Shown here: positions 1-64,000 of the stretch, piece after piece
Position numbering within the stretch: position 1 is the first letter of the stretch
Layout of the letters: every line of letters starts with the position of its first letter
DNA from: Minisyncoccota bacterium
GTDB lineage: Bacteria; Patescibacteriota; Minisyncoccia; Phycocordibacterales; UBA9973
Assembly (NCBI GenBank): GCA_039915165.1
Contig: JBDSNU010000018.1
Coordinates: forward strand, 2,064-66,063
Reading direction: 5' to 3'
DNA: 64,000 nucleotides
Program-made: the position numbers and the translations under genes
Notes under the pieces: generated by a model
The model's database searches: none
What the model was told of the DNA's origin: nothing
What the model saw: the letters and a program-made list of their open reading frames with translations, nothing else

Positions 1-1527
1 TGTGCCGTGCTGCAAAAACGTTGCGTGCACACGACCATCTTCTTTGATATGTCCCAGCAATGCTTCAACATATGTTGTCAGCAATTTCTGAACTTCACGA
101 TATTCCAAAAGCATAGGGATGATAGGATGAGCATCGCGCAACTCCTCTAACTGTTCAGCATTAGTAGTAAATGCTCCACTAGCCTTCTGCTTCCCTTTTG
201 GCGCCAAGCCTAACGTTGTAAATAATAACTCTGAAAGCTGTTTCGGTGAATTAAGATTGATCTTCACCCCTGTTTCTTCAACAACTTTTTTCTCTATGCT
301 TTCAAGTGTTTCTTTCATTCGCACCTGCAGTGTCTGAAAATATTTTTCATCGATCAATATCCCGTAGCGTTCCATTTCTGAGATAATAGGAATCAGTGGT
401 TCTTCAATGTTTTCAAAAATCGGTAACAGATCTTTTTTCTTTAATTCAGCGGTAATCACTTCATCTGCTTGGGCCAGCGTTTTGGTATGAGTTCTTTCAA
501 GAATTACTTCGTAACTAGGGTTAGTATGTTCTGAGGAAATAACCCATAAACCAATAGAGGCTTTGCGTAAAAGATCTGGGTCAACAGCTTCTTTTGGTAC
601 CACTGTTTCAAAATGAAATACTCGTTTCGCGCGAGCGCTCAAACTTGAGAATTCATACTTAGCGATCAAATCCATCACCGCTGATTCATCAACACTTTCT
701 GCAAATGTTTTTTCTGGCAGCTCATAATTTATAGGCGCATCAAGACGAATGGTCGCCAATGTTTTTGAAAAGAATGCATCGTCTTTGTGGTCAATGAGAA
801 TATTGATAATGCGATCAGTTAATCCAGCTTTTTTGCCATTTGCACTATCTTTTTCTAATGCCGTATATAGTTTTTCAATTGAACCAAATTCTTGGATAAT
901 TGTTGTCGCTGTTTTTTCACCAATACCTGGCACGCCTATAATATTGTCAGATGGATCACCTCGCAATCCTTTGTAATCAATAAGCTGCAACGGCTTAAAT
1001 CCATAACGCTCAATCACTCCATCTTCATCATAAAGAATAGTATCAGTGATCCCCTTCTTCAACGTAAATACTTGTACTTTTTTGCCATCAACAAGTTGCA
1101 ACGTATCCATGTCTCCAGACGCAACAATAATCTGCAATTCTTTATTTGTTTTTAGTTGGGCGACTAATGTACCAAGCACGTCATCAGCTTCAAATCCTTC
1201 TGCATCCAACACGGGAATACCGAGCGCAGCAAAAACTTCACGTGAAGTTTTCAATTGTGCAATGAGATCATCTTCTGTTTTTGCACGACCAGCTTTGTAT
1301 TGATCATATGCTTGGTGACGAAATGTTGGCTTGGGTAAATCATATGCAGCAACAATGTAGTCAGGTTTCAATTCTTCGATGATACGAATGATCATTGAGA
1401 ATAATCCGTACAGCGCTCCAGTTGGTACACCAGCACTATTAGCAAAACTCGGTAGCGCGTGATACGCACGATGAATAATCGCATGTGAGTCGAGCAGTAC
1501 TACGGTTTTAATATCTTTCTTAGCCAT
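1..1527 (-). CDS. polA: DNA polymerase I, N-terminal 5'-3' exonuclease domain plus start of polymerase domain; C-terminus runs off the window start
   Basis: Manual translation of the minus strand from the ATG at 1525-1527 gives MAKKDIKTVVLLDSHAIIHRAYHALP...GDPSDNIIGVPGIGEKTA, matching the 5'-3' exonuclease/FEN fold motifs of Pol I. No stop before position 1. Confidence 0.85.
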   Translation of the reverse strand, partial: MAKKDIKTVVLLDSHAIIHRAYHALPSFANSAGVPTGALYGLFSMIIRIIEELKPDYIVAAYDLPKPTFRHQAYDQYKAGRAKTEDDLIAQLKTSREVFAALGIPVLDAEGFEADDVLGTLVAQLKTNKELQIIVASGDMDTLQLVDGKKVQVFTLKKGITDTILYDEDGVIERYGFKPLQLIDYKGLRGDPSDNIIGVPGIGEKTATTIIQEFGSIEKLYTALEKDSANGKKAGLTDRIINILIDHKDDAFFSKTLATIRLDAPINYELPEKTFAESVDESAVMDLIAKYEFSSLSARAKRVFHFETVVPKEAVDPDLLRKASIGLWVISSEHTNPSYEVILERTHTKTLAQADEVITAELKKKDLLPIFENIEEPLIPIISEMERYGILIDEKYFQTLQVRMKETLESIEKKVVEETGVKINLNSPKQLSELLFTTLGLAPKGKQKASGAFTTNAEQLEELRDAHPIIPMLLEYREVQKLLTTYVEALLGHIKEDGRVHATFLQHGT

Positions 1528-1528
1528 A

Positions 1529-1957
1529 TTAGAGTTTTTTGATAGTGCGCTGATCGCGATTATGAGTAATGAGTAAATGTTTTTTATTTGCAGGGAGTGC
1601 TGGTGTGATTTTTTCTGGCCATTCAACGATCACCAACGTCTTTGGTTGTTGAAGAATTTTTTCCCACCCCAATGGCCTCAGCTCATTTAAATCCTCAATG
1701 CGATATGCATCAATATGGACAAGGTGTTCGAAACCTTGTTTTGTTGGGGTGTAAAACTTAGCAATCACAAATGTTGGACTCACTACTGTTTCTGATACCC
1801 CCAGCTGAACTGCTAGTGTTTTGGTCAATGTTGTCTTCCCAGCACCGAGGTCTCCTTGTAGGGCCAACACTGTTGCCTCAACGTCCGAAGGGCTCAACAA
1901 TCCCAATACCTCTTCGGCAATTCCCTCAATATCACTTTCTGAGTACGTTCGTTCCAT
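1529..1957 (-). CDS. tsaE: tRNA threonylcarbamoyladenosine biosynthesis protein TsaE (YjeE-like P-loop ATPase)
   Basis: 142-aa ORF with Walker A motif GDLGAGKTTLTK and a conserved TsaE C-terminus. Confidence 0.8.
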   Translation of the reverse strand: MERTYSESDIEGIAEEVLGLLSPSDVEATVLALQGDLGAGKTTLTKTLAVQLGVSETVVSPTFVIAKFYTPTKQGFEHLVHIDAYRIEDLNELRPLGWEKILQQPKTLVIVEWPEKITPALPANKKHLLITHNRDQRTIKKL

Positions 1958-2000
1958 ACAGGGATTCTATCATATTCCAGGTCCTATAAGGCGGGTACGC

Positions 2001-2031
2001 AAAAACCCTCACGTTAGACGTGAGGGTTTTT
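2001..2031. terminator. Palindromic hairpin with flanking A/T runs (aaaaaccctcacg..cgtgagggttttt), bidirectional intrinsic terminator
   Basis: Perfect inverted repeat flanked by A5 and T6, between the tsaE start and the end of the 680-aa surface protein gene. Confidence 0.6.
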
Positions 2032-2049
2032 GGGAACTCAGTGTGCTAA

Positions 2050-4092
2050 TTAAGCGGTGCGCTGAGATTCGTTTTTCCGATAGAGCATACGAGCGAGAAC
2101 GATAAGAGCAAGGATGATCAAGATGAGGAGTAACCATCCTAACAATGTTGTAGGAAGAAATCCTCCGAAACCGAACACACTAGCACCAAGTACTGCAGGA
2201 CAGTCATTTGAAACTGTGATCAATGAATATGCAATAGCATTTTCTTGAGCGCGAGTAACTGGGTTTGTGTACACGATAGTTGCAGTAATTACTGCGAGCT
2301 TGCCTTGAACTGCTTCGCTGTTCACCTGTGCATGCACTGTTACTGATCCCTGTTCACCAGGCTGAACATCACCGAGGGCGATAGTCAGAGTACGATCTGT
2401 AACTGAGTAGTCACCACGTGAGCCAGAAGCATATGTTAGTTCTCCTGGGAATGTAATTCGAAGGATACTATTTTGCAATTGCTGACCACTGATGTTTTGG
2501 TAAGTCACTGTGTAATCAACTGTACCGCCGATACACATGTGATCAAAACTACTATCTACTTGAAGTTTGAACAATGATGCCTGACTGTTTGCTACGATTC
2601 CAGTGTTAGCTGAACGAACCACTGTTTGTGAGTGAACAACGCGTACTGGTGGAACGTATACACTACTACTTGGAGTACTGAATGGTACTACTGCACCGTA
2701 AGCAATACCTGATTGGTTTTGCACTACAGCACGGTAATAATATGTACGTGATCCTGATAATCCACCAATAGTTGAACTATATGGGGATGTACCTGTACCA
2801 GTTACATTTTGAGCATCTGAACGATTGCCGAGAGCTGTACTTGATCCGTATTCGAACCATGCACTTGCTGTACCATATGTATTATTTGGAACTGCAATAC
2901 CGTTAAGTTGTGCAGAATATGAACTTAATACACTTGCTACAGTTGTAATAGCTTGTGGCTGTTGAACATTATTTGTTGGACCTGGGTTATACACTACTGG
3001 CTGATTTACAGTTACGTAAACAGACTGTGATGTATTGTTACAATTGTTACCACTTAATGAAAGTGAGTAGCTAGTTGAACTATAAGGACTGATTGATAAT
3101 GATCCACTAGACTGACGTGAGCCAAATCCTGAGATGTATACACTATCTGCACCAGAAGTATTCCAGTGAAGTGTTGTAGTCTGCCCCTGTGAAATGCTGT
3201 TACTATCTACATAGAATGAATTGATAGTACAGTTATTAGTATTGCCTCCACAGTTACTAGTACATCCTCCGTCGTTGTTAGTTACAGTAACAGTTCGTGT
3301 TGCTGTAGCTCCGCCAGGGAATGCTGTAAGTGTGTAAGTACGAGTACTGTTAGGAGTAACTACCTTAGTATCAGTAGGATTCAAATTGCTTCCCACAGTA
3401 CTACCAAGCGCAGTAATGTTTACATACTGACAGTTTGTAGTATTCCATGACAGAGTACTTGAGTTACCATTCACAATTGTATTTGGATTTGCATCAAATG
3501 CATTGATAGCACATGTTTGTGCAGGTGGAGTAACAATTGTTTCGCCGTTTACTTTGAAACGAACAACCAATACACCTTGCTGGCCCGCAGAAAGATTTCC
3601 GATTGGAAAACCTCCACCAAACAACTGGTCAGTATTAACAGGCTGTGGAGCACCATTAGCACTTGAGTACCAGTCAGCTTGGTAAGCACCATTCTGAGGC
3701 ATGTTAGTAATAGTAGTGTCTTGTGACAAAGTCACAGTTGCTGTACCAGTTGCTCGAGGAGCATTTGTTGCAGCTACGCCACCGTTGAAGGTTACGTGTG
3801 TTCCACTACGTGAAGGCTGCACACCGAGTTTAACGTCAGTAGCAGTTTGATCACCAGTGTTTTTGAAGTACAAGTGCACAGCGATCATGTCGCCAGGTTG
3901 TGCAGTTGTACTTGATTTCCAACATCCATCGATTGAACCGAAGTTACAAGGCTGGGTTGTTGCGTTAGTTACAGTAACAGTAGACATTTGTCCTGGAGAG
4001 TTCAAGCTAGCAGCAGCAAAAGCCGTAGTGCTAAACAAGGCAACTCCGATGACCAATGTCAGTGTTGATATAATAAATTTTTTCATACTCAT
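2050..4092 (-). CDS. Large cell-surface protein (680 aa) with signal peptide, tandem ~75-aa Ig-like beta-sandwich modules and a C-terminal hydrophobic anchor
   Basis: N-terminal signal MSMKKFIISTLTLVIGVALFSTTAFAAAS. Repeated modules of the form C-x-I-N-x-F...TL-W-T...ISG...YTLT. C-terminal TM LLGWLLLILIILALIVLARMLYRK. Confidence 0.6.
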   Translation of the reverse strand: MSMKKFIISTLTLVIGVALFSTTAFAAASLNSPGQMSTVTVTNATTQPCNFGSIDGCWKSSTTAQPGDMIAVHLYFKNTGDQTATDVKLGVQPSRSGTHVTFNGGVAATNAPRATGTATVTLSQDTTITNMPQNGAYQADWYSSANGAPQPVNTDQLFGGGFPIGNLSAGQQGVLVVRFKVNGETIVTPPAQTCAINAFDANPNTIVNGNSSTLSWNTTNCQYVNITALGSTVGSNLNPTDTKVVTPNSTRTYTLTAFPGGATATRTVTVTNNDGGCTSNCGGNTNNCTINSFYVDSNSISQGQTTTLHWNTSGADSVYISGFGSRQSSGSLSISPYSSTSYSLSLSGNNCNNTSQSVYVTVNQPVVYNPGPTNNVQQPQAITTVASVLSSYSAQLNGIAVPNNTYGTASAWFEYGSSTALGNRSDAQNVTGTGTSPYSSTIGGLSGSRTYYYRAVVQNQSGIAYGAVVPFSTPSSSVYVPPVRVVHSQTVVRSANTGIVANSQASLFKLQVDSSFDHMCIGGTVDYTVTYQNISGQQLQNSILRITFPGELTYASGSRGDYSVTDRTLTIALGDVQPGEQGSVTVHAQVNSEAVQGKLAVITATIVYTNPVTRAQENAIAYSLITVSNDCPAVLGASVFGFGGFLPTTLLGWLLLILIILALIVLARMLYRKNESQRTA

Positions 4093-4157
4093 CTTTTCTC
4101 TTTCTCTTTTAATAAATTACTCTTCGGCACCCTATCCGACGATACGGTGCTCAAGAA

Positions 4158-4195
4158 TAAAGGAAACGACATTCATATAAATGATATCGTTTCCT
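4158..4195 (-). terminator. Hairpin (aggaaacga...tcgtttcct) followed by a U-rich tract on the minus-strand transcript
   Basis: Inverted repeat 30 nt downstream of the end of the 349-aa gene. Confidence 0.4.
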
Positions 4196-4224
4196 GGGTT
4201 TTTTGAAAATAGAACCAACTTAGA

Positions 4225-5274
4225 TCACCACGTTTGTGAACCTCCTGATCCACCACTTGCTCCCGAACCATCTGAGCCGCCCTGGAAACCATTGTTGTAA
4301 CTACCACCACCACCTGCTCCTGATCCATGACCATTGAAGAAGATTAATTTGGTAAGCACTCCTACAACTACAGCAGCGCCAGTCACAATACCTACATTTC
4401 TCAATGTATGGTTAGGTTTTTTAACAACCATACCAGTTGCATTGGGATTCAGTACTGCGATAGTAACTGTAGCTGTTTTACCAGAGCTGGTAGTCAGCGT
4501 GTACGTAGTGGTCTGAGTAGGATTAACAGCTAAGTCACCGCTTCCAGGTTGCACTGATGCAAAACCTGAAATGGTTACAGATTGACAAGAAGTTTTCCAA
4601 CTAAGGATTATTTCCTGACCTGGACCATACGATGTTTGCGGTACAGCAGTAAACAAGAAAATGTCGCAGCCAGCTGGTTGCTGTTGCTGATAGGTTACTT
4701 GTCTCACTGGTTGTTGTTCAACTTGGCGATACCCGGTAGTTTGTGTTACCTGCCTCAATACGTTTCCGCAATTGGCACGGCTTTTTGCAGTAGCTCCTGT
4801 TTGAATGTTTGTAATAGTAGCAATTAGGTACTGCTTGTTGGGATAAGGAAGATTAAGTTTAAATTTCCTCGGATCCCCCCAATGTAACTGGTTGTCCTGG
4901 CCATCTATAAGATAGCTATCTTCCCAGTTGTCCCACCAAGAACCGCTTACTATTTCATACGTAACACTGTACATTTCAGGATGACTAGGATCAAACTGTT
5001 CTCCCATTTGACGAGATATCTCAGCATTGGTAATGCTAATTATTTCGTCACAAGAGATTTGATCTAAGGCTCTGAAGATACGGTGTTTTTGCTCGTAGCT
5101 ACCAAACATACCGTAGTAATAATTGTATTTTACTCTTTCGAGGTTTTCCTCGTGTTGTACGTATGTTATAAACATACCACTTCCCATTGCAGTTTGTGCA
5201 AAAGTGGGCGTAATGTATGTGAAGCTCAATACTATGAGCATCCACACTAAGTTAATTTTCTTTTTCATAGTCAA
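4225..5274 (-). CDS. Secreted/membrane-anchored protein (349 aa) with one Ig-like module shared with the upstream 680-aa protein and a Gly-rich C-terminal tail after a TM helix
   Basis: Signal peptide MTMKKKINLVWMLIVLSFTYITPTFAQ. Module CDIFLFTAVPQTSYGPGQEIILSWKTSCQSVTISGF...YTLT. C-terminal TM plus GGGGS-rich tail. Confidence 0.55.
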   Translation of the reverse strand: MTMKKKINLVWMLIVLSFTYITPTFAQTAMGSGMFITYVQHEENLERVKYNYYYGMFGSYEQKHRIFRALDQISCDEIISITNAEISRQMGEQFDPSHPEMYSVTYEIVSGSWWDNWEDSYLIDGQDNQLHWGDPRKFKLNLPYPNKQYLIATITNIQTGATAKSRANCGNVLRQVTQTTGYRQVEQQPVRQVTYQQQQPAGCDIFLFTAVPQTSYGPGQEIILSWKTSCQSVTISGFASVQPGSGDLAVNPTQTTTYTLTTSSGKTATVTIAVLNPNATGMVVKKPNHTLRNVGIVTGAAVVVGVLTKLIFFNGHGSGAGGGGSYNNGFQGGSDGSGASGGSGGSQTW

Positions 5275-5413
5275 TGAGCAGTTTTTAAAGTGAATTTTTT
5301 CCTTTTTGATTTAGTAGTATCTTAGCATGACTTGACCTATTTGTCAAGCGGTGTTGCTATCTTATTTACATTGTCGCTATTTTTACTTACTTACCATGAC
5401 AAAGGCTTCATTA

Positions 5414-5442
5414 TTGACATTTTGTCAATAATCTGATATAAA
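5414..5442 (+). promoter_or_regulatory. Sigma70-like promoter (TTGACA-17 bp-TATAAA) for the downstream lipoprotein gene, embedded in a 10-bp inverted repeat
   Basis: ttgaca at 5414-5419, 17-bp spacer, tataaa at 5437-5442. The -35 box sits in the perfect palindrome attattgaca-ttt-tgtcaataat. Confidence 0.4.
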
Positions 5443-5481
5443 GCGGTTAAATTACATTCACAAAAAAATAAATTAAAGCTT

Positions 5482-6681
5482 ATGAAAAGAATACTATTTC
5501 TGTGTATCATCACAGTGTGTGTATCATGCACACCAAAGCTCGTAGAACCAGCTTATACTCCCCCTCCAACTCATAAACCAACAGGCAAAGAACCTGTTAT
5601 GGTGATCGAGTCTCAGCTTATCCTTCATCCAGTCAAAGATATTGCCGCTGGTGATAATGGAAAGAATTACAATTTTTTCTATGATTACGGTAAGCGGTAT
5701 CTGCATATGACAGACGAGGACGAGACAGCAGCAGCTATTCGCAAATTTTTGCCTGAGTACATTACGGCTGATTCAATTGGTCGTGGCGTAAACCTGCAAT
5801 CGGCAGCGATATCCCCTTTTTCCAGTTTTACTGATCTAGTGAAAGACAAGATCACAAAAACAAAAGGCGTTGATTTCAGTACCATTAACATGTATCAATT
5901 TGCTAAATCCTTTAACGTTGATCTAGTAAGAAATAACCAGGGGGCAATGGAGGCGTTGTTAAAAATGCTTACTCCGAGTGAAACACGTGGATCATTTGTT
6001 AGTATCACTCCAGGCCGTACACCGATTTATGGGGTGCAAGGATTGTTGCTGAATCATCCGATCAAAAACATGATTAAAGGTGTTGATGGCAAGGAATGGT
6101 ATTTCTTTTTAGACAGAACTAGCCATTGTATTTTTATTACCGATGATGCAACATTGTATCAAAAAATTGTTGCCGTGCTTCCTATCGAAGCTGTGTACAA
6201 AAATGCTGTAGTTATGCAAGGGATTACTATTGAACCATTGGTGTTCTTCAGTGACTCTACACGTACAGCGATGGAAAAGGATCAAGGACTAGAATTAAAC
6301 GGTGGCGGTTCAAACACTGACAACAAAACAATAAATAATTATGACATCGCTGTTATAGAAAATTGTTCAATGGTTATTGATTATCCTGGAGTAATAACTA
6401 CTTTAAGAAAAAAATTGGGAGTAGCGTCACGCGTTACAAATACGACGGCTCCAACTTTTGGACAAAAAAGTTTTACAACTCCTGGATATGTACGGCCACC
6501 CAGTTCAAGTGCTATACCCCTCCCCCCGCCTCCGGCAAAGGTTGATCAGGATACACAGGAATATGAGACTCCTCCTCCAACCAACTCTAACCGGCGCTCT
6601 AAAGGAAATGTACCCGCTCCAAAAAAAACCGGGTATACCCCTCCTACTACTCCGCCGCCTTCATCGAGCGGTCGTCCTTAA
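5482..6681 (+). CDS. Lipoprotein (399 aa) with a Pro/Thr-rich C-terminus
   Basis: Lipobox-type signal MKRILFLCIITVCVSC. C-terminus PLPPPPAKV...TPPTTPPPSSSGRP. Confidence 0.55.
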   Translation: MKRILFLCIITVCVSCTPKLVEPAYTPPPTHKPTGKEPVMVIESQLILHPVKDIAAGDNGKNYNFFYDYGKRYLHMTDEDETAAAIRKFLPEYITADSIGRGVNLQSAAISPFSSFTDLVKDKITKTKGVDFSTINMYQFAKSFNVDLVRNNQGAMEALLKMLTPSETRGSFVSITPGRTPIYGVQGLLLNHPIKNMIKGVDGKEWYFFLDRTSHCIFITDDATLYQKIVAVLPIEAVYKNAVVMQGITIEPLVFFSDSTRTAMEKDQGLELNGGGSNTDNKTINNYDIAVIENCSMVIDYPGVITTLRKKLGVASRVTNTTAPTFGQKSFTTPGYVRPPSSSAIPLPPPPAKVDQDTQEYETPPPTNSNRRSKGNVPAPKKTGYTPPTTPPPSSSGRP

Positions 6682-6699
6682 GTACGCATTACTTAATTT

Positions 6700-6731
6700 A
6701 ACCCCCATATCCCAAAGATACGGGGGTTTTT
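6700..6731 (+). terminator. Rho-independent terminator (aaccccc...gggggttttt)
   Basis: GC stem followed by a T-run immediately after the lipoprotein stop. Confidence 0.6.
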
Positions 6732-6732
6732 C

Positions 6733-8451
6733 ATGTATACTATAGCCATGGTTCAGTTTGACGAAAGTGATCAACTCAAAAGAATAACAAATCTCCGTGA
6801 AGAAGAAGAGGAAGAAGTTGTAGCAATGCTCGCTCAACAACAGTATGGATTGCAATATACCAACCTCATCTCACAATCAATCGACAATGATGCAATTCGC
6901 CTGCTTACCGAAGAACAAGCACGAACATTTGACGTAGGTCCCTACAAATTGATCGACAAAAAACTTTTCTTAGCGGTACGTTCTCCAAATGCCGATGGCG
7001 CGATCAAAGCAAAAGAGTTGATCGAAGGAGAAGGGTATGAAGTACTATTTGTCATGACCAGCGAAAAAAGTATTGAAAAAGTATGGACTCACTACAAAGA
7101 CCTCTCATATGCTACTCGTTCACGCGCAGGGGGTCTCGATGTTTCTCCTGATGTATTACTCAACCTTAGTCAGACAGTGAAAACAATGGAAGACGCCATG
7201 AAAGTAATTACTGATGCGGTGAATGAAAGTAGTACTGTGCACCACCTGTCGCGTATTTTAGAAATTATCCTTGGGGCAGGGATTGGTATTGGCGCATCTG
7301 ATGTACACGTAGAACCAATGCAAGATGAAGTTGAAATCCGTTTTCGTTTAGATGGAGTACTTCATATCATCACAAAGGTAAATTTCGATACATATAAACA
7401 AATCAATACGCGTATTAAATTATTGTCTGGCTTGAAATTAACTATTAATTCAGTTCCCCAGGATGGACGTTTCAGTGCATTTCTTGGGACAGATGAAATT
7501 AGTTTTCGTACATCAATGATCCCAGGAGCATACGGTGAATCCATTGTGCTTCGTATCTTGAATCCAAAATCCATCCGAGTACAACTTGATGCGCTCGGTA
7601 TTTCTGCGCCACTGTTTGATATTTTTATGAAAGGTATTACCAAGCCAAACGGTATGGTACTACTGACTGGCCCGACAGGTTCCGGTAAAACAACAACACT
7701 GTACGCATTTTTGCAAAAAGTATTTAGTCCGGAATTAAAAATTATTACTATTGAAGATCCTATTGAATACCATCTTGCTGGTATCACACAAACACAAGTA
7801 GATCATAAAAAAGGATATACATTCTTGGAAGGCTTGCGTTCAGCGCTTCGTCAGGATCCGGACATTATCATGGTGGGAGAAATCCGTGATTCAGAAACAG
7901 CGAAGATTGCAGTTGAGTCTGCGTTGACGGGCCACATTGTGTTCTCAACACTTCACACCAATAATGCTTCCGGGGTGATTCCACGTTTGATCGACCTCGA
8001 TGTTAATCCAAAGATTTTAGTATCAGCGCTTTCTCTTTCAATTGCACAACGTTTGGTTCGTGTGCTTTGTAAAAACTGTAAGTATGAACGACCAATTACT
8101 CCAGAAGAAAAAGCGACTGTTGATATGGTCTGGAATGATGCCGTAGCGAATGGTAAAAACATGGACCAGTTCGGTGTACATCGAGACGTAACAACAGTGT
8201 GGGCAGCTCAAGGTTGTGAAGTTTGCGGCATGACAGGATATAAAGGACGACTGGGTGTTTTTGAAGTAGTAGAAATGGACGCCAATATCGAACACATTAT
8301 TCTTGCCAACCCTACTGAACGCGACATCAAAGCAATAGCCGACAAACAAGGCACCCTCGACATGCGCGAAGACGGTATCATCAAAATCTTACAAGGAATC
8401 ACCGACTTCGCGGAGCTGGCTTCTGTGGTGGACCTGAGCGAAAGAAAATAA
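6733..8451 (+). CDS. pilB: Type II/IV secretion system ATPase (GspE/PilB family), likely type IV pilus assembly ATPase
   Basis: GspE N-terminal domain. Walker A LLTGPTGSGKTTTL, Asp box, His box. C-terminal tetracysteine motif CKNCKY...CEVCGMTGYKGR. Confidence 0.85.
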   Translation: MYTIAMVQFDESDQLKRITNLREEEEEEVVAMLAQQQYGLQYTNLISQSIDNDAIRLLTEEQARTFDVGPYKLIDKKLFLAVRSPNADGAIKAKELIEGEGYEVLFVMTSEKSIEKVWTHYKDLSYATRSRAGGLDVSPDVLLNLSQTVKTMEDAMKVITDAVNESSTVHHLSRILEIILGAGIGIGASDVHVEPMQDEVEIRFRLDGVLHIITKVNFDTYKQINTRIKLLSGLKLTINSVPQDGRFSAFLGTDEISFRTSMIPGAYGESIVLRILNPKSIRVQLDALGISAPLFDIFMKGITKPNGMVLLTGPTGSGKTTTLYAFLQKVFSPELKIITIEDPIEYHLAGITQTQVDHKKGYTFLEGLRSALRQDPDIIMVGEIRDSETAKIAVESALTGHIVFSTLHTNNASGVIPRLIDLDVNPKILVSALSLSIAQRLVRVLCKNCKYERPITPEEKATVDMVWNDAVANGKNMDQFGVHRDVTTVWAAQGCEVCGMTGYKGRLGVFEVVEMDANIEHIILANPTERDIKAIADKQGTLDMREDGIIKILQGITDFAELASVVDLSERK

Positions 8452-8456
8452 AGATT

Positions 8457-8485
8457 TAATAAATGGGGTCTGACCCTATTTATTT
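8457..8485. repeat. REP-like palindromic element copy 1 (aaatggggtctgaccctattt)
   Basis: Near-perfect palindrome. Two further copies at 9047-9071 and 17401-17429. Read in frame it encodes the spurious N-terminal MGSDP of the ORF called at 8463. Confidence 0.55.
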
Positions 8486-8516
8486 TTTCTTGAACGCCGT
8501 GTGCCAGAATAGATAC

Positions 8517-9080
8517 ATGGCAAGAAAACTAAGAGATAATTCAGGCGATCAATACTATCATATTATCAATCGTGCAAATGCACGTTTTAATATATTTAGA
8601 GATAGTAGTGATTATCAACTTTTTGAAAATGTCTTAATGGAAAGTCTCAGGAGATTTGAAATAAAACTTCTTACTCACAATATTTTATATAATCACTTTC
8701 ATTTTGTTTTGTATGTATATAAAGATGCTGAGATATCACGTTTTATGCACTGGCTTTCAACAGTTTTTATTTTGCGGTGGCACCAAAAACATCAATCTGT
8801 AGGAACAGGTCATCTGTTCCAAGGAAGATATAGATCATTTCCTATTAAAAATGAGCGCCATTTATTACAAGTACTTATCTACGTAGATAGTAATGCGGTA
8901 GCGGCTGGACTTGTTGAAAACGCCCAGGAGTGGCGATGGTCAGCTATCTGGATAAAAATAAATGGTAACTCTGAGCAAAAGAAAATGCTTGCTGAATGGC
9001 CTATAGATGTTCCTTTAGATTATCTCTACTTAGTAAATAAAAATAAAGAAATGGGGTCAGACCCCACTGGTTTAGAATAA
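8517..9080 (+). CDS. REP-associated tyrosine transposase (RAYT) / IS200-like Y1 HUH transposase
   Basis: HUH motif NHFHFVLYV. C-terminal catalytic helix LIYVDSNAVAAGLVENAQEWRWSAI, the Y..NPV.AGLV...W.WSS pattern of IS200/RAYT proteins. Flanked by REP palindromes. Confidence 0.75.
   Translation: MARKLRDNSGDQYYHIINRANARFNIFRDSSDYQLFENVLMESLRRFEIKLLTHNILYNHFHFVLYVYKDAEISRFMHWLSTVFILRWHQKHQSVGTGHLFQGRYRSFPIKNERHLLQVLIYVDSNAVAAGLVENAQEWRWSAIWIKINGNSEQKKMLAEWPIDVPLDYLYLVNKNKEMGSDPTGLE
9047..9071. repeat. REP-like palindromic element copy 2 (aaatggggtcagaccccact)
   Basis: Same core as copies 1 and 3 with the centre flipped (tc/ag). Confidence 0.55.
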
Positions 9081-9109
9081 AAACACCGAGACAGTGTCTC
9101 GGTGTTTTT
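9080..9109 (+). terminator. Intrinsic terminator (aaaacaccgagacagtgtctcggtgttttt)
   Basis: Perfect palindrome with flanking A/T runs directly after the RAYT stop. Confidence 0.6.
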
Positions 9110-9356
9110 ATAGTTTTGCTTATATTGTTTTTAATCAATAACGGTTTTTACAAAAAAATTCACTAATCTCTAAACAGTCCTTATACGTGCGTTGACGTAT
9201 AAGTAAAGCATGATTATAGGATGGCTCCAGTCGGAACCAAAACGTCCTGCGCAAACACTTAGAACCTGTGGCTGACTGCTTAGAGATTAGTACGCTCTTT
9301 TGTAGTAGAATGTAGTTGTTATTGATCTAGTAATAGGATAGCATAGATAACAACTT

Positions 9357-10328
9357 ATGTCAAGTACCCCCCCTGAAGAACAATTTAGCGACTCCCTGCT
9401 CCGCCCAATAACCTTCGTTGACTATGTCGGACAAGAACAGATCAAAAAATCTCTCTCCATACTTATTGGTGCTGCTAAAACACGCGGGCAAGCACCTGAA
9501 CATATTCTTTTTTATGGCCCTCCGGGATTAGGGAAAACAACGTTGGCTCATGTCATTGCAAAAGAAATGAATGCCCAGGTGAAACTTACTTCAGGACCAG
9601 CGATCGAACGTGTTGGCGATCTTGCTGCCATACTTACTAACCTGCAACCAGGCGATATGTTATTTATCGATGAAATTCACCGTCTCAATAAAACAATTGA
9701 GGAGGTACTCTACCCTGTTATGGAAACTGGCAAGATGGATATTATGATTGGCAAAGGTCCTTCAGCGCGTACCGTGCAACTTGATCTTCCTCCGTTTACA
9801 TTAGTTGGGGCAACAACACGCTTCGGTATGCTTTCTGCTCCATTGCGTTCTCGTTTTTCTGGCGGTACTTATCGTTTGGAATTTTATACTGATGAAGAAA
9901 TTGCGCGTATCCTCGGACGATCAGCACAACTACTTGATATTGATCTGCCTGATATTGCCCACCATGCTATTGCGGCACGTAGTCGCAAGACACCTCGTAT
10001 TGCCAACTACCTACTTCGTCGCGTTCGTGATTATGCACAAATGAATAATCAGACTATTGATGAAAAGAATGTGTCTGAAGCATTTAGCCTTCTTGGTCTT
10101 GATGAAAATGGACTTAGTTCTCATGATATCAATTTACTAAAAACTATCCGTGATAAATTTAGCGGCGGACCTGTTGGTGTGAAAAACCTTGCTGCTGCTA
10201 CCGGTGAAGATGACGGCACGATTGAAGACGTAACTGAACCATACCTCATCCAACTTGGACTTCTGGAGCGTACCCCTCGAGGCCGCCAACTAACAGAGAA
10301 AGGTAAAGATTATATTCGTGAAAAGTAA
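9357..10328 (+). CDS. ruvB: Holliday junction branch migration ATPase RuvB
   Basis: Walker A GPPGLGKTTLA, Walker B DEIHRL, sensor/arginine finger motifs; 323 aa. Confidence 0.9.
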   Translation: MSSTPPEEQFSDSLLRPITFVDYVGQEQIKKSLSILIGAAKTRGQAPEHILFYGPPGLGKTTLAHVIAKEMNAQVKLTSGPAIERVGDLAAILTNLQPGDMLFIDEIHRLNKTIEEVLYPVMETGKMDIMIGKGPSARTVQLDLPPFTLVGATTRFGMLSAPLRSRFSGGTYRLEFYTDEEIARILGRSAQLLDIDLPDIAHHAIAARSRKTPRIANYLLRRVRDYAQMNNQTIDEKNVSEAFSLLGLDENGLSSHDINLLKTIRDKFSGGPVGVKNLAAATGEDDGTIEDVTEPYLIQLGLLERTPRGRQLTEKGKDYIREK

Positions 10329-10818
10329 TATCGAACAAACTATCCTTGCTATCGACCCAGGGTACGATCGTTGCGGTGCCGCCATTATTAAAACCGGCAT
10401 TACTTCTACTGTTGAACACTCCTGGTGCATCACTACCAATAAAAAAGAGTCGAATGCCCAGCGCTTGGCTGTTATCTTTAAAAATGTTGAAGAAGCTATT
10501 ACTTTGTATAATCCTGATGCAATAGCCCTGGAAACATTATTCTTTTCAGTAAATAAAAAAACTGTTATGGCTGTTGCTGAATCTCGAGGTGTCATCGTTG
10601 TTCTTGCCGGACTCCATGGTATTCCTTTGATAGAACTATCCCCTCAAGCAGTGAAACTTGGTATGACTGGCAGTGGAAATGCTGACAAAACCTCAGTACA
10701 AAAGATGGTTACGATGACATTGAAGATTGATATATCAAAGAAATTGGACGATGAAGTTGATGCAATTGCTCTTGGTATCGCTGCAGCGGGTACATTACGT
10801 CTGCAAAATTATATATAG
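10318..10818 (+). CDS. ruvC: Crossover junction endodeoxyribonuclease RuvC
   Basis: N-terminal ILAIDPGYDRCGAAI (RuvC catalytic Asp motif). 166 aa. Overlaps the ruvB stop. Confidence 0.8.
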   Translation: MKSNIEQTILAIDPGYDRCGAAIIKTGITSTVEHSWCITTNKKESNAQRLAVIFKNVEEAITLYNPDAIALETLFFSVNKKTVMAVAESRGVIVVLAGLHGIPLIELSPQAVKLGMTGSGNADKTSVQKMVTMTLKIDISKKLDDEVDAIALGIAAAGTLRLQNYI

Positions 10819-10895
10819 TTCATTTTTACTCTTGCAAAGTAAAACAGTATCTGCTACAAATATGCTATAAAAATTAATTTGAATTTAGATAACAC

Positions 10896-11132
10896 ATGAG
10901 TGACTTTGAAGATGCAGCAGGAGAAGCTGGCCTTAACCCTGAAGATACATTAGATATCGCAGAAGTAGTAGAGGACGACGACGTCCTTGCTCCAGAAATT
11001 GATGATGCTCTCCCACTTGCCGATGACGATGGCGCACTAGGCGACACTGACGGTGAAGAAAAAGAAGGCGAAGGAGAGGATGAAGAATTTATGAGCTACA
11101 TGTACGGCGAAGACGTACTTAACGAACGATAA
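10896..11132 (+). CDS. Small hyper-acidic protein (78 aa, about 40% Asp/Glu), function unknown
   Basis: MSDFEDAAGEAGLNPEDTLDIAEVVEDDDVLAPEIDDALPLADDDGALGDTDGEEKEGEGEDEEF... Clean ORF with a terminator directly after it. Confidence 0.5.
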   Translation: MSDFEDAAGEAGLNPEDTLDIAEVVEDDDVLAPEIDDALPLADDDGALGDTDGEEKEGEGEDEEFMSYMYGEDVLNER

Positions 11133-11133
11133 T

Positions 11134-11176
11134 AAAAAAGACCGTCCCGAACATAGTTCAATGACGGTCTTTTTTA
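11134..11176. terminator. Bidirectional terminator hairpin (aaaaaagaccgtc...gacggtctttttt) shared by convergent genes
   Basis: 7-bp GC-rich stem with A-run and T-run on either side, between the acidic ORF stop and the SET-domain gene stop. Confidence 0.6.
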
Positions 11177-11626
11177 TTATTGAGTTAGTACTGCTTTTTC
11201 TCTCTTTAGCGTACATTTTACACAACGACAACCTTTTGGTTTGATGTGTGTATTCCAAAAGTCTTTTCCGTAATCATAAAAGAGTTCTTCGCCTTCTTTT
11301 ATAGCGCGCTTGGCGTATATAAATACTCGGGTTTTATGGATTTCTACTTCACAGTTCGGTGTACAGGCATGATTGATATATCGAGCAGTATTTGAACGAG
11401 TAGTACCATCAATAGTTTTCTTTGATGAAACTTCAAACAAATATTGTCCCCCTCTTTCATTTACTTCGTCTTGTGTAGTGAGAATATCGCCAACGTATTC
11501 AATGATACAGTCACCTTTTTTAATCGATACCGTAGTAAATAGTCCGAGACCATTAATTCCTTTTTTAACTTTTAGATCTCCAGGATAAGAGTATTGTATT
11601 TCGGTTTTTTTAGCAGACATGGTCAA
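11177..11626 (-). CDS. SET-domain protein-lysine methyltransferase-like protein with a post-SET Cys cluster
   Basis: SET signature motifs GLGLF...GDCIIEYVGDIL, ARYINHACTPNCEV, EELFYDYG, and post-SET CRCVKC. Confidence 0.85.
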   Translation of the reverse strand: MTMSAKKTEIQYSYPGDLKVKKGINGLGLFTTVSIKKGDCIIEYVGDILTTQDEVNERGGQYLFEVSSKKTIDGTTRSNTARYINHACTPNCEVEIHKTRVFIYAKRAIKEGEELFYDYGKDFWNTHIKPKGCRCVKCTLKREKAVLTQ

Positions 11627-11644
11627 AAGTATATCACAAGAATA

Positions 11645-12505
11645 TTATCTATCTTGCCATTTGGCGTAGATACCTGTTGTAAGTAAGCGGTCAGATGATT
11701 GCTGTTGAATGCCAATCTCCCCGTATGAAATAGTTCCTTTTGGTAATACATCAAAAAGTAACTCTCCGAACGTTCTTGCGCTAAAACCAGATGCGTAGCC
11801 ATTCATAATGACCAGCTTCGCTTCAACAGAAAGTAGTTCAGGAAGTAATGCCATAAGTTCCAAAATTTTTTCTTCGATCTTCCACACTTCCCCTTTTGGC
11901 CCGCGACCAAATGCTGGGGGGTCCATAACAATTACTTCAAATTGTTCGCCGCGCTGTATTAAACGTTTTGCATATTTGAGAGCATCGTCGGTGATCACCC
12001 GTAGCGCATCGCCCTTAAGGCCAGAAGTTTCTGCATTATCTTTCACTGTTTGTATCGTTTGTTTAGATGCATCAACATGAGTTACTTTCATACCCGCTTG
12101 AGCTGCAGCAACACTTGCCGCACCTGTATACCCAAAAAGATTTAACATGCGAAGTCCTGCATGTTTTTTGCCTAATGATTGTAGTTCTGCCCACTGCTCA
12201 GAATGTTCGGGAAACATTCCTACATGTTTAAACCCTTTAAAAGAAAGGTTTATTTTCATATCATACCAGTCGATTTTCCAATCTTCAGCAATACCTTTAT
12301 TGATACTCCATCGGTCTCCTTTATCAGCCCAAATAAATTGTGCATCTGCTTGTAGCCATTTATCGGCAGCAGTTTTTTTCCATAGTGCTTGTGGGTCAGG
12401 ACGGTCAAGAACTACACCTGCAAAGCGTTCCAATTTTCTTCCTTCTCCAGAATCTAACAGTTCATATGAGTCCCATCCAGTTGTTAGTACATCAATTTTT
12501 TTCAT
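11645..12505 (-). CDS. Class I SAM-dependent RNA methyltransferase (RlmI/YccW-like)
   Basis: Rossmann MTase motifs LNLFGYTGAASVAAA and VIVMDPPAF. Start set at MKKIDVLTTGW to abut the upstream gene. Confidence 0.6.
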   Translation of the reverse strand: MKKIDVLTTGWDSYELLDSGEGRKLERFAGVVLDRPDPQALWKKTAADKWLQADAQFIWADKGDRWSINKGIAEDWKIDWYDMKINLSFKGFKHVGMFPEHSEQWAELQSLGKKHAGLRMLNLFGYTGAASVAAAQAGMKVTHVDASKQTIQTVKDNAETSGLKGDALRVITDDALKYAKRLIQRGEQFEVIVMDPPAFGRGPKGEVWKIEEKILELMALLPELLSVEAKLVIMNGYASGFSARTFGELLFDVLPKGTISYGEIGIQQQSSDRLLTTGIYAKWQDR

Positions 12506-13391
12506 ATGCAGCGAGCGCTGATTCAATTGTTGGATATACAAAATCAAATCCTTTATCTACTAATCTTTTTGGCACCACGCGACTGTCATTAGTCATTTCA
12601 AAATACCCATCATTAAACATTTTCTTGCCGAGCCATTGTGGAATAGTTATTACCAACCGATGTTTCCATATATTTTTTAATGATTGCAAAAATGTACTAT
12701 ACAGTACTGGTTCTGGTGCTGTAGCATTTACCACTCCTTGTAGAGTGTTTGTTTCAAGTGCAAATAAATATGCATTAACAATATCCATTTCTGAAATCCA
12801 TGAAAACCAGAAGTCTTCTTTTTTCAATCTCGGCAAAAATCCCCATCCTGCAGATTTTTTTATTAAGGACATCAATCCACCATGACCAATAACAGGTGAA
12901 GTTCGGATACATACAACACGGACACCGAACTCTGTTGCCTTACGTGCTTCTGCTTCCCACTCCATAACAACGTCTGCCAAAAATCCAGTGCCATTTGGTG
13001 ATTGTTCATCGTGTATTACCTCACCGGTATTACCATAAAAACCAGAGGCTGAGGCACAGATAAATACCGTTGGTCGACTTTTTGACGCAGCGATAGCTTC
13101 AACAATCGAAGCAGTGCTTTTGATACGACTGTCATGAATAGCTTTCTTATTTTTTTCAGTCCACTTCACACTAATAGGAGCCCCTACTAAATTAATAATA
13201 GCGTCTGTCTGCTCCAAAACATTATACGGTAATGGCTGAGTGGCAACATCTGACTGTATAAAAAAGAGGTTTTGATGAGTGAATGATGGTGGAGTAAGCG
13301 CAATAACCACCACTGTGTGTCCTTGTGCTAATAGTCGTTTTGATACTGTTGTACCAATAAAACCGCTCCCGCCCGTAACTACTATAGTCAT
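12492..13391 (-). CDS. NAD-dependent epimerase/dehydratase-family protein with C-terminal DUF1731 (YfcH-like)
   Basis: N-terminal VVTGGSGFIGTTV Rossmann motif; 299 aa typical of the YfcH family. Confidence 0.7.
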   Translation of the reverse strand: MTIVVTGGSGFIGTTVSKRLLAQGHTVVVIALTPPSFTHQNLFFIQSDVATQPLPYNVLEQTDAIINLVGAPISVKWTEKNKKAIHDSRIKSTASIVEAIAASKSRPTVFICASASGFYGNTGEVIHDEQSPNGTGFLADVVMEWEAEARKATEFGVRVVCIRTSPVIGHGGLMSLIKKSAGWGFLPRLKKEDFWFSWISEMDIVNAYLFALETNTLQGVVNATAPEPVLYSTFLQSLKNIWKHRLVITIPQWLGKKMFNDGYFEMTNDSRVVPKRLVDKGFDFVYPTIESALAAYEKN

Positions 13392-13629
13392 ATAAGGTTA
13401 ATAGTAGCACGATATTTTCAACATTTCGCTACACACAATGAAAACGTCTACTTTACAATACGCACCCGTAAGGTAGGATAGCCGATATGGAATACGTCGG
13501 GAAAACACTCATCATGGTAGGCAGAATGCTGCTTTTTTTCCTTTTGACGATTATTTTTGTCCCATCGTTCTTAGTAGTAAATTATCTACAAGAAACCTGG
13601 TCAAAAATGCTTGGTGATTTGTTTAAACT

Positions 13630-14832
13630 TTAAACAATGCGGAGGATGCGACTCTTCCCTACTTTATACACACCGACAACAATTGTTTTCGTCTGTTCAA
13701 TACTAATAATTTCTTTTGTTTCAAAATTAGTTACTGCTTTTGCTTCTATAAGGCGGCGAAGTTCTGTTTTTGATGCAACAATTTTTTCTGTTAGTAACAC
13801 TTCTTCTAGAGTTTGACTATTACCATTAACTTCAGGAATATTTTCAATTACTTCTTTTTTTTGAAAAATTGAAATATATGTTTCTTCAGCTTTTTGCGCA
13901 CTTATGTGGTCAGTACACAATGCAACGATTTCGAATGCGAGTCGCATTTTAATATCACGAGGATTAATACCGGCATCAAGCTCATCTTGAACCGATTGGA
14001 TTTGAGTTGGAGTGTAGTCAGTACAAAGTTCAAAACCAGGAATAATAAGTCCGTCTGTCCAACTCATAATCTTGCCGTACATATCTTCAGGAGTATCAAT
14101 AAGACTAATCATATTACCGGTGGTTTTACCCATCTTTGCGCCGTTGTTATCTTCTAGCAATTTCATGGTAATCACAAATTTCTCTTTATTTTTCAATTGT
14201 TTTAAGAGTGTGCGCCCTGTTAACATATTGAAAAGTTGATCATTGCCTCCAACTTCGCCATCAACATTCATCGCTACACTGTCATACCCCTGCATCAAAG
14301 GATACATAAATTCATGAATATAGATTGGTTTCTCTTCTTCAATACGACGAGCAAACATATCTCGCTTCAACATTTGATCAACTGTCATATTTGATGCGAG
14401 TGATAGAACATCAGCAAATTTCATTTTACCCAACCAGTCATTATTAAATTTAATTACTGCCGCATTTGAACCAGTAAAACGAATAAACTTACTCGCTTGT
14501 TTTTTGTACTGTTTCAAATTAACTTTAATTTCTTTTTCAGTTAATTGTTTACGTGCAGAAGTTTTGTCTGTTGGATCACCGATACGAGCAGTGAAATCAC
14601 CAACTAAGAAAATAATCTTATGGCCAAGATCTTGAAAATGACGAAGTTTGCGCAGACTGATAGTGTGCCCAATGTGTAATGTTGGACCTGTTGGATCAAA
14701 ACCTGCATAAATTGAAAGCGTGCGGCCTGAAGAAAGTTCTTTTGTCAAAAACCCTTTGCTCGGCAAAATGTCTGCCACTCCTTTATGTAGTAAAATATCC
14801 AATAATTCGTCTTTTCCTAGTTTTTTATCCAT
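13630..14832 (-). CDS. tyrS: Tyrosine--tRNA ligase
   Basis: HIGH motif (LHIGHTISL), KMSKS-type motif (KMGKTTGN), C-terminal S4-like domain. Start taken at the internal MDKKLGKDELL to avoid overlapping the divergent PBP gene. Confidence 0.85.
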   Translation of the reverse strand: MDKKLGKDELLDILLHKGVADILPSKGFLTKELSSGRTLSIYAGFDPTGPTLHIGHTISLRKLRHFQDLGHKIIFLVGDFTARIGDPTDKTSARKQLTEKEIKVNLKQYKKQASKFIRFTGSNAAVIKFNNDWLGKMKFADVLSLASNMTVDQMLKRDMFARRIEEEKPIYIHEFMYPLMQGYDSVAMNVDGEVGGNDQLFNMLTGRTLLKQLKNKEKFVITMKLLEDNNGAKMGKTTGNMISLIDTPEDMYGKIMSWTDGLIIPGFELCTDYTPTQIQSVQDELDAGINPRDIKMRLAFEIVALCTDHISAQKAEETYISIFQKKEVIENIPEVNGNSQTLEEVLLTEKIVASKTELRRLIEAKAVTNFETKEIISIEQTKTIVVGVYKVGKSRILRIV

Positions 14833-14868
14833 TCCTGAGATTGTATCATTTTTCTTGATTTTTTTGTT

Positions 14869-17391
14869 ATGATTGATGGTATGAAAGAACATAAACAACA
14901 TAATGGATTTCCTTGGAAAAAGGTTCTATTTGCATTACTTGCACTTGGATTATTAGGGATCGGAGCAGTATTAATTTGGGCTAGTTTTATTAAACTCCCC
15001 GATATCTCCACTTTTGAGGCCAGACAGATTGCCAATTCATCAAAAATCACTGACCGAACTGGGCAAATAGTACTCTATGATGCTCATCAATCAGTAAAAA
15101 GAACGCAAATCCCATTGGCGAGTATGGGTGACCCTATTCAAAAAGCTGTGATCTCTATCGAAGATCAGGACTTCTATCACAATAGTGGTATTCGACCTAC
15201 ATCAATCTTGCGCGCAGTATTTGTAAACATTATCCATGTTGGATATGTACAAGGAGGTTCTACTATCACTCAACAGATTATTAAAAATACACTGCTCAAC
15301 GGTGATAAATCTGTTGCGCGTAAATTGAAAGAATGGGTATTGGCTGTTCGTCTCACTCGCCAATTTAGTAAAGACCAGATTTTGGAAATCTATCTTAATG
15401 ATGCCCCTCTTGGTGGAACAGTATATGGTGTTGAACAAGCATCACAATCATATTTTGGAATTCCTGCTGCTCAACTTGATTTGGCACAAGCTGCTTATAT
15501 TGCTGCTATGCTCCCTGCTCCAACATACTACTCCCCTTTTGGTTCACACAAAAAAGATCTTGATAGTCGAAAAAATCTTGTCCTTTCAAAAATGAAGCAA
15601 TATGGCTATATCACTAGTGATCAAATGGCTGCTGCAAAAACTGAAGTGGTTGCGTTCAACCAAGCAAGCAATACTGGTGTGAAAGCTCCTCACTTTGTTT
15701 TTTATATTCTTGATCAACTTGAACAAAAATATGGTAAAGACGTGTTGGATAATGATGGATATACAATTAAAACTACTCTTGATTATGATCTTCAACAAAA
15801 AGCTGAGCAGATCGTAGCGACTCAAGTAGCCGCAAATGAAAAACAATACAACGCTTCAAACTCTAGTTTAGTTGCTATTGATCCAACTACAGGACAAATC
15901 CTTACCATGGTTGGTTCTCGTAATTATTTCGACAAACAAATTGATGGTGCTTACAATACTGCTACTGCTCAACGTCAACCGGGTTCATCATTTAAACCAT
16001 TCGTCTATGCCACTGCTTTTGCAAAAGGATATACGCCCGAGACAGTAGTGTTTGATGTGCCTACAGAATTCTCTACAAATTGTACGCCTGACCAACAACC
16101 ACTTGCTGGTTTTACCTCGAAAGATTGTTATAACCCTGCTAACTTTGATAATAAATTCAAAGGCCCAATATCTCTTCGCAGTGCTATAGCTGAATCACGA
16201 AACGTGCCTTCAGTGAAACTTCTTTATTTAGTGGGTGTACAAAATGCTGTTGATTTTGCTCATGCATTAGGTATTACTACACTAACTAATCCTGCTGAAA
16301 TTGGTTTATCACTCGTGCTTGGTGGAGGCGAAGTAAAACTACTTGATATGACTAGTGCGTACGGTGTATTTGCAAATAGTGGTGTACGTAATCCAACAAC
16401 AGGTATTCTTGAAGTCGATGATAATAATGGGAATATTCTTGAACAATATCAACCCAATCCAACATCTGTCATGGATAAAAATGTAGCATTAACAATGAAT
16501 AATGTTCTATCTGATGCACAAGCTCGTATTCCTACATTCGGTACAACACTTATCACTATCCCAGGTGTTGCAGTAAAAACTGGTACAACAAACAGTGACC
16601 GTGATGCCTGGACTGTTGGATACACTCCTTCTATCTCAATTGGTGTATGGTCAGGTAACAATGATAATAAACCGATGAAAAGTGGTGGTTCTGCAATCTC
16701 TGGACCAACATGGAAAATGTTCATGCAATATACATTAACTAAATATCCAAATACTGCTTTTGAAGAACCCGTACCTGATCCAGATGCAAATACTTTGAAA
16801 CCGATCTTACGGGGTATCTGGATAGGTAACGAAACAGTTAAAGTTGATAAAGTAACAGGATTACGTGCTACAGATACAACACCTGCTGATGCAACAACTG
16901 AAAAAGTAATAACTGATGTACATGATATCCTTTATTGGGTAAATAAATCTGATCCTCATGGACCAATACCAACCAATCCAAGTAGCGATCCCCAGTTCCA
17001 TCTTTGGGAACCCTCTGTACAAACATGGTGGGCAAACAATGCTGGGAAATATAATAGTGTTAGTAGTGCTGATATTCCTGCATCATATGATACAGCGGGC
17101 ACTGCCGGTACCACCTCACCATTAAGCTTAAGTGGTATTTCAGATACTATGAATCTTAATGACAATGCCGAAATATCTGTAACAACATCTGCACAATACC
17201 CTCTTACTAGTGTTGATGTACTTATCGATAATAGTTACGTTGCTACACTCCCTGCACCATTTCATTTCGTATTTACACCAAGTGATTATAATTTAAAAAT
17301 TGGTCCACATACTATAACGTTCAACGCTACTAATAGTGTGTATGGTAAAAGTACTATCACAAAAAATATAACTTTTGTTCAAGGAACATAA
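14869..17391 (+). CDS. Class A penicillin-binding protein (transglycosylase + transpeptidase) with a ~200-aa C-terminal extension
   Basis: N-terminal TM; GT51 motifs EDQDFYHNSGI and RQFSKDQILEIYLN; transpeptidase SxxK (GSSFKP), SRN, KTGTT. Confidence 0.85.
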   Translation: MIDGMKEHKQHNGFPWKKVLFALLALGLLGIGAVLIWASFIKLPDISTFEARQIANSSKITDRTGQIVLYDAHQSVKRTQIPLASMGDPIQKAVISIEDQDFYHNSGIRPTSILRAVFVNIIHVGYVQGGSTITQQIIKNTLLNGDKSVARKLKEWVLAVRLTRQFSKDQILEIYLNDAPLGGTVYGVEQASQSYFGIPAAQLDLAQAAYIAAMLPAPTYYSPFGSHKKDLDSRKNLVLSKMKQYGYITSDQMAAAKTEVVAFNQASNTGVKAPHFVFYILDQLEQKYGKDVLDNDGYTIKTTLDYDLQQKAEQIVATQVAANEKQYNASNSSLVAIDPTTGQILTMVGSRNYFDKQIDGAYNTATAQRQPGSSFKPFVYATAFAKGYTPETVVFDVPTEFSTNCTPDQQPLAGFTSKDCYNPANFDNKFKGPISLRSAIAESRNVPSVKLLYLVGVQNAVDFAHALGITTLTNPAEIGLSLVLGGGEVKLLDMTSAYGVFANSGVRNPTTGILEVDDNNGNILEQYQPNPTSVMDKNVALTMNNVLSDAQARIPTFGTTLITIPGVAVKTGTTNSDRDAWTVGYTPSISIGVWSGNNDNKPMKSGGSAISGPTWKMFMQYTLTKYPNTAFEEPVPDPDANTLKPILRGIWIGNETVKVDKVTGLRATDTTPADATTEKVITDVHDILYWVNKSDPHGPIPTNPSSDPQFHLWEPSVQTWWANNAGKYNSVSSADIPASYDTAGTAGTTSPLSLSGISDTMNLNDNAEISVTTSAQYPLTSVDVLIDNSYVATLPAPFHFVFTPSDYNLKIGPHTITFNATNSVYGKSTITKNITFVQGT

Positions 17392-17400
17392 ATAAAGAAA

Positions 17401-17429
17401 AAATAAATGGGGTCTGACCCCATTTATTT
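17401..17429. repeat. REP-like palindromic element copy 3 (aaataaatggggtc-t-gaccccatttattt), also a convergent terminator
   Basis: Perfect 14-bp arms around the same core as copies 1 and 2, between the PBP stop (17391) and the convergent 83-aa gene end (17435). Confidence 0.6.
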
Positions 17430-17434
17430 TTTCT

Positions 17435-17686
17435 TTATTGCACTTGGTGGATTTTCACTCCTGAGTCTTGGAGAGCTTTCAGTATTTTTGCATTATTAAG
17501 CATTAGTACCATCTTTACTGTTGGAGAAGCTTTGATTCTTAATATTCCTTTTACAATAGTGACCTGGTCTGGTTGGATAGTTGTTTTCACAATATCACTA
17601 ATGATCTTGGCACTATCTTCAGTTACAGCACCATCTTTTGTAATCTTATCTTTTAATTGAGAGAGGATCGATTGAAAAAGATCCAT
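17435..17686 (-). CDS. Small protein (83 aa) immediately downstream of dnaN; possible DUF721/DciA-like helicase-loading factor
   Basis: Position directly after dnaA-dnaN. Weak DUF721-like C-terminus VKGILRIKASPTVKMVLMLN. Confidence 0.4.
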   Translation of the reverse strand: MDLFQSILSQLKDKITKDGAVTEDSAKIISDIVKTTIQPDQVTIVKGILRIKASPTVKMVLMLNNAKILKALQDSGVKIHQVQ

Positions 17687-17687
17687 A

Positions 17688-18785
17688 TTAACGGTTGGTC
17701 GGCATTAAGAGATAAAGGAATGAATTATCACTAACACTTCTTACAACAATAGGTTTATTTGGTTGAGTGAAGGAGATTGTTAAACTATCACCTGTAAGTG
17801 CCTGAAATACGTCTAGGAAGTACTTTAGATTGAAATCCACCTCGATAGGTTCACCTTCAATTGCAGCACTGACAGTGGACACTGAGGAACCTACATCACT
17901 ATTCTTTGAACTAAGTGTTATTACTTTTTTATCTTCTGGTATAGCAAATGATACTTGGAAAAATTTATCTGCAAAAATAGTAGAGAGACGAAGAGTATTA
18001 AGAAGTTCTTGTTTTAAAAGCACTACTTTTGTTACTGTTTCTTTGGGGATAATTAATTGATATGGTGGAAAACCGCCATCGATCAAACGTGAAGTTAAAT
18101 ATAGACCATTGGCAAAGAAAGCGATCTGATTACGAGTATACATAATACGGATTGTCTCTGGGGCAACATCAAGCACTCGCAGAATATCAGCAATGTTTTT
18201 AAAAGGGATCAAAATCTTGGCAATCTCAGGAATACCTTTTACAGTGATCTTTTTTTCAGCCAATCTAAATGAGTCAGTAGCAACGAAACAAAGTGTATTT
18301 TCTTCACTATAAATAAATATACTAGCGATTTCTGGTTTAATGTCTGTAATTGCTGCACAAAAGTACACAGAACGAATACCTTCTTGAAGTATCGCAGTCT
18401 TAATCTCAACTTGCTCCCCTTCTACAGCAGGAAGGGTAGGAAAATCATCTGCAGGTAATGACTTGATAACTGTAGTGTGTTGAGGTGTTGAAATAGTGAG
18501 ATTGTCATTATTAAGCGTTAAACGAACTTCACTTGCATCACTAAGGTGATTACAAACACTTGCCAGTACTTCCCCTTTGATGAGTACTGTTCCTTCTTGC
18601 TCTACATTAGCAGGGATTTCTATTTCAATACCTAGTGTGAGATTTGTTGATCGAACTTTTATACTCTTCCCTGAAGCAATTAAAAGAATTGCATGTAGTG
18701 TGGGTAATGTTAATGCTTTCCCTGTCATTCTCTCAGCGAGACTAACGGCGTTTTTCAACTTTTCTGTTGTACAAGTTATATTCAT
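17688..18785 (-). CDS. dnaN: DNA polymerase III subunit beta (sliding clamp)
   Basis: 365 aa, three-domain clamp pattern, directly downstream of dnaA. Confidence 0.9.
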   Translation of the reverse strand: MNITCTTEKLKNAVSLAERMTGKALTLPTLHAILLIASGKSIKVRSTNLTLGIEIEIPANVEQEGTVLIKGEVLASVCNHLSDASEVRLTLNNDNLTISTPQHTTVIKSLPADDFPTLPAVEGEQVEIKTAILQEGIRSVYFCAAITDIKPEIASIFIYSEENTLCFVATDSFRLAEKKITVKGIPEIAKILIPFKNIADILRVLDVAPETIRIMYTRNQIAFFANGLYLTSRLIDGGFPPYQLIIPKETVTKVVLLKQELLNTLRLSTIFADKFFQVSFAIPEDKKVITLSSKNSDVGSSVSTVSAAIEGEPIEVDFNLKYFLDVFQALTGDSLTISFTQPNKPIVVRSVSDNSFLYLLMPTNR

Positions 18786-18819
18786 AATTTTTTATATTTT
18801 TCTTTAAGTTAGTCTATAT

Positions 18820-18895
18820 AGAGTGTGGATTGTGGATAAGTCTCTATTATTCTTTATTTCCAATTGATTTTTAAACTCACTGCTGTGGATTATGT
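18820..18895. promoter_or_regulatory. DnaA-box cluster in the dnaA-dnaN spacer (oriC component)
   Basis: tgtggataa (perfect TTATCCACA complement) at 18831-18839 plus tgtggatt and ctgtggatta variants in an AT-rich spacer. Confidence 0.6.
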
Positions 18896-18984
18896 TTACC
18901 GAAAATACAGAGTTTTTATATTTTAGTAAATTGGAAAAAGTTATCATTGAGTTATTCATAGTTTTATCCGAATGTTTTCCCCAA

Positions 18985-20346
18985 TTATTTGAACAGGATT
19001 CTGATATCTTCCAACTCTTTCATTAAATGTGGATCACTAACTAATTCACCTTTAATTTTTTCATACGAGTGAATAACGGTAGTGTGGTCTTTGCCACCAA
19101 GTTTGGCACCGATAGATGGATATGATTCATTGAAGTCTTCACGAAGAACAAACATGATGATCTGACGTGCTCGAACTATTTCTTTCCTACGGGTTTTTTC
19201 ATAAATAACCTGTTCATCGAGATTGTAATAATCTGAAACCATTTTCACTACTGAATCAATAGAGATAACACGCTTCGGTTTAACACTATTTTTGATCAAT
19301 AGTTTGATTTCACTAAGACTAATAGCTTTTTGACGCATACTTGAATGCATAGAGATCAGGTTTAATACTCCTTCTATTTCACGGATACTACCTGTTACTA
19401 CAGAAGCTATATATGCCAATACTTCTGGATCTAAAGGAAATTCTTGTTGAATACTCTTTTCTTTAATGATTGCCATTCGAGACTCAAGATCTGGTTCTTG
19501 AATATCAATAGTCATACCAGCATTGAAACGAGTTTTAAGGCGATCTTCTAAACCAATAATATGGTTAGGGTGTTTATCAGATGAAAAAATAATATTCTTA
19601 TTTTGTTCATATAACACATTGAAGATATGAAAGAGTGCATTTTGTGTTCCCTCTTTACCTGAGATGAATTGAATATCATCCATGATCAGCACATCGAACT
19701 TACAATACTTATCTTGAAATGATTGCTGACGGTTGTTTTGCACTGAAGAAACATATTCATTCATGAATTTTTCTAGACTAGTGTATAGCACTTTTTTATC
19801 TGGATAGAGTTTTTTGATTTCATTGCCTACTGCTTGAATAAGGTGAGTTTTTCCTAGACCACTTGAACCATAAATAAATAATGGGTTATAAGCATTTTGT
19901 AGACGCTTCACTACTCCTTGAGCAGATGCACAGGCTAGTTCATTAAAAGGCCCTACGATGAATGTATCGAATGTATAACGAGGGTTAAGATTGTCATCTC
20001 TATTGATATAAAGGTTTTGCAGAGGGAGTGTTGATGGTTGATCTACTGCTGGGGCAGAAAAAAGATTATTATCAGTAGAAGGTGTAGGAGTTGCGAGGCG
20101 ACTAATGATGAATTCTACTCCCCGTATATGTGAAGCGTTTTCAACAATAGTTTTCAATATAAGCTTTTGGTATTTTGTCATTAACCATTCACGAACGAAT
20201 TCGTTTGGCACACTAACATAAATAATACCCTCTTCTTCTTTGTTAATACCGGTGTTTTTAAACCAAGTCGTAAAAGTAGCCTTGGTAAGCTGTGATTCGA
20301 TCACACCGAGACAGGTATTCCAAAGTTGAGTGAGAGTGGTTTCCAT
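18985..20346 (-). CDS. dnaA: Chromosomal replication initiator protein DnaA
   Basis: AAA+ Walker A GSSGLGKTHL, Walker B LIMDDIQF, C-terminal DNA-binding domain; 453 aa. Confidence 0.95.
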   Translation of the reverse strand: METTLTQLWNTCLGVIESQLTKATFTTWFKNTGINKEEEGIIYVSVPNEFVREWLMTKYQKLILKTIVENASHIRGVEFIISRLATPTPSTDNNLFSAPAVDQPSTLPLQNLYINRDDNLNPRYTFDTFIVGPFNELACASAQGVVKRLQNAYNPLFIYGSSGLGKTHLIQAVGNEIKKLYPDKKVLYTSLEKFMNEYVSSVQNNRQQSFQDKYCKFDVLIMDDIQFISGKEGTQNALFHIFNVLYEQNKNIIFSSDKHPNHIIGLEDRLKTRFNAGMTIDIQEPDLESRMAIIKEKSIQQEFPLDPEVLAYIASVVTGSIREIEGVLNLISMHSSMRQKAISLSEIKLLIKNSVKPKRVISIDSVVKMVSDYYNLDEQVIYEKTRRKEIVRARQIIMFVLREDFNESYPSIGAKLGGKDHTTVIHSYEKIKGELVSDPHLMKELEDIRILFK

Positions 20347-20385
20347 TGATTACATCATACAGACTTTTTCCATTATCTAATAAAA

Positions 20386-20417
20386 GTGGATAAGCTGTGG
20401 ATTGAGTGGATTATAGC
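20386..20417. promoter_or_regulatory. DnaA-box cluster upstream of dnaA (oriC/dnaA autoregulatory region)
   Basis: Three tandem boxes: gtggataag, tgtggattg, gtggattat. Confidence 0.6.
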
Positions 20418-20481
20418 AGATATTGAAGCAATTTTGACTACTTGATTTGTAGGATATTTTTGTGTATAGTGCACCTACTCT

Positions 20482-20619
20482 ATGTCTCAAACATATCAGC
20501 CAAAAAAGAAGAAACGAGCAACAACACACGGATTTCTAGTTCGTAGTGCTAGTGCTACTGGCCGAAAAGTATTGCTTGCTCGTCGCCGTAAAGGTCGCAC
20601 TCAGCTCACTACTGTTTAG
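20482..20619 (+). CDS. rpmH: 50S ribosomal protein L34
   Basis: Manual translation [45 protein letters not shown]. Below the ORF-track length cutoff. Confidence 0.85.
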
Positions 20620-20622
20620 CTT

Positions 20623-20946
20623 ATGCTGCCGTCAGTTAAACGGCTTTCCCGTAATAATGTTAATTCCCTCCTTTTACATTCAGGTTTAAAGGTGGTTTTT
20701 AATCGTCTAGGTACATTAAAGTATGTAAATTCATTAGAAAATGCGGCATTTACAGTAGTAACTGGGGCAAAAAATCAAAAAAAGGCAGTGTTACGCAATA
20801 AAGTCCGCCGTCAGTTGTACACATTATTCAATAAAAATAAGGATATTTCGTTTATTGGTATACTTTATGTATCAAAACAGGTATATGATATGTCTTATAT
20901 GGAACTTAAGACAAATTTAGATGCATTGGTTAAAAAAACTGCCTAA
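20623..20946 (+). CDS. rnpA: Ribonuclease P protein component
   Basis: 107-aa basic protein directly after rpmH. Confidence 0.8.
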   Translation: MLPSVKRLSRNNVNSLLLHSGLKVVFNRLGTLKYVNSLENAAFTVVTGAKNQKKAVLRNKVRRQLYTLFNKNKDISFIGILYVSKQVYDMSYMELKTNLDALVKKTA

Positions 20947-21151
20947 TTACCTTGCTTTAGGGGTTATTTGGCTATATCGGACATTTATTGCTCCTTTTTA
21001 TACAAAACCGCATTGTATTTTTTACCCGACTTGCTCTCAATATGGTCAGGAATGCTTTAAAAAGTACCCTTTTTGGACTGCTTTGCGAAAAACACTACAT
21101 AGAATCAGTCGCTGTCATCCAGGTAATGATCCCCAGGTTGACCTGCCATAA
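20921..21151 (+). CDS. yidD: Membrane protein insertion efficiency factor YidD
   Basis: Conserved YRTFIAPF...CIFYPTCSQY...RISRCHP motifs. Confidence 0.85.
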   Translation: MHWLKKLPNYLALGVIWLYRTFIAPFYTKPHCIFYPTCSQYGQECFKKYPFWTALRKTLHRISRCHPGNDPQVDLP

Positions 21152-21169
21152 TATGCTATAATCATCTCC

Positions 21170-21895
21170 ATGATTACCCTTTGGAATATAGTTATTTATC
21201 AGCCACTTTATAATGCACTTATCTTTATTGCACAGCATATTACCTTCCAAGATGTTGGTTTAGCTGTTATTGTTTTGACGATTATTATTCGCCTAGCACT
21301 CTTCCCTCTTAGTAAGAAGAGTATTGTTGGGCAATATAAAATGCGTGCATTGGAACCAAAACTTCAAGCTGTTAAAGATAAAGGTCTTACAAAAGAAGAA
21401 GAAGCTCAGGCAACGATGGCTATCTATAAAGAAGAAAAGATCAATCCTTTTTCCGGATGTCTTTATTTGATCATTCAACTCCCTATTCTTTTGGCTCTAT
21501 ATCGAACATTTTCAAATGGTATTGTTCAACCGCAACACCTCTATAGTTTTTTAAGCACAGATAATTTGAAGAACATGTTCCTCGGATTGATTGATATTAC
21601 TAAGCCATTCCTCCCTCTTGCTATCTTAGCCGGTATTACACAAGCCATTCAAGCATTCCTTGCTCCAGCCCCTGCTGCACCAGCTCGTAAAGGTGATAAC
21701 AATATGCAAAATCAGCTCGCACAGAGTCTTGCTGTACAAACTAAGTATATCCTCCCTATTATCATTATAGTGATCGCTAGTCGCCTTGCAGCCGCTGTAG
21801 CCCTATACTGGACAGTAGCGAACCTCTTCTCTATCTTGCAAGAATTATATCTACGTAAAACTGTAAGAAATAAACTCGTCCTCGATAATAAATAA
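21170..21895 (+). CDS. yidC: YidC/Oxa1-family membrane insertase (short form)
   Basis: Polytopic membrane protein with the conserved YidC core, in the rpmH-rnpA-yidD-yidC synteny. Confidence 0.85.
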   Translation: MITLWNIVIYQPLYNALIFIAQHITFQDVGLAVIVLTIIIRLALFPLSKKSIVGQYKMRALEPKLQAVKDKGLTKEEEAQATMAIYKEEKINPFSGCLYLIIQLPILLALYRTFSNGIVQPQHLYSFLSTDNLKNMFLGLIDITKPFLPLAILAGITQAIQAFLAPAPAAPARKGDNNMQNQLAQSLAVQTKYILPIIIIVIASRLAAAVALYWTVANLFSILQELYLRKTVRNKLVLDNK

Positions 21896-21898
21896 AAC

Positions 21899-21925
21899 AA
21901 AAAAAGCCGATATCGGCTTTTTTTA
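21899..21925. terminator. Bidirectional terminator (aaaaaagccgatatcggcttttttt)
   Basis: Perfect hairpin with A-run and T-run, between the yidC stop and the end of the T4SS-like cluster. Confidence 0.65.
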
Positions 21926-23176
21926 ATATTTATTACTATATAAAAGACCTGTATTTTTATCGATGAAGAACACTAATTGTTGAGCTTCGTCTACTTGAAT
22001 GTTTATCATATCGTATGTGGGGATTCCGGCGGTATAGATTGTGCTGAATGTATTTGAAGCAGTATTTATTTGATATAAGTTGTCATTGAAGTGATTGATA
22101 CCGGCATACCAACTATCGGGATATACAGCAGGATCAACACTGGTATTTCCTGCACAGATAAGGTTTTCATTTTGCAGCCACGCGCATTTTTCTGGCAAAA
22201 TATTGAGACTGATAGCAGAAATAGTGCTAGTCTTTGAATTATAAATTTTAGTACTAAATCCTGTATCGGAACTTTCAGAATAGAGAACGTATTGACCACT
22301 TGGGCTTACAGAAGTAGTGAGTCCTTTGATATTCCCTACTATTCGTTTGAGGCGTGAACTCGATTGGTCTAATAGATATACATATCCATCAGTCTTGGAT
22401 GCAGCTTTTGTTTGTAGATACACACCAGAAGTAGTCCATTGAGGCAACCATGACATAAAAGTAGAAGTAAAAAGTTTTTTGATTGATGATCCTGTAGTAG
22501 TAGAACTACTTACGGTTGTACCTTTTGCATCACGAGTAATTCTTACAACACTTTTTTGATCAGGAGAAACTGTAAGATTGTAAATATTATCCGAAAGATA
22601 AATCCCTGGAACTTGAGTTCGTGTACCATCGGAGTTTAGGGGCGGTACTGGAATACTATAAGTAGCAATAGTGTTGTTATCATTACGTAAAAATCGCAAA
22701 ATAGCAGTGTTATTACTATCTGCGAACATTGCCTCATAAATATTTGGAATAAAAATATTACTTACCTGTAGAGGGATTTCTTTATTTTTTATTTCATATA
22801 CATACCCATTAACTCTCGATACATACCGTACATAATGGTCAGTAATATATGTAATGATGGGTTTAATTTTTGGATCTGTTGAAGGAATAGAAACAGGCGT
22901 GGTAATACTGTAAATGGTATACCCAGCTATTGGTCGCGGTGAAAGTTGTTTCAATGCTGGTTCAGATGCAGCTGCTCCAGCATTTGCATCAATAGGACTT
23001 CCATCGGGGTTGGTATCTGGACCAAAGTTATTGCCGGTACTTGTCGTTTTTGGAAAAAATGACGTTAAGATATTTGGTACCGGTTGGCCAGTAGTTACAC
23101 GAGGACGAATATAGAAAAAATATACTCCACCGATAACGACTAGAACCACTAATAAAATTATGAGAGCTTTCCGCAT
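21923..23176 (-). CDS. N-terminally anchored extracytoplasmic protein (417 aa), TolB-like beta-propeller-like repeats; last gene of the T4SS-like cluster
   Basis: TM MRKALIILLVVLVVIGGVYFFYI; repeated SPDQKS / SPSGQYVLYSE motifs. Confidence 0.45.
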   Translation of the reverse strand: MRKALIILLVVLVVIGGVYFFYIRPRVTTGQPVPNILTSFFPKTTSTGNNFGPDTNPDGSPIDANAGAAASEPALKQLSPRPIAGYTIYSITTPVSIPSTDPKIKPIITYITDHYVRYVSRVNGYVYEIKNKEIPLQVSNIFIPNIYEAMFADSNNTAILRFLRNDNNTIATYSIPVPPLNSDGTRTQVPGIYLSDNIYNLTVSPDQKSVVRITRDAKGTTVSSSTTTGSSIKKLFTSTFMSWLPQWTTSGVYLQTKAASKTDGYVYLLDQSSSRLKRIVGNIKGLTTSVSPSGQYVLYSESSDTGFSTKIYNSKTSTISAISLNILPEKCAWLQNENLICAGNTSVDPAVYPDSWYAGINHFNDNLYQINTASNTFSTIYTAGIPTYDMINIQVDEAQQLVFFIDKNTGLLYSNKY

Positions 23177-23193
23177 ATGAATATTGTACTATA

Positions 23194-24843
23194 CTATCTC
23201 CCATCAACAGACCAGTGCCATGGTTCCTTCGAGAAGTTTTTAAGACCATAAGAAGGCTGCGAAGCATTATTCTGCAGCCATATAAAGCATTTATTATCAT
23301 GAGTACTAATGGTATCTGTTGCATTACCACAGGTGAAATCAAACGCCAGACCACTTTCATGATTTGAATGTCCAGGTACAGCAGTTGGCGGTTTACAAAT
23401 CGCTTTTGAGTTTGTTGTGTCACCATTACAATGAGCTTTACGCAAAGCAACCTGTTGTGCATTTGTTCTAAAACCTCCACCTTCTAATATTATGCCTTGA
23501 GCATAGGCAGCTGTAAGCATTCTAGTAAGGTTTGGTGCTATTGTTCTACATGCTAAAAATGATGATTTTTGTACAGTTACTCTTGTTATACCAGCAGTAC
23601 ATATTCCTGCAGCTCCCTCAGGTGCGGAAATATTGCCTTGGTTGATCAAAGGATCTGCATCTTCATCAGGTTGGATACCAATTGCCAGTTGTGCCGGGCC
23701 AATATTGTTATTGCTCACCAGTTTGGGGTTTATAGTATTTAAAATAATATAAGAAGTCATCGCAAGTAATAGTCCTCCTAATGCTGCAAAGAATGCGCCT
23801 TTGGAACTTGCTTTCAAAAAGGGCACATCAGTCATCATGTATTGGTAGCCCTCAAACATGAGACGGAATACCAGCATAACGGCAGATAGTCCGATCAAAA
23901 GATTTAATGCGTAGTTAAGTACATCGTTCATATCACAAAATTTCGGCCCAGCAGTTCCTGATGCTGCGGCAGTTGCACGTTGTTGAGCACAGAGATCGGG
24001 GTCGGGTAATACTTTTAGATCAGGGAAACCAGAGAGTAATGTATAACTATGCTGCGTATTGTAAGAGGCTTGGTCGGTAGTGGTAGAAATAATGTTGCCA
24101 GTACTACTATTGAAATGACCAACGGCATCGTTTACAGAATTTCCATTTAAGGTCACTATCTGTTGAATATAATACACAGCACTAGGGCCGAGTGAGTTCA
24201 AGCGCCATTGATAGGTGCCATCCTCATTTATCCCTTCTACACCTTTACTATTTTCACTATGGAGTGGACCACGAGCATCGGTCAGACTTTTTGCACCATC
24301 TGCTTGCGGGGTTTGAGTGTAATATAGCTCCGCCTTAAAACTACCTGGACTGAAACTACTTACTTTATCAATGTTAATTTTACCTGTTACTAAAATACTC
24401 CCACTAGTTTCCAGTGTTGTTACGAGGTGATCAATAGGAATACTAGCAGCAGCTGTTTTTACAGAAACTGTCGGAGTAATATATTTACCATCACCGCCCT
24501 TTGCCGGGAAGTCTACTACGCGTGCATAGTAAACAGTGTTTGCTTTGAATCCAGTGATTGACCAGGTCACAGTGCCTGTAGTTAATGGAGATGCCCCTGT
24601 CGGTCTTTTAATTGTAGGATCTATAGTTGTTACAGCACTCGGCCCTTTACCACTATATGTATCTCCTGCTGGGAAAGCATCTGTTTGTAGTACAAGTTTA
24701 TACGTATCACTGATCAATGCATCGGTCATTGTTGCATTGATCGTAACCTCTTTTGGTTTTTCAATAGTAAGGTTGTATGCAGCGAAACTACGGCCGACGA
24801 TTAGTAGGGTGAAAATAAATGTTAGCCACAGTATTTTTTTCAT
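23194..24843 (-). CDS. Fusion protein: signal peptide + ~300-aa extracellular domain + two TM helices + C-terminal M15 (VanY-like D-Ala-D-Ala carboxypeptidase) peptidase domain; candidate cell-wall hydrolase of the T4SS-like cluster
   Basis: M15 zinc-peptidase motif VPGHSNHESGLAFDF near the C-terminus. Central hydrophobic pair LLIGLSAVMLVFRLMF / FFAALGGLLLAMTSYIIL. Confidence 0.6.
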   Translation of the reverse strand: MKKILWLTFIFTLLIVGRSFAAYNLTIEKPKEVTINATMTDALISDTYKLVLQTDAFPAGDTYSGKGPSAVTTIDPTIKRPTGASPLTTGTVTWSITGFKANTVYYARVVDFPAKGGDGKYITPTVSVKTAAASIPIDHLVTTLETSGSILVTGKINIDKVSSFSPGSFKAELYYTQTPQADGAKSLTDARGPLHSENSKGVEGINEDGTYQWRLNSLGPSAVYYIQQIVTLNGNSVNDAVGHFNSSTGNIISTTTDQASYNTQHSYTLLSGFPDLKVLPDPDLCAQQRATAAASGTAGPKFCDMNDVLNYALNLLIGLSAVMLVFRLMFEGYQYMMTDVPFLKASSKGAFFAALGGLLLAMTSYIILNTINPKLVSNNNIGPAQLAIGIQPDEDADPLINQGNISAPEGAAGICTAGITRVTVQKSSFLACRTIAPNLTRMLTAAYAQGIILEGGGFRTNAQQVALRKAHCNGDTTNSKAICKPPTAVPGHSNHESGLAFDFTCGNATDTISTHDNKCFIWLQNNASQPSYGLKNFSKEPWHWSVDGR

Positions 24844-24864
24844 AGCTTTAGTTTATCACGAAAA

Positions 24865-25836
24865 TTAATTGAAATTCACAGTAAAGCGCTTTGTGATGTT
24901 TTGAAGATTGAACACAATAGTACTTACTGCAGTTTTGAAGTTGGACTGCCCCCCGTTATCAGGACGTGAAAGCGGCAATTCGTTTTTTACACTAGCGGGT
25001 GTGAGGACTGTACCCGCATCATCTTTGTAAGAAAACGCTAAATCATGACTAAGGCTAATAGGTGCAGAGAAATAATAGGGCTCGAAGTGAACAAGAACAC
25101 CAGTGCTATAAGTTGAGAGGGTGCTTGTTGAACCATTGCTATAATCAATGAAGCCATCATTATTGAAATATCCAGCAACTACAGGATCTCCCGGGGTAAT
25201 CGTGATATCTGCATTGCCGGTGAAGCTGCCATTTTTTTCGGTAACAGCAATTTGTTCACTACTATTTAATCCGTCATTTTGAAATAAAATTGTATTTTTG
25301 CCATATCCAGAAGCACGCTGTAATGCATCACCATTTTGAGTCCAGCTGTAACTCATAGATTTGGGGGCGCTGATAGATGGTACTGCCATTACACGAATGA
25401 TTCCCCCAACTGAAGGAAGAGGAAGTCCTTTATAAAAGGGTGGCGTATAACTATCCGCACCTTCCCATAGCATATCTACGCTGGCTGGGCGCAATATTAA
25501 TGTTGCCGCTGATGTCTCAAAACTCCCGCCTGTAACAACAGCAGTAATTGTTCCTGTTACCCCACTCGCTGGCGCGGTAACAGTTATAGTGGTCAACCCC
25601 TTCCCGCCATCAATGGTTTTACTATTATATGTCCAGGTAATATTGGCCTGACTAATATCAGCACTATAGCTTTGTAGACTAATAGTAGTTTGCTGTAGTG
25701 GGAGTGGATTTACCGGCACGCTGGAAATACTAATATCGATCTGTGCACTTTGAGCGTGCACGATACGAACAATAAAAATTGCCGCAATTGCAATGCTTGT
25801 TATCAGGGTGCCTATTATGAGAGAGAAACGTTTCAC
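24865..25836 (-). CDS. Secreted protein (323 aa), unknown function, in the T4SS-like cluster
   Basis: Signal peptide MKRFSLIIGTLITSIAIAAIFIVRIVHA. Confidence 0.45.
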   Translation of the reverse strand: MKRFSLIIGTLITSIAIAAIFIVRIVHAQSAQIDISISSVPVNPLPLQQTTISLQSYSADISQANITWTYNSKTIDGGKGLTTITVTAPASGVTGTITAVVTGGSFETSAATLILRPASVDMLWEGADSYTPPFYKGLPLPSVGGIIRVMAVPSISAPKSMSYSWTQNGDALQRASGYGKNTILFQNDGLNSSEQIAVTEKNGSFTGNADITITPGDPVVAGYFNNDGFIDYSNGSTSTLSTYSTGVLVHFEPYYFSAPISLSHDLAFSYKDDAGTVLTPASVKNELPLSRPDNGGQSNFKTAVSTIVFNLQNITKRFTVNFN

Positions 25837-25863
25837 CTATTTATTATAGCAAAACTACGTACG

Positions 25864-27741
25864 TTATGCTCTTTGTTGAGACTGAGAAAATTCGTGCTTA
25901 GCTTTTTGAATAGAAATAACTTGAGAAGGATCAGAGGTAATGATTTGATCTTCCGTATAGGAAGCGATAATCTTGATTGCCACATGTTTAAGTCCAGCAA
26001 AGAAAATGCCTTCCCCTACCCCTGATTCTAACAATAGATACTTTTCTTCATCAGTAAGATTGAATGTCTTTTGCAGCACATCCATGGTTGATGGAGATTG
26101 TTTTAGCAATAGCTGAATAGAAGAGTTGGTAATAATCGGTACACCATAAGGACTTTTCATGAAATCCCCCACGTCTTGAGTGATAGTACATAGTCCAAGA
26201 TAGTATTTACGTCCACGCTTTGCGATAGAGTATAGGAAAGAAGCAGTATCATCTGACTTCATCATCCACCAGGCCTCATCAACAACAAGTAATCGTTTTT
26301 TGAGCTCTTTGCGTACAGCATTCCAAATAAAGTGCGTAACAATATACATTGCTGCCGGCTTTAAGTCGTCTTCCATGTCACGGACAGAAAACACTACAAA
26401 TTTTTTATTAATATCAACGTTTGTTGGCTGGTTGATGAAGCTTGCCCATGAGCCATGAGTATATTTTGTCAGTCGCTGTAAAATAGAATCAGTCCCCTCC
26501 ATACCAGAGAGCACCATTTCAAAGTCAGAGAGTAGGGGTGGTTCAATCGTAGAAAAGTCAGAGTCAGCGCTAATATCTTTCAATGAATATGTTTCTGTGA
26601 TAGCACGGTCGATAATAGAGTCTTCTTCTGCACTCAACCCTCCCAACATAATACGGAATAGTCCAACCAGGTTAATAATGTTGCTGCGCAATACATCAGC
26701 AGATGATTCATCTTCACGAGGGATTGGTAGATCAAAAGGGTTGATGTGGTGATCAGATGAAAGTGAAATATTGAAATAACGCCCGCCGATTGCTTCAGCC
26801 AAATACTCGTATTCCCTTTCCGGGTCGATCACAATAACATCTGTATCAAACATGAGTGTACGAATGATCTCGAGTTTTGTGGCATAACTTTTACCGGCAC
26901 CAGACTTAGCGAAAATAATTGAGTTATAGTTTTCTAGACTAAAGCGATCAAAGATCACCAAGCTTGAATTGTGACGGTTAACACCATACAAGATACCTGT
27001 TTCACTTGTTAAGTCGAACGAAACGAAAGGAAACATACTAGAAATAGGCTCGGAATTGAGCTTCTGTGTTACCTGTAGTTTGTCTGTACCAAGCGGCGCA
27101 ACTGTTTTGAAGCCATCTTCTTCCTGGAAGAGTGTTGGTTTTATATAAATAAGCTTTGATTCCAAAAGGGATTTGATCTCGCTTTCTGTACGGAAAAGGT
27201 CAGTTTCATTATCGGCATAGATAGTGATATACATACCAAGGTCAAACATTTTCTCCTGGGCTTGTGTGAGGTTGTCACGAAGTTCTTCAAGGTCTTCACG
27301 CGCAGTGTCGAGCATTGGATCACGAACCAACCCTTTTTGCTGACGAACAATGATCTGACTTTCTACTTCAGCGATCTTTTTCTGAAAGTGTTTCAAGAGC
27401 TCAGCCGTTTCGATTGGGTTGATATAAATAGCGATATCAAAAATCTTATCAAGGTTGATGATCGGCGTTAGCCAGTTGTCAGTTAGATAACGAGGGTATG
27501 AAATGATAAAAAACGTACGAACGATTTTATCACCGATACGCATGGATTTGGACGTTATTTCAATAGCAGAAGGAGCAATTTTGTCTGCCAGTTCCATTGT
27601 TTCCCATTCATGAACTTGATTTGATGAAATGGGCAAGAGGCCTCCGTTATCTTTCATGTGTATAGTATAACACCAGTAGTGCCTATCCGTTAGATTGGCT
27701 AGTGCTTTCTCCAGGGTTGAATGTTTTGTAGAGCACCTCAA
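25864..27741 (-). CDS. VirB4/TraC/PrgJ-like T4SS ATPase, major C-terminal portion (625 aa); the N-terminal 200 aa lie in a different frame
   Basis: Walker A FAKSGAGKSYATK, Walker B LLVVDEAWWMM, VirB4-type motif GLCTITQDVGDF. No ATG in frame; preceded by the out-of-frame fragment at 27683-28318. Confidence 0.8.
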   Translation of the reverse strand: MRCSTKHSTLEKALANLTDRHYWCYTIHMKDNGGLLPISSNQVHEWETMELADKIAPSAIEITSKSMRIGDKIVRTFFIISYPRYLTDNWLTPIINLDKIFDIAIYINPIETAELLKHFQKKIAEVESQIIVRQQKGLVRDPMLDTAREDLEELRDNLTQAQEKMFDLGMYITIYADNETDLFRTESEIKSLLESKLIYIKPTLFQEEDGFKTVAPLGTDKLQVTQKLNSEPISSMFPFVSFDLTSETGILYGVNRHNSSLVIFDRFSLENYNSIIFAKSGAGKSYATKLEIIRTLMFDTDVIVIDPEREYEYLAEAIGGRYFNISLSSDHHINPFDLPIPREDESSADVLRSNIINLVGLFRIMLGGLSAEEDSIIDRAITETYSLKDISADSDFSTIEPPLLSDFEMVLSGMEGTDSILQRLTKYTHGSWASFINQPTNVDINKKFVVFSVRDMEDDLKPAAMYIVTHFIWNAVRKELKKRLLVVDEAWWMMKSDDTASFLYSIAKRGRKYYLGLCTITQDVGDFMKSPYGVPIITNSSIQLLLKQSPSTMDVLQKTFNLTDEEKYLLLESGVGEGIFFAGLKHVAIKIIASYTEDQIITSDPSQVISIQKAKHEFSQSQQRA

Positions 27742-28318
27742 TCACCTCTTGTGTACCAAGTTGTACTAAGCGCAGCCCTACTCCTGAAAGTCCTTGTTCA
27801 ACAACACTTACTCGCTGCTCAAGCTGGGTGCGCTCTTCTTCGAAATCACTAATTGCTCCAGTATCTGAAATTGGTTTACTTTTTAAAAATGAGAAAAATC
27901 TCCCAATACCAGAGTTTTGTTTCAACACCGCAGGTATATAAGGAATAACAACGAAAAAGGATTTGCGCATCACATTCACTTGGTCAGTAAATGTTTGAAT
28001 GAATTGTATATACTCGCGTGTTTGGATCTGCAGCAATTGCTCAGTCTGTTCCTTTAGGCGATTTTCAAGGGTCAAAATGTATGGACGAACATCATAACGT
28101 CGAGACTGCACTACGATTTGTACTGGAAAATCAAGAGTATTTAAGAAATTTTGAAACTGTACCAGTGTTGCACGTTGCTCATCATATGACTTAAGACTCA
28201 AGTTGATAGAAGAAACCAGCACAATAGTACACAGTGTGCCGTCTTTCAATACGACGATACCATCGCGTACTTCTTGTACTGGAACGAATTGTTGTGCAGG
28301 TGTTGATGATACGGCCAT
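27683..28318 (-). CDS. VirB4/PrgJ-like ATPase N-terminal fragment (211 aa), split from the main ORF by a frameshift
   Basis: Resembles the N-terminal domain of Gram-positive VirB4 homologues (PVQEVRDGIVVLKDGTLCTIV). Overlaps the downstream frame by 56 nt. Confidence 0.55.
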   Translation of the reverse strand: MAVSSTPAQQFVPVQEVRDGIVVLKDGTLCTIVLVSSINLSLKSYDEQRATLVQFQNFLNTLDFPVQIVVQSRRYDVRPYILTLENRLKEQTEQLLQIQTREYIQFIQTFTDQVNVMRKSFFVVIPYIPAVLKQNSGIGRFFSFLKSKPISDTGAISDFEEERTQLEQRVSVVEQGLSGVGLRLVQLGTQEVIEVLYKTFNPGESTSQSNG

Positions 28319-28326
28319 GAGAATTT

Positions 28327-28731
28327 CTATACTTTATTTTTGGGGTCAATCACGTCGACGCTCCAAGACAATGTCTTGAGCTTACTCTCGCTCATTGTAG
28401 CACGGTCACCTGAAAGAGATGTTGTAGGACGTGCTGTCGCATTGTTTCTATTAGAATCCTTATGCCATAGATACAATCTTGAGTGGCTATAGAAATTAAT
28501 AAATGATTCAACAACGTTGATAAATGGCTTATCATTATATTTCATAAAAGCTAATGCCCCTGCAAAAATAACAACGGCTGGACCAACAACAATTGCGATG
28601 ATGGTCGGCAAGAAATGAAATGCCAAATACCCTAACCCTGCTCCCCCAGCAAGATATGCAAATTGTTTGAAGGTAAGCGGGCCAAACACTTTGTCTTCCA
28701 TATCAATAAATTGTGGAACTTTGAATTGCAT
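28327..28731 (-). CDS. PrgI/VirB3-like small membrane protein
   Basis: VPQFIDMEDKVFGPLTFKQFAYLAGGAGLGYLAF followed by two TM helices, immediately upstream of VirB4. Confidence 0.5.
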   Translation of the reverse strand: MQFKVPQFIDMEDKVFGPLTFKQFAYLAGGAGLGYLAFHFLPTIIAIVVGPAVVIFAGALAFMKYNDKPFINVVESFINFYSHSRLYLWHKDSNRNNATARPTTSLSGDRATMSESKLKTLSWSVDVIDPKNKV

Positions 28732-28732
28732 A

Positions 28733-29368
28733 TTATATATTGTCTATTGATTCATGATACGGGTCAATAGTATGAGTTGGCGCAGTAGCCTCTACAGGTT
28801 TTTGCATAGATACAGGAACTTGCGCAGTATCAGCAGGAGCTGTTACCCCCGGTTCAGTAATAGGAAGATTGTCAGGCACAGTGCCTTTTTGCAGAGTGTA
28901 ATTGCGAGTAGTAGGGCTAGACATTGAGGATTGCTTTAATCTTTCAGCGAGTGAGGTCAGGCTCGATGACGAGGCAAGAGAAGTAGAAAGGGTTTTGGGG
29001 ATGGGGACATCTTCTGTTTTTTGGGATAGATTATGATCAAGATCTTTATAAACATCAATTAATAAAAGGATTTCAGCAATAACTTTTTTATCAATAACCT
29101 CCTTTATTTTTTGCTTATTAACTTCAGGTGTTATCAGTGTAGAGATATAAGAAATCAGTTCATCTTTTGTTCTTGTTCCAAATAAAAATAATAACACTTC
29201 ATTTGGTAAATCAATTTTTTCTGCCTCACTCGCTACTAACATAGAAAGTTCGTTTTTTACCGCCTCAAATTCATCTCCAAAGATAAACTCTTTAACTTCT
29301 TCAGGGATATCTTGAACGTACCCTTCAATATCATTTATTGTATCTTCATCCATATTATTTCGACTCAT
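28733..29368 (-). CDS. Acidic/Ser-rich hypothetical protein (211 aa) in the T4SS-like cluster
   Basis: Clean ORF tightly packed between the VirB3-like and VirB6-like genes. Confidence 0.4.
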   Translation of the reverse strand: MSRNNMDEDTINDIEGYVQDIPEEVKEFIFGDEFEAVKNELSMLVASEAEKIDLPNEVLLFLFGTRTKDELISYISTLITPEVNKQKIKEVIDKKVIAEILLLIDVYKDLDHNLSQKTEDVPIPKTLSTSLASSSSLTSLAERLKQSSMSSPTTRNYTLQKGTVPDNLPITEPGVTAPADTAQVPVSMQKPVEATAPTHTIDPYHESIDNI

Positions 29369-32300
29369 CTTTTAGTTTATTTCGTTGATCTTCCATGTGC
29401 TTATTGATATTTTGCCATGTTTTAAGGTGTGTTTCTGCCTTCTCCTTCTCTTTTAGTTTATCTAAAAAGGCTTGTTTAACATTTACATCATCAGGTGCAT
29501 TTACCCATGCTCTCTTTGCGGCATTTAAATCATTATTAATATCTTTAATATTGTACTTGCTCTGCTCTCTAACTTTAACGAGTTCCTGGTATTGTCTTAG
29601 GTCTTCTTTACGGTCCGCTTCTGCATCTTTGTCTGTTAATGGGGTATTTAGTTTTGTGCGGTGAGCATCAACACTTGTCTTTTCTGCTGCGTCGAGGATA
29701 TCGTACATAGTTTTTCCTTTCTTTGTGCCAGATTGAATACTCCCGTCTCGAATAATATCTTGTTGTTCAGCAAGCGTTAATTGTGTCTTAAAGCTAGGAC
29801 TAGTTTGATACATCTCCAAGCCAATCATATCCTGAAAACCTTTTGTAAGTGTATTTTCAATTTTTTCTAAGTCTGCTGTAATTTTTGATTTCTCTTTAAT
29901 CTTCTTCGCGGCTTTGGCATCACCTGCCGCACGAACCTCAGATCCCATGAGTGCCCCCACTGTTGCACCAAGGAGGTCGGCAATTTGTGCACCGCCTTCG
30001 CCTGTACTTGCTAATGCTGCTAATCCTTGAGTCACATAACCCCCCTTCTGAAGGTTTTTAGCAAAGTCTTCTCTGCGAGCAGAAGTAATTTCAGATGCTT
30101 TTTTCAAAGGCTCTGGTGCAGGCGGTATTGCAGCAATAGCTGTAACCACAGGGGCAGTTGCTGCTACTCGAGTCTTTTCTGTTTCGTAAGCGGTCGGGTT
30201 ATTTTTTTTCCAATCCTTTACATCTTTCATAGAAAGATTATTTGTTTTAGCGATTTCCTTATCGACAATACGATCAACTGTACGCTTTCTATCAGCACTC
30301 TTTCGTTCGTTATATGCCTTGATTTGGTCGTCTGACATTTTTTCTTCCAGCAATGTGTTCTTCTCTTCTTGAGAGGCTTGTCTACGTTTAATATCTGCTT
30401 CTATTCCACCTTTACGTTGATCTGTTCCTAATCCAAGACCTATTCCTGCAAGAGCGTTGAGAGGTTTTTGGTCAGCATTGATACCAAGTCGTGAGAAAAA
30501 TTGTTTACCTACGCCTGTTTGACGAACATCATAGGAACCATTACGTCCTGCATTAAGTCCACGTTGCAATGTTCGTCCGGTAAATCCAGCCAACCCACTT
30601 TTTGCTGCCATGTTACGAATGCCTATACCAACACGTGACTCATCAGTACGCTTAGCAAGTCCTCCTACAACTCGACCCCCGAGTAAGGCTGCACCACCTG
30701 TTGCTAGCCCTGCTGCAAGGCCGATTCCAGACGTTGCTAAGCTTTGTACACTCTTCCCTATTTCACCAGCAAAACTCTCGGCTGCTTTTTGTGCTGCACC
30801 GATCAAGAAGAAAATAATAACCATCGGGATGATGACACCAAGTGCTAGCGCAAAGAAGTTACCTGACGGATCTTCGTAACCAATTTGCTTGGCGAAATCA
30901 CTCGAAAGAAATGTAAATATAATGTATAAGAAAAAGATGAATACCGGGGCCATCATGGCATAGCTTGTCACTTCTTTGAGCCAATCACTCCAACGCAAAC
31001 GAGCAATACCTCCGAGTAATGGTATGTCTCGACTCAAAAATGCAAATGGAGAGAAGATCATACATATATAGAGTCCAACAACACGACCAACGAAAAGGAA
31101 TGTCACCTTGAAGAACATGACGGTAACACCTGCCATGATCAGTGCGGCAACTATACAAATAATACCGAAATAGTTGGCCTGGTCTCGCTCAGAATTACTC
31201 GCTACCGCACCTGTTTTTGTTGCGTCTACTTTTAATGCATTGCCTTCACTGGATGAGTCTGAAGTACTTTGCAATACGCTGGCTTGAAACAATTGTTGAG
31301 GGTTGAAGGCGGAAACTATTTTTTCTGATAGTGGCCAGTACCCTCCTGTTCCTTGTTTTGCATGCGCCGCATCACATTTCCCATCAACAATATTTACTGT
31401 ATCACAAACAATCATCTGACTATAAAACATACGGGCAGTAATATTTGAGATATCGATAATCACATGCGTAGCAAAAAGACTGAAGTTAATCAGTAAAGCA
31501 TTCACGATCAGGTTCGGGATCACTTTCTTCATCACTCCTGATTTGCTTGGGTCAAATACCGCAGAAAATCCAGTAAATACCATAATGATGATGAAAAATA
31601 CATTGGCGATATCGCGCACCAGTTTCCATCCAGTAATAGCAAATGCATAACGATATGATTGATCGCTTAAGGAGTATCCCAAGAAAAAGTCGAAAAGTTT
31701 ACCAAACAATCCTGCAACTGTGGCGACAAGCCAATACAGGCCGTAGGCAATTTGAGCCATACAGCCGTTAATAGTCCCTTTAGATACTGGATCAATACTA
31801 CATCGAGGAAGGTTGTCTGCAACTTCACGCCCGCCCGCAGTAGCTGTTTGGTTATTAGTTTGTGCTTGCACGGCAGCATCGTCTGCAGGAATAGAGATAG
31901 TAGAAGATTGTCCGATTTTGAAGTAGGTGCCGCCTTTACAGAGGGTCCCAAATGTACCAATAGTATCTCCCATACCATCCCCTTGATATAAAGCCGACCC
32001 ATTACCTTCAGCAGCATCGTCGGTTTTATTGCCACAATACCACATTGTAATTTCTACCGTACTTGGTTTAGAAAAAGTAACAGTATCAATATGACTAACT
32101 GTTCCTTCATTTTTTGTCCCAGTTATATTTCTGATAAAAGTATACTTGGCACCGCTTCTTGTACTTTTATCTAATATTGAAAAGTTAGCTAAGGTTGTTG
32201 GGTTTTTATACTCCCCTGTTCCACCTTTACTCTTTTGGTAAAGAGCACCTTGGTTATCAGTGAACTTACCAGAACCTTCAACAAGATAAGGCACAGTATT

Positions 32301-32714
32301 AAGCCAGCACTGCCCGGCACTATTTTTATCACAAACTCTGATTACAAAGGATTCAGGGTCATATATGTTTTCCCAAAAACCAGTTGTATCTTGTACATGA
32401 GCCCACTTTTTCTCAATCTCATCCTTATTCGAAGTTAAAAACCCTAAACTTATGTCTACCTTAAGCCCGACTACACTTTTATTTGAATTGTCTTGAATTA
32501 AAGACCCTGCTTGTGCAGGCGATACGCCGCTTCCAACCCCATCAAAGACAGTAAAATAGTTACCGTATTTGTTCAGTGTATTATCGTCGGGTGGAGCAGC
32601 AAAAGTTTTATGCGGGAAAATAGCTACCGCACATAAAATAGCGATAGTTAAAAAGAATGTTTTACTCAAACGAGAAAAGGGATTTTTTATACGACGAAGG
32701 AGACGTGCGGACAC
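29355..32714 (-). CDS. VirB6/TrbL-like polytopic membrane protein (1119 aa): signal peptide, ~270-aa ectodomain, multi-TM core, ~400-aa Lys/Glu-rich coiled-coil cytoplasmic tail
   Basis: At least 8 hydrophobic helices between aa ~320 and 640. C-terminal third is charged and low in hydrophobics, with heptad-like periodicity. Confidence 0.55.
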   Translation of the reverse strand: MSARLLRRIKNPFSRLSKTFFLTIAILCAVAIFPHKTFAAPPDDNTLNKYGNYFTVFDGVGSGVSPAQAGSLIQDNSNKSVVGLKVDISLGFLTSNKDEIEKKWAHVQDTTGFWENIYDPESFVIRVCDKNSAGQCWLNTVPYLVEGSGKFTDNQGALYQKSKGGTGEYKNPTTLANFSILDKSTRSGAKYTFIRNITGTKNEGTVSHIDTVTFSKPSTVEITMWYCGNKTDDAAEGNGSALYQGDGMGDTIGTFGTLCKGGTYFKIGQSSTISIPADDAAVQAQTNNQTATAGGREVADNLPRCSIDPVSKGTINGCMAQIAYGLYWLVATVAGLFGKLFDFFLGYSLSDQSYRYAFAITGWKLVRDIANVFFIIIMVFTGFSAVFDPSKSGVMKKVIPNLIVNALLINFSLFATHVIIDISNITARMFYSQMIVCDTVNIVDGKCDAAHAKQGTGGYWPLSEKIVSAFNPQQLFQASVLQSTSDSSSEGNALKVDATKTGAVASNSERDQANYFGIICIVAALIMAGVTVMFFKVTFLFVGRVVGLYICMIFSPFAFLSRDIPLLGGIARLRWSDWLKEVTSYAMMAPVFIFFLYIIFTFLSSDFAKQIGYEDPSGNFFALALGVIIPMVIIFFLIGAAQKAAESFAGEIGKSVQSLATSGIGLAAGLATGGAALLGGRVVGGLAKRTDESRVGIGIRNMAAKSGLAGFTGRTLQRGLNAGRNGSYDVRQTGVGKQFFSRLGINADQKPLNALAGIGLGLGTDQRKGGIEADIKRRQASQEEKNTLLEEKMSDDQIKAYNERKSADRKRTVDRIVDKEIAKTNNLSMKDVKDWKKNNPTAYETEKTRVAATAPVVTAIAAIPPAPEPLKKASEITSARREDFAKNLQKGGYVTQGLAALASTGEGGAQIADLLGATVGALMGSEVRAAGDAKAAKKIKEKSKITADLEKIENTLTKGFQDMIGLEMYQTSPSFKTQLTLAEQQDIIRDGSIQSGTKKGKTMYDILDAAEKTSVDAHRTKLNTPLTDKDAEADRKEDLRQYQELVKVREQSKYNIKDINNDLNAAKRAWVNAPDDVNVKQAFLDKLKEKEKAETHLKTWQNINKHMEDQRNKLKDESK

Positions 32715-32744
32715 TCGTATAGTGTATCACGTAAGCGTTATTAT

Positions 32745-33854
32745 TTACCACAAGTTAATGCGCAAAAACTTTTCTGTAACTGGTGCAATAATATCTAAGT
32801 CACCTAATGATGATCCTGTAGTCGGTACGGATTGTGGAGAAGAAAATGTAACCAATCCATATGGTCCACGGATAAGAGAAACACCAGGCAAGAGCTGGTC
32901 AATGCCATGTGCCGGTAATGGAACTTCTGGATTATCATCGTTGTTATCATGCACGGCAGTTGTATGAGCAAGTCCGTATCCAGAGAATGTTAGGAACGAA
33001 AGACTGTCCTGTGCAGGATCAGAAGTAGGGATAGTAACCCCTGTTTTATTCTTAACATAGGCTGCAATTTCAGGGTTATTGTAATATGATCGCCAAAATG
33101 GTGTAGCAATGTGAAGTTTCAAGCGAGGGTCGTTTGCGCCGTTGCTATTAATAGCTGGAAGTTTCGATTCACAGTATGCATAGAGTTCCAATATAGAATC
33201 AGCCTTATTTTTAAAGGCATCATGGTTGGCTAGTTCAGTTTCTACATCAGTATCATTGTGAAGTGTTTGTGCTAGTGTATAAAATCTACTTTGCAAAATA
33301 TTTAATTGAGCAAGCTGGTCTGCAGTAAAAGGAATGGTAATGTCATCATCACTACATACTGAAGCACTGCCGGCATTTGAGTTGCCGGGCGAGTTTGCAT
33401 CTCCTCCTGAATTGTTATTACTACCATTTGCACCAGTACCTGTTGAGCCATTTGCCCCACTGCCATTGCCTGTAATAGGGTTATTTGCTCCAAAACTACC
33501 AGCAAGACTTGTTGTACCATTAGTAAAGTTACTGATATTAACATTTCCTGTACCGCCGATACCAATCCCTCCTAGTCCACTTGTATCAATAGTACCGTCA
33601 CCTCCAAAACCATTTGCCCCTGTTGTTGACCCATTGTTATTTTTTGGAGTGCCATCAGCATTGAATTGAGAAGTGCCTTCACCAGGTAGTATCGCCGCCG
33701 CATCCTTCTTTGTACTCAGTCCAAGAAATTGTCTGAAGGTTAATGGCGCAGCGCCATTTTTAATAGCTTTATTCCGTCCAATAAGCCAGATAATACCTAA
33801 GATAAGGAAAAATACAGCGATAAGAGTAAGGATAATTTTTAGGATGCGATTCAT
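32745..33854 (-). CDS. N-terminally anchored Gly/Asn-rich protein (369 aa)
   Basis: TM MNRILKIILTLIAVFFLILGIIWLI, followed by G/N/S-rich low-complexity region. Confidence 0.4.
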   Translation of the reverse strand: MNRILKIILTLIAVFFLILGIIWLIGRNKAIKNGAAPLTFRQFLGLSTKKDAAAILPGEGTSQFNADGTPKNNNGSTTGANGFGGDGTIDTSGLGGIGIGGTGNVNISNFTNGTTSLAGSFGANNPITGNGSGANGSTGTGANGSNNNSGGDANSPGNSNAGSASVCSDDDITIPFTADQLAQLNILQSRFYTLAQTLHNDTDVETELANHDAFKNKADSILELYAYCESKLPAINSNGANDPRLKLHIATPFWRSYYNNPEIAAYVKNKTGVTIPTSDPAQDSLSFLTFSGYGLAHTTAVHDNNDDNPEVPLPAHGIDQLLPGVSLIRGPYGLVTFSSPQSVPTTGSSLGDLDIIAPVTEKFLRINLW

Positions 33855-33864
33855 ATGATAAATA

Positions 33865-36105
33865 TTATATAGCTATGTTTTTATAGAAGAAATTACTCGA
33901 CTCAGTTGCATGGGCTTCGATAGGGTCTTGCACATCAAGTTGTTCTTGTGGTGCGACGGGCACTATAGGACTATTGTCTATCACATAGGCATTGTTAATA
34001 CATTGTAAGTCAACAGGGTTTCCCTGTGCCGCACGGCTTTTAATATAAGCTGCCTTGGCAGTGCCAACAATATCATTAATTTGCTTCTGAATTACCAACA
34101 TTTGACGAATATTGTTTTCTGTTTGTCCGATATTTGTATCGTACTGTGCATCAATAGCAGAAGCAGCCTTGTTGTATCCCAAAATGCTATAGAGATTGAT
34201 CTTTGTATCAGCCAAGAATCCATCCGCATAGCTCTTGTCGGCATCGTTTTGTCCTGCGATAAGAAATGCATGTTCAACAGGCGTTGCACTATATGGAGTT
34301 GGAGAAACAGCGTCTGTAAAAGGTTGTAGTGTATTCCAATATGAATATTGTTCTGTAACAAGGTTAAAGGCGTTGTGATATCCTGCAGAAATTTTTGCAG
34401 CATTATCGTCGTCGGCATGAGCCCATGTCGTATAAAATACTCGAGGTACCTGAATAGCGGCACCGCTTACTGGATCATTCAAATACCCAGGAGTAGTCCA
34501 TATTGGAGGAGCTTCCCCAGCGTGATCACCAATCCCTAATATTGTGCCAAGAAATGACCCAATAATTGGCAGGCTTTCAACTATTTTGTGCGAAGTAGAT
34601 GTTTTTGTTGGATCATCCTGTACGAGTGGTCCAAACATTGCTTCTAGGTTGGCTGCTGCACCCGCTGACCATGTAGGTGTAGGTCCAGGAATACAATAGT
34701 CCAATGCCCCTAGGTTAGGAATAATACGGTTAATTGCAGTCTGTGCGTCTTTGGTGCGAACAAGAAAGTCATATTGTGTTTGTAGTATAAGGCGGAATTG
34801 TTGCGGTCGTGAAATATCAAAGTTCTGATCAATGCCGTTTCCTCCCTTTGATGCCTGGTATCCAAGCGAAGCGGTGTCGCTGACTGTTGAGTTGAGAGCG
34901 TTGCCGTTACTGTCTAATACAACATTGTCTCCAGAAGAACTAAATCCAAAATCAACAGTGCTTCCCTGACTGCCACTACCACGCAACCCTTTTGATAGAA
35001 GACTATTTACAAAACTATCAAAAAATCCGCCAAGCACCTCGTTGATTTTGTCTGCATACTCTAGTTGTCGAATCGGCGAAGTTGTAATAGCCTGCACTTG
35101 AGCCGCAATGATCGATCCAGGCGTATCAGTTTGCCATTGTATACAAGTTGGATTGGTCGAAAGACCTCCAGAAATTGCTGTACTAGAAGAAGTAAAACTA
35201 TTATCCGCATATTGCACACAGTGTTTCATATCAAGAAATCCATTGTTGCGCTGGATTTCATCTTTTGAAGACTGTTGTTCAGACGCGACTTTTCGGGCGA
35301 GGTTATCAGTAGCAGTAAAGAGTGCACCAATAGAGTTATATTGAGGATTAAGAAAAGAGTCCCACCCCCCATTTGTGAAATTACCTAAAAATGAAGTGTA
35401 GGCTTTTGCTTGGGGGGTATCTGGATATACATTGAGTAATCCATCAGAGCGACCGGTAATGCCCTGACGAATACCTGACTCGAGAGCATTACCAAAAATA
35501 GAGTCAGACTGTGGCAGGTCTGCTAAGTATGACTTTATTTGATTGTTGGCAATTGTTTTTAGGAAAGAGTTACTGTTTTGAACATATAGAGGGTTACCGT
35601 TGAGGCCTGTATTTACCCAGTTCAATGTTTTATTAGTTACTTGTGCCAATGTGTTTTTTGCAACAGCGTATGCGATACCGTTCAAACAGTTTGTTGTTCG
35701 ATTGGCGGAATCAATTTTTGCCTGAGTCTTTTCGTCAGTAGTAGACACTGGATCGCTATCACCCCCATTATTAAAGGCAGATTTAATACTTTTGGCAAAA
35801 CTAGTATTTGAAAGGAAGTCGCTGGCAGTATTTGCTAAAAAACCACCAACATTGGTACAGCTAGCGATCGCGCCACCCACGCCGCTGATAGATATCCCTT
35901 GATATGAATTTCCAGAATTAATTTTGACATTAGGATTAAATTTCTGCAGTGTTGGAGATGCTGCCTTGTTCAAACACTGTGTACGAGCTGTTCCAGTAAG
36001 AGTAGTGCAGTCAGTAGTAACCGCAGCTGCTACTGATTGCGGTAGTGAAAAAGCAATAATACCGATGACTGCGATGCCTATAATACTTTTTTTACTGAAT
36101 GACAT
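33865..36105 (-). CDS. Large secreted protein (746 aa), unknown function
   Basis: Signal peptide MSFSKKSIIGIAVIGIIAFSLPQSVAAA. Confidence 0.45.
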   Translation of the reverse strand: MSFSKKSIIGIAVIGIIAFSLPQSVAAAVTTDCTTLTGTARTQCLNKAASPTLQKFNPNVKINSGNSYQGISISGVGGAIASCTNVGGFLANTASDFLSNTSFAKSIKSAFNNGGDSDPVSTTDEKTQAKIDSANRTTNCLNGIAYAVAKNTLAQVTNKTLNWVNTGLNGNPLYVQNSNSFLKTIANNQIKSYLADLPQSDSIFGNALESGIRQGITGRSDGLLNVYPDTPQAKAYTSFLGNFTNGGWDSFLNPQYNSIGALFTATDNLARKVASEQQSSKDEIQRNNGFLDMKHCVQYADNSFTSSSTAISGGLSTNPTCIQWQTDTPGSIIAAQVQAITTSPIRQLEYADKINEVLGGFFDSFVNSLLSKGLRGSGSQGSTVDFGFSSSGDNVVLDSNGNALNSTVSDTASLGYQASKGGNGIDQNFDISRPQQFRLILQTQYDFLVRTKDAQTAINRIIPNLGALDYCIPGPTPTWSAGAAANLEAMFGPLVQDDPTKTSTSHKIVESLPIIGSFLGTILGIGDHAGEAPPIWTTPGYLNDPVSGAAIQVPRVFYTTWAHADDDNAAKISAGYHNAFNLVTEQYSYWNTLQPFTDAVSPTPYSATPVEHAFLIAGQNDADKSYADGFLADTKINLYSILGYNKAASAIDAQYDTNIGQTENNIRQMLVIQKQINDIVGTAKAAYIKSRAAQGNPVDLQCINNAYVIDNSPIVPVAPQEQLDVQDPIEAHATESSNFFYKNIAI

Positions 36106-36109
36106 ATTG

Positions 36110-37012
36110 TTATGAAGTAAGTATACCGTATTTTGTTAAATAAATATCTAGATCGTACAATGCATTTTGTCCACGAGTGAAATACACTTTATATAAAGCC
36201 ACTCCAACTAGCGCTTGTGTCCCGTTATCTTCCATTTGCTGCAGGTAGCCAAACGATGTTGCGACACCAGTGAAACTATTAATCATATCGAGGTGATATT
36301 GCGCTACCCCAACTGGAACTTTAATAGCCACAAGTTCTTTTGCCATTGCAGTATAGGCATCGCCAATCGGTGTTAGTTGCGGTAATTGGCTATAGTCACC
36401 TGTTTCAGCTGCTTGCACAATAATAGTGATATCACCTTGTTCCAGGTTGTATTTATTGATTATTTTTGCCACAGCAGTACGGTAAGTCTTTAAAGAAGCC
36501 GTAGAGGTTGGCACAGTGTGAATGTTTTTGAGCGAATATTTATTACTAATTGAGTCAACGTTTACTGATGAGCCAAGTTGGTCAGCTACACTTTGTAGTG
36601 CAGTGTCATCAATAGCATCATTTTGACTCAATGCAGTGGTAATACTAAAGAGTTTTTGTGCAATGGCATCTGTTTCATTTTGTGGTGCACCGGTACTTGT
36701 ATCTGTAATCCCTAATGCCAACTTCTTTTCTTTGATGATTTGTTCATTTGTTTTGCCATTTGTATATAAAACCGTCGGATCAAGTCCCCACAGCTTTTCT
36801 TCCCAGTCAGGTATGCCATTTCCGTTAGAGTCTTTTGATGTCAAATCACTAATACTCAGGTTACCGATATCAGCTTTTGTCGCCTTTTTTGTTTTATGAA
36901 AAATATTATAAAACCAGTTTGTTTGCACAACCAAAATAATCGCTATTACTCCAATAGCGATCCCTCCACGGATTAAAAATTGTTTACTAGGACCAGATGT
37001 TGTTGGGGGCAT
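36110..37012 (-). CDS. Bitopic membrane protein (300 aa): N-terminal TM plus extracytoplasmic domain; candidate VirB8-like component
   Basis: TM GIAIGVIAIILVVQT. Position within the cluster. Calcium-binding-like loop DSNGNGIPDWEE. Confidence 0.35.
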   Translation of the reverse strand: MPPTTSGPSKQFLIRGGIAIGVIAIILVVQTNWFYNIFHKTKKATKADIGNLSISDLTSKDSNGNGIPDWEEKLWGLDPTVLYTNGKTNEQIIKEKKLALGITDTSTGAPQNETDAIAQKLFSITTALSQNDAIDDTALQSVADQLGSSVNVDSISNKYSLKNIHTVPTSTASLKTYRTAVAKIINKYNLEQGDITIIVQAAETGDYSQLPQLTPIGDAYTAMAKELVAIKVPVGVAQYHLDMINSFTGVATSFGYLQQMEDNGTQALVGVALYKVYFTRGQNALYDLDIYLTKYGILTS

Positions 37013-37023
37013 AGATTATATGA

Positions 37024-37392
37024 CTAAAAGCCGAAATATGAAGTGGTACCGGAAATGTTGTAATTACTTGTTTTGCGTACAGGAAAAGGAAGTTGTACGC
37101 CGAATGCTGTAATTTGACACGTACTAAAATCGGGAATGATACTTGTCGTGCCCAAAATCCAATCTCCTACTCGCGGAGTTTTTGAAAGGCTATTTGCATA
37201 CAGAGGAATACCGCTAATATTTGAAATGACCACAGGTCCAGTGCCTGCGCCTGTACAAGTAACAAGGGGGACAGTGGTTAATTTAACTTTGCCACCAAAA
37301 GATTTAGTAAGCGGGTTGGATGCATATGTTGCCAAAGGGATAATTATAAGTACTGCAATTATTGCAAGACTGATGATCATATGTTTTTTCAT
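37024..37392 (-). CDS. Small secreted protein (122 aa), first gene of the cluster; possible pilin-like/surface subunit
   Basis: Signal peptide MKKHMIISLAIIAVLIIIPLATYA. Confidence 0.4.
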   Translation of the reverse strand: MKKHMIISLAIIAVLIIIPLATYASNPLTKSFGGKVKLTTVPLVTCTGAGTGPVVISNISGIPLYANSLSKTPRVGDWILGTTSIIPDFSTCQITAFGVQLPFPVRKTSNYNISGTTSYFGF

Positions 37393-37430
37393 TTTTTTAT
37401 TATAGCCTGTTCTAGTTTTTCAACCTAGTG

Positions 37431-38225
37431 CTATTGCAGGGCCTGCGTGAGTTTTTTCCATGTTGCAAGCGAAATGTCTTCTGGGCGTGTCTTACTATCT
37501 ATGCCGCTTTTTTCTAGTGCTGCTGCTGTTTTTTCTTTATCTCCTAATAGTTCAGCCAGGCTACCTCCGATCTGTTTACGCTTTTTGCCAAATACGCCTT
37601 TTAATACCTTGAAAAACAATGCTTCATCAGCGTCAACGAAGAAGTCACGGGTAATCCCCTCTATTAATAGTATTGCTGAATCAACAGTTGGTGGAGGTAC
37701 AAAAGATCCTGGCGGTACCTTTGCGATAATTTTTGGTACCCCATAGGCCTTCACAGCTATAGAAAGAATACTTTCCTTACTGTCACGAGCAATAATCCGC
37801 TCCGCGACCTCTTTTTGAATAAGAATTACAATACATTCTGGTTGAAACGGTGTGCTCAAGAATTTTTCAATGATTGCTCCAGTTATATAGTATGGAATGT
37901 TAGCGATCAATTTATAGTGTGGGGATGCGAACTGACTCGAGAGTAATGAGGGGTCGAACTTAAGAATATCTGCTTCGATAAGTTCAAAACTATTATCAGC
38001 AATGTATTGCGAATACTTCTCTTCAAGTAATGGGATCAGGTCACGATCTTTTTCGATAGCGACAACCTTTTTTGCTTTTCCTACCAGTAAGTCAGTTAAT
38101 GCTCCTGTGCCCGGCCCAATTTCAAGAACACTATCTTCTGAGCCAACCTGTCCAGCTTCTAAAATTTTTCTGAGGGCACTTTCTGATTTTAAGAAATGTT
38201 GCCCGAGATGTTTTTTTGCTTGCAT
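37431..38225 (-). CDS. rsmA: 16S rRNA (adenine1518/1519-N6)-dimethyltransferase
   Basis: LGQHFL motif, SAM-binding LEIGPGTGALT, NIPY motif. Confidence 0.9.
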   Translation of the reverse strand: MQAKKHLGQHFLKSESALRKILEAGQVGSEDSVLEIGPGTGALTDLLVGKAKKVVAIEKDRDLIPLLEEKYSQYIADNSFELIEADILKFDPSLLSSQFASPHYKLIANIPYYITGAIIEKFLSTPFQPECIVILIQKEVAERIIARDSKESILSIAVKAYGVPKIIAKVPPGSFVPPPTVDSAILLIEGITRDFFVDADEALFFKVLKGVFGKKRKQIGGSLAELLGDKEKTAAALEKSGIDSKTRPEDISLATWKKLTQALQ

Positions 38226-38557
38226 TATAATAACTGCTTAAGAATTGTTAGTGTGGTTGATAGGGCTTCAGCTGGACATTTTTCAACAAAAGTCGCATTG
38301 CGCTTCCCCCAGTCCAATGAGCGAATATGGTTCGGTAAAATATATCCAGAAATAGTCTTTGCCTCGAAGTGGACTTCTAATGGGAACGACTTAGATTTGC
38401 TTGTAATTGGACAGCATAGAATCACAGTAGACCGCTTGTTATAACTATTAATTGAAACAACGAGTGCTGGGCGTTTTCCCGACTGCTCATGACCTTTTGT
38501 GGGATCAAAAGAAACCCAAACAATATCTCCTTGTTGCGGGGTTCGCTGAGCTACCAT
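38225..38557 (-). CDS. mazF: MazF/PemK-family toxin endoribonuclease
   Basis: GDIVWVSFDPTKGHEQSGKRPALVVS signature. Start ATG overlaps the antitoxin stop (ATGGTAG). Confidence 0.75.
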   Translation of the reverse strand: MVAQRTPQQGDIVWVSFDPTKGHEQSGKRPALVVSINSYNKRSTVILCCPITSKSKSFPLEVHFEAKTISGYILPNHIRSLDWGKRNATFVEKCPAEALSTTLTILKQLL

Positions 38558-38808
38558 ACTTCTTCTCCTAGTGTGTCTCCCCACTCGATCTCGTCATGGC
38601 TATTTTTTGGAGTAATTTTTTTGAGTAACTTTTCAATATCAATTTTTTTCTGAGGAGCAAGTTCTATGATCATTTTTTGGTGCTGTGTGCTAATCAGCAG
38701 AACCTTTCCTTCCTGTGCTCCAATTGCTTCTGCTACGTCTTTCGGAATTCGGATGCCCAGGCTATTACCCCATTTTTGTACTGTTGTTGTCATGCGGTAA
38801 GTATACAC
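38551..38808 (-). CDS. mazE: MazE/AbrB-type antitoxin (SpoVT/AbrB swapped-hairpin domain)
   Basis: VQKWGNSLGIRIPKDV motif. Confidence 0.65.
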   Translation of the reverse strand: MYTYRMTTTVQKWGNSLGIRIPKDVAEAIGAQEGKVLLISTQHQKMIIELAPQKKIDIEKLLKKITPKNSHDEIEWGDTLGEEVW

Positions 38809-38835
38809 AATGTATATACTTACCGCAATCTATTA

Positions 38836-40809
38836 CTAGAGGAAGACAGTAAAGCCCGACTCTGAACCACTGCGACTTTCTCTCTTGATATATTCATCAG
38901 GAACATCCATCAAAAATTCTGACGGTAGTCGTACATCGCGCATACCAAAAATTGTTCGCATGCTTGCATAGGTCAAATATAATTTTCTGCGAGCACGAGT
39001 AACAGCGACATACATTAGTCGGCGCTCTTCTTCTGCATCGGCACCGGTAAGTTTCGCATCACGTTGGTGTGGAAATAATCCGTGCTCGAGTCCAGTCACA
39101 AACACTGTGCCAAACTCCAACCCTTTTGCTGCGTGAATGGTCATCAACTTCACGCCATTTTTTTCTGCACCTTTTTTATTTTTGTCACTACCACTATCTT
39201 TGTCCAAATTATCCTGATCGCTCATGAGTGTTGCGTCTTCCAATAATTTTTCTAATCCTTCGAATCCATCGTAATGATCATAGCGCAATCCAAGTGTCAC
39301 AAGTTCCTCCAAGTTTTCTAATCGTTCTTCTCCGTCAACTTTGTCTTCTTTGTATGTGCGCTGCATGCCACTCTCAACAATAATGTATTTGATAGTTTCT
39401 GATACAGAATGAATTTCAGAAAAATCTCTCACACGTTCAAGCAATTCAAAAAAAGTTTTTACAGACAATAGTCCCTTTCCAGAAAGTTCACCGTAGGGGT
39501 TTTCAAGAGAGCGAGTGCTGAATAATTTATCAATAGTCACCTTGCCGATACCGCGAGCTGGTGTATTGATAGTGCGTTTGATGTCGACAATACTGTCAGG
39601 ATTTTGCGCTGCACGAATATATGACAAAACATCTTTCACTTCTTTACGTTCGAAGAATTTCACACCCAACACTTGATATGGAACATTGTACGAAAGCAAA
39701 GCCTCTTCAAGTACGCGAGACTGGAAATTTGTACGGAACAAGATTGCAATGTCTTCTGGTTTTTCACCACTATCAATTTTCTCGACGCACTGCTCTGCAA
39801 TAAATTTTGCTTCATCATTTTCGTCGTACGCAGAGTACACAGAGATCAGTTCGCCTTCAGCGTTATTCGTAAATAATTCTTTTGGTGTGCGATATTTATT
39901 TTTGTTTACGATTACATTCGCAGCGGCGATCACTGTTTTTGTTGATCGATAATTTTCTTCAAGCAATACCACCACTGCTTCTGGATAGTCTCGCTCGAAT
40001 TCTAAAATATTTTTGATGTTTGCTCCGCGCCAAGAATAAATACTTTGGTCAGAGTCACCTACTACACACAAATTTTTTTTACTCCCCGCTAATGCTTTTG
40101 CGATACGATACTGCACTTCATTAGTATCTTGGTACTCATCGATGTGAATGTATTGCCATGCATCGTGGCACCATGATCGAACTGTTTCATTGTCTTCTAG
40201 TAGTTTCACTGTTTCTAACAACAAGTCATCGAAGTCCAATGATTTTTGTTCACGCTTCAATGCTGTGTAACGTTTCCACACTTGCCCAGTGATACGGTTA
40301 CGCGGATTACTATCGTTCAATAATTGATCAGGACTTAGCAGCGCATTTGCTGAACGACTTATAAGACTACGTATTGCACGTGGTTCATTTGTTTTTGGAT
40401 CGAGTCCAAAGTATTGCAAAGATTCTTTGATCAAAGACATCGTGTCTGCATCATCAAGAATAGTGAAACGTTTCACCTGCGCGTCGTAGGCACCAAATCT
40501 TCTCAGCAAAAATACTCCTAAGCTATGAAACGTGCTGACGAATGGTATACCCGGTGCGCGGAGTGCAACAGGCATTGTCTCAAGTTGCACGATAACACGC
40601 TCACGCATTTCTTTTGCTGCCTTGTTTGTGAAGGTAACGGCCAGTATTCCACTTGGTGAAACACCTCCTTCTATTAAATTACAAATGCGATGAACAATTG
40701 TTTTTGTTTTTCCTGCCCCTGCCCCAGCCACTATTAATAGCGGTCCTTCTTTTGTCAGTACTGCTTTTTTTTGCGCGTCATTTAGTCCTTCTAGAAATTG
40801 CATGATCAC
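38836..40809 (-). CDS. pcrA: ATP-dependent DNA helicase UvrD/PcrA family
   Basis: Motif I AGAGAGKTKT, motif II DEYQDTN, motifs III-VI. Confidence 0.9.
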   Translation of the reverse strand: MIMQFLEGLNDAQKKAVLTKEGPLLIVAGAGAGKTKTIVHRICNLIEGGVSPSGILAVTFTNKAAKEMRERVIVQLETMPVALRAPGIPFVSTFHSLGVFLLRRFGAYDAQVKRFTILDDADTMSLIKESLQYFGLDPKTNEPRAIRSLISRSANALLSPDQLLNDSNPRNRITGQVWKRYTALKREQKSLDFDDLLLETVKLLEDNETVRSWCHDAWQYIHIDEYQDTNEVQYRIAKALAGSKKNLCVVGDSDQSIYSWRGANIKNILEFERDYPEAVVVLLEENYRSTKTVIAAANVIVNKNKYRTPKELFTNNAEGELISVYSAYDENDEAKFIAEQCVEKIDSGEKPEDIAILFRTNFQSRVLEEALLSYNVPYQVLGVKFFERKEVKDVLSYIRAAQNPDSIVDIKRTINTPARGIGKVTIDKLFSTRSLENPYGELSGKGLLSVKTFFELLERVRDFSEIHSVSETIKYIIVESGMQRTYKEDKVDGEERLENLEELVTLGLRYDHYDGFEGLEKLLEDATLMSDQDNLDKDSGSDKNKKGAEKNGVKLMTIHAAKGLEFGTVFVTGLEHGLFPHQRDAKLTGADAEEERRLMYVAVTRARRKLYLTYASMRTIFGMRDVRLPSEFLMDVPDEYIKRESRSGSESGFTVFL

Positions 40810-41032
40810 AGTGTAACAGACCCGAAAATATAGTGCAGTACAGAAATCGGAATGGAAAATGAGCCTTATTCTATATAGGTGTCAGAGCAATTTTGATTGC
40901 ACGAAATAATGACAAAACTGTCAATGTGTAGCAATATCAACGTATTTTAGGTAAAAATCATTGACTAAACACGTGAAAGATTGTGTTATCCAATACCCTC
41001 GTTATTCCTTGGTATTATTATCAACATAACCT

Positions 41033-42247
41033 ATGGTACCTATCGACACACCGAGGAAACGCATCGCGTTCCTCATTATAACAATCGCATTACTTAGTTT
41101 CACAGCAACTACTGTACATGCCGCAACAAAGCCAGTTTCAAAAAAAACTTCGACTACTCAGGTAAAAACTGCAACTACTACGGCAAAAAAGACTGCAACT
41201 AAGGCCGCTACTAAGGTTGCTACAACAACTACAAAACCAAAGACTATTGTTAAAGGCGAAAAAGTAACAGCCAAGGCCGTGACCGTTGTTGGTAATAATA
41301 GTATTTCTACCTATACCGTTAAGAAGGGTGACACAATCTCAACCATTGCTAAAAAATTTGATATCACGACGAATACTATTCGTTGGTCAAATGGCATTAA
41401 TAGCAAGGCAACAATCAAGGTTGGTGATAAGCTCACTATCCTTCCTACAAGTGGCATTATTTATGAAGTAAAAAACGGCGATACACTCGGTGAGATCGCA
41501 CAAAAATTTGGCGCTGACCAGGATGACATTCTGAATGCTAACGATCTTGATAACGCCAACAGTTTGAAACTCGGTATGAAACTTCACATTCCAAATGTTG
41601 AACCGCTTGATTCTGATTCAGTCGCAACATCCACCCATGACACTGCTACTGTAACTGAAAATATTTCCCCTATCGACATCCCGCAGCCACAAACAACTGT
41701 TTCAGTAATTTCACCTGTTGATCCAGTTGCCGTAATACCTGTGGCAATACTTACTCCTGCTCCCGGTACTACGATGATGGTAACAAATCCTGTAACTGAA
41801 ATTACCTACCCCATCACTGTGAAGCAATCCGCTGCTGCAACTAAGTACACTATCCCCTCAAATGATATTCGTGGATATTATGCTCAACCTGTTTCTGGAA
41901 AATTAAGTCAGGGTATTCATGATGTGAATGCTGTAGACATTTCTGCGCCAGTTGGAACAACAGTACATGCTGCTGCGGCAGGAACAATTATTGTTGCCGG
42001 TGGTGATGGAAAATACAATGGCGGATACGGCAACTACATCGTTGTCTCTCATCCAAATAATACTCAAACTTTGTATGCACACCTTTCAGAAGTTTCTGTC
42101 ACACTAGGTGAAGTAGTATCACAAGGAGAACCAATCGGACTTTCTGGAAAAACTGGAAAAGTTACTGGTGCCCACCTTCACTTCGAAATCCGCGGTGCGA
42201 CAAATCCATGGGGTTCTGATACAAAAGGAACTGCATACTCAATCTAA
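41033..42247 (+). CDS. Secreted peptidoglycan endopeptidase: Thr/Lys-rich linker, two LysM domains, C-terminal M23 peptidase
   Basis: LysM motifs YTVKKGDTISTIAKKF and YEVKNGDTLGEIAQKF. M23 motifs HxxxD-like GIHDVNAVDIS and HLHFEIR. Confidence 0.85.
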   Translation: MVPIDTPRKRIAFLIITIALLSFTATTVHAATKPVSKKTSTTQVKTATTTAKKTATKAATKVATTTTKPKTIVKGEKVTAKAVTVVGNNSISTYTVKKGDTISTIAKKFDITTNTIRWSNGINSKATIKVGDKLTILPTSGIIYEVKNGDTLGEIAQKFGADQDDILNANDLDNANSLKLGMKLHIPNVEPLDSDSVATSTHDTATVTENISPIDIPQPQTTVSVISPVDPVAVIPVAILTPAPGTTMMVTNPVTEITYPITVKQSAAATKYTIPSNDIRGYYAQPVSGKLSQGIHDVNAVDISAPVGTTVHAAAAGTIIVAGGDGKYNGGYGNYIVVSHPNNTQTLYAHLSEVSVTLGEVVSQGEPIGLSGKTGKVTGAHLHFEIRGATNPWGSDTKGTAYSI

Positions 42248-42291
42248 ATAAAAATTGACTCACGAAGAGTCATTTTTTTATCGCAAGCAGT

Positions 42292-42528
42292 TTATAGTAA
42301 TGCAGGAATTGTCAGCTTAATATCAATTGGTTTTTTATTTGCGATCTGCGAACTTGCACGCAAGATTTCAATGCCTAGTAGGGCACCTTCTTTATCTGTA
42401 TCAATCATAATATGATTTTTCATTTTTGAACTATGAGAAACAACCCCCTTTTTAAGGGTAATATAAATCGCATCTGCTTTTTTGTCATATGTAATTTTCA
42501 TAAATAATAACAAGTTATAACTATGCAC
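42292..42528 (-). CDS. DUF2283-family small protein (putative antitoxin partner)
   Basis: KITYDKKADAIYITL...DTDKEGALLGIEIL pattern. Confidence 0.45.
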   Translation of the reverse strand: MHSYNLLLFMKITYDKKADAIYITLKKGVVSHSSKMKNHIMIDTDKEGALLGIEILRASSQIANKKPIDIKLTIPALL

Positions 42529-42719
42529 GTAGTATGGCTTTTCTTACAAATAATTTCAAGCAGCCCTTTTTCGGTACGGTAGTTGATGGTGGTAATTTCT
42601 TCATTGTCAGTAAACTGTATAGTAGGATTTTTAATACCGAGTTGGATTTCATATGCTAAAATATTTCTTTGATTCATTCGGACTAATGCATGTTCCGTAT
42701 AAATGATACGCATACTCAA
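42498..42719 (-). CDS. DUF4258-family small protein (putative toxin partner)
   Basis: IIYTEHALVRMNQRNI signature; overlaps the DUF2283 gene. Confidence 0.45.
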   Translation of the reverse strand: MSMRIIYTEHALVRMNQRNILAYEIQLGIKNPTIQFTDNEEITTINYRTEKGLLEIICKKSHTTCIVITCYYL

Positions 42720-44221
42720 TCTAGTTTCGGGCGATATTGAAGTGCCTCTAAAACATGGCGCTCTTCTATAGTGTCGGAGTTGTCTAGGTCTGCGATAGTG
42801 CGCGAAACTTTTATCGTCCGTAAATATGATCGTGGTGATAGTTTTAGCTTCTCCGCGAATTGTTGTAGTTGCTTCTTTGCCTGCTCATTTAATTTACTTT
42901 TGAGATGAACATCTTGTGAGGACATGTCACTATTTAATGTGCCGGACCGAGCATATTGAATGGTGCGCAGTACCCCTACTCTTTTTTGTATTGAAGCACT
43001 TTCTTTATTGTTCCCTATTTCATGTAATGATTCGTAATCGATATGTTGTACGGGTACCCATAGATCAATGCGATCCATGATCGGCCCCGAAAGTTTTTTA
43101 TTGTATCGTGCCAGTTCTCCACCGAGACAACTACATGCTTTGATCGAGCTTCCTCTATATCCGCAGGGACATGGATTCATTGCTGCTAGTAAAATAAACT
43201 CTGCAGGGAAATGCACACTACCCTTAGCTCTGGCGACAGTAATGCTTCCGTCTTCCATTGGCTCTCTCAATGCCTCGATAACCCTTCTATCGAATTCCGG
43301 AAATTCATCAAGATACAAGACTCCTCTGTGTGAAAGTGTAATATCTCCTGGGCGAATATTAGAACCACCACCAATGATTGCAACATGAGAAGCACTATGG
43401 TGTGGACTGCGAAGCGGTGGATTGCCATCGAGAATACTATCTATCAAGCCTATGCTGGAATAAATTGTTGCTACTTCTAGGAAGTGCTCATTAGATAGTG
43501 ACGGTAGTATTCCATGAAAGGCTTTTGCTAACATGGTCTTGCCTGTGCCTGGTGGTCCATACAATACAATGTTGTGACCACCACTTGCCGCGATAGTCAG
43601 CGCCCGCTTTGCTATTGTTTGCCCTTTCACATCGCCAAAATCAATACCAATATGTTCATGGGTAGCAATACGTATCGAAGGTGAAACTGTTTCTAGACGA
43701 TGTACTCCTAACAAGTGATCAACAAGTGCAGATAATGTTGGTACTAGAAAAAATACTACTCCTTCTACCAGTTGTGCTTCCCGCTTATTACCAATAGGTA
43801 TATAGACTTCGGCAATGCCTTTTTTCTTTGCCCATAGTGCAATAGATAATAATCCTCGTATTGGTCTAACGTCTCCGTTTAGACCTAGTTCACCCACAAA
43901 GATTTTATTAGCACTATCGAAATGCAGTGTTTCACTAGCAGTAAGATATCCTAATGCAATTGCTATATCAAAATACGAACCCTCTTTTTTAATTTCTGCA
44001 GGAGAAAGGCTAACGATAACTTTATTGTTTTCAGATTTCGGATTTTTATGTAAACTATTTCGTAATGCGCTGATCACTCGCTCTCGAGATTCTTCAACAG
44101 CTTTGTCGGGCAGTCCAACTATTTGAAATAAATATAATCCTTTACTGATATCTGTTTCAACGGCAACTCCTGATGCGCCAAGTCCTGTAAGTTGCGCGCT
44201 GTGAATAATAGAAAATGCCAT
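42716..44221 (-). CDS. comM: YifB/ComM-family Mg-chelatase-like AAA+ ATPase
   Basis: Lon-like N-domain, AAA+ Walker A GPPGTGKTMLA, ChlI-type C-terminal domain. Confidence 0.85.
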   Translation of the reverse strand: MAFSIIHSAQLTGLGASGVAVETDISKGLYLFQIVGLPDKAVEESRERVISALRNSLHKNPKSENNKVIVSLSPAEIKKEGSYFDIAIALGYLTASETLHFDSANKIFVGELGLNGDVRPIRGLLSIALWAKKKGIAEVYIPIGNKREAQLVEGVVFFLVPTLSALVDHLLGVHRLETVSPSIRIATHEHIGIDFGDVKGQTIAKRALTIAASGGHNIVLYGPPGTGKTMLAKAFHGILPSLSNEHFLEVATIYSSIGLIDSILDGNPPLRSPHHSASHVAIIGGGSNIRPGDITLSHRGVLYLDEFPEFDRRVIEALREPMEDGSITVARAKGSVHFPAEFILLAAMNPCPCGYRGSSIKACSCLGGELARYNKKLSGPIMDRIDLWVPVQHIDYESLHEIGNNKESASIQKRVGVLRTIQYARSGTLNSDMSSQDVHLKSKLNEQAKKQLQQFAEKLKLSPRSYLRTIKVSRTIADLDNSDTIEERHVLEALQYRPKLD

Positions 44222-44261
44222 ACAGTGAGTATGGCATTTTCGTATTCAAGAAAAACTGAAG

Positions 44262-44615
44262 TTAGTCGTTCATGTGTGCTTTGTCAGTGCGAGCAGCTGG
44301 GTTTGCTCCGAGACGATCAGCTTCGATAGGGTTGTTACATACTTCGCATGTGCCGAATGTATTGTCTTCAATCTTACCAAGAGCAATATTGATATCTCCT
44401 AAGCGAGCCTGAAGAGTAGTTACCATTGCAGAACGTTCTTCAAAGTCTTCAAAACGGTCAGCTGCATCATTGTCATCAATTTCGCCCATCATGTCTTGGT
44501 CTGGAGTAGCATCCCACATGTTGGTTTCTGTATTAAAAATAGCAATTTGGCCGAGTTCTTCTTCCAAACTTTTCTTTTCAATTTCTAGCTTTTCTTTAAA
44601 AGACTGTGTATTCAT
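44262..44615 (-). CDS. DksA/TraR-family regulator, partial zinc-finger variant (only one CxxC pair)
   Basis: Coiled-coil N-half with acidic tip (DDNDAADRFEDFEE); C-terminal CEVCNNPIEADRL. Confidence 0.6.
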   Translation of the reverse strand: MNTQSFKEKLEIEKKSLEEELGQIAIFNTETNMWDATPDQDMMGEIDDNDAADRFEDFEERSAMVTTLQARLGDINIALGKIEDNTFGTCEVCNNPIEADRLGANPAARTDKAHMND

Positions 44616-44664
44616 ACCCCGTATACTAGCATGCTAGGGCAAAAGCACAAGATAGTGGTGTGAA

Positions 44665-45552
44665 TTAACGCTGGGTTATAACTGTGTCATATACTGCCTT
44701 TAAAACTTCAGGTGTAGAGGTAATAACCAGTACATTGTTAGTGGCATATCCATACAAAAAGACGATTTTTTGTTGTTGGGTAGTTGGGTCAACGACATAC
44801 AAGCTGCGAACTGGTAAATTGTAAAAATACTGACTTTTGAAAACTGGTACTGGCTGTTGCGGGATAGTTGAAGTGTCAATATTTAGTGCTAAAGAAAACA
44901 TGTTGAGTAATGTTGGTTCCGCAATAGTAAATTCATTTGATGCTTTTTCAGGATCTGAAATTGAAGTCACGATGAATGGCAAAATATCTTGCCCTGTATT
45001 TACTACACCTAAGCGAGCTGAGGTTATCGATGCTTGTAATGGCTCTGTGGGTGCTGCTCCAATAAATGAATATAGTTGAGTAGTTGAAATCGGTGTTTTT
45101 GTCTGAGCATCAGTAACAAGAGTAACCAATGTCGGCTTCCCTACTACCAATGTGGTTGATGTTTTTAAAGTAGCTAGGACATCTTTGATAGTTGTACCAT
45201 CAATTGCAATTGGGTCTGTACTTTGAAATACCCCAACAGAAACCGCTGGCTGTACGGGCACTGTCAGATGGAAATAATAATACGTACCATACGCCAACAC
45301 CGCAGCTGTTAGTACTATCAAAATAAAACTGCTCGTGGTGTACCATTTCTTCTCTCGGCGCTCAGTTACTTCGATGGCTGCTTCAACTTCTTGTTCGCGA
45401 GCCATGGTGAGCATTTTCTGTACGTCACCCGCTTCAGTAGCATTCATAGCCTTGGCCAAGTCATCTTGATACGTATGTGACATAGCATGTTGCTGTTCTA
45501 CCAAATCAGCTTCAGGTGTTTCTATTGATATTTTTGGTTCAACTGGATCCAT
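44665..45552 (-). CDS. Bitopic membrane protein (295 aa), unknown
   Basis: Single TM FILIVLTAAVLAYGTYYYF. Confidence 0.4.
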   Translation of the reverse strand: MDPVEPKISIETPEADLVEQQHAMSHTYQDDLAKAMNATEAGDVQKMLTMAREQEVEAAIEVTERREKKWYTTSSFILIVLTAAVLAYGTYYYFHLTVPVQPAVSVGVFQSTDPIAIDGTTIKDVLATLKTSTTLVVGKPTLVTLVTDAQTKTPISTTQLYSFIGAAPTEPLQASITSARLGVVNTGQDILPFIVTSISDPEKASNEFTIAEPTLLNMFSLALNIDTSTIPQQPVPVFKSQYFYNLPVRSLYVVDPTTQQQKIVFLYGYATNNVLVITSTPEVLKAVYDTVITQR

Positions 45553-45560
45553 GAAGTATA

Positions 45561-46070
45561 TTAATAACCGATTAGGTATTTTTTGTGATTATCAGAGAGG
45601 TCAATGAATTCATCAACTACTTCTTTAAGCGCAGACGATGCTGACTTACCAAAGGTCGCTGCTTCTACTTGTACTCCATGGTGGTATCGCAAATAGTTAC
45701 AGAGCGGTACAAAATCTCCATCACCTGAAACTATAATTATTGCATCGAGCTTTGGTGCCATTGAAACTGCATCGATTGCGAGTCCGATATCCCAGTCAGC
45801 TTTTTTGCTGCCATCATAAAAAATTTGCAGGTCCTTAGATTTTGTCTCAATCCCCGCCTTAATAAGTGCGCTTAAAAATGCAGTCTCGTCACCGTTCTCG
45901 GTGGTGATAACATATGCAATTGATCTAATAAGTGTTCTGCCTGCTAAGAGGTCTTTTACTACATTACCAAAATTTACTTTTCTTTTATAAAGGTTTTTCG
46001 CTGTGTGGTACAGGTTTTGTGCGTCTATGAAAATTCCCACACGTTGATCCTTTTGTTTTATTACTGCCAT
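45561..46070 (-). CDS. NYN-domain (LabA/DUF88-like) predicted RNase
   Basis: VGIFIDAQNLYH...IIVSGDGDFVPL PIN-like acidic residues. Confidence 0.6.
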   Translation of the reverse strand: MAVIKQKDQRVGIFIDAQNLYHTAKNLYKRKVNFGNVVKDLLAGRTLIRSIAYVITTENGDETAFLSALIKAGIETKSKDLQIFYDGSKKADWDIGLAIDAVSMAPKLDAIIIVSGDGDFVPLCNYLRYHHGVQVEAATFGKSASSALKEVVDEFIDLSDNHKKYLIGY

Positions 46071-46092
46071 AGTATAAGTATACACTGAAAAC

Positions 46093-46125
46093 AAAAACCC
46101 TCTTATGTATATAAGAGGGTTTTTG
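46093..46125 (-). terminator. Intrinsic terminator (aaaaaccctcttatgtatataagagggttttt) after rpsO
   Basis: Perfect hairpin with flanking A/T runs. Confidence 0.6.
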
Positions 46126-46146
46126 TCTCGAGTAATCGAGTGTTTA

Positions 46147-46407
46147 TTATGCCTTGATAATCTTTAGAGCTGTCTTGTGCTTTTCAGGACTAGTCTTTTC
46201 AAGAATCTTTAGGTGTCCGCGACGATCTGCTACCATCTTGATAAGTCCGCGACGAGAGTGGTTGTCCTTCTTGTGCTTCTTCAGGTGATCAGCAAGTGTT
46301 TCGATACGCTGTGTAAGCATAGCTACCTGAACTGTTTTTGATCCAGTGTCAGTAGTATGTTCCTGGTGCTTCTTGATTACTGCTTGTTTTTTCTTGGTCG
46401 TTAACAT
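46147..46407 (-). CDS. rpsO: 30S ribosomal protein S15
   Basis: [39 protein letters not shown]. Start taken at the internal MLTTKKK (ORF track over-extends). Confidence 0.8.
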
Positions 46408-46499
46408 GATGTAAGTATCATAACACAACCAGCTATAAAAAGCAAGCCTGCTGCCATAGTCGTTAGATAGGGCATTATTGGGATATACTATACATATAT

Positions 46500-47405
46500 A
46501 TGACAATCTCAGAGGCAAAAACACAGTTTCTTGAATATATTGAAATCGAAAAAGGTCGCAGCCCTTTGACCAGTCGCAATTACGACCATTATCTCAATAA
46601 ATTCTTTAGTGAAATGAAGATCAATACACCTTCTGACATCACAGAATCAGCTATTCGGCAGTTTCGCGTACAGTTAAATCGTGCCCCAGGTGTGAAAACT
46701 AAGGGCCAGGGTGGTAACACCATGAAGAAAACTACACAAAACTATCACATGATAGCGTTACGTTCTTTTTTGAAATACCTCAAAAAGATCAATATCACCT
46801 CTGTTAGTCCTGATGTGATCGAGCTAGCAAAGGTTGGAGCGCGCGATCTCGACCTTATATCCACAGATGAACTCATTCGTCTACTTAAAGCCCCCGACAC
46901 AAAAGAACTCAAGGGTATGCGCGATAAAGCATTGTTAGAATTATTTTTCTCAACCGGGTTGCGTTTGGCAGAACTATGTTCTCTCAATAGAGACCTCGAC
47001 CTTTCGCGTGATGAGTTTTCTATTCGCGGTAAGGGTGAAAAAGTGCGCGTAGTGTTTTTGTCAGACGAAGCGAAGGATGCAATCAAAGTGTATTTAAAAG
47101 AACGAAAAGATATGGAAGAAGCCATGTTTGTTAATAATTCACGTAATAGTATTGCAGGGAGGCTCACTCCCCGCTCTATCGAACGCATCGTCCGCGAATA
47201 TGCTACCAAGGCCGGCATATCAAAAAAGGTTACACCTCACGTACTACGCCACTCATTTGCAACTGATTTGCTTTCTAATGGTGCTGATATCCGCAGTGTA
47301 CAAATGATGTTAGGTCATGCAAACATTGCTACTACACAGATCTATACGCACATCACTGACAAACAATTGCGCGATGTACACAAGAAGTTTCATAGCAAAA
47401 GATAG
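46500..47405 (+). CDS. Tyrosine site-specific recombinase, XerC/XerD family
   Basis: Catalytic R..H..R..Y region [38 protein letters not shown]. Confidence 0.85.
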
Positions 47406-47778
47406 CTTGCGCTGATGAACTAGAAGAGTTATCCACTCCTCTATGTTTGCATTACTTCTCGCCTAGTCTATACTTGTAGGTAAGAGATCTTTGTTAATAA
47501 AATAATTACTCCCACAAAAGACCTAACGGCCTTTCCCATTCGATACTATTCATATCCTCACAATATTTCTGATTACATACTTGTCGTAATCAACATCCCC
47601 GTGAATAAAAAAAATAACTCAATCCAATCAGTTGTTCTTTTTCAAAACAAAAACTAAAACTCAAAACTAATCTTCTACTATATATAAACCATCCTCTCCA
47701 AGGGTGGTTTTCTTTTTCTTTAGTGCGCCATAGCCATGTCGGACGTGGCGACGGCGACCCCTATGTTACAATACTTTT

Positions 47779-48543
47779 ATGCGAATTATCTCCTGGAACA
47801 CTAACGGCCTGCGTGCAACATACAAGCAAGGCAATTTTGATCCCCTTTTTACCGACTATTCCCCTGATATCCTTTGTTTACAAGAAACTAAAGCTACTCC
47901 TGAACAACTTCCGGAAGGTGCGCGTGATGTGTTTGGATACGAAAGTTACTTTTCTTGGCCAGAAGTCAAGAAAGGATATAGCGGTGTAGCTATTTATTCA
48001 AAAGAGAAACCATTAAATGTTACTCTAGGCATAGGATTAAAGGGGTTAGATGATGAGGGCCGTACTATCACCGCTGAATACAAAGACTTTTATGTCATCA
48101 CTTGCTACTTCCCTAATGGTGGAGGTGGACCAGAGCGTTTGGATTATAAGTTACGCTTTTATGATCAGTTTTTGAAATATATAAATGATTTGAAAAAGCC
48201 CGTTATTTTTTGCGGCGACATAAATACTGCTCATAATGAAATCGACCTCGCTCGACCAAAAGAAAATGCTATGAATACAGGCTTCCTCCCTATTGAACGA
48301 GCGTGGATGGATACACTAGTAAAGAATGGCTGGGTAGATACATTTCGCACCCTCTATCCTGAAAAGAAGGATGTTTATACTTACTGGGATCAGAAAACAG
48401 CTGCACGTGAACGAAATGTGGGGTGGCGTATTGATTACTTCTTTGTTTCAGCTGGTATAGAAAAGAAGGTTACTGATCTTATTACACTGAAAGACTTTTA
48501 CGGCAGCGACCACTGCCCTATTATGCTCGATATCAAGTTATAA
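47779..48543 (+). CDS. xth: Exodeoxyribonuclease III (AP endonuclease)
   Basis: MRIISWNTNGLRA start; catalytic SDHCPI C-terminus. Confidence 0.9.
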   Translation: MRIISWNTNGLRATYKQGNFDPLFTDYSPDILCLQETKATPEQLPEGARDVFGYESYFSWPEVKKGYSGVAIYSKEKPLNVTLGIGLKGLDDEGRTITAEYKDFYVITCYFPNGGGGPERLDYKLRFYDQFLKYINDLKKPVIFCGDINTAHNEIDLARPKENAMNTGFLPIERAWMDTLVKNGWVDTFRTLYPEKKDVYTYWDQKTAARERNVGWRIDYFFVSAGIEKKVTDLITLKDFYGSDHCPIMLDIKL

Positions 48544-48546
48544 AAT

Positions 48547-48578
48547 AAAAAGCCTCACAGTTATGTGAGGACTTTTTG
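48547..48578 (+). terminator. Intrinsic terminator (aaaaagcctcacagttatgtgaggactttttg)
   Basis: Hairpin plus T-run right after the xth stop. Confidence 0.6.
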
Positions 48579-48813
48579 TTTTTGTCGCGGTGATTTTTTA
48601 ATACTGTCGTCGTACGGCCCCTTTGTTGCCTTGCGGTGTTTTACGTGGGCCGAGTTGTTTATCTCGCCTGTCGCCTACTGGAAGATTGCTTGCTGATGCA
48701 TCGGATGCATTTCGATTTAGTCGCTGAGCTCCTTTTTTAGTTCGCATAGTGTATAGGTTTGTTTATTTACCAGTAGATTACAAAAAGTTGGCATGAAACG
48801 CAACTATTCCCTA

Positions 48814-49320
48814 CTACAATCTCCCATATATGACCTTCAACCCTTTCATCATGCTGGCCTTGATAAACTTATTGGCACCTTGGTCTGTGGCCAGGTTTAC
48901 CTTCTTTCCTAGTGCCTCACTTAGGCTTTTTTCTAGAGCTGTCAGACTGCTTATATGAAACGTTCCATTAGGGCTGATCATAATATCGACTTCCCCGTTT
49001 GGATTGGTTTCACCCAGTGCAACGGCACCAAAAATACCAGCATAAATGATAGGATACTTCTTTAGTACGGGTGTTACACGGGCAGTAATATCCTCGATAG
49101 ATAAATCTGTCGGCGGTATCGGCGTAAAGCCTTTAATCGCATAAGTTACACGCGGTGAAACGCCAATCTTCTCTATATCGCCATTTGCGAGCAGTTTCTT
49201 TAATGCCGCATGCACTGATACCCTACTTCTTCCTGTTACACGTGAAAGTTCATTCGGTGAAACCGGATTTTCTGCCTGCAGAATATAATGAAACACCATT
49301 TTGTACGCAACTTCTTCCAT
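48814..49320 (-). CDS. Winged-HTH + minimal nucleotidyltransferase (MNT/Pol-beta superfamily) fusion protein
   Basis: N-terminal wHTH-like region; NTase motif IFGAVALGETNPNGEVDIMIS. Confidence 0.55.
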   Translation of the reverse strand: MEEVAYKMVFHYILQAENPVSPNELSRVTGRSRVSVHAALKKLLANGDIEKIGVSPRVTYAIKGFTPIPPTDLSIEDITARVTPVLKKYPIIYAGIFGAVALGETNPNGEVDIMISPNGTFHISSLTALEKSLSEALGKKVNLATDQGANKFIKASMMKGLKVIYGRL

Positions 49321-49359
49321 ACCTTACACTTTACAGTAAACTGTAAACATAGACAATGC

Positions 49360-50910
49360 TTACTTCACCCGATGCTTCTGCCTCAACCCTTCAACCTCAG
49401 CTTCATTTGCACCCTCCTTTTTATCCTTCGCTTTTTCCCCGAGAATTTTCAAGGCTGAGTCATTTAGGGCCTCAAAAGCAGTTACACGCTCAGTTAATGC
49501 TTCAATTGTGTTAATTTCAGGATTATCGAGCACTTCTTCAAGTAATGCGTGTAAAATCCAGCCCATTCTCGGTCCCGGTTTCATGTGTAACGTTTCCATC
49601 AGATATTTACCATCGATAGCTAGTTGAGAAACACTTATTGGGTCACGAAGCGCTTCCTCGATCATTGCATGGTATTTTCTTAATCTATATGGTGCTTCAG
49701 CCTTTTTCATCCCCACACGGTCACATTCACGAACTTCCATCAGTAACCAAATAGCTTTTTCACGCCGGCCCTGAGTATAGTCGAAGGGTGATACCTTCTG
49801 AATAATGCGCCGAACAGCAGAAAGAGTGATTTGTTCAGTATCTGAGAAAAACATGTGATTTCTGACCAGAGAAACAACTAAACTGCTTGTTTCACGTGAA
49901 AGTTTCATTCTCTCTAAGATCTTCTTAGTCATTCGGGTCCCAACCACTTCATGACCAAAGAATGTGTACTTATCCTTATTTGAGTCATAGCGACGAGTGA
50001 CAGGCTTACCGATATCATGAAATAGGGCAGTAAGGCGTACTTCTAGTGAGAAATGCTTATCAGCAGCATGCTGAAGCGCGTGTAACAGATGATTGTATAC
50101 ATCATAGATATGAGCACCTTTTTGTTCACAACCTATACCTTCCTCGAACTCTGGGGCAATTGTGTGTAACAATCCAGCTTTCTGAAGTAGATCAATACCT
50201 AGGGCCGGATGCTCAGATTGGATGATTTTAAGGAATTCATCGCGGATACGTTCTTGTGAAATCTTAGTTAGAAGCGAGGATTTAGCAGTTAAAGCAGTCC
50301 ATGTTGTTGGTTCAATAGAAAAATTAAGGGTTGTGGAAAACCTCACCGCCCGCATCATGCGCAAGGCATCCTCTTCAAAGCGCGTAGGGGCATCAAGGAC
50401 ACATCTAATTATTTTGTCCTTTATATCAGACTGTCCTTTAAAAATGTCTACAATTTGTCCATTTTGGACGTTATAAGCGATACTGTTTATTGTAAAATCA
50501 CGTCGCTCCAGGTCTTTTGCTAACTGTGTTTCATATGTAACACTATCCGGACGGCGATTATCTGTATAAATACCCTCTGAACGGTATGTTGTTACTTGAA
50601 CTTCCATTGGCGCGACATAGCTATTTATAGCGGAGGCGGGTGAAACATTCCTAAGTGTTTCATCAGCAGCTAGGTCAATTACTGTAACTGTGCCAAATGC
50701 ATTCTCATATACGGTTTTGAGGTCAGGGAAGCAGGCTGCAATCTGGTCAGGATGAGCATTTGTGGTCACGTCCCAGTCTTTCGGTGTTCTCCCTAGTAAT
50801 AAGTCGCGTACGCAGCCACCAACTAAGTAGGCTTCGTAATTGTTATCTTGTAGAGTCTTCGTTACATGTGAAACGAAAGAGGGGATCTTTGAAGCGTCTA
50901 TTGTATCCAT
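49360..50910 (-). CDS. cca: CCA-adding tRNA nucleotidyltransferase with HD domain
   Basis: LVGGCVRDLLLGRTPKDWDVTT head motif; HD motif FHDIGK. Start at MDTIDASK because the longer ORF overlaps tRNA-Arg. Confidence 0.8.
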   Translation of the reverse strand: MDTIDASKIPSFVSHVTKTLQDNNYEAYLVGGCVRDLLLGRTPKDWDVTTNAHPDQIAACFPDLKTVYENAFGTVTVIDLAADETLRNVSPASAINSYVAPMEVQVTTYRSEGIYTDNRRPDSVTYETQLAKDLERRDFTINSIAYNVQNGQIVDIFKGQSDIKDKIIRCVLDAPTRFEEDALRMMRAVRFSTTLNFSIEPTTWTALTAKSSLLTKISQERIRDEFLKIIQSEHPALGIDLLQKAGLLHTIAPEFEEGIGCEQKGAHIYDVYNHLLHALQHAADKHFSLEVRLTALFHDIGKPVTRRYDSNKDKYTFFGHEVVGTRMTKKILERMKLSRETSSLVVSLVRNHMFFSDTEQITLSAVRRIIQKVSPFDYTQGRREKAIWLLMEVRECDRVGMKKAEAPYRLRKYHAMIEEALRDPISVSQLAIDGKYLMETLHMKPGPRMGWILHALLEEVLDNPEINTIEALTERVTAFEALNDSALKILGEKAKDKKEGANEAEVEGLRQKHRVK

Positions 50911-50949
50911 ATTATTGCCCCTTGCTTGAATAAGCGAAGTTTTAAATTG

Positions 50950-51021
50950 TGCACCTACCAGGATTCGAACCCAGAACAACGGTTCCGAAGACCGTTGTGA
51001 TATCCATTTCACCATAGGTGC
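50950..51021 (-). tRNA. tRNA-Arg (anticodon TCG)
   Basis: Hand-folded cloverleaf: acceptor GCACCTA/TAGGTGC, D arm GTGA/TCAC, anticodon stem ACGGT/ACCGT with loop CTTCGGA, T-loop TTCGAAT (T-stem has two G-U pairs). No encoded CCA. Confidence 0.65.
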
Positions 51022-51051
51022 GTACTAATAACAGTTAAACTATAGCATTTG

Positions 51052-51108
51052 CCGCACAAATAGCAAAAACCCTCAGATGTAATCTGAGGGTTTTTGCTAT
51101 TTGTGCGG
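51052..51108. repeat. 57-nt perfect palindrome (26-bp arms, 5-nt loop) between tRNA-Arg and tRNA-Gly; contains a canonical terminator core
   Basis: ccgcacaaatagcaaaaaccctcaga-tgtaa-tctgagggtttttgctatttgtgcgg. The right arm overlaps the last 5 nt of tRNA-Gly(GCC). Confidence 0.75.
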
Positions 51109-51174
51109 CTACAGAGAATCGAACTCTGGTCTCGTCCTTGGCAAGGACGCATTCTACCACTAAACCATAACCGC
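51104..51174 (-). tRNA. tRNA-Gly (anticodon GCC)
   Basis: Cloverleaf: acceptor GCGGTTA/TAGCCGC, anticodon stem CGTCC/GGACG with loop TTGCCAA, T arm CAGAG-TTCGATT-CTCTG. Confidence 0.8.
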
Positions 51175-51489
51175 TATGATCTGCGAACAAAAATAGTATA
51201 ACGGTTTCTGTAAGTTTTGCAATGCCACTTATTATATAGGTGCTTGTCCAATGGTATATGTAATAGGTCAACAGTCTTTTAGACAAAACACGTCCGATAT
51301 TGTCGCAATGACACTGAAAAAGCTCATTAATTGACAAAACTGTGGATAACTGTGTGTGTAAGAGGGATAAAAGACCGGCTTTTATCAAGAGACTTTTATG
51401 TCTTTTTTAAATATCCTTTATTATATATAGGTATAATTGATTTACATGGGGAACAGAGCTATATAGTTTCACGTGAAACATATCTACCG

Positions 51490-51858
51490 TTGATAACTAT
51501 ATTTACTTCAAAAACCCAGCAATTAGGCCAAAGAGGAGAGGATGAGGCCGTAGTGTTTCTCATGAAACATGGTTTTAAGATTGTGGAACGAAATGTGCAC
51601 AGTCGAAATGGGGAGATCGATATAATTGCAAAAAAGAAGCGGATCTATTATTTCTTTGAAGTGAAGGCGGGAAAGCAGGGAAGCTGGTTCAATCCCGCAG
51701 ATAACTTAACTAGAGACAAGCTCAAGAAGTTTCATAAGGCAGTTGAGTACTATCGCTTCAAACATCGGTTCAAAGAGTACAAAGTTCAAGGTATGTTGGT
51801 CTGGTTACACTACGACGAAAAAATACCCCCAGTCATTGAAATAATAGACCTTTCGTAG
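51490..51858 (+). CDS. YraN-family (UPF0102) endonuclease; likely non-ATG (TTG) start
   Basis: LGQRGEDEAVVFLMKHGFKIVERNVHSRNGEIDIIA...FFEVK family signature. The N-terminal 50 aa of the ORF-track call are unsupported. Confidence 0.65.
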   Translation: MITIFTSKTQQLGQRGEDEAVVFLMKHGFKIVERNVHSRNGEIDIIAKKKRIYYFFEVKAGKQGSWFNPADNLTRDKLKKFHKAVEYYRFKHRFKEYKVQGMLVWLHYDEKIPPVIEIIDLS

Positions 51859-51897
51859 TACTATACGTGAGCTAGGCATTTGGCCTGAATAGAATAT

Positions 51898-51970
51898 CGG
51901 GATGTGGTGTAACGGCTAACATGCCTCTTTTGGGAAGAGGTGACTCAGGGTTCGAATCCCTGCATCCCGA
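51898..51970 (+). tRNA. tRNA-Pro (anticodon TGG)
   Basis: C1:G72 acceptor CGGGATG/CATCCCG, anticodon stem CCTCT/AGAGG with loop TTTGGGA, T arm CAGGG-TTCGAAT-CCCTG. Confidence 0.85.
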
Positions 51971-52006
51971 CACTGAGGGAACTACAAAAAAATCAAAAAA
52001 ACCCAT

Positions 52007-52037
52007 ACAAAATAAGGTCTATACGACCTTATTTTGT
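52007..52037 (+). terminator. Hairpin terminator after tRNA-Pro (acaaaataaggtc-tatac-gaccttattttgt)
   Basis: Perfect 13-bp inverted repeat. Confidence 0.55.
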
Positions 52038-52054
52038 ATTCCGCGTCAAAGGGG

Positions 52055-52078
52055 AGATAGGGATTAGAACTGTGTATG
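52055..52078. repeat. Inverted, degenerate copy of the tRNA-Pro 3' end (ggggagatagggattagaactgtg)
   Basis: Reverse complement cacagttctaatccctatctcccc against tRNA-Pro 3' agggttcgaatccctgcatccc. Confidence 0.4.
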
Positions 52079-52124
52079 CACTATAAAAAAAGCGGCCAAT
52101 ATATTGGCCGCTACCTAGTTTTCG

Positions 52125-52532
52125 TTAAACGATTGAATTTATCGCATTTTCATATTCTTGGATCTCTTTATCTACTTCCGTCAAAACACTTTCCTGTACT
52201 TTTTGAAACCTTTTGGTTTTAATTGATCGGAGATCTTTTTTGAGCAGCTTTCGAGCGATTTTCTTCTTCTTCGCAACAGTGCTAAAGATCTTTCCAACGT
52301 TGTACATTACAATCAAGGAATAAATTATTCCCATTGTGTAAAAATAGAGTCCAAAATCTAATCGGCCTATAAATTTATTGAACAGGCACTCTACTAGTAG
52401 GGTGCCAATGGTTCCACCTATGGCCACTGAAATTATTAACTTTATTATTTTTTCAACTTTACTATTTACTTTGATAGAAGCTTTTTTGATTGCGCTATCA
52501 ATTAAGTACTGTGATTCAGGTGTATTTTTCAT
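52125..52532 (-). CDS. Small membrane protein (135 aa), unknown; followed by palindrome agcggccaatatattggccgct
   Basis: Two predicted TM helices and a Lys-rich C-terminus; terminator-like perfect palindrome at 52091-52112. Confidence 0.4.
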   Translation of the reverse strand: MKNTPESQYLIDSAIKKASIKVNSKVEKIIKLIISVAIGGTIGTLLVECLFNKFIGRLDFGLYFYTMGIIYSLIVMYNVGKIFSTVAKKKKIARKLLKKDLRSIKTKRFQKVQESVLTEVDKEIQEYENAINSIV

Positions 52533-52705
52533 ATTGTTATGTTTTAAGGGTTATCTAAAAACCCCTTCATTAGATTCTTAGAAAGCCCTTAAAACAATTT
52601 AAAAGAACATTTAAATAGTATCACGATTTTAGTAAAATGTCAATATCTCATGATACATTACAATATCAAAAAAAGCCCTAAAATGAGCTTGTTGTATAAC
52701 GTTGG

Positions 52706-52880
52706 ACTACATGTCTAAATCTTGGAACGAGTCTGTACTCTCAGGATGTTTGGTGCACAGCCTAACATAGCCCAGCAACAGACTAGCTTTCTCGTATGTT
52801 TCACGATCAGAGAGTTCAATGCCGTAAAGTTTCTTGCATAACTCTTTAAATGTTTGCAGTCGATGAGGTTTGATTTCCAT
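52706..52880 (-). CDS. Mini-gene (57 aa), paralogue of 53761..53958; unknown function
   Basis: Frame chosen by paralogy: MEIKPHRLQTFKELCKKLYGIELSDRETYEKASLLLGYVRLCTK against MQIKPERLKIFKELYKEMHGVELTDAEAYKSASALLGFVSLCIK. The ORF-track frame at 52715-52936 is a different, unsupported frame. Confidence 0.4.
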
Positions 52881-53009
52881 AAGGCATAGATTACAGTTAT
52901 TTGGACTTTTTGCAATGTCACGTCTGTGTTTTTCATTTTGACAACGGACAGCTAAAACTCTCCTGCTAAAAAAGCACCCGGTATTAAGGGGTGCTTTGGG
53001 GTGCGAATC

Positions 53010-53216
53010 TTAGCATTCTCGTAAACCAGTTCTGAAATGTTTGAACACAAGAACTGTTGCCGCAATGAAGGAAATACAACCGAGCGGAATTCCTAATGGG
53101 ATTTCTTTATACGTGCTGTAAACAATAGTGCCGAGTATTCCACCAAGAACTGTACTTGCTGTGCCCATCAATATCATAAGTATTACTGACTGCACATTTG
53201 GAGATAGATATTTCAT
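53010..53216 (-). CDS. Small hydrophobic protein (68 aa, two TM)
   Basis: ORF with hairpin terminator aagcaccc..gggtgctt downstream. Confidence 0.35.
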   Translation of the reverse strand: MKYLSPNVQSVILMILMGTASTVLGGILGTIVYSTYKEIPLGIPLGCISFIAATVLVFKHFRTGLREC

Positions 53217-53525
53217 AGTCGCGGGATTTTATTTATTGCATTGTGCAATATTTTTTTATATAAGTCAATAAATATGCTGCCTCCCGGAGTTGCCTTTCAA
53301 ACCTGCATTGTATATAGTATTCACAGTCAAAAAGAGTGTACTTTAAACTATTCCTTTTTGGGTAAATGTTCGGTAAAAGTTCTAATGTGATCCCTAAGGG
53401 ACGACACTGATCGATTGCGATCATGGTAAAATAAAATAGTAATGTTACGCAGATAAAAGCGGGCATTGTCGCGCCGAAGTTGAAACGAAGTTCGCCTCCG
53501 TTCTCCGAACTTCGGCCCAACGAAG

Positions 53526-53596
53526 GCGGGTATAGTTTAGTGGTAGAATGACACACTTCCAATGTGTAGACCAGGGTTCGATTCCCTGTACCCGCA
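53526..53596 (+). tRNA. tRNA-Gly (anticodon TCC)
   Basis: Acceptor GCGGGTA/TACCCGC, anticodon stem ACACA/TGTGT with loop CTTCCAA, T arm CAGGG-TTCGATT-CCCTG. Confidence 0.85.
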
Positions 53597-53686
53597 CAAT
53601 ATCGAACCGTCTTTTCGGTTCACCGCTTCTTGTAAAATAAAGCCCGTTCGACAATACTCTCATTTTTTCGTCAATGAAAATGACAA

Positions 53687-53706
53687 ACGGGTATAGGGAA
53701 TCGAAC
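53687..53706. repeat. Inverted degenerate copy of the tRNA-Gly(TCC) 3' end (cgggtatagggaatcgaact), ~95 bp after the tRNA
   Basis: Reverse complement agttcgattccctatacccg matches tRNA 3' ggttcgattccctgtacccg at 18 of 20 positions. Confidence 0.5.
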
Positions 53707-53723
53707 TGTATATTCCTTATAAA

Positions 53724-53751
53724 CAAAGCCCTCTCAAACATGAGAGGGCTT
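53724..53751 (-). terminator. Hairpin terminator (aaagccctctca-aaca-tgagagggcttt) for the minus-strand mini-gene
   Basis: Perfect 11-bp stem with flanking A/T. Confidence 0.55.
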
Positions 53752-53760
53752 TGTTGCGAA

Positions 53761-53958
53761 TCACTTTCGTTCGACGACCTGTTTAGTATAGTAAAACTCT
53801 TCTGGCGTTTCCACTGGCTCAAGTGGTTTGATACATAGTGAAACAAATCCTAATAGGGCACTGGCACTTTTATATGCCTCAGCGTCCGTCAGTTCAACGC
53901 CGTGCATCTCTTTGTATAGTTCCTTAAATATCTTAAGGCGCTCGGGCTTGATTTGCAT
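53761..53958 (-). CDS. Mini-gene (65 aa), paralogue of 52706..52880
   Basis: Start at the internal MQIKPERLK, supported by alignment to the paralogue. Confidence 0.4.
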   Translation of the reverse strand: MQIKPERLKIFKELYKEMHGVELTDAEAYKSASALLGFVSLCIKPLEPVETPEEFYYTKQVVERK

Positions 53959-54008
53959 ATCATCGCAGAGTACAGGGTTTTCGGGGTTTTGCAAAGCGCC
54001 GCATTGCC

Positions 54009-54389
54009 TTGGCGGTGTCCGGTTCGGATTCGCCTATTAAGTTAAATATGGATCTGATACTATGTAGGAACTACGGCATGCTTTCAGAAGACCGAACATT
54101 TCAATACAGGGGAGTGCTAACCCTAAGGAAGAGCCGCGTTATCAACGCTCCCGACCGACCAGTGGACGACGTGGTCAACTGGCTCTTTCTTAGGGCGGGC
54201 GACGTGCAGTTCAGCTTCGTGTACAAGATCGAGCGTCCCGACGGTGCAGAATACGGAATTCCCTTTTCTGCGCATGTAGCATTCACGGCAACAGAGCATG
54301 TGCAGGAAATTCTTTTGCTGGACAAGGTGTACGAGGTCTTGAGAGGAGAAGAGCTCATCGGAAAGATTGTACTGGCTGAAAAACTGTAG
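54009..54389 (+). CDS. Hypothetical protein (126 aa) encoded in a GC-enriched (~50% GC) segment
   Basis: Clean ORF. Composition (cgaccgaccagtggacgacgtggtcaactgg...) clearly deviates from the AT-rich surroundings. Confidence 0.45.
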   Translation: MAVSGSDSPIKLNMDLILCRNYGMLSEDRTFQYRGVLTLRKSRVINAPDRPVDDVVNWLFLRAGDVQFSFVYKIERPDGAEYGIPFSAHVAFTATEHVQEILLLDKVYEVLRGEELIGKIVLAEKL

Positions 54390-54403
54390 CGCATGGCGGG
54401 TTC

Positions 54404-54438
54404 AAAAGTTCGCAACGTTATCCCTAAGTCCGCACCAA
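54404..54438 (+). repeat. Direct repeat A1 (aaaagttcgcaacgttatccctaagtccgcaccaa), resembles tRNA-Gly 3' end; second copy at 56711..56745
   Basis: 33 of 35 identical to the copy at 56711. The tail tccctaagtccgcaccaa resembles tRNA-Gly 3' tccctgtacccgcacaa. Confidence 0.55.
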
Positions 54439-54491
54439 CTCGTGCGCTCACGAGAAGCTTAGAAAAGCTCATTTTCTGATATAATTACAAT

Positions 54492-55274
54492 ATGGAAAAA
54501 CCACCCGGACCGATTGAAAACCCTGATCATGCATGGGAAGTGGCGCATGCTGAAAAGCCTCTTCGAGACATTGCTCGGGAAGAATGGGTGAGTGAAGATC
54601 AAAAGGAAGCTCTGGACGCACTTGCTGAGCAACGTGGCGAAGAGACGCTAAGTCAGCTTCTTTCGCAAGAAGTTCCACAAACCGATGCAAAATCAGAAAA
54701 TAACATCGAGTCTCACGAAGCCGTTGAAAAAATGATGGAGTTGGTAAAAAACAATCCGAACATCAATCTTATTATTGACGGTAACGGAAATGTTCTAGCT
54801 GAAGCAGGAGATAGAGATCGAAACGGTCAATCATCTTTTTATTTTGATACAAATAAGCAGCAGATGGTTCCTTCTCCAATAACTCTTGATTATGATATGC
54901 AAAGTTTTTCTAATAGAGATGAAAATTTTATCCCCTACAAGACTTATTGGAAGTTCACTACGCTTAACAAAAGCAGTAACAATCTTATTGTTGCCTGTCT
55001 CCCATTTAACCCTACTGTAAATAATCCCTATACCAAGGAGCATCGTCCTGGAACACACTTATCGTTTGGTTTAGCTTATAAAAACAACATACCTGGCTTT
55101 CTGGATTCACTTGGAAACGAGACATTGAAAGGATACTTACAAAACCCCGATACCGAAGAGTCTAAAAACTTCTTCACGAAAGTCTTTACTGAAGGCGCTA
55201 AAGAATTCACCCCAAAGTATTGGGAAGCTTTTGTTAACGATTACAATAGTTATAAGAATCATACTAGAAAGTAA
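54492..55274 (+). CDS. Hypothetical protein (260 aa)
   Basis: Clean ORF with no recognisable motif. Confidence 0.45.
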   Translation: MEKPPGPIENPDHAWEVAHAEKPLRDIAREEWVSEDQKEALDALAEQRGEETLSQLLSQEVPQTDAKSENNIESHEAVEKMMELVKNNPNINLIIDGNGNVLAEAGDRDRNGQSSFYFDTNKQQMVPSPITLDYDMQSFSNRDENFIPYKTYWKFTTLNKSSNNLIVACLPFNPTVNNPYTKEHRPGTHLSFGLAYKNNIPGFLDSLGNETLKGYLQNPDTEESKNFFTKVFTEGAKEFTPKYWEAFVNDYNSYKNHTRK

Positions 55275-55365
55275 AATTCACTAGCGCACGAGAAGAGTCA
55301 ATCTGATATACTTAAAACATTAAAAATAACCTTGCAGGGCAAGGAACTGTTCGGTTTTATCACGA

Positions 55366-55377
55366 GTACCCGCACAA
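55366..55377 (+). repeat. Exact 12-nt direct repeat of the tRNA-Gly(TCC) 3' end (gtacccgcacaa); attR-like core
   Basis: Identical to 53585-53596. Confidence 0.4.
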
Positions 55378-55463
55378 AATAAAAATGACATCGTCATTTT
55401 TCACTCATGCGAGACAATGCTTCGTTTTCAATACTTTTTCATTCTTGTCAAAAAATAGGCGAA

Positions 55464-55483
55464 CAGGTATAGGGAATCGAACC
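55464..55483. repeat. Inverted tRNA T-arm-like fragment (caggtatagggaatcgaacc) followed by an imperfect hairpin
   Basis: Same motif gtatagggaatcgaac as at 53690. Confidence 0.45.
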
Positions 55484-55526
55484 AAATAAATAAGCCTCTC
55501 ATATATTATGAAAGGCTTATTGGAAT

Positions 55527-55853
55527 TTACGCATATTGTCTAAAAAAAGAATGTTCTGACCTCCAGATCATATTTTTCAATTTCTGGTTTTTTGCGCACG
55601 CAAGTTTTACACTCACTGCTCCAAGCGGTGTAGTTATCACAGATAAAAGCATAAAGCATATCCACGGTAACCAATTCATCTTTCTTGAGTAACTATCCCA
55701 AGCTGTACAGCCCCTGCCTTCTTTATTGAACCCAGGGTAAACGCTCAGGTCATTTTCTATAGTAAGGAACCCGAAGAAAAGAGAAGCAAAAAATGTTATT
55801 GCGATAGAAATCGAAATAATTAAGGAAAGATTGTCTAAAATTAGATTTTTCAT
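55527..55853 (-). CDS. Small membrane protein (108 aa)
   Basis: Two hydrophobic helices. Confidence 0.4.
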   Translation of the reverse strand: MKNLILDNLSLIISISIAITFFASLFFGFLTIENDLSVYPGFNKEGRGCTAWDSYSRKMNWLPWICFMLLSVITTPLGAVSVKLACAKNQKLKNMIWRSEHSFFRQYA

Positions 55854-55972
55854 GATTAAATTTTTAATGTTTTGATTTATAAATATGATAGCATATTATA
55901 TTTATTTTGTCAACATAAACATGATGACAAAATAAAACACGTCAAATCACCTATGTTTGCTATACTTTAATC

Positions 55973-56698
55973 ATGAAATCTACCCTTAAGGATCTTGGGC
56001 TTACGTCGAATGAAATTACTGTCTACGAGGCCTTGGTAAAGTTAAAAGGGTCATCTTCTGCGGGAGACATAATCAAGTTTTCAAACCTTCATCGAAACAT
56101 CGTCTACGATTGCTTGTCTCATTTAGAGAATAAGGGGTTGGTTCAGGAAGTAGAAAAGAACAAGAAGAAATTCTTCAACTTAAAAAGCCCCGATTCATTA
56201 ATTACAGGTTTTGAAAAACAGATAAAAAGCGTTGGCGAACTGTCAAAAATTATCCAAGCGCTCCCATTTGCCAGTGGACACGAAGTTTCTATCTATGAGG
56301 GAAGTATTGCTTGGCAGGAAGCATGGAGTAATGTCATGCAAAATCTCAAACCTAAAAGTACTTTCTATACTATTGGTATGGCGGGAGATCCTTGGGTCAA
56401 ACTAATGGGTGAGACATTCGTTGAGTATGAGCAATGGGCATTGAAAAATAAAGTCACAGACAAGATTATTTCCCAGAAACATCTTCAGAAGGAAATCGAA
56501 GCACACCAAAACAAGCAGTTCTGTGATATCAGGTATATCGATATTGATTTGTCTGCTCACACCAGCATTGAAATTTTTGAAGATAGAGTATTCTTCGAGA
56601 TATATGACAACCCCCAGACTTTGATTGAAATTAGAAGCATGGCCTTAGTCATAACCTTCAAGGCGTATTTTGAACTACTGTGGAAGACCGGCAAGTAA
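55973..56698 (+). CDS. TrmB-like winged-HTH transcriptional regulator (241 aa)
   Basis: N-terminus LGLTSNEITVYEALVKLKGSSSAGDIIKFSNLHRNIVYDCLSHLENKGLV typical of TrmB-family wHTH. Confidence 0.5.
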   Translation: MKSTLKDLGLTSNEITVYEALVKLKGSSSAGDIIKFSNLHRNIVYDCLSHLENKGLVQEVEKNKKKFFNLKSPDSLITGFEKQIKSVGELSKIIQALPFASGHEVSIYEGSIAWQEAWSNVMQNLKPKSTFYTIGMAGDPWVKLMGETFVEYEQWALKNKVTDKIISQKHLQKEIEAHQNKQFCDIRYIDIDLSAHTSIEIFEDRVFFEIYDNPQTLIEIRSMALVITFKAYFELLWKTGK

Positions 56699-56710
56699 TG
56701 ATTGGTGTGT

Positions 56711-56745
56711 AAAAGTTCGCAACGTTGTCCCTAAGCCCGCACCAA
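56711..56745 (+). repeat. Direct repeat A2 (aaaagttcgcaacgttgtccctaagcccgcaccaa)
   Basis: Second copy of repeat A, immediately after the TrmB-like stop. Confidence 0.55.
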
Positions 56746-56782
56746 ATAAAAACACTCATATTTATATGAGTGTTTTTATTTC

Positions 56783-57223
56783 TTATTTTGCACTAACCTC
56801 ATAATAATACCTCCCATGCGTCGAAGATAATGATTTCTTCGCTACGAGTTCGCCCGATGTAATTTTTGATTCAAGAGATTGTTTTGTTGGAACAGGACCG
56901 AATTCTTCTTCGCATGTATGCCATTTTTGCACCTCAACCCATTGGTTGTCAGTGATCACACACTGCTCGGTATTATTGCAATCTTTTTGGCAACCGCCAC
57001 CGGCTCCGTCGAAGAATGTGGCCGCTCCACTTATTAGAATATTGTTTTTGAAAGTATATGTTTCATCTAGTAGGCGCGTGCCACCTGAGCTCGTGAAGTC
57101 AGCATGGGTGGTAATAGTGAAACTGGAAGGTAGGTGGTCAGAATGGAGTTTTACCAATGCTGCACAGGCGATACAAACAATCACAACGATTATTATGGCC
57201 CATATAGTAAATTTATTTTTCAT
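56783..57223 (-). CDS. N-terminally anchored Cys-containing protein (146 aa)
   Basis: TM FTIWAIIIVVIVCIACAALV. Confidence 0.4.
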   Translation of the reverse strand: MKNKFTIWAIIIVVIVCIACAALVKLHSDHLPSSFTITTHADFTSSGGTRLLDETYTFKNNILISGAATFFDGAGGGCQKDCNNTEQCVITDNQWVEVQKWHTCEEEFGPVPTKQSLESKITSGELVAKKSLSSTHGRYYYEVSAK

Positions 57224-57262
57224 AATTCATTTATACAGCAAAATGGTATAATTGCATATTAT

Positions 57263-57799
57263 ATGGTCAAAACATCACCAAAAGAATACTCTTTCAAAAC
57301 AATGAAGTCTCCAGTCGGGGAATTGAAGCTTGTTGCTAGTGATGCTGGCCTCGCTGCTATTTTGTGGGAAAATGAAAAACCGAATCGTGTCGCTATCAAC
57401 AGTGCACACGAAAACAAGAAACACCCGGTTCTTGTTGAAACAGAAAAACAGCTTAAAGAATATTTTGTAGGGAAACGTCAGAAGTTTGATGTGAAGCTGG
57501 ACTTTGCTGGCACAGACTTTCAAAAGAACGTATGGAAGGCATTATTGAATATTCCCTATGGCAAAACTGTTAGTTATGCAGATATTGCTAAGAAAGTAGG
57601 GAGCCCAAACGCTGTACGTGCAGTTGGTTCAGCGAATGGCAAGAACCCGATTTGTATCATCGCCGGTTGTCATCGAGTTGTCGCTTCATCAGGGAAGCTG
57701 GCAGGATATGCAGGTGGTATTGAAAATAAAGTAATACTATTGAAACTAGAAGGAGGGAAGTTTGCAGGAAAAGCCGACAAAAACTCTCGCATGCTATAA
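57263..57799 (+). CDS. ogt: Methylated-DNA--protein-cysteine methyltransferase (Ogt/MGMT)
   Basis: IPYGKTVSYADIAKKVGSPNAVRAVGSANGKNPICIIAGCHRVV (variant of the PCHRV active site). Start at the internal MVKTSPKEY to avoid overlap. Confidence 0.7.
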   Translation: MVKTSPKEYSFKTMKSPVGELKLVASDAGLAAILWENEKPNRVAINSAHENKKHPVLVETEKQLKEYFVGKRQKFDVKLDFAGTDFQKNVWKALLNIPYGKTVSYADIAKKVGSPNAVRAVGSANGKNPICIIAGCHRVVASSGKLAGYAGGIENKVILLKLEGGKFAGKADKNSRML

Positions 57800-57808
57800 T
57801 CCTGGTAT

Positions 57809-58690
57809 ATGGAAGGCTACAAAAATATCGACAATATATCTTCCCAGTCAATTGAGCAGGAGTATGTTATCAGCTCCCAATCAAAATTTTTTGAAGATCA
57901 GAAGCAACGGTATCAACCAAAAGTCGAAGACTTTTTAAATGAACCTGGTTATGATCCTGAGGAAGTGCAAAAAGAAATAGACCTTTCACAGAAATTGAAA
58001 TCTCGATGGGAAGGATCAGGAGATGATTTTGAAAAAGGTAATAAAAAAATCGCAGATATATTTGAAGGAATAATAGTTGACCAGTTTTGCGGTGCATGGA
58101 TGGCAAATAAAGCCGAAGCATTTTTTGCCGCAGATGCAGATGACTATTTGAGAAAGGTAGACTGCGTAATTGAGTTTGCAGGAGAAGGGGACAAAGGACA
58201 GCTTGAATATCTTGGACTCGGTATCGATGTGACATTTTCCTCAGACTATATGACGCTCAAAAATAAACTTGATTCCATATGGGATGAAGAAATAGAAAAA
58301 GCTAAGCAAGTGAAGATTAAATATGTTGATACAGAAAACTACAAAGGATCACTCGATATTTTCCGCGCAGTACTAGCAACAAATAAAGAAACAGTGTTGG
58401 AACTAGCACGTCTCTATAAAAATAAAGAAAGAGATAAGCTAGATGAACATCCGTACCTTGCTAACGCATTATTTCAAATTAAATATCAGCTCGAGTCGTA
58501 TCTCAATTATGCTATTAAAAAGCCCTTACCAGGGCCATACCTTGTTGAGATCGTAAAAACTCTTAAGACTTTCTATACGGTATATACAGAAAAAGAAGAA
58601 TTTTTATTGAAACATGCCGACGATGTACAAAAAACCCACTCTTTTCAAACAATACGCTCATATTGTGATGACAAATTAAATTCAATATAA
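57809..58690 (+). CDS. Hypothetical cytoplasmic protein (293 aa)
   Basis: Clean ORF with no recognisable motifs. Confidence 0.45.
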   Translation: MEGYKNIDNISSQSIEQEYVISSQSKFFEDQKQRYQPKVEDFLNEPGYDPEEVQKEIDLSQKLKSRWEGSGDDFEKGNKKIADIFEGIIVDQFCGAWMANKAEAFFAADADDYLRKVDCVIEFAGEGDKGQLEYLGLGIDVTFSSDYMTLKNKLDSIWDEEIEKAKQVKIKYVDTENYKGSLDIFRAVLATNKETVLELARLYKNKERDKLDEHPYLANALFQIKYQLESYLNYAIKKPLPGPYLVEIVKTLKTFYTVYTEKEEFLLKHADDVQKTHSFQTIRSYCDDKLNSI

Positions 58691-58774
58691 AATAAAACGC
58701 ATTACTCCTAAGTAGTGCGTTTTATTATGGGATTTTTATTATTCCTTTATTCAAAATTGTTATATAATTGAATA

Positions 58775-60766
58775 GTGAAACACCCTATTTTGAAGAAGTT
58801 TTTTATCAGCACATTATTAGTAATTGGTACGTTTATTAGCAGTACGGCTATTGCCGCCTCAACTGGCACTATTGATCCAAACAATGCGGGATTTTATAAA
58901 GCAGCATTCTTGGATTCAAGTGCGGTAAGTGACACAGCGATTAATTTCGGTAAGTTCACTACACAATCTCAATACAACATCACTGTATCTGACACACAGA
59001 TCCGTGGGTATGCATGGGGCGCATCAGTTGGCTATATAGTAACTAACTGTCTGGATACAACTAGTGGGTGTAGTACTGCTAATGGTAACTTCAAAATAGC
59101 AAATGCAAATGGTGTGCTTTCAGGATATGCATGGGGTGAAAATACTGGCTGGATAAACTTTGGCCCTTTTACATCACCAAGTATCTCAACAGTGAAGATC
59201 GACAGTACTGGAAACTTCGGTGGAACACTTGGGGCTGCAGGATACGCATGGAGTCAAAACTACGGTTGGATTATATTTGATTGTACTAACTCAAACACCT
59301 GTGTAAATACTGACTGGCGCGTTGCCGTAACACCTCCTAGTGGAGGAGGAGGTTCTGGTACTGGTACATTGTCTGGCGGCGGATTTCCACCAGGCTACAC
59401 ACCTCCTGGAACTACACCAACAACTCCGACCAATCCTACTACCCCAACCACTCCTACTGGTCCAACAACACCGCCTATCACTCCAGCTACACCAGGTACA
59501 ACTGATAATGGAACACCTGGCAATGGAACCGGCATAGGTAACGGTGTTACACCTGAACAGCCAAATCAGCCACCAGCAGGTGGAAACAGTGGTGGGCCAA
59601 ATCAGTCCCCAACAGGTACTTCAACTCAGCCGACAAGCAATCCTTCACAATCAGGAGGAGGACCAGGATTATTTGATAATGGCATCACACTACCTCCAGC
59701 ATTTGTTGAATCAATCACTACTATTACAAGTTCAATTGGAACAAGTTTGAAAGGTCTTGGTAATGCATTTGCCCCACTCGCAACAGGAGTGATCGGATTT
59801 GCACGTACCCCAATAGGTTCAACAACATCAAAGCTTGCTAGTGCATTTGGTATTATCCTCACATTGATTTCAGCAATTGCTATTGCTCTTATTTCTAGTC
59901 CGTTTACCTGGGCAGACCTATTGATGTTGCCACTCAGTTTATGGAATCTATTGTTGATCATCTTTGGTTTCAAGCGACGTCATCATCCATGGGGAACTGT
60001 ATATGACAGTGTTACAAAGCAACCGATTGATCCAGCATATGTAGTACTAACTGATCTTAATGGTAATGAAGTAGCAACTTCGATTACTGACATCGATGGA
60101 CGATATGGATTCTCTGTTCCGCCTGGATCGTATAAGATTATCGCAAGTAAAACTAACTTCAATTTCCCTTCAATGAAATTGGCTGGTCAAAGCAAAGATG
60201 AACTATATGACCAACTCTACTTCGGTGAAGTGATTGAGATCAAAGAAGATGGCGAAGTAATTACAAAAAACATTCCTATGGATCAATTAAACTTTGACTG
60301 GAATGAGTTCGCAAAGACTGAACAGAAGCGTCTGTCATACTACAAGCGAAGTGATGTAACTATTGCTCGCATCTCAAATTTCTTCTTCGCTATCGGATTC
60401 ATTATTGCAACTATCTCATTGATTTCAGCGCATACCTTATATAACAGTATTATATTTGTCATCTATGTTGTGTTATTTCTTGTTAAACAATATGTTCCCC
60501 AATTTAAATCAAAGGGTTCAATATCAGATGCGATCAGTGATGACCCACTACCGTTCGCTATCCTGCGTGTTCTATCAACAGTAACAGGACAAGAAATCAG
60601 TCATAAGGTTGCTGATCGAATTGGTAGCTATTATTGTCTCGTACCAAATGGTACCTACAATGTTACGATCGACAAGAAAAATGCTGATGCAAGTTATACA
60701 AAAATGGTAGTGCCGTATCCTGTGACAGTGAAAGAAGGATACCTAAGAAAAGACTTTAAGGTGTAA
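58775..60766 (+). CDS. Secreted/polytopic protein (663 aa): N-terminal GYAWG..GWI.F repeats, Pro/Thr-rich linker, TM segments and two carboxypeptidase-regulatory-like beta-sandwich domains
   Basis: Signal peptide. Repeats IRGYAWGASVGYI, LSGYAWGENTGWINFG, AGYAWSQNYGWIIFDC. Domain GTVYDSVTKQPIDPAYVVLTDLNGNEV...DGRYGFSVPPGSYKI. Confidence 0.5.
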   Translation: MKHPILKKFFISTLLVIGTFISSTAIAASTGTIDPNNAGFYKAAFLDSSAVSDTAINFGKFTTQSQYNITVSDTQIRGYAWGASVGYIVTNCLDTTSGCSTANGNFKIANANGVLSGYAWGENTGWINFGPFTSPSISTVKIDSTGNFGGTLGAAGYAWSQNYGWIIFDCTNSNTCVNTDWRVAVTPPSGGGGSGTGTLSGGGFPPGYTPPGTTPTTPTNPTTPTTPTGPTTPPITPATPGTTDNGTPGNGTGIGNGVTPEQPNQPPAGGNSGGPNQSPTGTSTQPTSNPSQSGGGPGLFDNGITLPPAFVESITTITSSIGTSLKGLGNAFAPLATGVIGFARTPIGSTTSKLASAFGIILTLISAIAIALISSPFTWADLLMLPLSLWNLLLIIFGFKRRHHPWGTVYDSVTKQPIDPAYVVLTDLNGNEVATSITDIDGRYGFSVPPGSYKIIASKTNFNFPSMKLAGQSKDELYDQLYFGEVIEIKEDGEVITKNIPMDQLNFDWNEFAKTEQKRLSYYKRSDVTIARISNFFFAIGFIIATISLISAHTLYNSIIFVIYVVLFLVKQYVPQFKSKGSISDAISDDPLPFAILRVLSTVTGQEISHKVADRIGSYYCLVPNGTYNVTIDKKNADASYTKMVVPYPVTVKEGYLRKDFKV

Positions 60767-60790
60767 TCGCGTCAAACCCGACTGACAAAG

Positions 60791-60824
60791 AAAAAAGACT
60801 CCTCGTTATGAGGAGTCTTTTTTC
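60791..60824. terminator. Bidirectional terminator (aaaaaagactcctcgttatgaggagtcttttttc)
   Basis: Perfect hairpin with A-run and T-run, between convergent genes. Confidence 0.65.
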
Positions 60825-60834
60825 TTTGTCTTCA

Positions 60835-61203
60835 CTACTGCCCGATCAATGAATGAATCTTTTCTACGATTTCATCAAGAGTAAAGTTGGACTTGATCAT
60901 AAATGCAGCAGCCCCACCGTCCATCATTTTCTTCATGTCTGCGTCACTTGAAAGGTTTGAGAAAACAATAACTGGGATAGCTTTTGTTTTTTCATCAGCC
61001 TTAAGGTTGAGTAATACATGCTCACCATCAATATCGGGAAGCATCATATCGAGCAATATCAAGTCAGGTGCAAATGTCGTAAGCGCTTGATCGATATCCG
61101 CCTTTGTCATCGCAGTCTTTACATCAAAGCCACTTTTGGTGAACTTTGCGCTTTCGATGTTTTTCAAAAAAGCGTCATCTTCAATTATTAGGATTTTCTT
61201 CAT
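60835..61203 (-). CDS. Stand-alone response-regulator receiver domain (CheY-like)
   Basis: ILIIEDD...DLILLDMMLPDIDG...K motifs; no output domain. Confidence 0.75.
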   Translation of the reverse strand: MKKILIIEDDAFLKNIESAKFTKSGFDVKTAMTKADIDQALTTFAPDLILLDMMLPDIDGEHVLLNLKADEKTKAIPVIVFSNLSSDADMKKMMDGGAAAFMIKSNFTLDEIVEKIHSLIGQ

Positions 61204-61239
61204 ATGCACTAGTATAGCGCTTTTGGGCCAAATGGGGAA

Positions 61240-61962
61240 TTATTGTTGCAAAGGAATTGTGATTGTCACAGTAGTTCCTTCGTGCTCAATACTATCCATA
61301 GTAATAGTACCGCCATGTTGTTCAATAATATGCTTCGTACTATAAAGCCCCAATCCAGTACCTTGTTGAACTGTGTTTTCTGCACGATAAAACTTTTCAA
61401 ACAAATGACCCATTTTGTCAGCGGGAATTCCGGCACCCTGGTCTTGTACGGTAACCAAGGCCTTGTTGTCTTGTCCTGAAAGTGAAATGATAATTTCAGT
61501 ATCTGGATTACTATATTTCAATGAATTTTCAATGATATTATGAAGTGCGATCCGAAGCTTGCTAACGTCGCCGTTGATAGTAATTGTTTCAGCAGGCTGG
61601 TGATAGGTAATAGCAATTTGTTTTTGCGCTGCCTCATTGCTAAATTCTTGCACAATTTCTGCTAATAAATGAGTAAGGTGTACAGGAAGTTTGGCATACG
61701 TAAGCACCTCGTTATTTTTGATAGCAGTCATTGTTGTGTTGAGTAGGTCAACCATGCGCTGGTTTGCTTGTATCGCCTGTGCCATAGCTGCTTGTTGTTC
61801 TGCGGTAAGTGCACCATAGTCTCCGTCATTGAGCATTTTGAAAAGCCATTTCATCGCAGAGAGGGAAGTGCGTAGTTCGTGGGCAGACAAAAGAAAGAAA
61901 TCAATTTTTTCTTGCTGAGAGTTTGCTTGTGTTGAGCTTGTCGAATCAGTCGAAGTTTCCAT
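61240..61962 (-). CDS. Cytoplasmic sensor histidine kinase (HisKA + HATPase_c, no TM)
   Basis: H-box SAHELRTSLSAM; N, G1 and G2 boxes (NIIENSLKY, DQGAGI, GTGLGL). Confidence 0.8.
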   Translation of the reverse strand: METSTDSTSSTQANSQQEKIDFFLLSAHELRTSLSAMKWLFKMLNDGDYGALTAEQQAAMAQAIQANQRMVDLLNTTMTAIKNNEVLTYAKLPVHLTHLLAEIVQEFSNEAAQKQIAITYHQPAETITINGDVSKLRIALHNIIENSLKYSNPDTEIIISLSGQDNKALVTVQDQGAGIPADKMGHLFEKFYRAENTVQQGTGLGLYSTKHIIEQHGGTITMDSIEHEGTTVTITIPLQQ

Positions 61963-62049
61963 ATGTTGTACGATAACTATATCATTTAAACAGAAAATAA
62001 AAAAACAGCCATGTACGTATACATGACTGTTTCACTGTCAGCGGGGGCC

Positions 62050-62436
62050 TTAGGCTTCCACTGCTTCCAAAATTTCCCGATTTTCTTTTACTTTCGGCCA
62101 GGCGTGCATAAGTACATCCGTCACTGTAGTAATGGTTGTTGCGCCGGCAACCTCTTTTCTCATTACATAGAAACTGTACTTATCCAGGTACTGTTTGTTG
62201 ATCAGCTTAATAAAAACCAAAATCTGGTCTTCGGTCGGGCCGTCAAAAATAATTTCCCGGGTGTTGTTTTTGCTGGCTTGTTTCACCAACTCTTTCGGGG
62301 CGGCTATGTTATAGCCAAATGATATTGCATGCCGTGTATCGCTCGCATCGTTAAAAAGTTTAACAACTGCTTGTTGGCTAGACAACTCATCTTTTTTCTT
62401 GATGTTGGTTCTGAAAATAAAGAATTTCCTTTTCAT
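62050..62436 (-). CDS. Hypothetical protein (128 aa) upstream of the HK-RR pair
   Basis: Clean ORF with no motif recognised. Confidence 0.35.
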   Translation of the reverse strand: MKRKFFIFRTNIKKKDELSSQQAVVKLFNDASDTRHAISFGYNIAAPKELVKQASKNNTREIIFDGPTEDQILVFIKLINKQYLDKYSFYVMRKEVAGATTITTVTDVLMHAWPKVKENREILEAVEA

Positions 62437-62621
62437 TTTTAAAGAATTTTGGTTTATGGAATGTATTTGAAATAACTATAGCGTATTCCTTTAAATAGTC
62501 AATGCCACGCTGCATAAATGCTTTGCAACGCAAGGGTTTACAGTATGCAAACAAAAAACCACCCAAAGCAGGCGGTTTTTTTGTAGATTCCTACGTCGTT
62601 CTTGCGAACTACGTGAGAGAG

Positions 62622-62894
62622 CTATTTTACAGCGTCTTTCAATGCCTTTGCAGCACGGAATTTTGGAACGCGAGTAGCTGCAACCTTTACTGGTTCACCA
62701 GTCTTAGGGTTACGAGCTGTGCGAGCTGCACGTAGTTTAACAGAAAAGATTCCAAGTCCAGCAATCGATACTTCGTCGCCTTTCTTTAATGTCTTAACGA
62801 TTTCTTCGAGGATACTCTCCACAATTTCTTCAGCCTGTACCTTTGTACCGCCTACCTTTCCGTGGATAAGTTCAACGAGTGCTTGTTTGTTCAT
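62622..62894 (-). CDS. hup: HU-family DNA-binding protein
   Basis: MNKQALVELI...GLGIFSVKLRAARTARNPKTGEPVKVAATRVPKFRAAKALKDAV. Confidence 0.85.
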   Translation of the reverse strand: MNKQALVELIHGKVGGTKVQAEEIVESILEEIVKTLKKGDEVSIAGLGIFSVKLRAARTARNPKTGEPVKVAATRVPKFRAAKALKDAVK

Positions 62895-63037
62895 AGTATT
62901 TGTATAAGAGAATCTCTGCAATAGTGCAGTGAGATCCCCTGTAGCGCTAGTCTATTAATTCATCAGTGCGCTCAAGCAATATGCTTAAAGCTTATAGACA
63001 TTATATAGTAAGGTATTTTGACTGCAAACATTGACAC

Positions 63038-64000
63038 TTATTTATATCGTGCCATAATTTCTTCCTCAACAATTGCTCGAGGTCGTCCATATTTCAAATA
63101 TGACAATTCTTTTATCTTTTCTGCCGTCTCTGTATTGCCTCGAGGAGGGAATGGAGTGTGAGAATTGAATGCTTTTACAGGTACTCCATCAACAAGCATT
63201 TTGATATAACAGTTTAAATTTTGCTGTTTGATAATATCATCAGGAGTAAATGTAGGAGCAAATTGTTTTGAAAATACTTCAGCGTTTTCTGGACTAACAC
63301 GGTGTACTACCATTGTTCCAACGTTACCAAACACGGCATTTTTAATACCCTCATCGAGTTGTTCAATGTATTGGTGCGCAACAGTAAGAGATAAACGATA
63401 TTTACGCGCCTCAGAAAGAATAGTGTTGATTGAATCTGTAGTAACATTTTGGAATTCATCAATGTACATATAGAAATCATTCACTTCACTTTTGCCAATA
63501 ATATCTACACGAGAGAGCGCTGCCATAGTGATTTTACCAACGAGCAACAATCCAATAAGGTGAGAGTTGATATCACCGAGACGACCTTTTGAAAGATTTA
63601 CCAACAATATTTTTTTCTTGTCCATGATGTCACGGAAGTTCAACACACTTTCTTGTTGTGCGATAACAGGACGCATTACATCGTTTGAAATAAATACATC
63701 AAACTTGTTTGTGATATATGGTACGAAGTTTGCAAGGGATGCTTCACCAGTAGTCTTCTCTGCATTTTCCCAGAACTGTTTGATGATAGGATTTTTACAT
63801 TTAGATAATTTCATATCGCGAAATGCTTTATCAGAAAGTACGCGACCGATTTCAAGCAGGGTAGAGCCAGATGCAGGATCTTCCATTACCAGTCCGGCTG
63901 AGTTACGGAAGTATTGTTCGAAGGCAGGACCGCCAGCAACTTTCATATCAAAGAGTTTATTAAAGATCGCTAGTAGTTCATTGATCACAAAAATCTTTTG
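63038..64000 (-). CDS. VirD4/TraD/TraG-like T4SS coupling ATPase, C-terminal part; N-terminus beyond the window end
   Basis: Walker B/AHQ region YMYIDEFQNV...RKYRLSLTVAHQYIEQL. Frame stays open to position 64000. Confidence 0.55.
   Translation of the reverse strand, partial: QKIFVINELLAIFNKLFDMKVAGGPAFEQYFRNSAGLVMEDPASGSTLLEIGRVLSDKAFRDMKLSKCKNPIIKQFWENAEKTTGEASLANFVPYITNKFDVFISNDVMRPVIAQQESVLNFRDIMDKKKILLVNLSKGRLGDINSHLIGLLLVGKITMAALSRVDIIGKSEVNDFYMYIDEFQNVTTDSINTILSEARKYRLSLTVAHQYIEQLDEGIKNAVFGNVGTMVVHRVSPENAEVFSKQFAPTFTPDDIIKQQNLNCYIKMLVDGVPVKAFNSHTPFPPRGNTETAEKIKELSYLKYGRPRAIVEEEIMARYK

What the first reader, a model, noticed from the sequence alone, without database searches (positions are those of the whole stretch)
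8457..9071. REP-associated tyrosine transposase flanked by near-identical palindromes, with a third solo copy reused as a terminator
The IS200-like HUH transposase (HFHFV; Y..NAVAAGLV..W.WSA) sits between two copies of atggggtc[tg/ag]acccca. A third perfect copy (17401-17429) lies exactly between convergent genes. REP/RAYT systems are classically described in Proteobacteria. Finding one in this AT-rich genome, with the REP doubling as a terminator, is notable. It may mark recent horizontal acquisition or an active REP-dispersing system.
Basis: partly seen in the sequence, partly recalled or inferred. Interest (0 to 1): 0.6.

Follow-up and report, generated by a model that had tools for sequence, protein, structure and literature searches.

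The report
Inherited RAYT-like gene with hairpin ends
A single-copy tyrosine "transposase" gene in a tiny-genome (Paceibacterota) bacterium is bracketed by its own hairpin repeats. It belongs to a type described in 2013 (TIRtron/TIRYT) and has been inherited vertically, so it is a real but ordinary feature.

Summary
The palindrome ATGGGGTCWGACCCCA occurs at three sites in 64 kb (0.06 expected by chance). Two sites bracket a 187-aa HUH/Y1 gene (8517-9080) and one is a solo 49-nt perfect palindrome (17391-17439).

The gene is not an ordinary IS200. It groups with the published TIRYTs: 42% identity to Rhodopirellula rba_2408 against 19% to E. coli RAYT. Its predicted fold is closest to E. coli TnpAREP (4ER8). 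Its flanking repeats carry the published TIRYT motif GGGGWSAS. About 55 of 85 related loci show the same layout.

It was not acquired recently. Two other Paceibacteria genomes carry the gene at the same pilB-Y1-ruvB-ruvC position. Synonymous sites are saturated, omega is about 0.15-0.19, and both flanking cores are conserved.

The left copy looks like the pilB terminator. The solo copy fills the whole 43-nt gap between convergent stop codons, where a relative has an unrelated terminator hairpin.

Dispersal in this genome appears weak: three copies in about 74 kb. The genome-wide count could not be obtained.

The exact 19-mer also occurs in at least 81 genomes of many phyla.

Verdict: a new member of a known kind (TIRtron; Bertels group 1; probably TnpAY1 subclass 2.1). 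Interest is modest.

The parts
8458..8484 (.). Left terminal repeat. Hairpin AATAAATGGGGTCTGACCCTATTTATT (core 8465-8477, one mismatch) followed by TTTTTTC. It also has the form of the intrinsic terminator of pilB (6733-8451).
   Evidence: Terminator-like with 12 pairs. RNA fold -16 kcal/mol, z -4.4. The same core sits at the same place in L001 and L205.
8517..9080 (+). HUH/Y1 gene of 187 aa, a TIRYT-type RAYT-like protein. HUH is H60-F-H62 and the catalytic Tyr is Y122 (YVDSNA). It lacks the roughly 30-aa C-terminal tail with RGRPKK that most relatives have.
   Evidence: (P0001 100% identical, annotated 'transposase', Ca. Paceibacterota).
9049..9067 (.). Right terminal repeat AAATGGGGTCAGACCCCAC (core 9053-9065, perfect), inside the last 10 codons of the ORF. 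The central base is A here and T in the left copy.
   Evidence: Weak hairpin on its own, -9 kcal/mol, z -1.5. In L205 and 16 other relatives the stop codon TGA lies inside this repeat.
9077..9111 (+). The gene's own, unrelated intrinsic terminator (ATAAAAACACCGAGACA G TGTCTCGGTGTTTTTAT).
   Evidence: I6; -22.4 kcal/mol, z -8.0.
17391..17439 (.). Solo copy: a 49-nt perfect palindrome (24-nt arms around GGGGTCTGACCCC) that fills the whole gap between the convergent stops of the PBP gene and an 83-aa ORF. Probable bidirectional terminator.
   Evidence: I2; D1, 91% identical to the left copy over 46 nt; -28 kcal/mol on both strands, z -8.6 and -8.1. The orthologous 43-nt gap in L001 holds a different hairpin.

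Best explanation
This is a TIRtron: a single-copy, vertically inherited gene for a TIR-associated tyrosine transposase (TIRYT). That corresponds to Bertels' RAYT group 1 and probably to TnpAY1 subclass 2.1.

The gene is bracketed by two copies of its cognate hairpin-forming repeat, whose core GGGGTCWGACCCC fits the published TIRYT motif GGGGWSAS.

By analogy with E. coli TnpAREP, the protein is inferred to bind the repeat when it is extruded as a hairpin in single-stranded DNA. It would then cut and rejoin that strand through the HUH metal site and Tyr122, forming a 5'-phosphotyrosine intermediate. This step is inferred, not shown.

The solo 49-nt palindrome 8.3 kb away is a homologous copy of the left end. 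It arose in this lineage and sits where a relative has an ordinary terminator.

The host uses the hairpins as intrinsic terminators. The left copy ends pilB, and the solo copy serves the convergent PBP and 83-aa-ORF pair. This is inferred from anatomy.

The system is old and under purifying selection. It is not a recent arrival, and it appears to disperse only weakly in this genome.
For: Family membership:
- BLASTP against the published TIRYT/RAYT set gives rba_2408 42% (E 1e-49), dau_2153 39% and gbm_2474 36%, against eco_b228 19% (E 4e-4). An NJ tree places the protein inside the TIRYT clade.
- The AF2 model has pLDDT 90.9. Its best PDB match is 4ER8 (TM 0.66/0.74), against about 0.48 for ISDra2 and IS608.
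- NF047646 is the best NCBIfam model. Relatives P0018, L159 and L151 pass its cutoff.

Cognate repeats:
- The core lies at both flanks in the window and in syntenic L001 and L205, and also flanks more distant homologs in L041 and L159.
- About 55 of 85 related loci have 15-20+ nt inverted repeats at fixed positions.
- Strict GGGGWSAS is present upstream in 31 of 78 loci and at the ORF end in 32 of 74. Chance expectation is 0.009 per window.

Vertical inheritance:
- The order pilB-Y1-ruvB is shared by three genomes, and ruvC follows in the two where the downstream gene could be identified.
- Identities are PilB 86%, RuvB 92%, RuvC 73% and Y1 63%. pS is saturated at 0.66-0.8 for all genes, and Y1 omega is 0.15-0.19.
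- Only 13 distant hits were found in 72,556 plasmids.

Dispersal elsewhere:
- Solo and doublet copies occur in L036, L045, L029 and L061.
- The exact 19-mer was found in at least 120 stretches from 81 genomes, against about 4 expected.

Terminator anatomy.
Against: - No biochemical data exist for any TIRYT, so binding and cleavage are argued by analogy with a protein that is 19% identical.
- The window protein scores below the NF047646 cutoff (50.8 against 80).
- It has lost the roughly 30-aa C-terminal tail with the RGRPKK motif that most relatives keep. Its activity may therefore be altered or lost.
- Only one solo copy was seen in about 74 kb.
- The source genome was not reached by the collection scan, so dispersal in this genome is unquantified.
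- Terminator function rests on sequence anatomy alone.
- The Y motif reads YVDSNA, not the class-2 signature Y---NP.
Confidence: 0.8

Rival explanations
1. A relic. The Y1 protein is catalytically retired after truncation of its C-terminal tail. The hairpins persist only because the host needs them as terminators, and nothing moves any more.
For: - The roughly 30-aa tail with RGRPKK is missing in the window, L001 and P0002.
- Only one solo copy was found in about 74 kb.
- Y1 evolves faster than its neighbours: 63% identity against 86-92%.
- The gene's GC is 33.7% against 39.7% for the window.
Against: - Omega is 0.15-0.19 across saturated synonymous divergence.
- HUH and Tyr are intact in all three orthologs.
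- The right-hand core is conserved although it has no terminator role on the coding strand.
- The solo copy is lineage-specific, so at least one copying event post-dates the split from L001.
Confidence: 0.12
2. An ordinary autonomous IS200/IS605-type insertion sequence, recently acquired by horizontal transfer.
For: - Pfam names the domain 'Transposase IS200 like'.
- The gene is flanked by hairpins.
- Gene GC is lower than that of its neighbours.
Against: - The IS200 NCBIfam model scores 17.6 bits against a cutoff of 55.
- The Y motif is Y---N[AP], not the Y---Q of subclass 1.1 (PMC6006769).
- In most related loci the end repeats are in inverted, not direct, orientation.
- The locus is the same in three genomes with saturated dS.
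- The fold is nearer 4ER8 than IS608 or ISDra2.
- The gene lies inside long contigs, which argues for single copy.
Confidence: 0.03
3. The palindromes are merely convergent Rho-independent terminators, and their association with the gene is coincidental.
For: - The left and solo copies have A-tract/GC-stem/T-tract anatomy at gene ends.
- The window has other look-alike terminator families, such as AAAAACCCTCA...TGAGGGTTTTT (D8).
Against: - Three copies are observed against 0.06 expected.
- The right copy lies inside the ORF and is not a terminator for it.
- The same core brackets homologous genes at 37-63% identity in other genomes and phyla.
- The GGGGWSAS enrichment across the family is far above chance.
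Confidence: 0.05

Closest known systems
TIRtrons / TIRYT (TIR-associated tyrosine transposases), Di Nocera et al. 2013, PMC3733652
   Same: - The gene is RAYT-like and flanked by inverted repeats at a roughly constant distance.
- The repeats carry GGGGWSAS (here GGGGTCAG).
- Some repeats are self-complementary, and some overlap the 3' end of the ORF.
- Solo, dimeric and clustered copies reach moderate numbers in some genomes.
- The window protein is 36-42% identical to published members rba_2408, dau_2153 and gbm_2474 and clusters with them.
   Different: - The host is a Paceibacterota (CPR) genome, which is not named in the sections of the 2013-2018 papers I read.
- The C-terminal tail is truncated.
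- The repeat has become a perfect palindrome.
- The locus is shown here to be syntenic and under purifying selection, which was not addressed for TIRYTs in the passages I read.
TnpAY1 subclass 2.1 (Quentin et al. 2018, PMC6006769), equated there with RAYT group 1 (Bertels et al. 2017, PMC5581495)
   Same: - The motifs fit the second variant given for subclass 2.1: HuH NH[YF]H (here NHFH) and FQ (here LFQGRY).
- Copy number is low.
- Flanking 16-mers are moderately frequent (mean 12 per replicon for group 1).
- The host range is wide.
   Different: - The median length of subclass 2.1 is 238 aa with a C-terminal HTH-like domain. The window protein is 187 aa, and Pfam finds no C-terminal domain.
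- Quentin et al. reported no REP-like structures for subclass 2.1. Here the flanking repeats are clearly hairpin-forming.
- The Y motif is YVDSNA rather than Y[IV]HLNP.
Canonical REP/RAYT (REPtron), E. coli TnpAREP, PDB 4ER8; RAYT groups 2 and 3
   Same: - It shares the HUH/Y1 fold and is the best structural match.
- The gene is single-copy and vertically inherited, and it is bracketed by its own palindromes.
- The palindromes sit at gene ends and can act as terminators.
   Different: - Identity is only 19%.
- There is no 5' GT[AG]G tag on the repeats.
- This genome has a few copies, not hundreds.
- The GTAG-reading residues are not conserved in subclass 2.1 according to PMC6006769.
IS200/IS605 TnpA (IS608, ISDra2)
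   Same: It shares the HUH/Y1 catalytic core and the recognition of subterminal hairpins in ssDNA.
   Different: - In IS200/IS605 the end hairpins are in direct orientation on one strand. This is my own knowledge.
- The Y motif is Y---Q (PMC6006769).
- These elements are multi-copy and often accompanied by tnpB (PMC6006769).
- The fold match is weaker, TM about 0.48.

Membership tests
Y1 HUH transposase superfamily (Pfam PF01797) | Domain match above the gathering score, with HUH and a catalytic Tyr present | tested here: met
   50.5 bits against a cutoff of 23. H60, H62 and Y122 are invariant in 19 homologs.
TIRYT / TIRtron (Di Nocera 2013) | The protein groups with published TIRYT sequences rather than with RAYTs | tested here: met
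   BLASTP gives rba_2408 42%, E 1e-49, against eco_b228 19%, E 4e-4. The NJ tree places it with rba_2408, dau_2153 and gbm_2474.
TIRYT / TIRtron (Di Nocera 2013) | The gene is flanked by terminal inverted repeats carrying GGGGWSAS | tested here: met
   GGGGTCAG lies at 9053-9060 on the + strand. The left copy reads AGGGTCAG on the - strand, one mismatch. The central bases are T and A, so the two copies are mutually inverted.
TIRYT / TIRtron (Di Nocera 2013) | The repeat forms a dispersed family in the same genome (an optional feature in the original description) | tested here: inconclusive
   One solo copy in about 74 kb. The source genome was not reached by the scan.
TnpAY1 subclass 2.1 (Quentin 2018) | Motifs NH[YF]H / FQ / Y[IV]HLNP | tested here: inconclusive
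   NHFH and FQ are present. The Y motif is YVDSNA, and the family consensus is YVERN[AP]. No subclass HMM was available.
TnpAY1 subclass 2.1 (Quentin 2018) | C-terminal HTH-like domain (Bac_DnaA_C, HTH_23 or HTH_28) | tested here: not met
   Pfam finds only Y1_Tnp in the window protein and in 9 relatives. The window protein lacks the tail altogether.
Canonical RAYT (NCBIfam NF047646, equivalog) | Score at or above the curated cutoff of 80 bits | tested here: not met
   50.8 bits. Relatives P0018 (81.8), L159 (85) and L151 (86.4) pass.
Canonical REP (GTAG-tagged) | A 5' GT[AG]G tetranucleotide at the foot of the hairpin | tested here: not met
   No GT[AG]G lies at the foot of the left or solo copies. 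GTGG occurs only as part of the right copy's stem on the - strand.
Canonical REP/REPIN system | High copy number, tens to hundreds per genome | not testable with these tools
   Only about 74 kb of the source genome was accessible.
IS200 (NCBIfam NF033573; TnpAY1 subclass 1.1) | Score at or above 55 bits, Y---Q motif, and multiple near-identical copies | tested here: not met
   17.6 bits. The motif is Y---N. The gene is single and syntenic in three genomes.
Intrinsic terminator | GC-rich stem plus a T-run directly downstream of a gene | tested here: met
   The left copy on the + strand and the solo copy are listed as terminator-like. Fold z-scores are -4.4 and -8.6. Actual termination was not tested.

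The most novel reading that the evidence does not exclude
TIRYT-type Y1 proteins may recognise one nearly universal hairpin. The identical 19-mer AATGGGGTCWGACCCCATT turns up in at least 81 genomes of many phyla. It lies next to Y1 genes that are only 23-38% identical to this one.

In streamlined CPR genomes the system may be kept because it seeds and maintains compact bidirectional terminators.

That would make it a host-beneficial 'terminator-dispersing' enzyme with a conserved DNA code. Canonical RAYTs, in contrast, each have their own REP family.
Probability: 0.15. Interest if true: 0.55.

Novelty: new member of a known kind. Interest (0 to 1): 0.3.

Why it matters
The finding places a published but little-studied element type (TIRtron/TIRYT) in the Patescibacteria.

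It also gives a clean case for domestication. The locus is the same in three genomes although synonymous sites are saturated. Omega is about 0.17, and the flanking hairpin cores are conserved. That is the pattern argued for RAYTs in general, here seen in a genome under strong streamlining.

The family-wide anatomy gives concrete substrates for the first biochemical test of a TIRYT:
- the GGGGWSAS hairpin lies about 50 nt upstream of the start (median of the strict motif matches);
- the stop codon lies inside the right repeat in many members;
- ragged partial duplications lie just outside the ends.

It does not change current understanding of REP/RAYT biology.

Tried and rejected
- **Exact-sequence look-up of the Y1 protein.** Neither the window translation nor P0001 is on record, so the 292-kb source contig could not be fetched.
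- **Collection scan for a genome-wide count.** None of them aligns to the window. Edge proteins gave only about 10 kb more from a Logan contig, with no further copies.
- **PDB search by sequence.** Only a marginal hit to 4ER8, E 0.64. The fold search was needed.
- **Rfam.** Nothing meaningful for the conserved non-coding stretch 9160-9300, at gathering or E-value thresholds.
- **Relaxed core pattern.** GGGGTCWGACCCC with up to 3 mismatches found no further copies in the window.
- **Literature.** No paper in the searchable library describes RAYT or TIRYT elements in the CPR. One 2026 preprint mentions the KEGG label only for an archaeon.
- **Rejected ideas.** Recent horizontal transfer (synteny and saturated dS), an ordinary IS200, and coincidental terminators.
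- **Failed call.** One protein comparison failed because of a frame error and was not repeated.

Full report
**What is in the sequence**

The window is about 40% G+C. It comes from a Candidatus Paceibacterota MAG: the ORF product is 100% identical to P0001, which NCBI annotates as 'transposase' on a 292-kb contig.

The ORF runs 8517-9080 on the + strand and encodes 187 aa. The mechanical ORF begins at an ATG inside the left palindrome, but NCBI and the homolog alignment support 8517. The product matches Pfam Y1_Tnp at 50.5 bits against a cutoff of 23.

The pattern ATGGGGTCWGACCCCA with up to 2 mismatches occurs at three sites, against 0.06 expected.
- The left copy (hairpin 8458-8484) has one mismatch. 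It follows the pilB stop codon directly and is followed by a T-run.
- The right copy (9049-9067) lies inside the last ten codons of the ORF. The gene has its own, unrelated terminator at 9077-9111.
- The third copy is a perfect 24+1+24 palindrome at 17391-17439. It matches the left copy at 43 of 50 aligned positions, which is well beyond the GC core.
- That third copy occupies the whole 43-nt gap between the stop of a PBP gene and the stop of an 83-aa minus-strand ORF upstream of dnaN.

**Which kind of Y1 protein it is**

- NCBIfam ranks REP_Tyr_transpos first (50.8 bits, below its cutoff of 80) and IS200 far behind at 17.6 bits.
- Several relatives pass the RAYT cutoff: P0018, and the genes in L159 and L151.
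- An AlphaFold model built on 19 homologs has pLDDT 90.9. Its best PDB match is 4ER8, E. coli TnpAREP bound to a REP hairpin (TM 0.66/0.74). ISDra2, IS608 and IS200 transposases score about 0.48.

Di Nocera et al. 2013 (PMC3733652) described RAYT-like genes flanked not by GTAG-tagged REPs but by terminal inverted repeats sharing GGGGWSAS. They named these TIRtrons and their proteins TIRYTs. I took their published alignment and compared it with the window protein.
- The window protein is 42%, 39% and 36% identical to TIRYTs rba_2408, dau_2153 and gbm_2474 (E 1e-49 to 5e-39).
- It is only 19% identical to E. coli RAYT.
- A neighbour-joining tree places it and its homologs inside the TIRYT clade.

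Quentin et al. 2018 (PMC6006769) equate the TIRYTs with TnpAY1 subclass 2.1, which corresponds to Bertels' group 1. They give the motifs NH[YF]H and FQ. The window protein has NHFH and LFQGRY. Its Y motif is YVDSNA, and the family consensus is YVERN[AP].

**The repeats are the gene's own**

In L001 (GCA_029288725.1) and L205 the gene sits at the same place, and GGGGTCWGACCCC lies at both flanks in the same positions. Their products, P0004 and P0003, are 59% and 63% identical to the window protein in the database search.

A metagenome scan found at least 593 relatives. In about 55 of the 85 loci held, the gene is bracketed by a 15-20+ nt inverted repeat.
- For the strict motif matches, the left motif starts a median of 49 nt before the start codon.
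- The right copy overlaps or abuts the stop codon.
- The commonest form is AATGGGGTCAGCCACCATT on the left and its complement on the right. This is an imperfect hairpin.

Strict GGGGWSAS is present upstream in 31 of 78 loci and at the ORF end in 32 of 74, against 0.009 expected per window. In 16 loci the stop codon is the TGA inside CTGACCCC. The window's palindrome is therefore a symmetrised version of the family's terminal repeat.

**Inheritance**

- The order pilB-Y1-ruvB is shared by the window, L001 and L205. ruvC follows ruvB in the window and in L001. In L205 the gene after ruvB is cut by the contig end and carries no annotation.
- Between these genomes PilB is 86% identical, RuvB 92%, RuvC 73% and Y1 63%.
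- Synonymous differences are saturated for every gene (pS 0.66-0.81). For Y1, pN is 0.20-0.24, giving omega of about 0.15-0.19.
- Only 13 distant hits exist among 72,556 plasmids.

The gene is thus an old, vertically inherited resident under purifying selection. It evolves faster than its housekeeping neighbours, and its flanking cores have outlasted saturation of neutral sites. This matches the 'domesticated' profile that Bertels et al. report for RAYTs and contradicts recent horizontal acquisition.

One caveat applies. The window, L001 and P0002 have lost a roughly 30-aa C-terminal tail that ends in RGRPKK in most relatives.

**Dispersal**

In the window there is one solo copy. About 10 kb more of the same organism, from a Logan contig, adds none. 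The genome-wide count could not be obtained.

At the orthologous PBP/83-aa-ORF gap, L001 has a hairpin of the same size with a different GC core. The solo copy therefore arose, or replaced a terminator, in the window's lineage.

Related genomes show real dispersal.
- L036 has 13 copies in 8 kb.
- L045 has inverted doublets about 72 nt apart.
- L047 has a tandem array, and L029, L061 and L064 have further solo copies.

The exact 19-mer AATGGGGTCWGACCCCATT was found in at least 120 stretches from 81 genomes, against about 4 expected under uniform composition. The hosts include Burkholderiales, Gammaproteobacteria, Lachnospiraceae, Actinomycetota, Acidobacteriota, Binatia, Opitutae, Bacillales and one Patescibacteria genome. 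In several of these it lies next to Y1 genes that are 23-38% identical to this one.

**How it most likely works**

Shown:
- the HUH and Tyr residues are intact;
- the fold is RAYT-like;
- the cognate hairpin repeats are conserved;
- one lineage-specific extra copy exists;
- the left and solo copies have terminator anatomy. Their folds are -16 and -28 kcal/mol with z-scores of -4.4 and -8.6, and the scan lists them as terminator-like.

Inferred by analogy with TnpAREP and IS608:
- the protein binds the repeat as a hairpin in single-stranded DNA;
- it cuts and rejoins the strand through Tyr122.

Inferred from anatomy:
- the left copy terminates pilB;
- the solo copy terminates the convergent gene pair.

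**Verdict**

However, the element belongs to an already described subtype. It is old rather than newly acquired, and its occurrence outside the Proteobacteria is expected for this group. I rate it a new member of a known kind, with modest interest.

Noticed in passing
window 9166-9295 (+); L001 10594-10729; L205 4752-4891: A non-coding element of about 130 nt between the Y1 gene and ruvB is 87-92% identical across three genomes whose synonymous sites are saturated. It folds into a long closing stem plus two hairpins, with 2 compensatory pairs among 3 sequences. Rfam gives no match. It is absent from the other Y1 loci, so it is probably a clade-specific structured RNA and not part of the element.
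   Followed up: partly
L014 1661-1760; L005 526-625; L044 9901-10000; L058 9901-10000; L030 1998-2079; L047 1601-1735: Just outside the terminal repeats of many relatives lie ragged, nested partial duplications of the outer arm. One example is ATAATGAG ATAATGG ATAATGGG ATAATGGGGTCAG. Another is repeated units ending at GGGGTCA or starting at CTGACCCC. These could be footprints of repeated cleavage and rejoining, or of slippage, at or near GTCAG.
   Followed up: partly
L205 4370-4395 and 16 other loci; window 9049-9080: In many family members the stop codon is the TGA inside the right repeat (CTGACCCC), and the last residues (…RGRPKK-N-G-x) are encoded by the repeat region. In the window the central base is A (AGA) and the frame is shifted, so the ORF reads through to …MGSDPTGLE*.
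   Followed up: yes
L085-L204 (for example L096 1084-1224, L102 6142-6294): The exact 19-mer AATGGGGTCWGACCCCATT occurs in at least 81 genomes of many phyla (G+C of the fetched loci 32-74%). Copies are often clustered: a 61-nt period in a Casimicrobiaceae MAG, which has 25 core copies in 63 kb of fetched DNA.
   Followed up: partly
window 1995-2037, 46084-46133, 51051-51109: A second look-alike hairpin family (GCAAAAACCCTCA…TGAGGGTTTTTG) sits at other positions in the window. These are probably ordinary terminators that share A-tract/CCCTC stems.
   Followed up: no
window 54404-54438 and 56711-56745: A 35-nt direct repeat, 94% identical, with copies 2.3 kb apart (AAAAGTTCGCAACGTT[A/G]TCCCTAAG[T/C]CCGCACCAA). 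It lies near tRNA-like repeat fragments at 51949-55482.
   Followed up: no
window 8499-8516; L001 9982-10000: An in-frame start 6 codons upstream (GTG TGC … in the window, ATG TGC … in L001; P0003 begins MCHDTDM) is conserved among the closest relatives. The true N-terminus may therefore be M-C-x-x-x-x-M.
   Followed up: no
window 8517-9080: The Y1 gene has 33.7% G+C, against 39.7% for the window and 42-44% for pilB and ruvB. Given the synteny and saturated dS, this fits weaker constraint better than recent import.
   Followed up: partly

Follow-up and report, generated by a model that had tools for sequence, protein, structure and literature searches.

A small stand-alone SET-domain protein, predicted to be a protein-lysine methyltransferase, in a conserved gene cluster of one Patescibacteria clade

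Among the SET-domain proteins of bacteria, RomA/LegAS4 of Legionella pneumophila combines SET with ankyrin repeats, an NLS and a signal for Dot/Icm secretion. The characterised bacterial examples that are reviewed in PMC10117894 are all host-directed nucleomodulins, and it is the role of SET proteins in non-pathogenic prokaryotes that is at issue here. Small stand-alone SET proteins of bacteria, discussed by Alvarez-Venegas 2007/2014 (PMC3980110), form the described group that is most similar to the protein presented below. Other useful points of comparison are the minimal stand-alone SET methyltransferase vSET of PBCV-1 (119 aa; PDB 1n3j), reported to be dimeric as cited in PMC10117894, the small prokaryotic SET proteins cpnSET/NUE of Chlamydiae and Go1-SET of Methanosarcina mazei, and the eukaryotic KMT2/MLL and SET1 enzymes (PDB 2w5y, 5f59, 4z4p, 7w6a, 6ven).

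The window analysed in this study is a stretch of 64,000 nucleotides (64 kb). The homologues of its SET protein, like the closest contigs, bear the names Candidatus Nomurabacteria or Paceibacterota, and by these names the genome belongs to the small-celled Patescibacteria/CPR lineage, in agreement with the small-genome setting that had been assumed beforehand. The SET gene and its recognisable parts are as follows.

11177..11620, minus strand: predicted SET-domain protein-lysine methyltransferase gene; 147 aa from the ATG at 11620, stop codon at 11177-11179
11267..11551, minus strand: SET core domain, residues 24-118; full-length PF00856, predicted fold like the SET domains of MLL/SET1/EZH2
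11537..11551, minus strand: GLGLF, residues 24-28; GxG motif for SAM binding, read from the DNA
11351..11374, minus strand: NHACTPNC, residues 83-90; N83 and H84 at the SAM/active site, C86 the predicted fourth zinc ligand
11270..11287, minus strand: ELFYDY, residues 112-117; Y117 the catalytic Tyr, Y115 at the Phe/Tyr switch position
11213..11230, minus strand: CRCVKC, residues 131-136; post-SET Cys cluster with CxCx2C spacing

An open reading frame of 149 aa (11177..11626, minus strand) is obtained when translation is read from an in-frame TTG at 11626, and this was the length given in the earlier note. That reading frame is present, but translation almost certainly begins at the ATG at 11620 and yields 147 aa, since the N-termini of 26 homologues align there, the gene calls on the closest contigs are also of 147 aa, and an identical 147-aa sequence from a Candidatus Paceibacterota MAG has been deposited in GenBank under the name "SET domain-containing protein" (MEO5646286.1 and MEO6332678.1). 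The GC content of the gene (35%, compared to 39.7% for the window) is unremarkable, and the protein has a pI of 9.1.

The SET identity, originally proposed from motifs together with an HMM search as the way to check it, was clearly supported by Pfam: PF00856 is matched over its whole length (model positions 1-105 of 105) with an E-value of 1.1e-25 and a score of 90.5 bits, where the cut-off is 22.4. Chance could not account for such a match, and the same family is matched by all 27 aligned relatives (27/27). A phmmer search against the PDB gave the SET domains of KMT2C, KMT2D and MLL1 at an E-value of 2e-19, with alignments extending through the post-SET cysteines, and the sequence matches also take in the SET domains of EZH, ASH1L and EHMT. 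Structure prediction, which had likewise been called for, led to the same family. The AlphaFold2 model, built from a 27-sequence alignment (mean pLDDT 82, pTM 0.73), displays the SET beta-fold with the C-terminal segment threaded beside NHxC, and Foldseek retrieved SET domains only, with TM values of 0.6-0.7 to MLL1, MLL3, MLL4, EZH2 and EHMT1.

The signature motifs that had first drawn attention to this gene (GLGLF, NHACTPNC, ELFYDY and the post-SET CRCVKC) could all be read back from the DNA, and residues 80-86 (RYINHAC) fit the (R)xxNHxC motif for SAM binding. In an alignment of 27 relatives with 54–92% identity, the invariant residues are G24, L25, G26, Y42, Y60, R80, Y81, N83, H84, C86, N89, E111, E112, L113, Y115, D116, Y117, C131 and C133, while C136 is conserved in at least 90% of the sequences. 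The SET assignment would have been refuted, as stated beforehand, had the SAM-binding positions or the catalytic Tyr been lost; all of them are kept, and they are invariant throughout the 27 relatives. Compared with its closest relative the gene has a dN/dS ratio of 0.03, at a dS that is near saturation, and it is under strong purifying selection. From the conserved motifs the gene product is very probably an active SET lysine methyltransferase. In two orthologues with 79–80% identity (L007 and L009) the active-site motif, which is otherwise invariant, has a one-residue insertion and reads NHVCSKQNC instead of NHxCxPNC.

A Tyr is present at the first aromatic position of ELx#DY in all motif carriers (112/112) among the 120 closest cluster representatives. 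We take Y115 to be equivalent, by its place in the motif, to Y334 of SET8 and Y3942 of MLL1, and Y42 to be equivalent to Y245 of SET8; structures of SET8-Y334F and SET8-Y245F are among the fold matches of the model. A Tyr at the Phe/Tyr switch position predicts that the product is mono- or di-methyl-lysine rather than tri-methyl-lysine.

C-terminal to the SET domain the protein has three Cys residues (C131, C133 and C136), which together with C86 of NHxC are predicted to form a Cys4 zinc site. Their spacing is CxCx2C, two residues shorter than the canonical post-SET spacing CxCx4C. Of 120 close homologues, 119 have this spacing, and in a wider set of 150 cluster representatives CxCx2C occurs in 78 and the x4 spacing in 11; CxCx2C is thus the rule within this SET subfamily.

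In all these properties the window protein falls within the group of small stand-alone bacterial SET proteins (PMC3980110), being a single-domain protein with the same motifs and CxCx2C tail as relatives of 135–165 aa and 55–92% identity. Such proteins occur in Patescibacteria, Alpha- and Gammaproteobacteria and Chitinophagales, and nothing substantive sets the window protein apart from them. Its catalytic SET plus post-SET unit also resembles that of the KMT2/MLL and SET1 enzymes, but the N-terminal flanking domains and WRAD-complex partners of the latter are absent, the SET-I insert is very short, and the post-SET spacing is CxCx2C instead of CxCx4C. The likeness to KMT2-type enzymes is one of mechanism, not of family membership.

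The resemblance to RomA/LegAS4 (NF043024; PDB 8swi) is more limited, as the score against this model is 38.6 bits compared to a cut-off of 550, and the alignment (23% identity) comprises only residues 21-120 of the SET core. RomA/LegAS4 proteins have 439–451 residues, compared to 147 in the single-domain window protein, which has neither the ankyrin repeats nor the secretion signal that accompany SET in that architecture. The window protein falls outside the RomA/LegAS4 family. By description only, it can be likened to cpnSET/NUE and Go1-SET as another small prokaryotic SET protein and contrasted with NUE, which is type III-secreted and acts on host histones.

Like vSET, the window protein consists of a single SET module. 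Some of its relatives have two SET modules in tandem within one polypeptide (P0121, 264 aa; P0128, 352 aa; P0177, 335 aa), suggesting that the single-module proteins may act as dimers. In P0121 and P0128 this arrangement hints at a dimeric function, as reported for vSET (cited in PMC10117894).

The family appeared to be much larger than expected from the earlier note, in which bacterial SET proteins were considered rare. When one genome for each GTDB species was scanned with a degenerate pattern, at least 592 confirmed loci with close SET relatives were obtained, of which the best 80 were used for lineage and neighbour counts. These best 80 loci include many Patescibacteria lineages (among them Nomura-, Adler-, Vogel-, Kaiser- and Uhrbacteria), 12 alphaproteobacterial loci with a GC content of 63–70% (Hyphomonadaceae, Caulobacterales and Methyloceanibacter, including the isolate M. 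marginalis R-67177, whose orthologue at locus L057 is 57% identical), three loci from Gammaproteobacteria and one from Chitinophagales. The orthologues from the Alpha- and Gammaproteobacteria and Chitinophagales are 54–61% identical to the window protein, and the family is thus shared with cultivable free-living bacteria such as M. marginalis. An exhaustive HMMER search against 1.84 billion representatives of 50% identity clusters gave 11,731 clusters with a threshold of E<=1e-3, of which 1,896 remained at E<=1e-10 and 31 at E<=1e-30. The best of the clusters are mostly of 130–200 aa. More distant SET proteins (34–42% identity), annotated as SET domain-containing protein-lysine N-methyltransferases, are encoded on plasmids of Burkholderia, Paraburkholderia and Caballeronia. 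With at least 592 species genomes, 1,896 clusters at E<=1e-10 and the exact protein already annotated at NCBI, rarity can no longer be maintained. The SET family is widespread, without a tie to host association.

A literature search for SET proteins in Patescibacteria/CPR found no paper on them. Patescibacteria are a new lineage for the SET literature, and the protein was already labelled correctly in GenBank. The window brings no new class of system, since the protein had been annotated and its family is known. Involvement in a defence system or a mobile element was also considered and rejected: the SET protein has no PADLOC match, phage records contain only two weak SET matches, and an IS200-like gene 2 kb away is mostly absent from syntenic relatives. 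The latter gene encodes a Y1 transposase (PF01797; 8463-9080, plus strand), lies between a type II secretion/pilus ATPase gene and RuvB, and is found at this spot in only a few syntenic relatives (L001, L002, L006 and L007).

The genes on the minus strand of the window are, in order, TyrRS, an NAD-epimerase/DUF1731 gene, a class I methyltransferase gene and the SET gene, and the following features adjoin the latter.

11645..12505, minus strand: class I SAM-dependent methyltransferase (PF10672/PF03602, RlmI/RlmK-like), its stop codon 24 nt ahead of the SET ATG
12492..13391, minus strand: NAD-dependent epimerase/DUF1731; opens the probable operon and overlaps the methyltransferase gene at the start of the latter
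11129..11180, either strand: putative bidirectional intrinsic terminator, a hairpin located between SET and a convergent acidic ORF, with U-runs on both sides

The class I methyltransferase and SET genes are probably co-transcribed, and SET is the probable last gene of a housekeeping operon consisting of the epimerase gene, the class I methyltransferase gene, SET and the terminator. The hairpin has a folding energy of -27.7 kcal/mol (z -7.4; 0 of 200 shuffled sequences fold as well) and lies between SET and a convergent unit that comprises RuvB, RuvC and an acidic ORF of 78 aa. A consensus terminator scan missed this hairpin. The best NCBIfam matches of the class I methyltransferase are the 23S rRNA methyltransferases RlmK/L and RlmI, albeit far below every cut-off. 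The same protein also matches the PADLOC model mad2 with 56 bits.

The gene order of the window is kept in about 21 species-level genomes, with SET proteins of 58–92% identity, and these genomes form a monophyletic clade in a rough NJ tree. The identities of the neighbouring proteins track that of SET, as can be seen in L003 (RuvB 79%, RuvC 62%, SET 60%, TyrRS 70%). Both the conserved gene order and the identities in step with each other indicate that SET is a vertically inherited core gene of this clade. An intact and strongly conserved small SET enzyme is thus a core gene of one Patescibacteria clade.

Ten window neighbours were compared by tblastn to 85 SET loci, and all ORFs within 4 kb of SET were clustered de novo. 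Adjacency of the class I methyltransferase and SET genes was found in about 21 of the 80 species-genome loci, all in one clade, while 59 of the 80 have none of the SET neighbours of the window; the class I methyltransferase was rejected as a family-wide partner, since the adjacency recurs in this one clade only. On four further SET-encoding contigs the neighbours are phosphoketolase and acetate kinase genes, type II secretion ATPase genes, or Sua5 and BacA genes, and the window order is found in one. De novo clustering revealed no family-wide SET partner: besides the synteny block of the clade, the largest real neighbour clusters comprise 6–9 loci, and they represent a 291-aa protein, SWIB and a cold-shock-domain protein. 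As the synteny of the window is limited to one clade, no conserved partner indicates the substrate.

The SWIB and cold-shock neighbours are hints only, and weak ones, at the nucleoid. SWIB/MDM2-domain genes (PF02201, 1e-30) were found 24-86 nt upstream of SET and co-directional with it in three loci.

L043, 5673-6372, co-directional with SET: SWIB/MDM2-domain gene
L045, 3226-3936, co-directional with SET: SWIB/MDM2-domain gene
L073, 2570-3354, co-directional with SET: SWIB/MDM2-domain gene

SWIB genes are also present within about 2.5 kb of SET in L037, L047, L083 and L085, making seven Patescibacteria genomes in all. These links fall in two clades of the rough NJ tree; they could be synteny by descent, and a SET-SWIB module is possible. 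They are paralleled in Chlamydiae by the co-occurrence of SET and SWIB described in PMC6426960, where SWIB is said, with attribution to Aravind et al. 2011, to co-occur often with SET. In Waddlia, the SWIB protein binds over the full length of the bacterial chromosome (PMC6426960). A cold-shock-domain gene is found next to SET in six species-genome loci and in two metagenome loci (the P0108 loci). It is convergent and immediately downstream of SET in L052, L063, L079, L083 (about 6433-6667, minus strand) and the P0108 loci, lies within about 1 kb of SET in L035 and L037, and occurs in L088 at 4535-4738. No SWIB or cold-shock gene was found within the 64-kb window. An HU gene, which had been put forward as encoding a potential substrate, is indeed present at 62622-62894 (minus strand; PF00216, E-value 7e-31, 90 aa from ATG), 51 kb from the SET gene.

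We propose, as the explanation with the best though by no means certain prospects, that the gene encodes an active, cytoplasmic, stand-alone SET protein-lysine N-methyltransferase which modifies at least one protein of the bacterium itself, possibly a nucleoid-associated one. Its methyltransferase activity, zinc site, product state and cytoplasmic endogenous target are all deduced from sequence and context. The enzyme would be expressed from the last gene of the epimerase/class I methyltransferase/SET operon. By analogy with established SET-domain enzymology, the GxG and NH motifs would bind SAM, a channel lined by Y42, Y60 and Y117 would admit the target lysine, and the Cys4 zinc site (C86, C131, C133, C136) would fold the C-terminal segment over this channel. 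With Y115 at the switch position, one or two methyl groups would be added, but not three. That the enzyme acts inside the cell is likely. A target associated with the nucleoid, which the earlier note had also suggested, is plausible but is put forward more tentatively and is somewhat doubtful; the leading guess, which is speculative, would be a small, abundant, basic nucleic-acid-binding protein, i.e. HU here and SWIB- or cold-shock-type proteins in relatives. The rRNA-methyltransferase-like operon partner is a hint that points to the ribosome and not to the nucleoid, and this linkage is limited to one clade.

The earlier note regarded the protein as a candidate effector, which would be secreted and would methylate host histones or other host proteins in the way of RomA/LegAS4, NUE of Chlamydia, BtSET of Burkholderia and BaSET of Bacillus. 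Since CPR bacteria are generally host-associated, the characterised bacterial SET proteins are all host-directed, the SET core has its nearest counterparts in eukaryotic H3K4-type enzymes, and type IV pilus/T2SS-type ATPase genes are close by, such a role had to be weighed, but it is highly improbable in view of the properties of the gene and its product. The protein lacks a signal peptide and any hydrophobic or TM segment (maximum Kyte-Doolittle value over 15 residues 0.83), and with a single Pfam domain in 147 aa it has no NLS-bearing extension, ankyrin repeats or other effector module; its 38.6 bits against the LegAS4 model fall far short of 550. The SET gene is located in a stable housekeeping operon without a mobile-element signature of its own, its dN/dS ratio of 0.03 gives no trace of the fast evolution that is frequent in effectors, and close orthologues are present in free-living bacteria. 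Moreover, the known hosts of CPR bacteria are mostly prokaryotes, without eukaryotic histones. On these grounds the effector role was rejected as unlikely.

An endogenous substrate could also be a ribosomal protein or a translation factor, with SET acting beside the neighbouring rRNA-methyltransferase-like enzyme. Yeast SET-domain Rkm enzymes, which methylate ribosomal proteins, provide a precedent, the operon is shared with a methyltransferase that best matches RlmK/L and RlmI, TyrRS is encoded just upstream on the same strand, and the very high conservation across phyla (55–60% identity) would suit a universal substrate such as a ribosomal protein. We nevertheless consider this unlikely, because the adjacency of the two methyltransferase genes is absent from 59 of the 80 loci, neighbour clustering and contig look-ups revealed no ribosomal-protein genes recurring beside SET, and the class I enzyme, far below every NCBIfam cut-off as it is, is itself only a putative rRNA methyltransferase. 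Finally, the SET fold might serve a non-lysine or small-molecule substrate, as in the histidine methyltransferase SETD3 and in BurB, or belong to a catalytically dead binding protein. There is very little to be said for this, as the lysine-methyltransferase signature (NHxC, ELxYDY, GxG and Y42) is intact and invariant, and the protein is 30–38% identical to true lysine methyltransferases compared to 12–16% to SETD3 and BurB.

Within the favoured interpretation, that of an enzyme acting on the bacterium's own proteins, there is some precedent for nucleoid substrates in reports of Hc1, a nucleoid protein of chlamydiae, being methylated by cpnSET and of the archaeal MC1-alpha being methylated by Go1-SET (PMC10117894). 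SET together with SWIB- or HU-type proteins might then constitute an endogenous nucleoid lysine-methylation system of Patescibacteria and other free-living bacteria, an extension that we regard as improbable. If true, nucleoid methylation by SET would be a bacterial counterpart, and possibly an ancestor, of eukaryotic chromatin marking, and the SWIB-SET pairs of some CPR lineages would be an operonic trace of such a system.

The acidic ORF on the other side of the terminator (10896-11132, plus strand), just downstream of RuvC, encodes 78 aa with 31 Asp/Glu residues and one Lys (pI about 4). It was considered as a partner or substrate of SET and rejected, having a single Lys, belonging to the convergent RuvBC unit and giving no match in Pfam, NCBIfam or PADLOC. 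Relatives have an acidic ORF of 66–75 aa at the same site, with 31–39% identity.

Follow-up and report, generated by a model that had tools for sequence, protein, structure and literature searches.

The gene cluster between yidC and ksgA in the window (the whole stretch of DNA that was analysed, 64,000 nucleotides) very probably encodes a chromosomally fixed, origin-proximal T4SS of the Patescibacteria clade, arranged as in Paceibacteria/Nomurabacteria, derived from MPF_FATA systems and deprived of the DNA-processing half. We infer membership in this clade from two findings, a match to the CD1110 model and near-identity to proteins of Paceibacteria. The original prediction of a Gram-positive-type, T4SS-like envelope machine was correct in its reading, but the system is not new since it was published for Patescibacteria in 2023 and 2025 (PMC10633639, PMC12102498). 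These systems comprise TrsD, PrgI, VirB6 and VirB2-like proteins without a relaxase and in Paceibacteria lie near dnaA, dnaN, rnpA and ksgA (PMC12102498). In Southlakia the T4SS is essential (PMC10633639). Patescibacteria T4SSs have been reviewed (PMC12857230), and a PNAS perspective calls their role "completely unknown" even in Saccharibacteria.

Organization of the locus

Positions 21923-37392 are occupied by an unbroken series of minus-strand ORFs spaced by -14 to +30 nt. Co-direction and small or negative gaps had been described correctly, but the count of eleven genes had not: identical public contigs, with genes called independently, show twelve, encoding proteins of 118, 300, 746, 369, 1104, 211, 134, 211, 597, 323, 549 and 417 aa. 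yidC and ksgA are the bordering core genes, as had been claimed, and the yidC flank continues as yidC-rnpA-dnaA-dnaN. The features are as follows.

37431-38225, minus strand: ksgA, flank of the cluster
37024-37392, minus strand: g1, small secreted protein with signal peptide, 122-aa ORF (118 aa in public assemblies)
36110-37012, minus strand: g2, bitopic membrane protein, 300 aa, TM segment 9-38
33865-36105, minus strand: g3, 746 aa, secreted, with many long helices, member of a very large unnamed T4SS-linked family
32745-33854, minus strand: g4, membrane-anchored 369-aa protein, TM segment 1-31
29355-32669, minus strand: g5, extended VirB6-like protein, 1104 aa; ORF readable from 32714 (1119 aa)
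28733-29368, minus strand: g6, 211 aa, no TM segment, supported by positional orthologues
28327-28731, minus strand: g7, PrgI/VirB3-like membrane protein, 134 aa, Pfam PF12666 and TM hairpin 30-65
27683-28318, minus strand: g8, TrsD-like, N-terminal domain of VirB4 as a separate 211-aa polypeptide (NCBIfam)
25864-27657, minus strand: g9, 597 aa, C-terminal two-thirds of the VirB4 ATPase (NCBIfam and Pfam)
24865-25836, minus strand: g10, 323 aa, all-beta, secreted or anchored, hydrophobic N-terminus
23194-24843, minus strand: g11, three-module protein, 549 aa (VanY and pilin-domain matches)
21923-23176, minus strand: g12, membrane-anchored 417-aa protein, TM segment 1-27
21898-21925: bidirectional intrinsic terminator where g12 and yidC converge
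21170-21895, plus strand: yidC, flank of the cluster

The terminator, AAAAAAAGCCGATATCGGCTTTTTTT, scored as such on both strands. A TATAAT box lies 7 nt upstream of the g1 ATG. The GC content of the cluster resembles that of its flanks, and base composition shows no island signature.

The cluster is fixed in Paceibacteria and very probably not a mobile element

The order ksgA-g1..g12-yidC-rnpA-dnaA-dnaN is shared by 80 Paceibacteria genomes at species level, and the gene run is therefore not due to chance; this synteny bears out the earlier proposal of a chromosomally fixed apparatus. One distant cluster (L084) retains g2, g3, g5, g6, PrgI, VirB4 and g10 in unchanged order. Median identities over the 80 loci are 77.5% for VirB4, 57.6% for TrsD, 56% for DnaA and 49% for DnaN; constraint on VirB4 is unusually strong. 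The window VirB4 shares 100% identity with a MAG protein of Candidatus Paceibacterota and 97% with one of Nomurabacteria.

Alternatively, the cluster could be a remnant or active integrative conjugative element lodged between yidC and ksgA, with relaxase, oriT and coupling protein outside it. The VirB4, PrgI and TrsD families do stem from conjugative elements of monoderms, and the window contains three further features that might be read in this way:

63038-64000, minus strand: VirD4/T4CP-like ORF cut by the window edge, Pfam TraG-D_C
46500-47405: tyrosine recombinase
8463-9080: IS200 transposase

The first of these matches TraG-D_C with E 2.6e-6 (27.8 bits, cut-off 22), found no match in a PDB sequence search, is located some 26 kb away from the cluster and possibly, but not necessarily, works together with it. 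The recombinase has XerC/D architecture and is separated from the cluster by 9 kb. Throughout the 64 kb, no relaxase family was matched by any ORF of at least 135 aa, and neither an oriT-like repeat nor direct repeats flanking the cluster were found in repeat searches, in agreement with the lack of relaxase and oriT noted before. A survey of 3,035 Patescibacteria genomes reported no more than 109 relaxases, 15 of them near virB4 (PMC12102498). Identical position and gene order in 80 species beside dnaA/dnaN, a VirB4 conserved beyond DnaA and the uniform composition all speak against a conjugative element, a reading that conserved synteny largely refutes and that we consider very improbable.

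VirB4, PrgI and TrsD place the system in the MPF_FATA class

The fixed T4SS is assigned to the Gram-positive type, as predicted, by a VirB4 of the CD1110 family together with PrgI and TrsD. PrgI/VirB3-like g7, also predicted, matches PF12666 above its cut-off (E 3.1e-11; 44.1 bits, cut-off 27). A VirB4 ATPase is indeed present, as had been claimed, but VirB4 is split into two genes, g8 and g9. NCBIfam matches of g8 are to positions 105-283 of VirB4_plasma (1e-10), to TrsD (1.9e-6) and to positions 2-114 of the CD1110 VirB4 (1.7e-5), the TrsD match of 27.8 bits being well below the family cut-off of 200. Public annotation lists g8 as TraC-like (PF26593), and it is a gene of its own in all 80 loci. 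The g9 protein, which starts later than a 625-aa TTG ORF, covers positions 178-733 of the conju_CD1110 profile with 383.7 bits (cut-off 325) and matches Pfam P-loop_TraG with 7.4e-26. The 746-aa g3 is not VirB4.

The g5 protein begins with an extracellular beta domain, followed by a polytopic core of helices (about residues 300-632); its long C-terminal domain is also helical and is predicted to be cytoplasmic. The best natural fold match of the membrane core is VirB6 of R388, and sequence profiles did not detect g5 as VirB6. The claimed VirB6-like protein is thus a long polytopic protein whose identity is backed only at the level of fold and gene position, with 1104 aa in public calls instead of the 1119 aa given originally. 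Next to it, g6 starts with a helical domain, continues as a disordered linker and carries a conserved DPY[RH]E motif at its C-terminus, in which D202, P203 and Y204 are nearly invariant among positional orthologues. A homologue occurs in the distant L084 cluster. We regard g6 as probably a cytoplasmic partner.

g11 joins a VirB2-type pilin domain to a peptidoglycan enzyme

The fusion with an M15 peptidase that had been claimed is the 549-aa g11, which falls into three modules.

Residues 1-262, minus strand: signal peptide and Ig-like head
Residues 263-381 (23701-24057), minus strand: VirB2-type pilin hairpin
Residues 434-545 (23209-23544), minus strand: VanY/M15 peptidase tail

The tail matches VanY with E 4.9e-12 and carries the metal-site motifs SNHESGLAFD and EPWHW. 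Residues 267-381 scored 77 bits against an HMM from which the window copy and its nine closest relatives had been left out, and g11 orthologues matched T4SS_pilin (PF18895) in 36/45 and TrbC/VirB2 in 12/45 cases. No other ORF of the 64-kb window has a pilin domain; separate pilin genes, like a relaxase, may be encoded outside it. The split VirB4, the pilin domain within the M15 fusion and the distant T4CP-like ORF had all been overlooked in the original prediction.

A C-terminal tail of at least 60 aa was present in 70 of 73 pilin-domain proteins from 69 loci. These tails form 21 sequence clusters and by Pfam include NlpC/P60, VanY/M15, YkuD, SLT, 3D and Amidase_5 types. They differ even between genomes with 97% identical VirB4, with a sharp break at residue 395, and tandem paralogues share a common head but have different tails. 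A pilin-like subunit with interchangeable peptidoglycan enzymes swapped among very close relatives was not found in the literature searched and is possibly undescribed.

The prevalence, variety and exchange of the tails would suit an organelle of attack or attachment, in which the pilin-domain protein is exposed or polymerised, the enzyme cuts the host wall and the Ig-like head binds the host, no other translocation being needed. However, Gram-positive T4SSs carry modular membrane-anchored hydrolases for the donor's own wall (PrgK of pCF10; PMC12102498), and self-wall remodelling therefore suffices to explain the enzyme in the window. Furthermore, an immunity gene is not evident, the neighbouring g12 being conserved irrespective of tail type, and the pilus is a predicted structure. 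We hold this explanation to be possible but rather doubtful.

Six of the seven remaining proteins are secreted or anchored

Besides PrgI, TrsD, VirB4, the VirB6-like protein and the pilin-M15 fusion, the cluster encodes seven further proteins. Six of these have a signal peptide or membrane anchor, the exception being g6. Most of them match no Pfam or NCBIfam family themselves, as was stated, but they are not the narrow lineage-specific inventions that had been suggested: the g3 family has about 5,000 cluster representatives, and its distant members occupy the matching position in other T4SS clusters.

Positional orthologues of g1, whose N-terminus is hydrophobic, share the motif FGG...C...GP...ILG.Y..P...C...YG with its two Cys in 10 loci; searches of Pfam and NCBIfam gave no match. 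Protein g2 combines a TSP3-type Ca-binding motif (DSNGNGIPDWEEKLWGLDP) with a helical ectodomain. All 32 orthologues retain D61, W70, E72 and L74, four of them match TSP3_bac (best E 5.7e-9), and no relation to any PDB entry or to PrgL was found. With a G/N/S-rich low-complexity region, g4 was detected by tblastn in 8/80 loci only, an ORF of variable size standing at the matching position, and evolves fast. Conserved in 76/80 loci, g10 is probably made of tandem Ig-like domains, its orthologues weakly matching Ig_3 (5), PKD_3 (2) and aBig_2 (1). The g12 protein is probably a cell-wall-associated TolB-like beta-propeller: its five best PDB profile matches are all TolB, though weak (E 0.05-0.9), and orthologues match PD40 (2) and PG_binding_1 (4). 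A VirB8-like protein was not identified in the cluster, and profile comparison of PrgL with g2, g10 and g12 was not significant.

Proposed function

We propose that TrsD and VirB4 form a membrane-docked ATPase sitting on PrgI and on the channel made by the VirB6-like protein. The ATPase would push pilin-domain subunits out of the membrane, and these may polymerise into a short conduit or pilus through the cell wall. Their Ig-like head and peptidoglycan enzyme would face outward and open the own wall, the host wall or both, with g1-g4, g10 and g12 as the wall-spanning and host-contact part. Such a machine could export proteins to the host cell or import macromolecules from it, and would not conjugate. 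By likeness to Southlakia epibionticum, the T4SS is probably needed for episymbiotic growth.

An inward-working machine, taking up DNA or other macromolecules of the host like H. pylori ComB or archaeal Ced and supplying nucleotides to an organism unable to make them, has been proposed for Patescibacteria (PMC12102498, concluding remarks; PMC11665869). The lack of a relaxase in the window and of a coupling protein in the cluster fits this idea, as do weak matches of VirB4 to the DNA-import models CedB (E 1.1e-8) and CedD (1.8e-4). The CedB match of 34 bits against a cut-off of 700, however, reflects generic VirB4 similarity only, and Pfam and NCBIfam revealed no DNA-binding or nuclease component in the cluster. 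Outward-facing wall enzymes fit penetration in either direction and hence do not discriminate uptake from export. We likewise consider an uptake conduit possible but rather doubtful.

Comparison with known systems

Unlike the window T4SS, R388 Trw is of the diderm type and includes an outer-membrane core. Its TrwI/VirB6 (PDB 7o3v, 8rt9) has 261-272 resolved residues compared with 1104 in g5, which shares 10% sequence identity and adds the N-terminal beta and C-terminal helical domains. In the Trs system of pGO1/pSK41 (TrsD and TrsE), a separate TrsD akin to the VirB4 N-terminus stands beside the ATPase as in the window (PMC12102498), but this system serves plasmid conjugation and includes a relaxase. 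The MPF_FATA prototype, Prg/Pcf of pCF10 from Enterococcus faecalis, has the same local order of PrgH (VirB6-like), PrgI, PrgJ (VirB4) and PrgK (wall hydrolase), and both VirB4 proteins belong to the NCBIfam CD1110 family; profile comparison of g5 with PrgH was not significant. In contrast to the window, pCF10 possesses a one-piece VirB4, the T4CP PcfC, the relaxase PcfG, the adhesin PrgB and the VirB8-like PrgL, and no pilin.

Another close system is the T4SS of Southlakia epibionticum ML1 (SEML1_0005-0019; Wang et al., 2023, PMC10633639). It likewise adjoins replication genes, follows the same order of a VirB6-like protein of about 1,100 aa, PrgI, TrsD-like protein and VirB4, then wall hydrolase and Ig-like proteins, and has neither relaxase nor coupling protein in the cluster. 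In Southlakia, six small VirB2-like pilins are encoded in an array of their own, the lysozyme-type hydrolase lacks a pilin domain and an NTF2-like (VirB8-like) protein is present. In the window, by contrast, the one pilin domain is part of the M15 fusion, g1-g4 and g12 are additional, and nothing NTF2-like was recognised.

From the Paceibacteria arrangement of Quinonero-Coronel et al. (2025; PMC12102498) the window locus does not differ in any essential way and represents one instance of it: both have separate TrsD and VirB4, PrgI/VirB3, VirB6, a VirB2-like pilin near virB4, no relaxase and a site beside dnaA, dnaN, rnpA and ksgA. While VirB1-like hydrolases and VirB2-like pilins are separate in the main text of that study, they form a single polypeptide in the window and in 69 related loci.

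Organization of the gene cluster

All long ORFs between 21923 and 37392 lie on the minus strand, with intergenic gaps of -14 to +30 nt. The co-directional run of the original prediction therefore stands, while its count of eleven genes does not: gene calls made independently on identical contigs in public databases agree on twelve products of 118, 300, 746, 369, 1104, 211, 134, 211, 597, 323, 549 and 417 aa, termed here g1 to g12 from the ksgA side to the yidC side. Both core genes that had been named as flanks were identified, and the borders of the cluster are as follows:

21170-21895, plus strand, yidC, the low-coordinate flank, with rnpA, dnaA and dnaN on the same side
21898-21925, both strands, strong bidirectional terminator parting the convergent ends of g12, the last cluster gene, and yidC
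37431-38225, minus strand, ksgA, the high-coordinate flank, with a MazF-type toxin gene and uvrD on the same side

Promoter and terminator scans of the window gave no enrichment over shuffled sequences save for the clear terminator at 21898-21925. Shine-Dalgarno-like cores were found ahead of only 4 of the 58 ORFs in the whole window, and 28/58 ORFs have a -10-like TANNNT box beginning 10-20 nt ahead of the start codon, versus 20% in the background. Several genes of the cluster, e.g. g1, g2, g4 and g10, have a clear TATAAT-like box no more than 20 nt from their start (clearest -10-like boxes at 37393-37410, 33855-33875, 25837-25855 and 23177-23195), which suggests that the cluster may be expressed from leaderless mRNAs or per-gene promoters.

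The VirB4 ATPase is encoded in two pieces next to PrgI

The product of g9 (25864-27657) matched the NCBIfam equivalog conju_CD1110, which describes VirB4-like conjugal ATPases, with 383.7 bits (cut-off 325) and spanned positions 178-733 of this model. Just upstream, g8 (27683-28318) aligned to segment 2-114 of this model and gave a weaker match to the TrsD model; altogether its matches fall in the N-terminal part of three VirB4/TrsD models, and it is annotated as TraC-like (PF26593) in public databases. The two products thus cover different parts of one model, and VirB4 is encoded in two pieces. The ATPase of the original prediction is present and of the CD1110 type, but not in the form of a single gene. 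We also considered a frameshifted VirB4, in which ORFs of 211 and 625 aa overlapping at 27683-27741 would be a single broken gene. This was rejected because the ATPase starts at 27657 and because the two-gene layout recurs in the public gene calls and in related loci, the TrsD-like gene being a separate gene beside virB4 in all 80 of the best 80 of at least 597 loci.

The closest VirB4 relatives (73-100% identity) all derive from Paceibacteria, Nomurabacteria or Patescibacteria metagenome-assembled genomes (MAGs). A Candidatus Paceibacterota MAG encodes a protein with 100% identity to the g9 product, and a Candidatus Nomurabacteria MAG one with 97%. By identity and by the CD1110 model, the predicted VirB4 is of the monoderm (CD1110/MPF_FATA) type and groups with the VirB4 proteins of Patescibacteria. 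Weak matches of g9 to the CedB and CedD models reflect generic similarity only. Among the ten cluster proteins scanned against NCBIfam (g1 to g10), none other than g8 and g9 gave a match. Adjoining virB4, g7 (28327-28731) encodes a PrgI/VirB3 homolog that scored above the cut-off of PF12666 (44.1 versus 27 bits), in line with what had been proposed for this gene.

The VirB6-like protein and the other partners

An AlphaFold2 model of g5, built with 100 homologs, had a mean pLDDT of 80.2 and shows, from the N-terminus on, a beta domain, a membrane core of helices (residues ~300-632) and a long C-terminal domain that is also helical. When the model was compared with the PDB by Foldseek, no E-value was significant; the two matches of highest probability (0.77 and 0.60) were both to TrwI/VirB6 of R388. 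Sequence comparison did not provide a link to VirB6, neither in a PDB profile search nor by hhalign against PrgH of pCF10, and none of the 43 g5 orthologs scanned matched a TrbL/VirB6 family in Pfam. The gene lies two genes upstream of the PrgI-VirB4 pair with g6 in between, roughly the place that prgH holds in pCF10. We accept g5 as 'VirB6-like' on its predicted fold and also cite its gene position; the polytopic VirB6-like protein of the original prediction is thus supported at these two levels and not by sequence profiles.

PDB profile searches of g5, g2, g3, g10 and g12 gave nothing significant. Nor was a VirB8-like protein of NTF2 fold recognized by profile comparison: the profiles of g2, g10 and g12 had no significant hhalign match to PrgL, and the PDB profile searches were negative. 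The g2 product is predicted to be bitopic and to carry a bacterial TSP3 calcium-binding motif. The secreted g3 product (33865-36105) is rich in long helices; its model (pLDDT 70.3) gave only generic coiled-coil fold matches. It belongs to an unnamed family with 4,951 cluster representatives at E≤1e-3, and a distant member of 1,506 aa (L084:561-5081) holds the same position in another T4SS cluster, which also keeps homologs of g2, g5, g6 and g10. Judged by sequence, g10 probably consists of tandem Ig-like domains; g12 probably forms a TolB-like propeller with a membrane anchor, and a peptidoglycan-binding domain is present in some of its orthologs. The products of g1, g4 and g6 evolve fast while their positions are kept. 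The g6 product (28733-29368; 211 aa, no TM segment), encoded between the VirB6-like gene and prgI, has a C-terminal DPY[RH]E motif that is kept across 41 positional orthologs, which share low identity outside it.

A pilin hairpin fused to exchangeable peptidoglycan enzymes

The predicted M15 peptidase fusion proved to be present in g11:

23194-24843, minus strand, g11, with a C-terminal VanY/M15 domain (PF02557, 46.2 bits versus a cut-off of 25)

In M15 (VanY-type) peptidases the zinc ligands are H-x(6)-D and H, located in SxHxxGxAxD and ExxH motifs. Both metal sites are readable in the g11 translation as SNHESGLAFD and EPWHW.

The centre of g11 fell below Pfam reporting. Among 45 orthologs, 36 matched T4SS_pilin (PF18895) in this part and 12 matched TrbC/VirB2 (PF04956). 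The window protein scored 77-108 bits with ortholog HMMs built without it, and residues 267-381 still reached 77 bits when the nine nearest relatives were left out as well. No other ORF of the window was found to contain a pilin domain, and the VirB2-type pilin domain near virB4 is the hairpin of g11.

Sequence on either side of this hairpin differs between close relatives. The g11 ortholog from the genome with 97% identical VirB4 shares 57% identity with g11 up to residue 395, with the hairpin almost unchanged; beyond this residue similarity ends, and the ortholog has an NlpC/P60 domain versus the M15 domain of g11. Another relative shares hairpin and M15 tail with g11 and differs in the first ~200 residues of the Ig-like head. 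Tails of at least 60 aa are present in 70 of 73 pilin-domain proteins from 69 loci and fall into 21 sequence clusters, the heads into 36. Seven genomes with VirB4 identity of at least 88% have six tail clusters among them, and tandem paralogs have the head in common and different tails. By Pfam, the tails are of the NlpC/P60, VanY/M15, YkuD, SLT, 3D and Amidase_5 types. Exchange of heads and tails was seen among genomes with 89-97% VirB4 identity (window 23194-24843 and related loci L001:12803-14539, L002:7655-9292, L006, L007, L012 and L021). At the level of the predicted proteins, these comparisons show modular swapping in g11.

From the parts list and its conservation, which are direct observations, we infer the remaining working of the machine. 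PrgI and the VirB6-like channel would serve as the docking site for TrsD and VirB4, and the ATPase would extract pilin-domain subunits into a wall-crossing conduit. The outward-facing enzyme would open the peptidoglycan, and the ectoproteins would span the wall and contact the host. For the cargo, both outward transport of effectors and inward transport of host DNA and other macromolecules have been proposed (PMC11665869, PMC12857230, PMC12102498).

A more specific reading, which we regard as speculative and rather unlikely, is that g11 serves as a polymorphic 'warhead' subunit made of a T4SS-exposed VirB2-type hairpin, a head that binds the host and a tail that cleaves or remodels peptidoglycan, head and tail both being exchangeable. 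The T4SS would extract the conserved hairpin from the membrane and then expose or polymerize it. The cassette swapping would resemble that of polymorphic toxins and phage tail fibres, and the Paceibacteria T4SS would be a host-wall-breaching organelle whose specificity is diversified in this way. Alternatively, g11 may simply be a VirB1/PrgK equivalent that is held by a pilin-like hairpin. In the window, the sole VirB2-like element is fused to wall enzymes which are swapped between near-identical strains; this suggests diversifying pressure on the outward-facing part of the machine, for which host cell walls may be the source. A pilin-peptidoglycan enzyme fusion was not described in the literature searched, and in its main text, the 2025 survey handles hydrolases and pilins as separate items (PMC12102498); this detail may be new.

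The cluster is fixed in the chromosome

With each species represented by a single genome, the scan yielded at least 597 relatives, of which the best 80 loci were compared. These all stem from Paceibacteria, Nomurabacteria or unclassified Patescibacteria MAGs; the submitter label 'uncultured Candidatus Saccharibacteria' on some of them looks loose, since their VirB4 is 90% identical to that of Nomurabacteria. Throughout the best 80 of the at least 597 loci, the genes follow the order ksgA-g1..g12-yidC-rnpA-dnaA-dnaN. In these genomes (L001-L080), VirB4 (25864-27657) is better conserved than the neighboring gene products DnaA (18985-20346) and DnaN (17688-18785). Selection of the loci by VirB4 similarity introduces some bias into this comparison, yet the VirB4 gap is large nonetheless.

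Median identity to the window proteins in 80 related loci
VirB4: 77.5%
TrsD: 57.6%
DnaA: 56%
DnaN: 49%
YidC: 43%

The GC content of the cluster (0.39-0.43) is near the flank values, flanking direct repeats were not found around it, and its position is fixed in 80 species; in these respects it lacks the marks of a mobile element, which would be a variable insertion site, an integrase with attachment repeats and atypical composition. No oriT-like inverted repeat was found in or beside the cluster, the listed repeats being short and at chance level. None of the 52 ORFs of at least 135 aa in the 64 kb matched a relaxase family in Pfam; seven of the 52 lack any Pfam match, so that a novel relaxase among those seven is possible. 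The relaxase and oriT of a conjugative element were accordingly not found in the window. A VirD4/TcpA coupling protein is absent from within the cluster, and one similar ORF lies 26 kb away:

63038-64000, minus strand, VirD4-like ORF (Pfam TraG-D_C), cut by the right window edge

This ORF has no sequence relative in the PDB. The absence of relaxase and oriT-like repeat and the chromosomal fixation put forward originally agree with these results, the last through a position that is constant in 80 species-level loci. On the sequence record, this chromosomal system is inherited vertically and is under strong constraint.

Other features of the window

DnaA boxes are not enriched in the window as a whole (22 versus 21.3 expected). 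One perfect box (18831) and three one-mismatch boxes lie at 18699-19036, in and around the dnaA-dnaN spacer, consistent with a putative origin there. Between ksgA and uvrD, a MazF/PemK toxin gene (38225-38584) is preceded by an 85-aa ORF (region 38225-38827) whose predicted start is spanned by a 17-nt near-perfect palindrome (38793-38827); neither gene was detected in the best 80 related loci. At 6733-9080, a PilB-type T2SSE ATPase, the motor of type IV pili, is directly followed by an IS200-like Y1 transposase. The longest ORF of a CCA-adding/poly(A) polymerase family gene (49360-51021) overlaps a co-directional tRNA-Arg gene (50949-51021), and the true start is probably further downstream. 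A further gene of this small bacterial genome (11177-11626) codes for a 149-aa SET-domain protein (Pfam E 1.1e-25).

Comparison with published systems

An essential T4SS is located beside the replication genes of Southlakia epibionticum (Wang et al., 2023; PMC10633639). It is most like the conjugative systems of Gram-positive bacteria and includes pilin genes, and no relaxase or coupling protein is recognizable in it (PMC10633639); a distant t4cp is not essential (PMC12102498). The requirement for host-dependent growth was shown for Southlakia only, by Tn-seq (PMC10633639). In a survey of 3,035 genomes, most VirB4 proteins formed a single Patescibacteria clade within MPF_FATA (Quinonero-Coronel et al., 2025; PMC12102498). 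They are accompanied by TrsD, PrgI/VirB3, VirB6 and VirB2-like proteins, relaxases are rare, and in Paceibacteria and Microgenomatia the T4SS genes lie near dnaA, dnaN, rnpA, ksgA and rpmH (PMC12102498). A 2025 review counts the Patescibacteria systems as a new superfamily branch (PMC12857230), and theirs is the first T4SS reported to be essential for the survival of its own carrier bacterium (PMC12857230, PMC11665869).

The cluster has the VirB4 type of this clade together with TrsD, PrgI/VirB3, VirB6-like and VirB2-like proteins, in a relaxase-free position near dnaA, dnaN, rnpA and ksgA. As parts and position match the published descriptions, the cluster is an instance of the published system. 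The original reading of a relaxase-free T4SS-like apparatus was thus correct, with amendments in the twelve genes, the split VirB4 and the T4CP-like ORF at a distance. It is not a new kind of system but the already-known Patescibacteria T4SS, of which the window provides a clean example from Paceibacteria, with the parts listed gene by gene.
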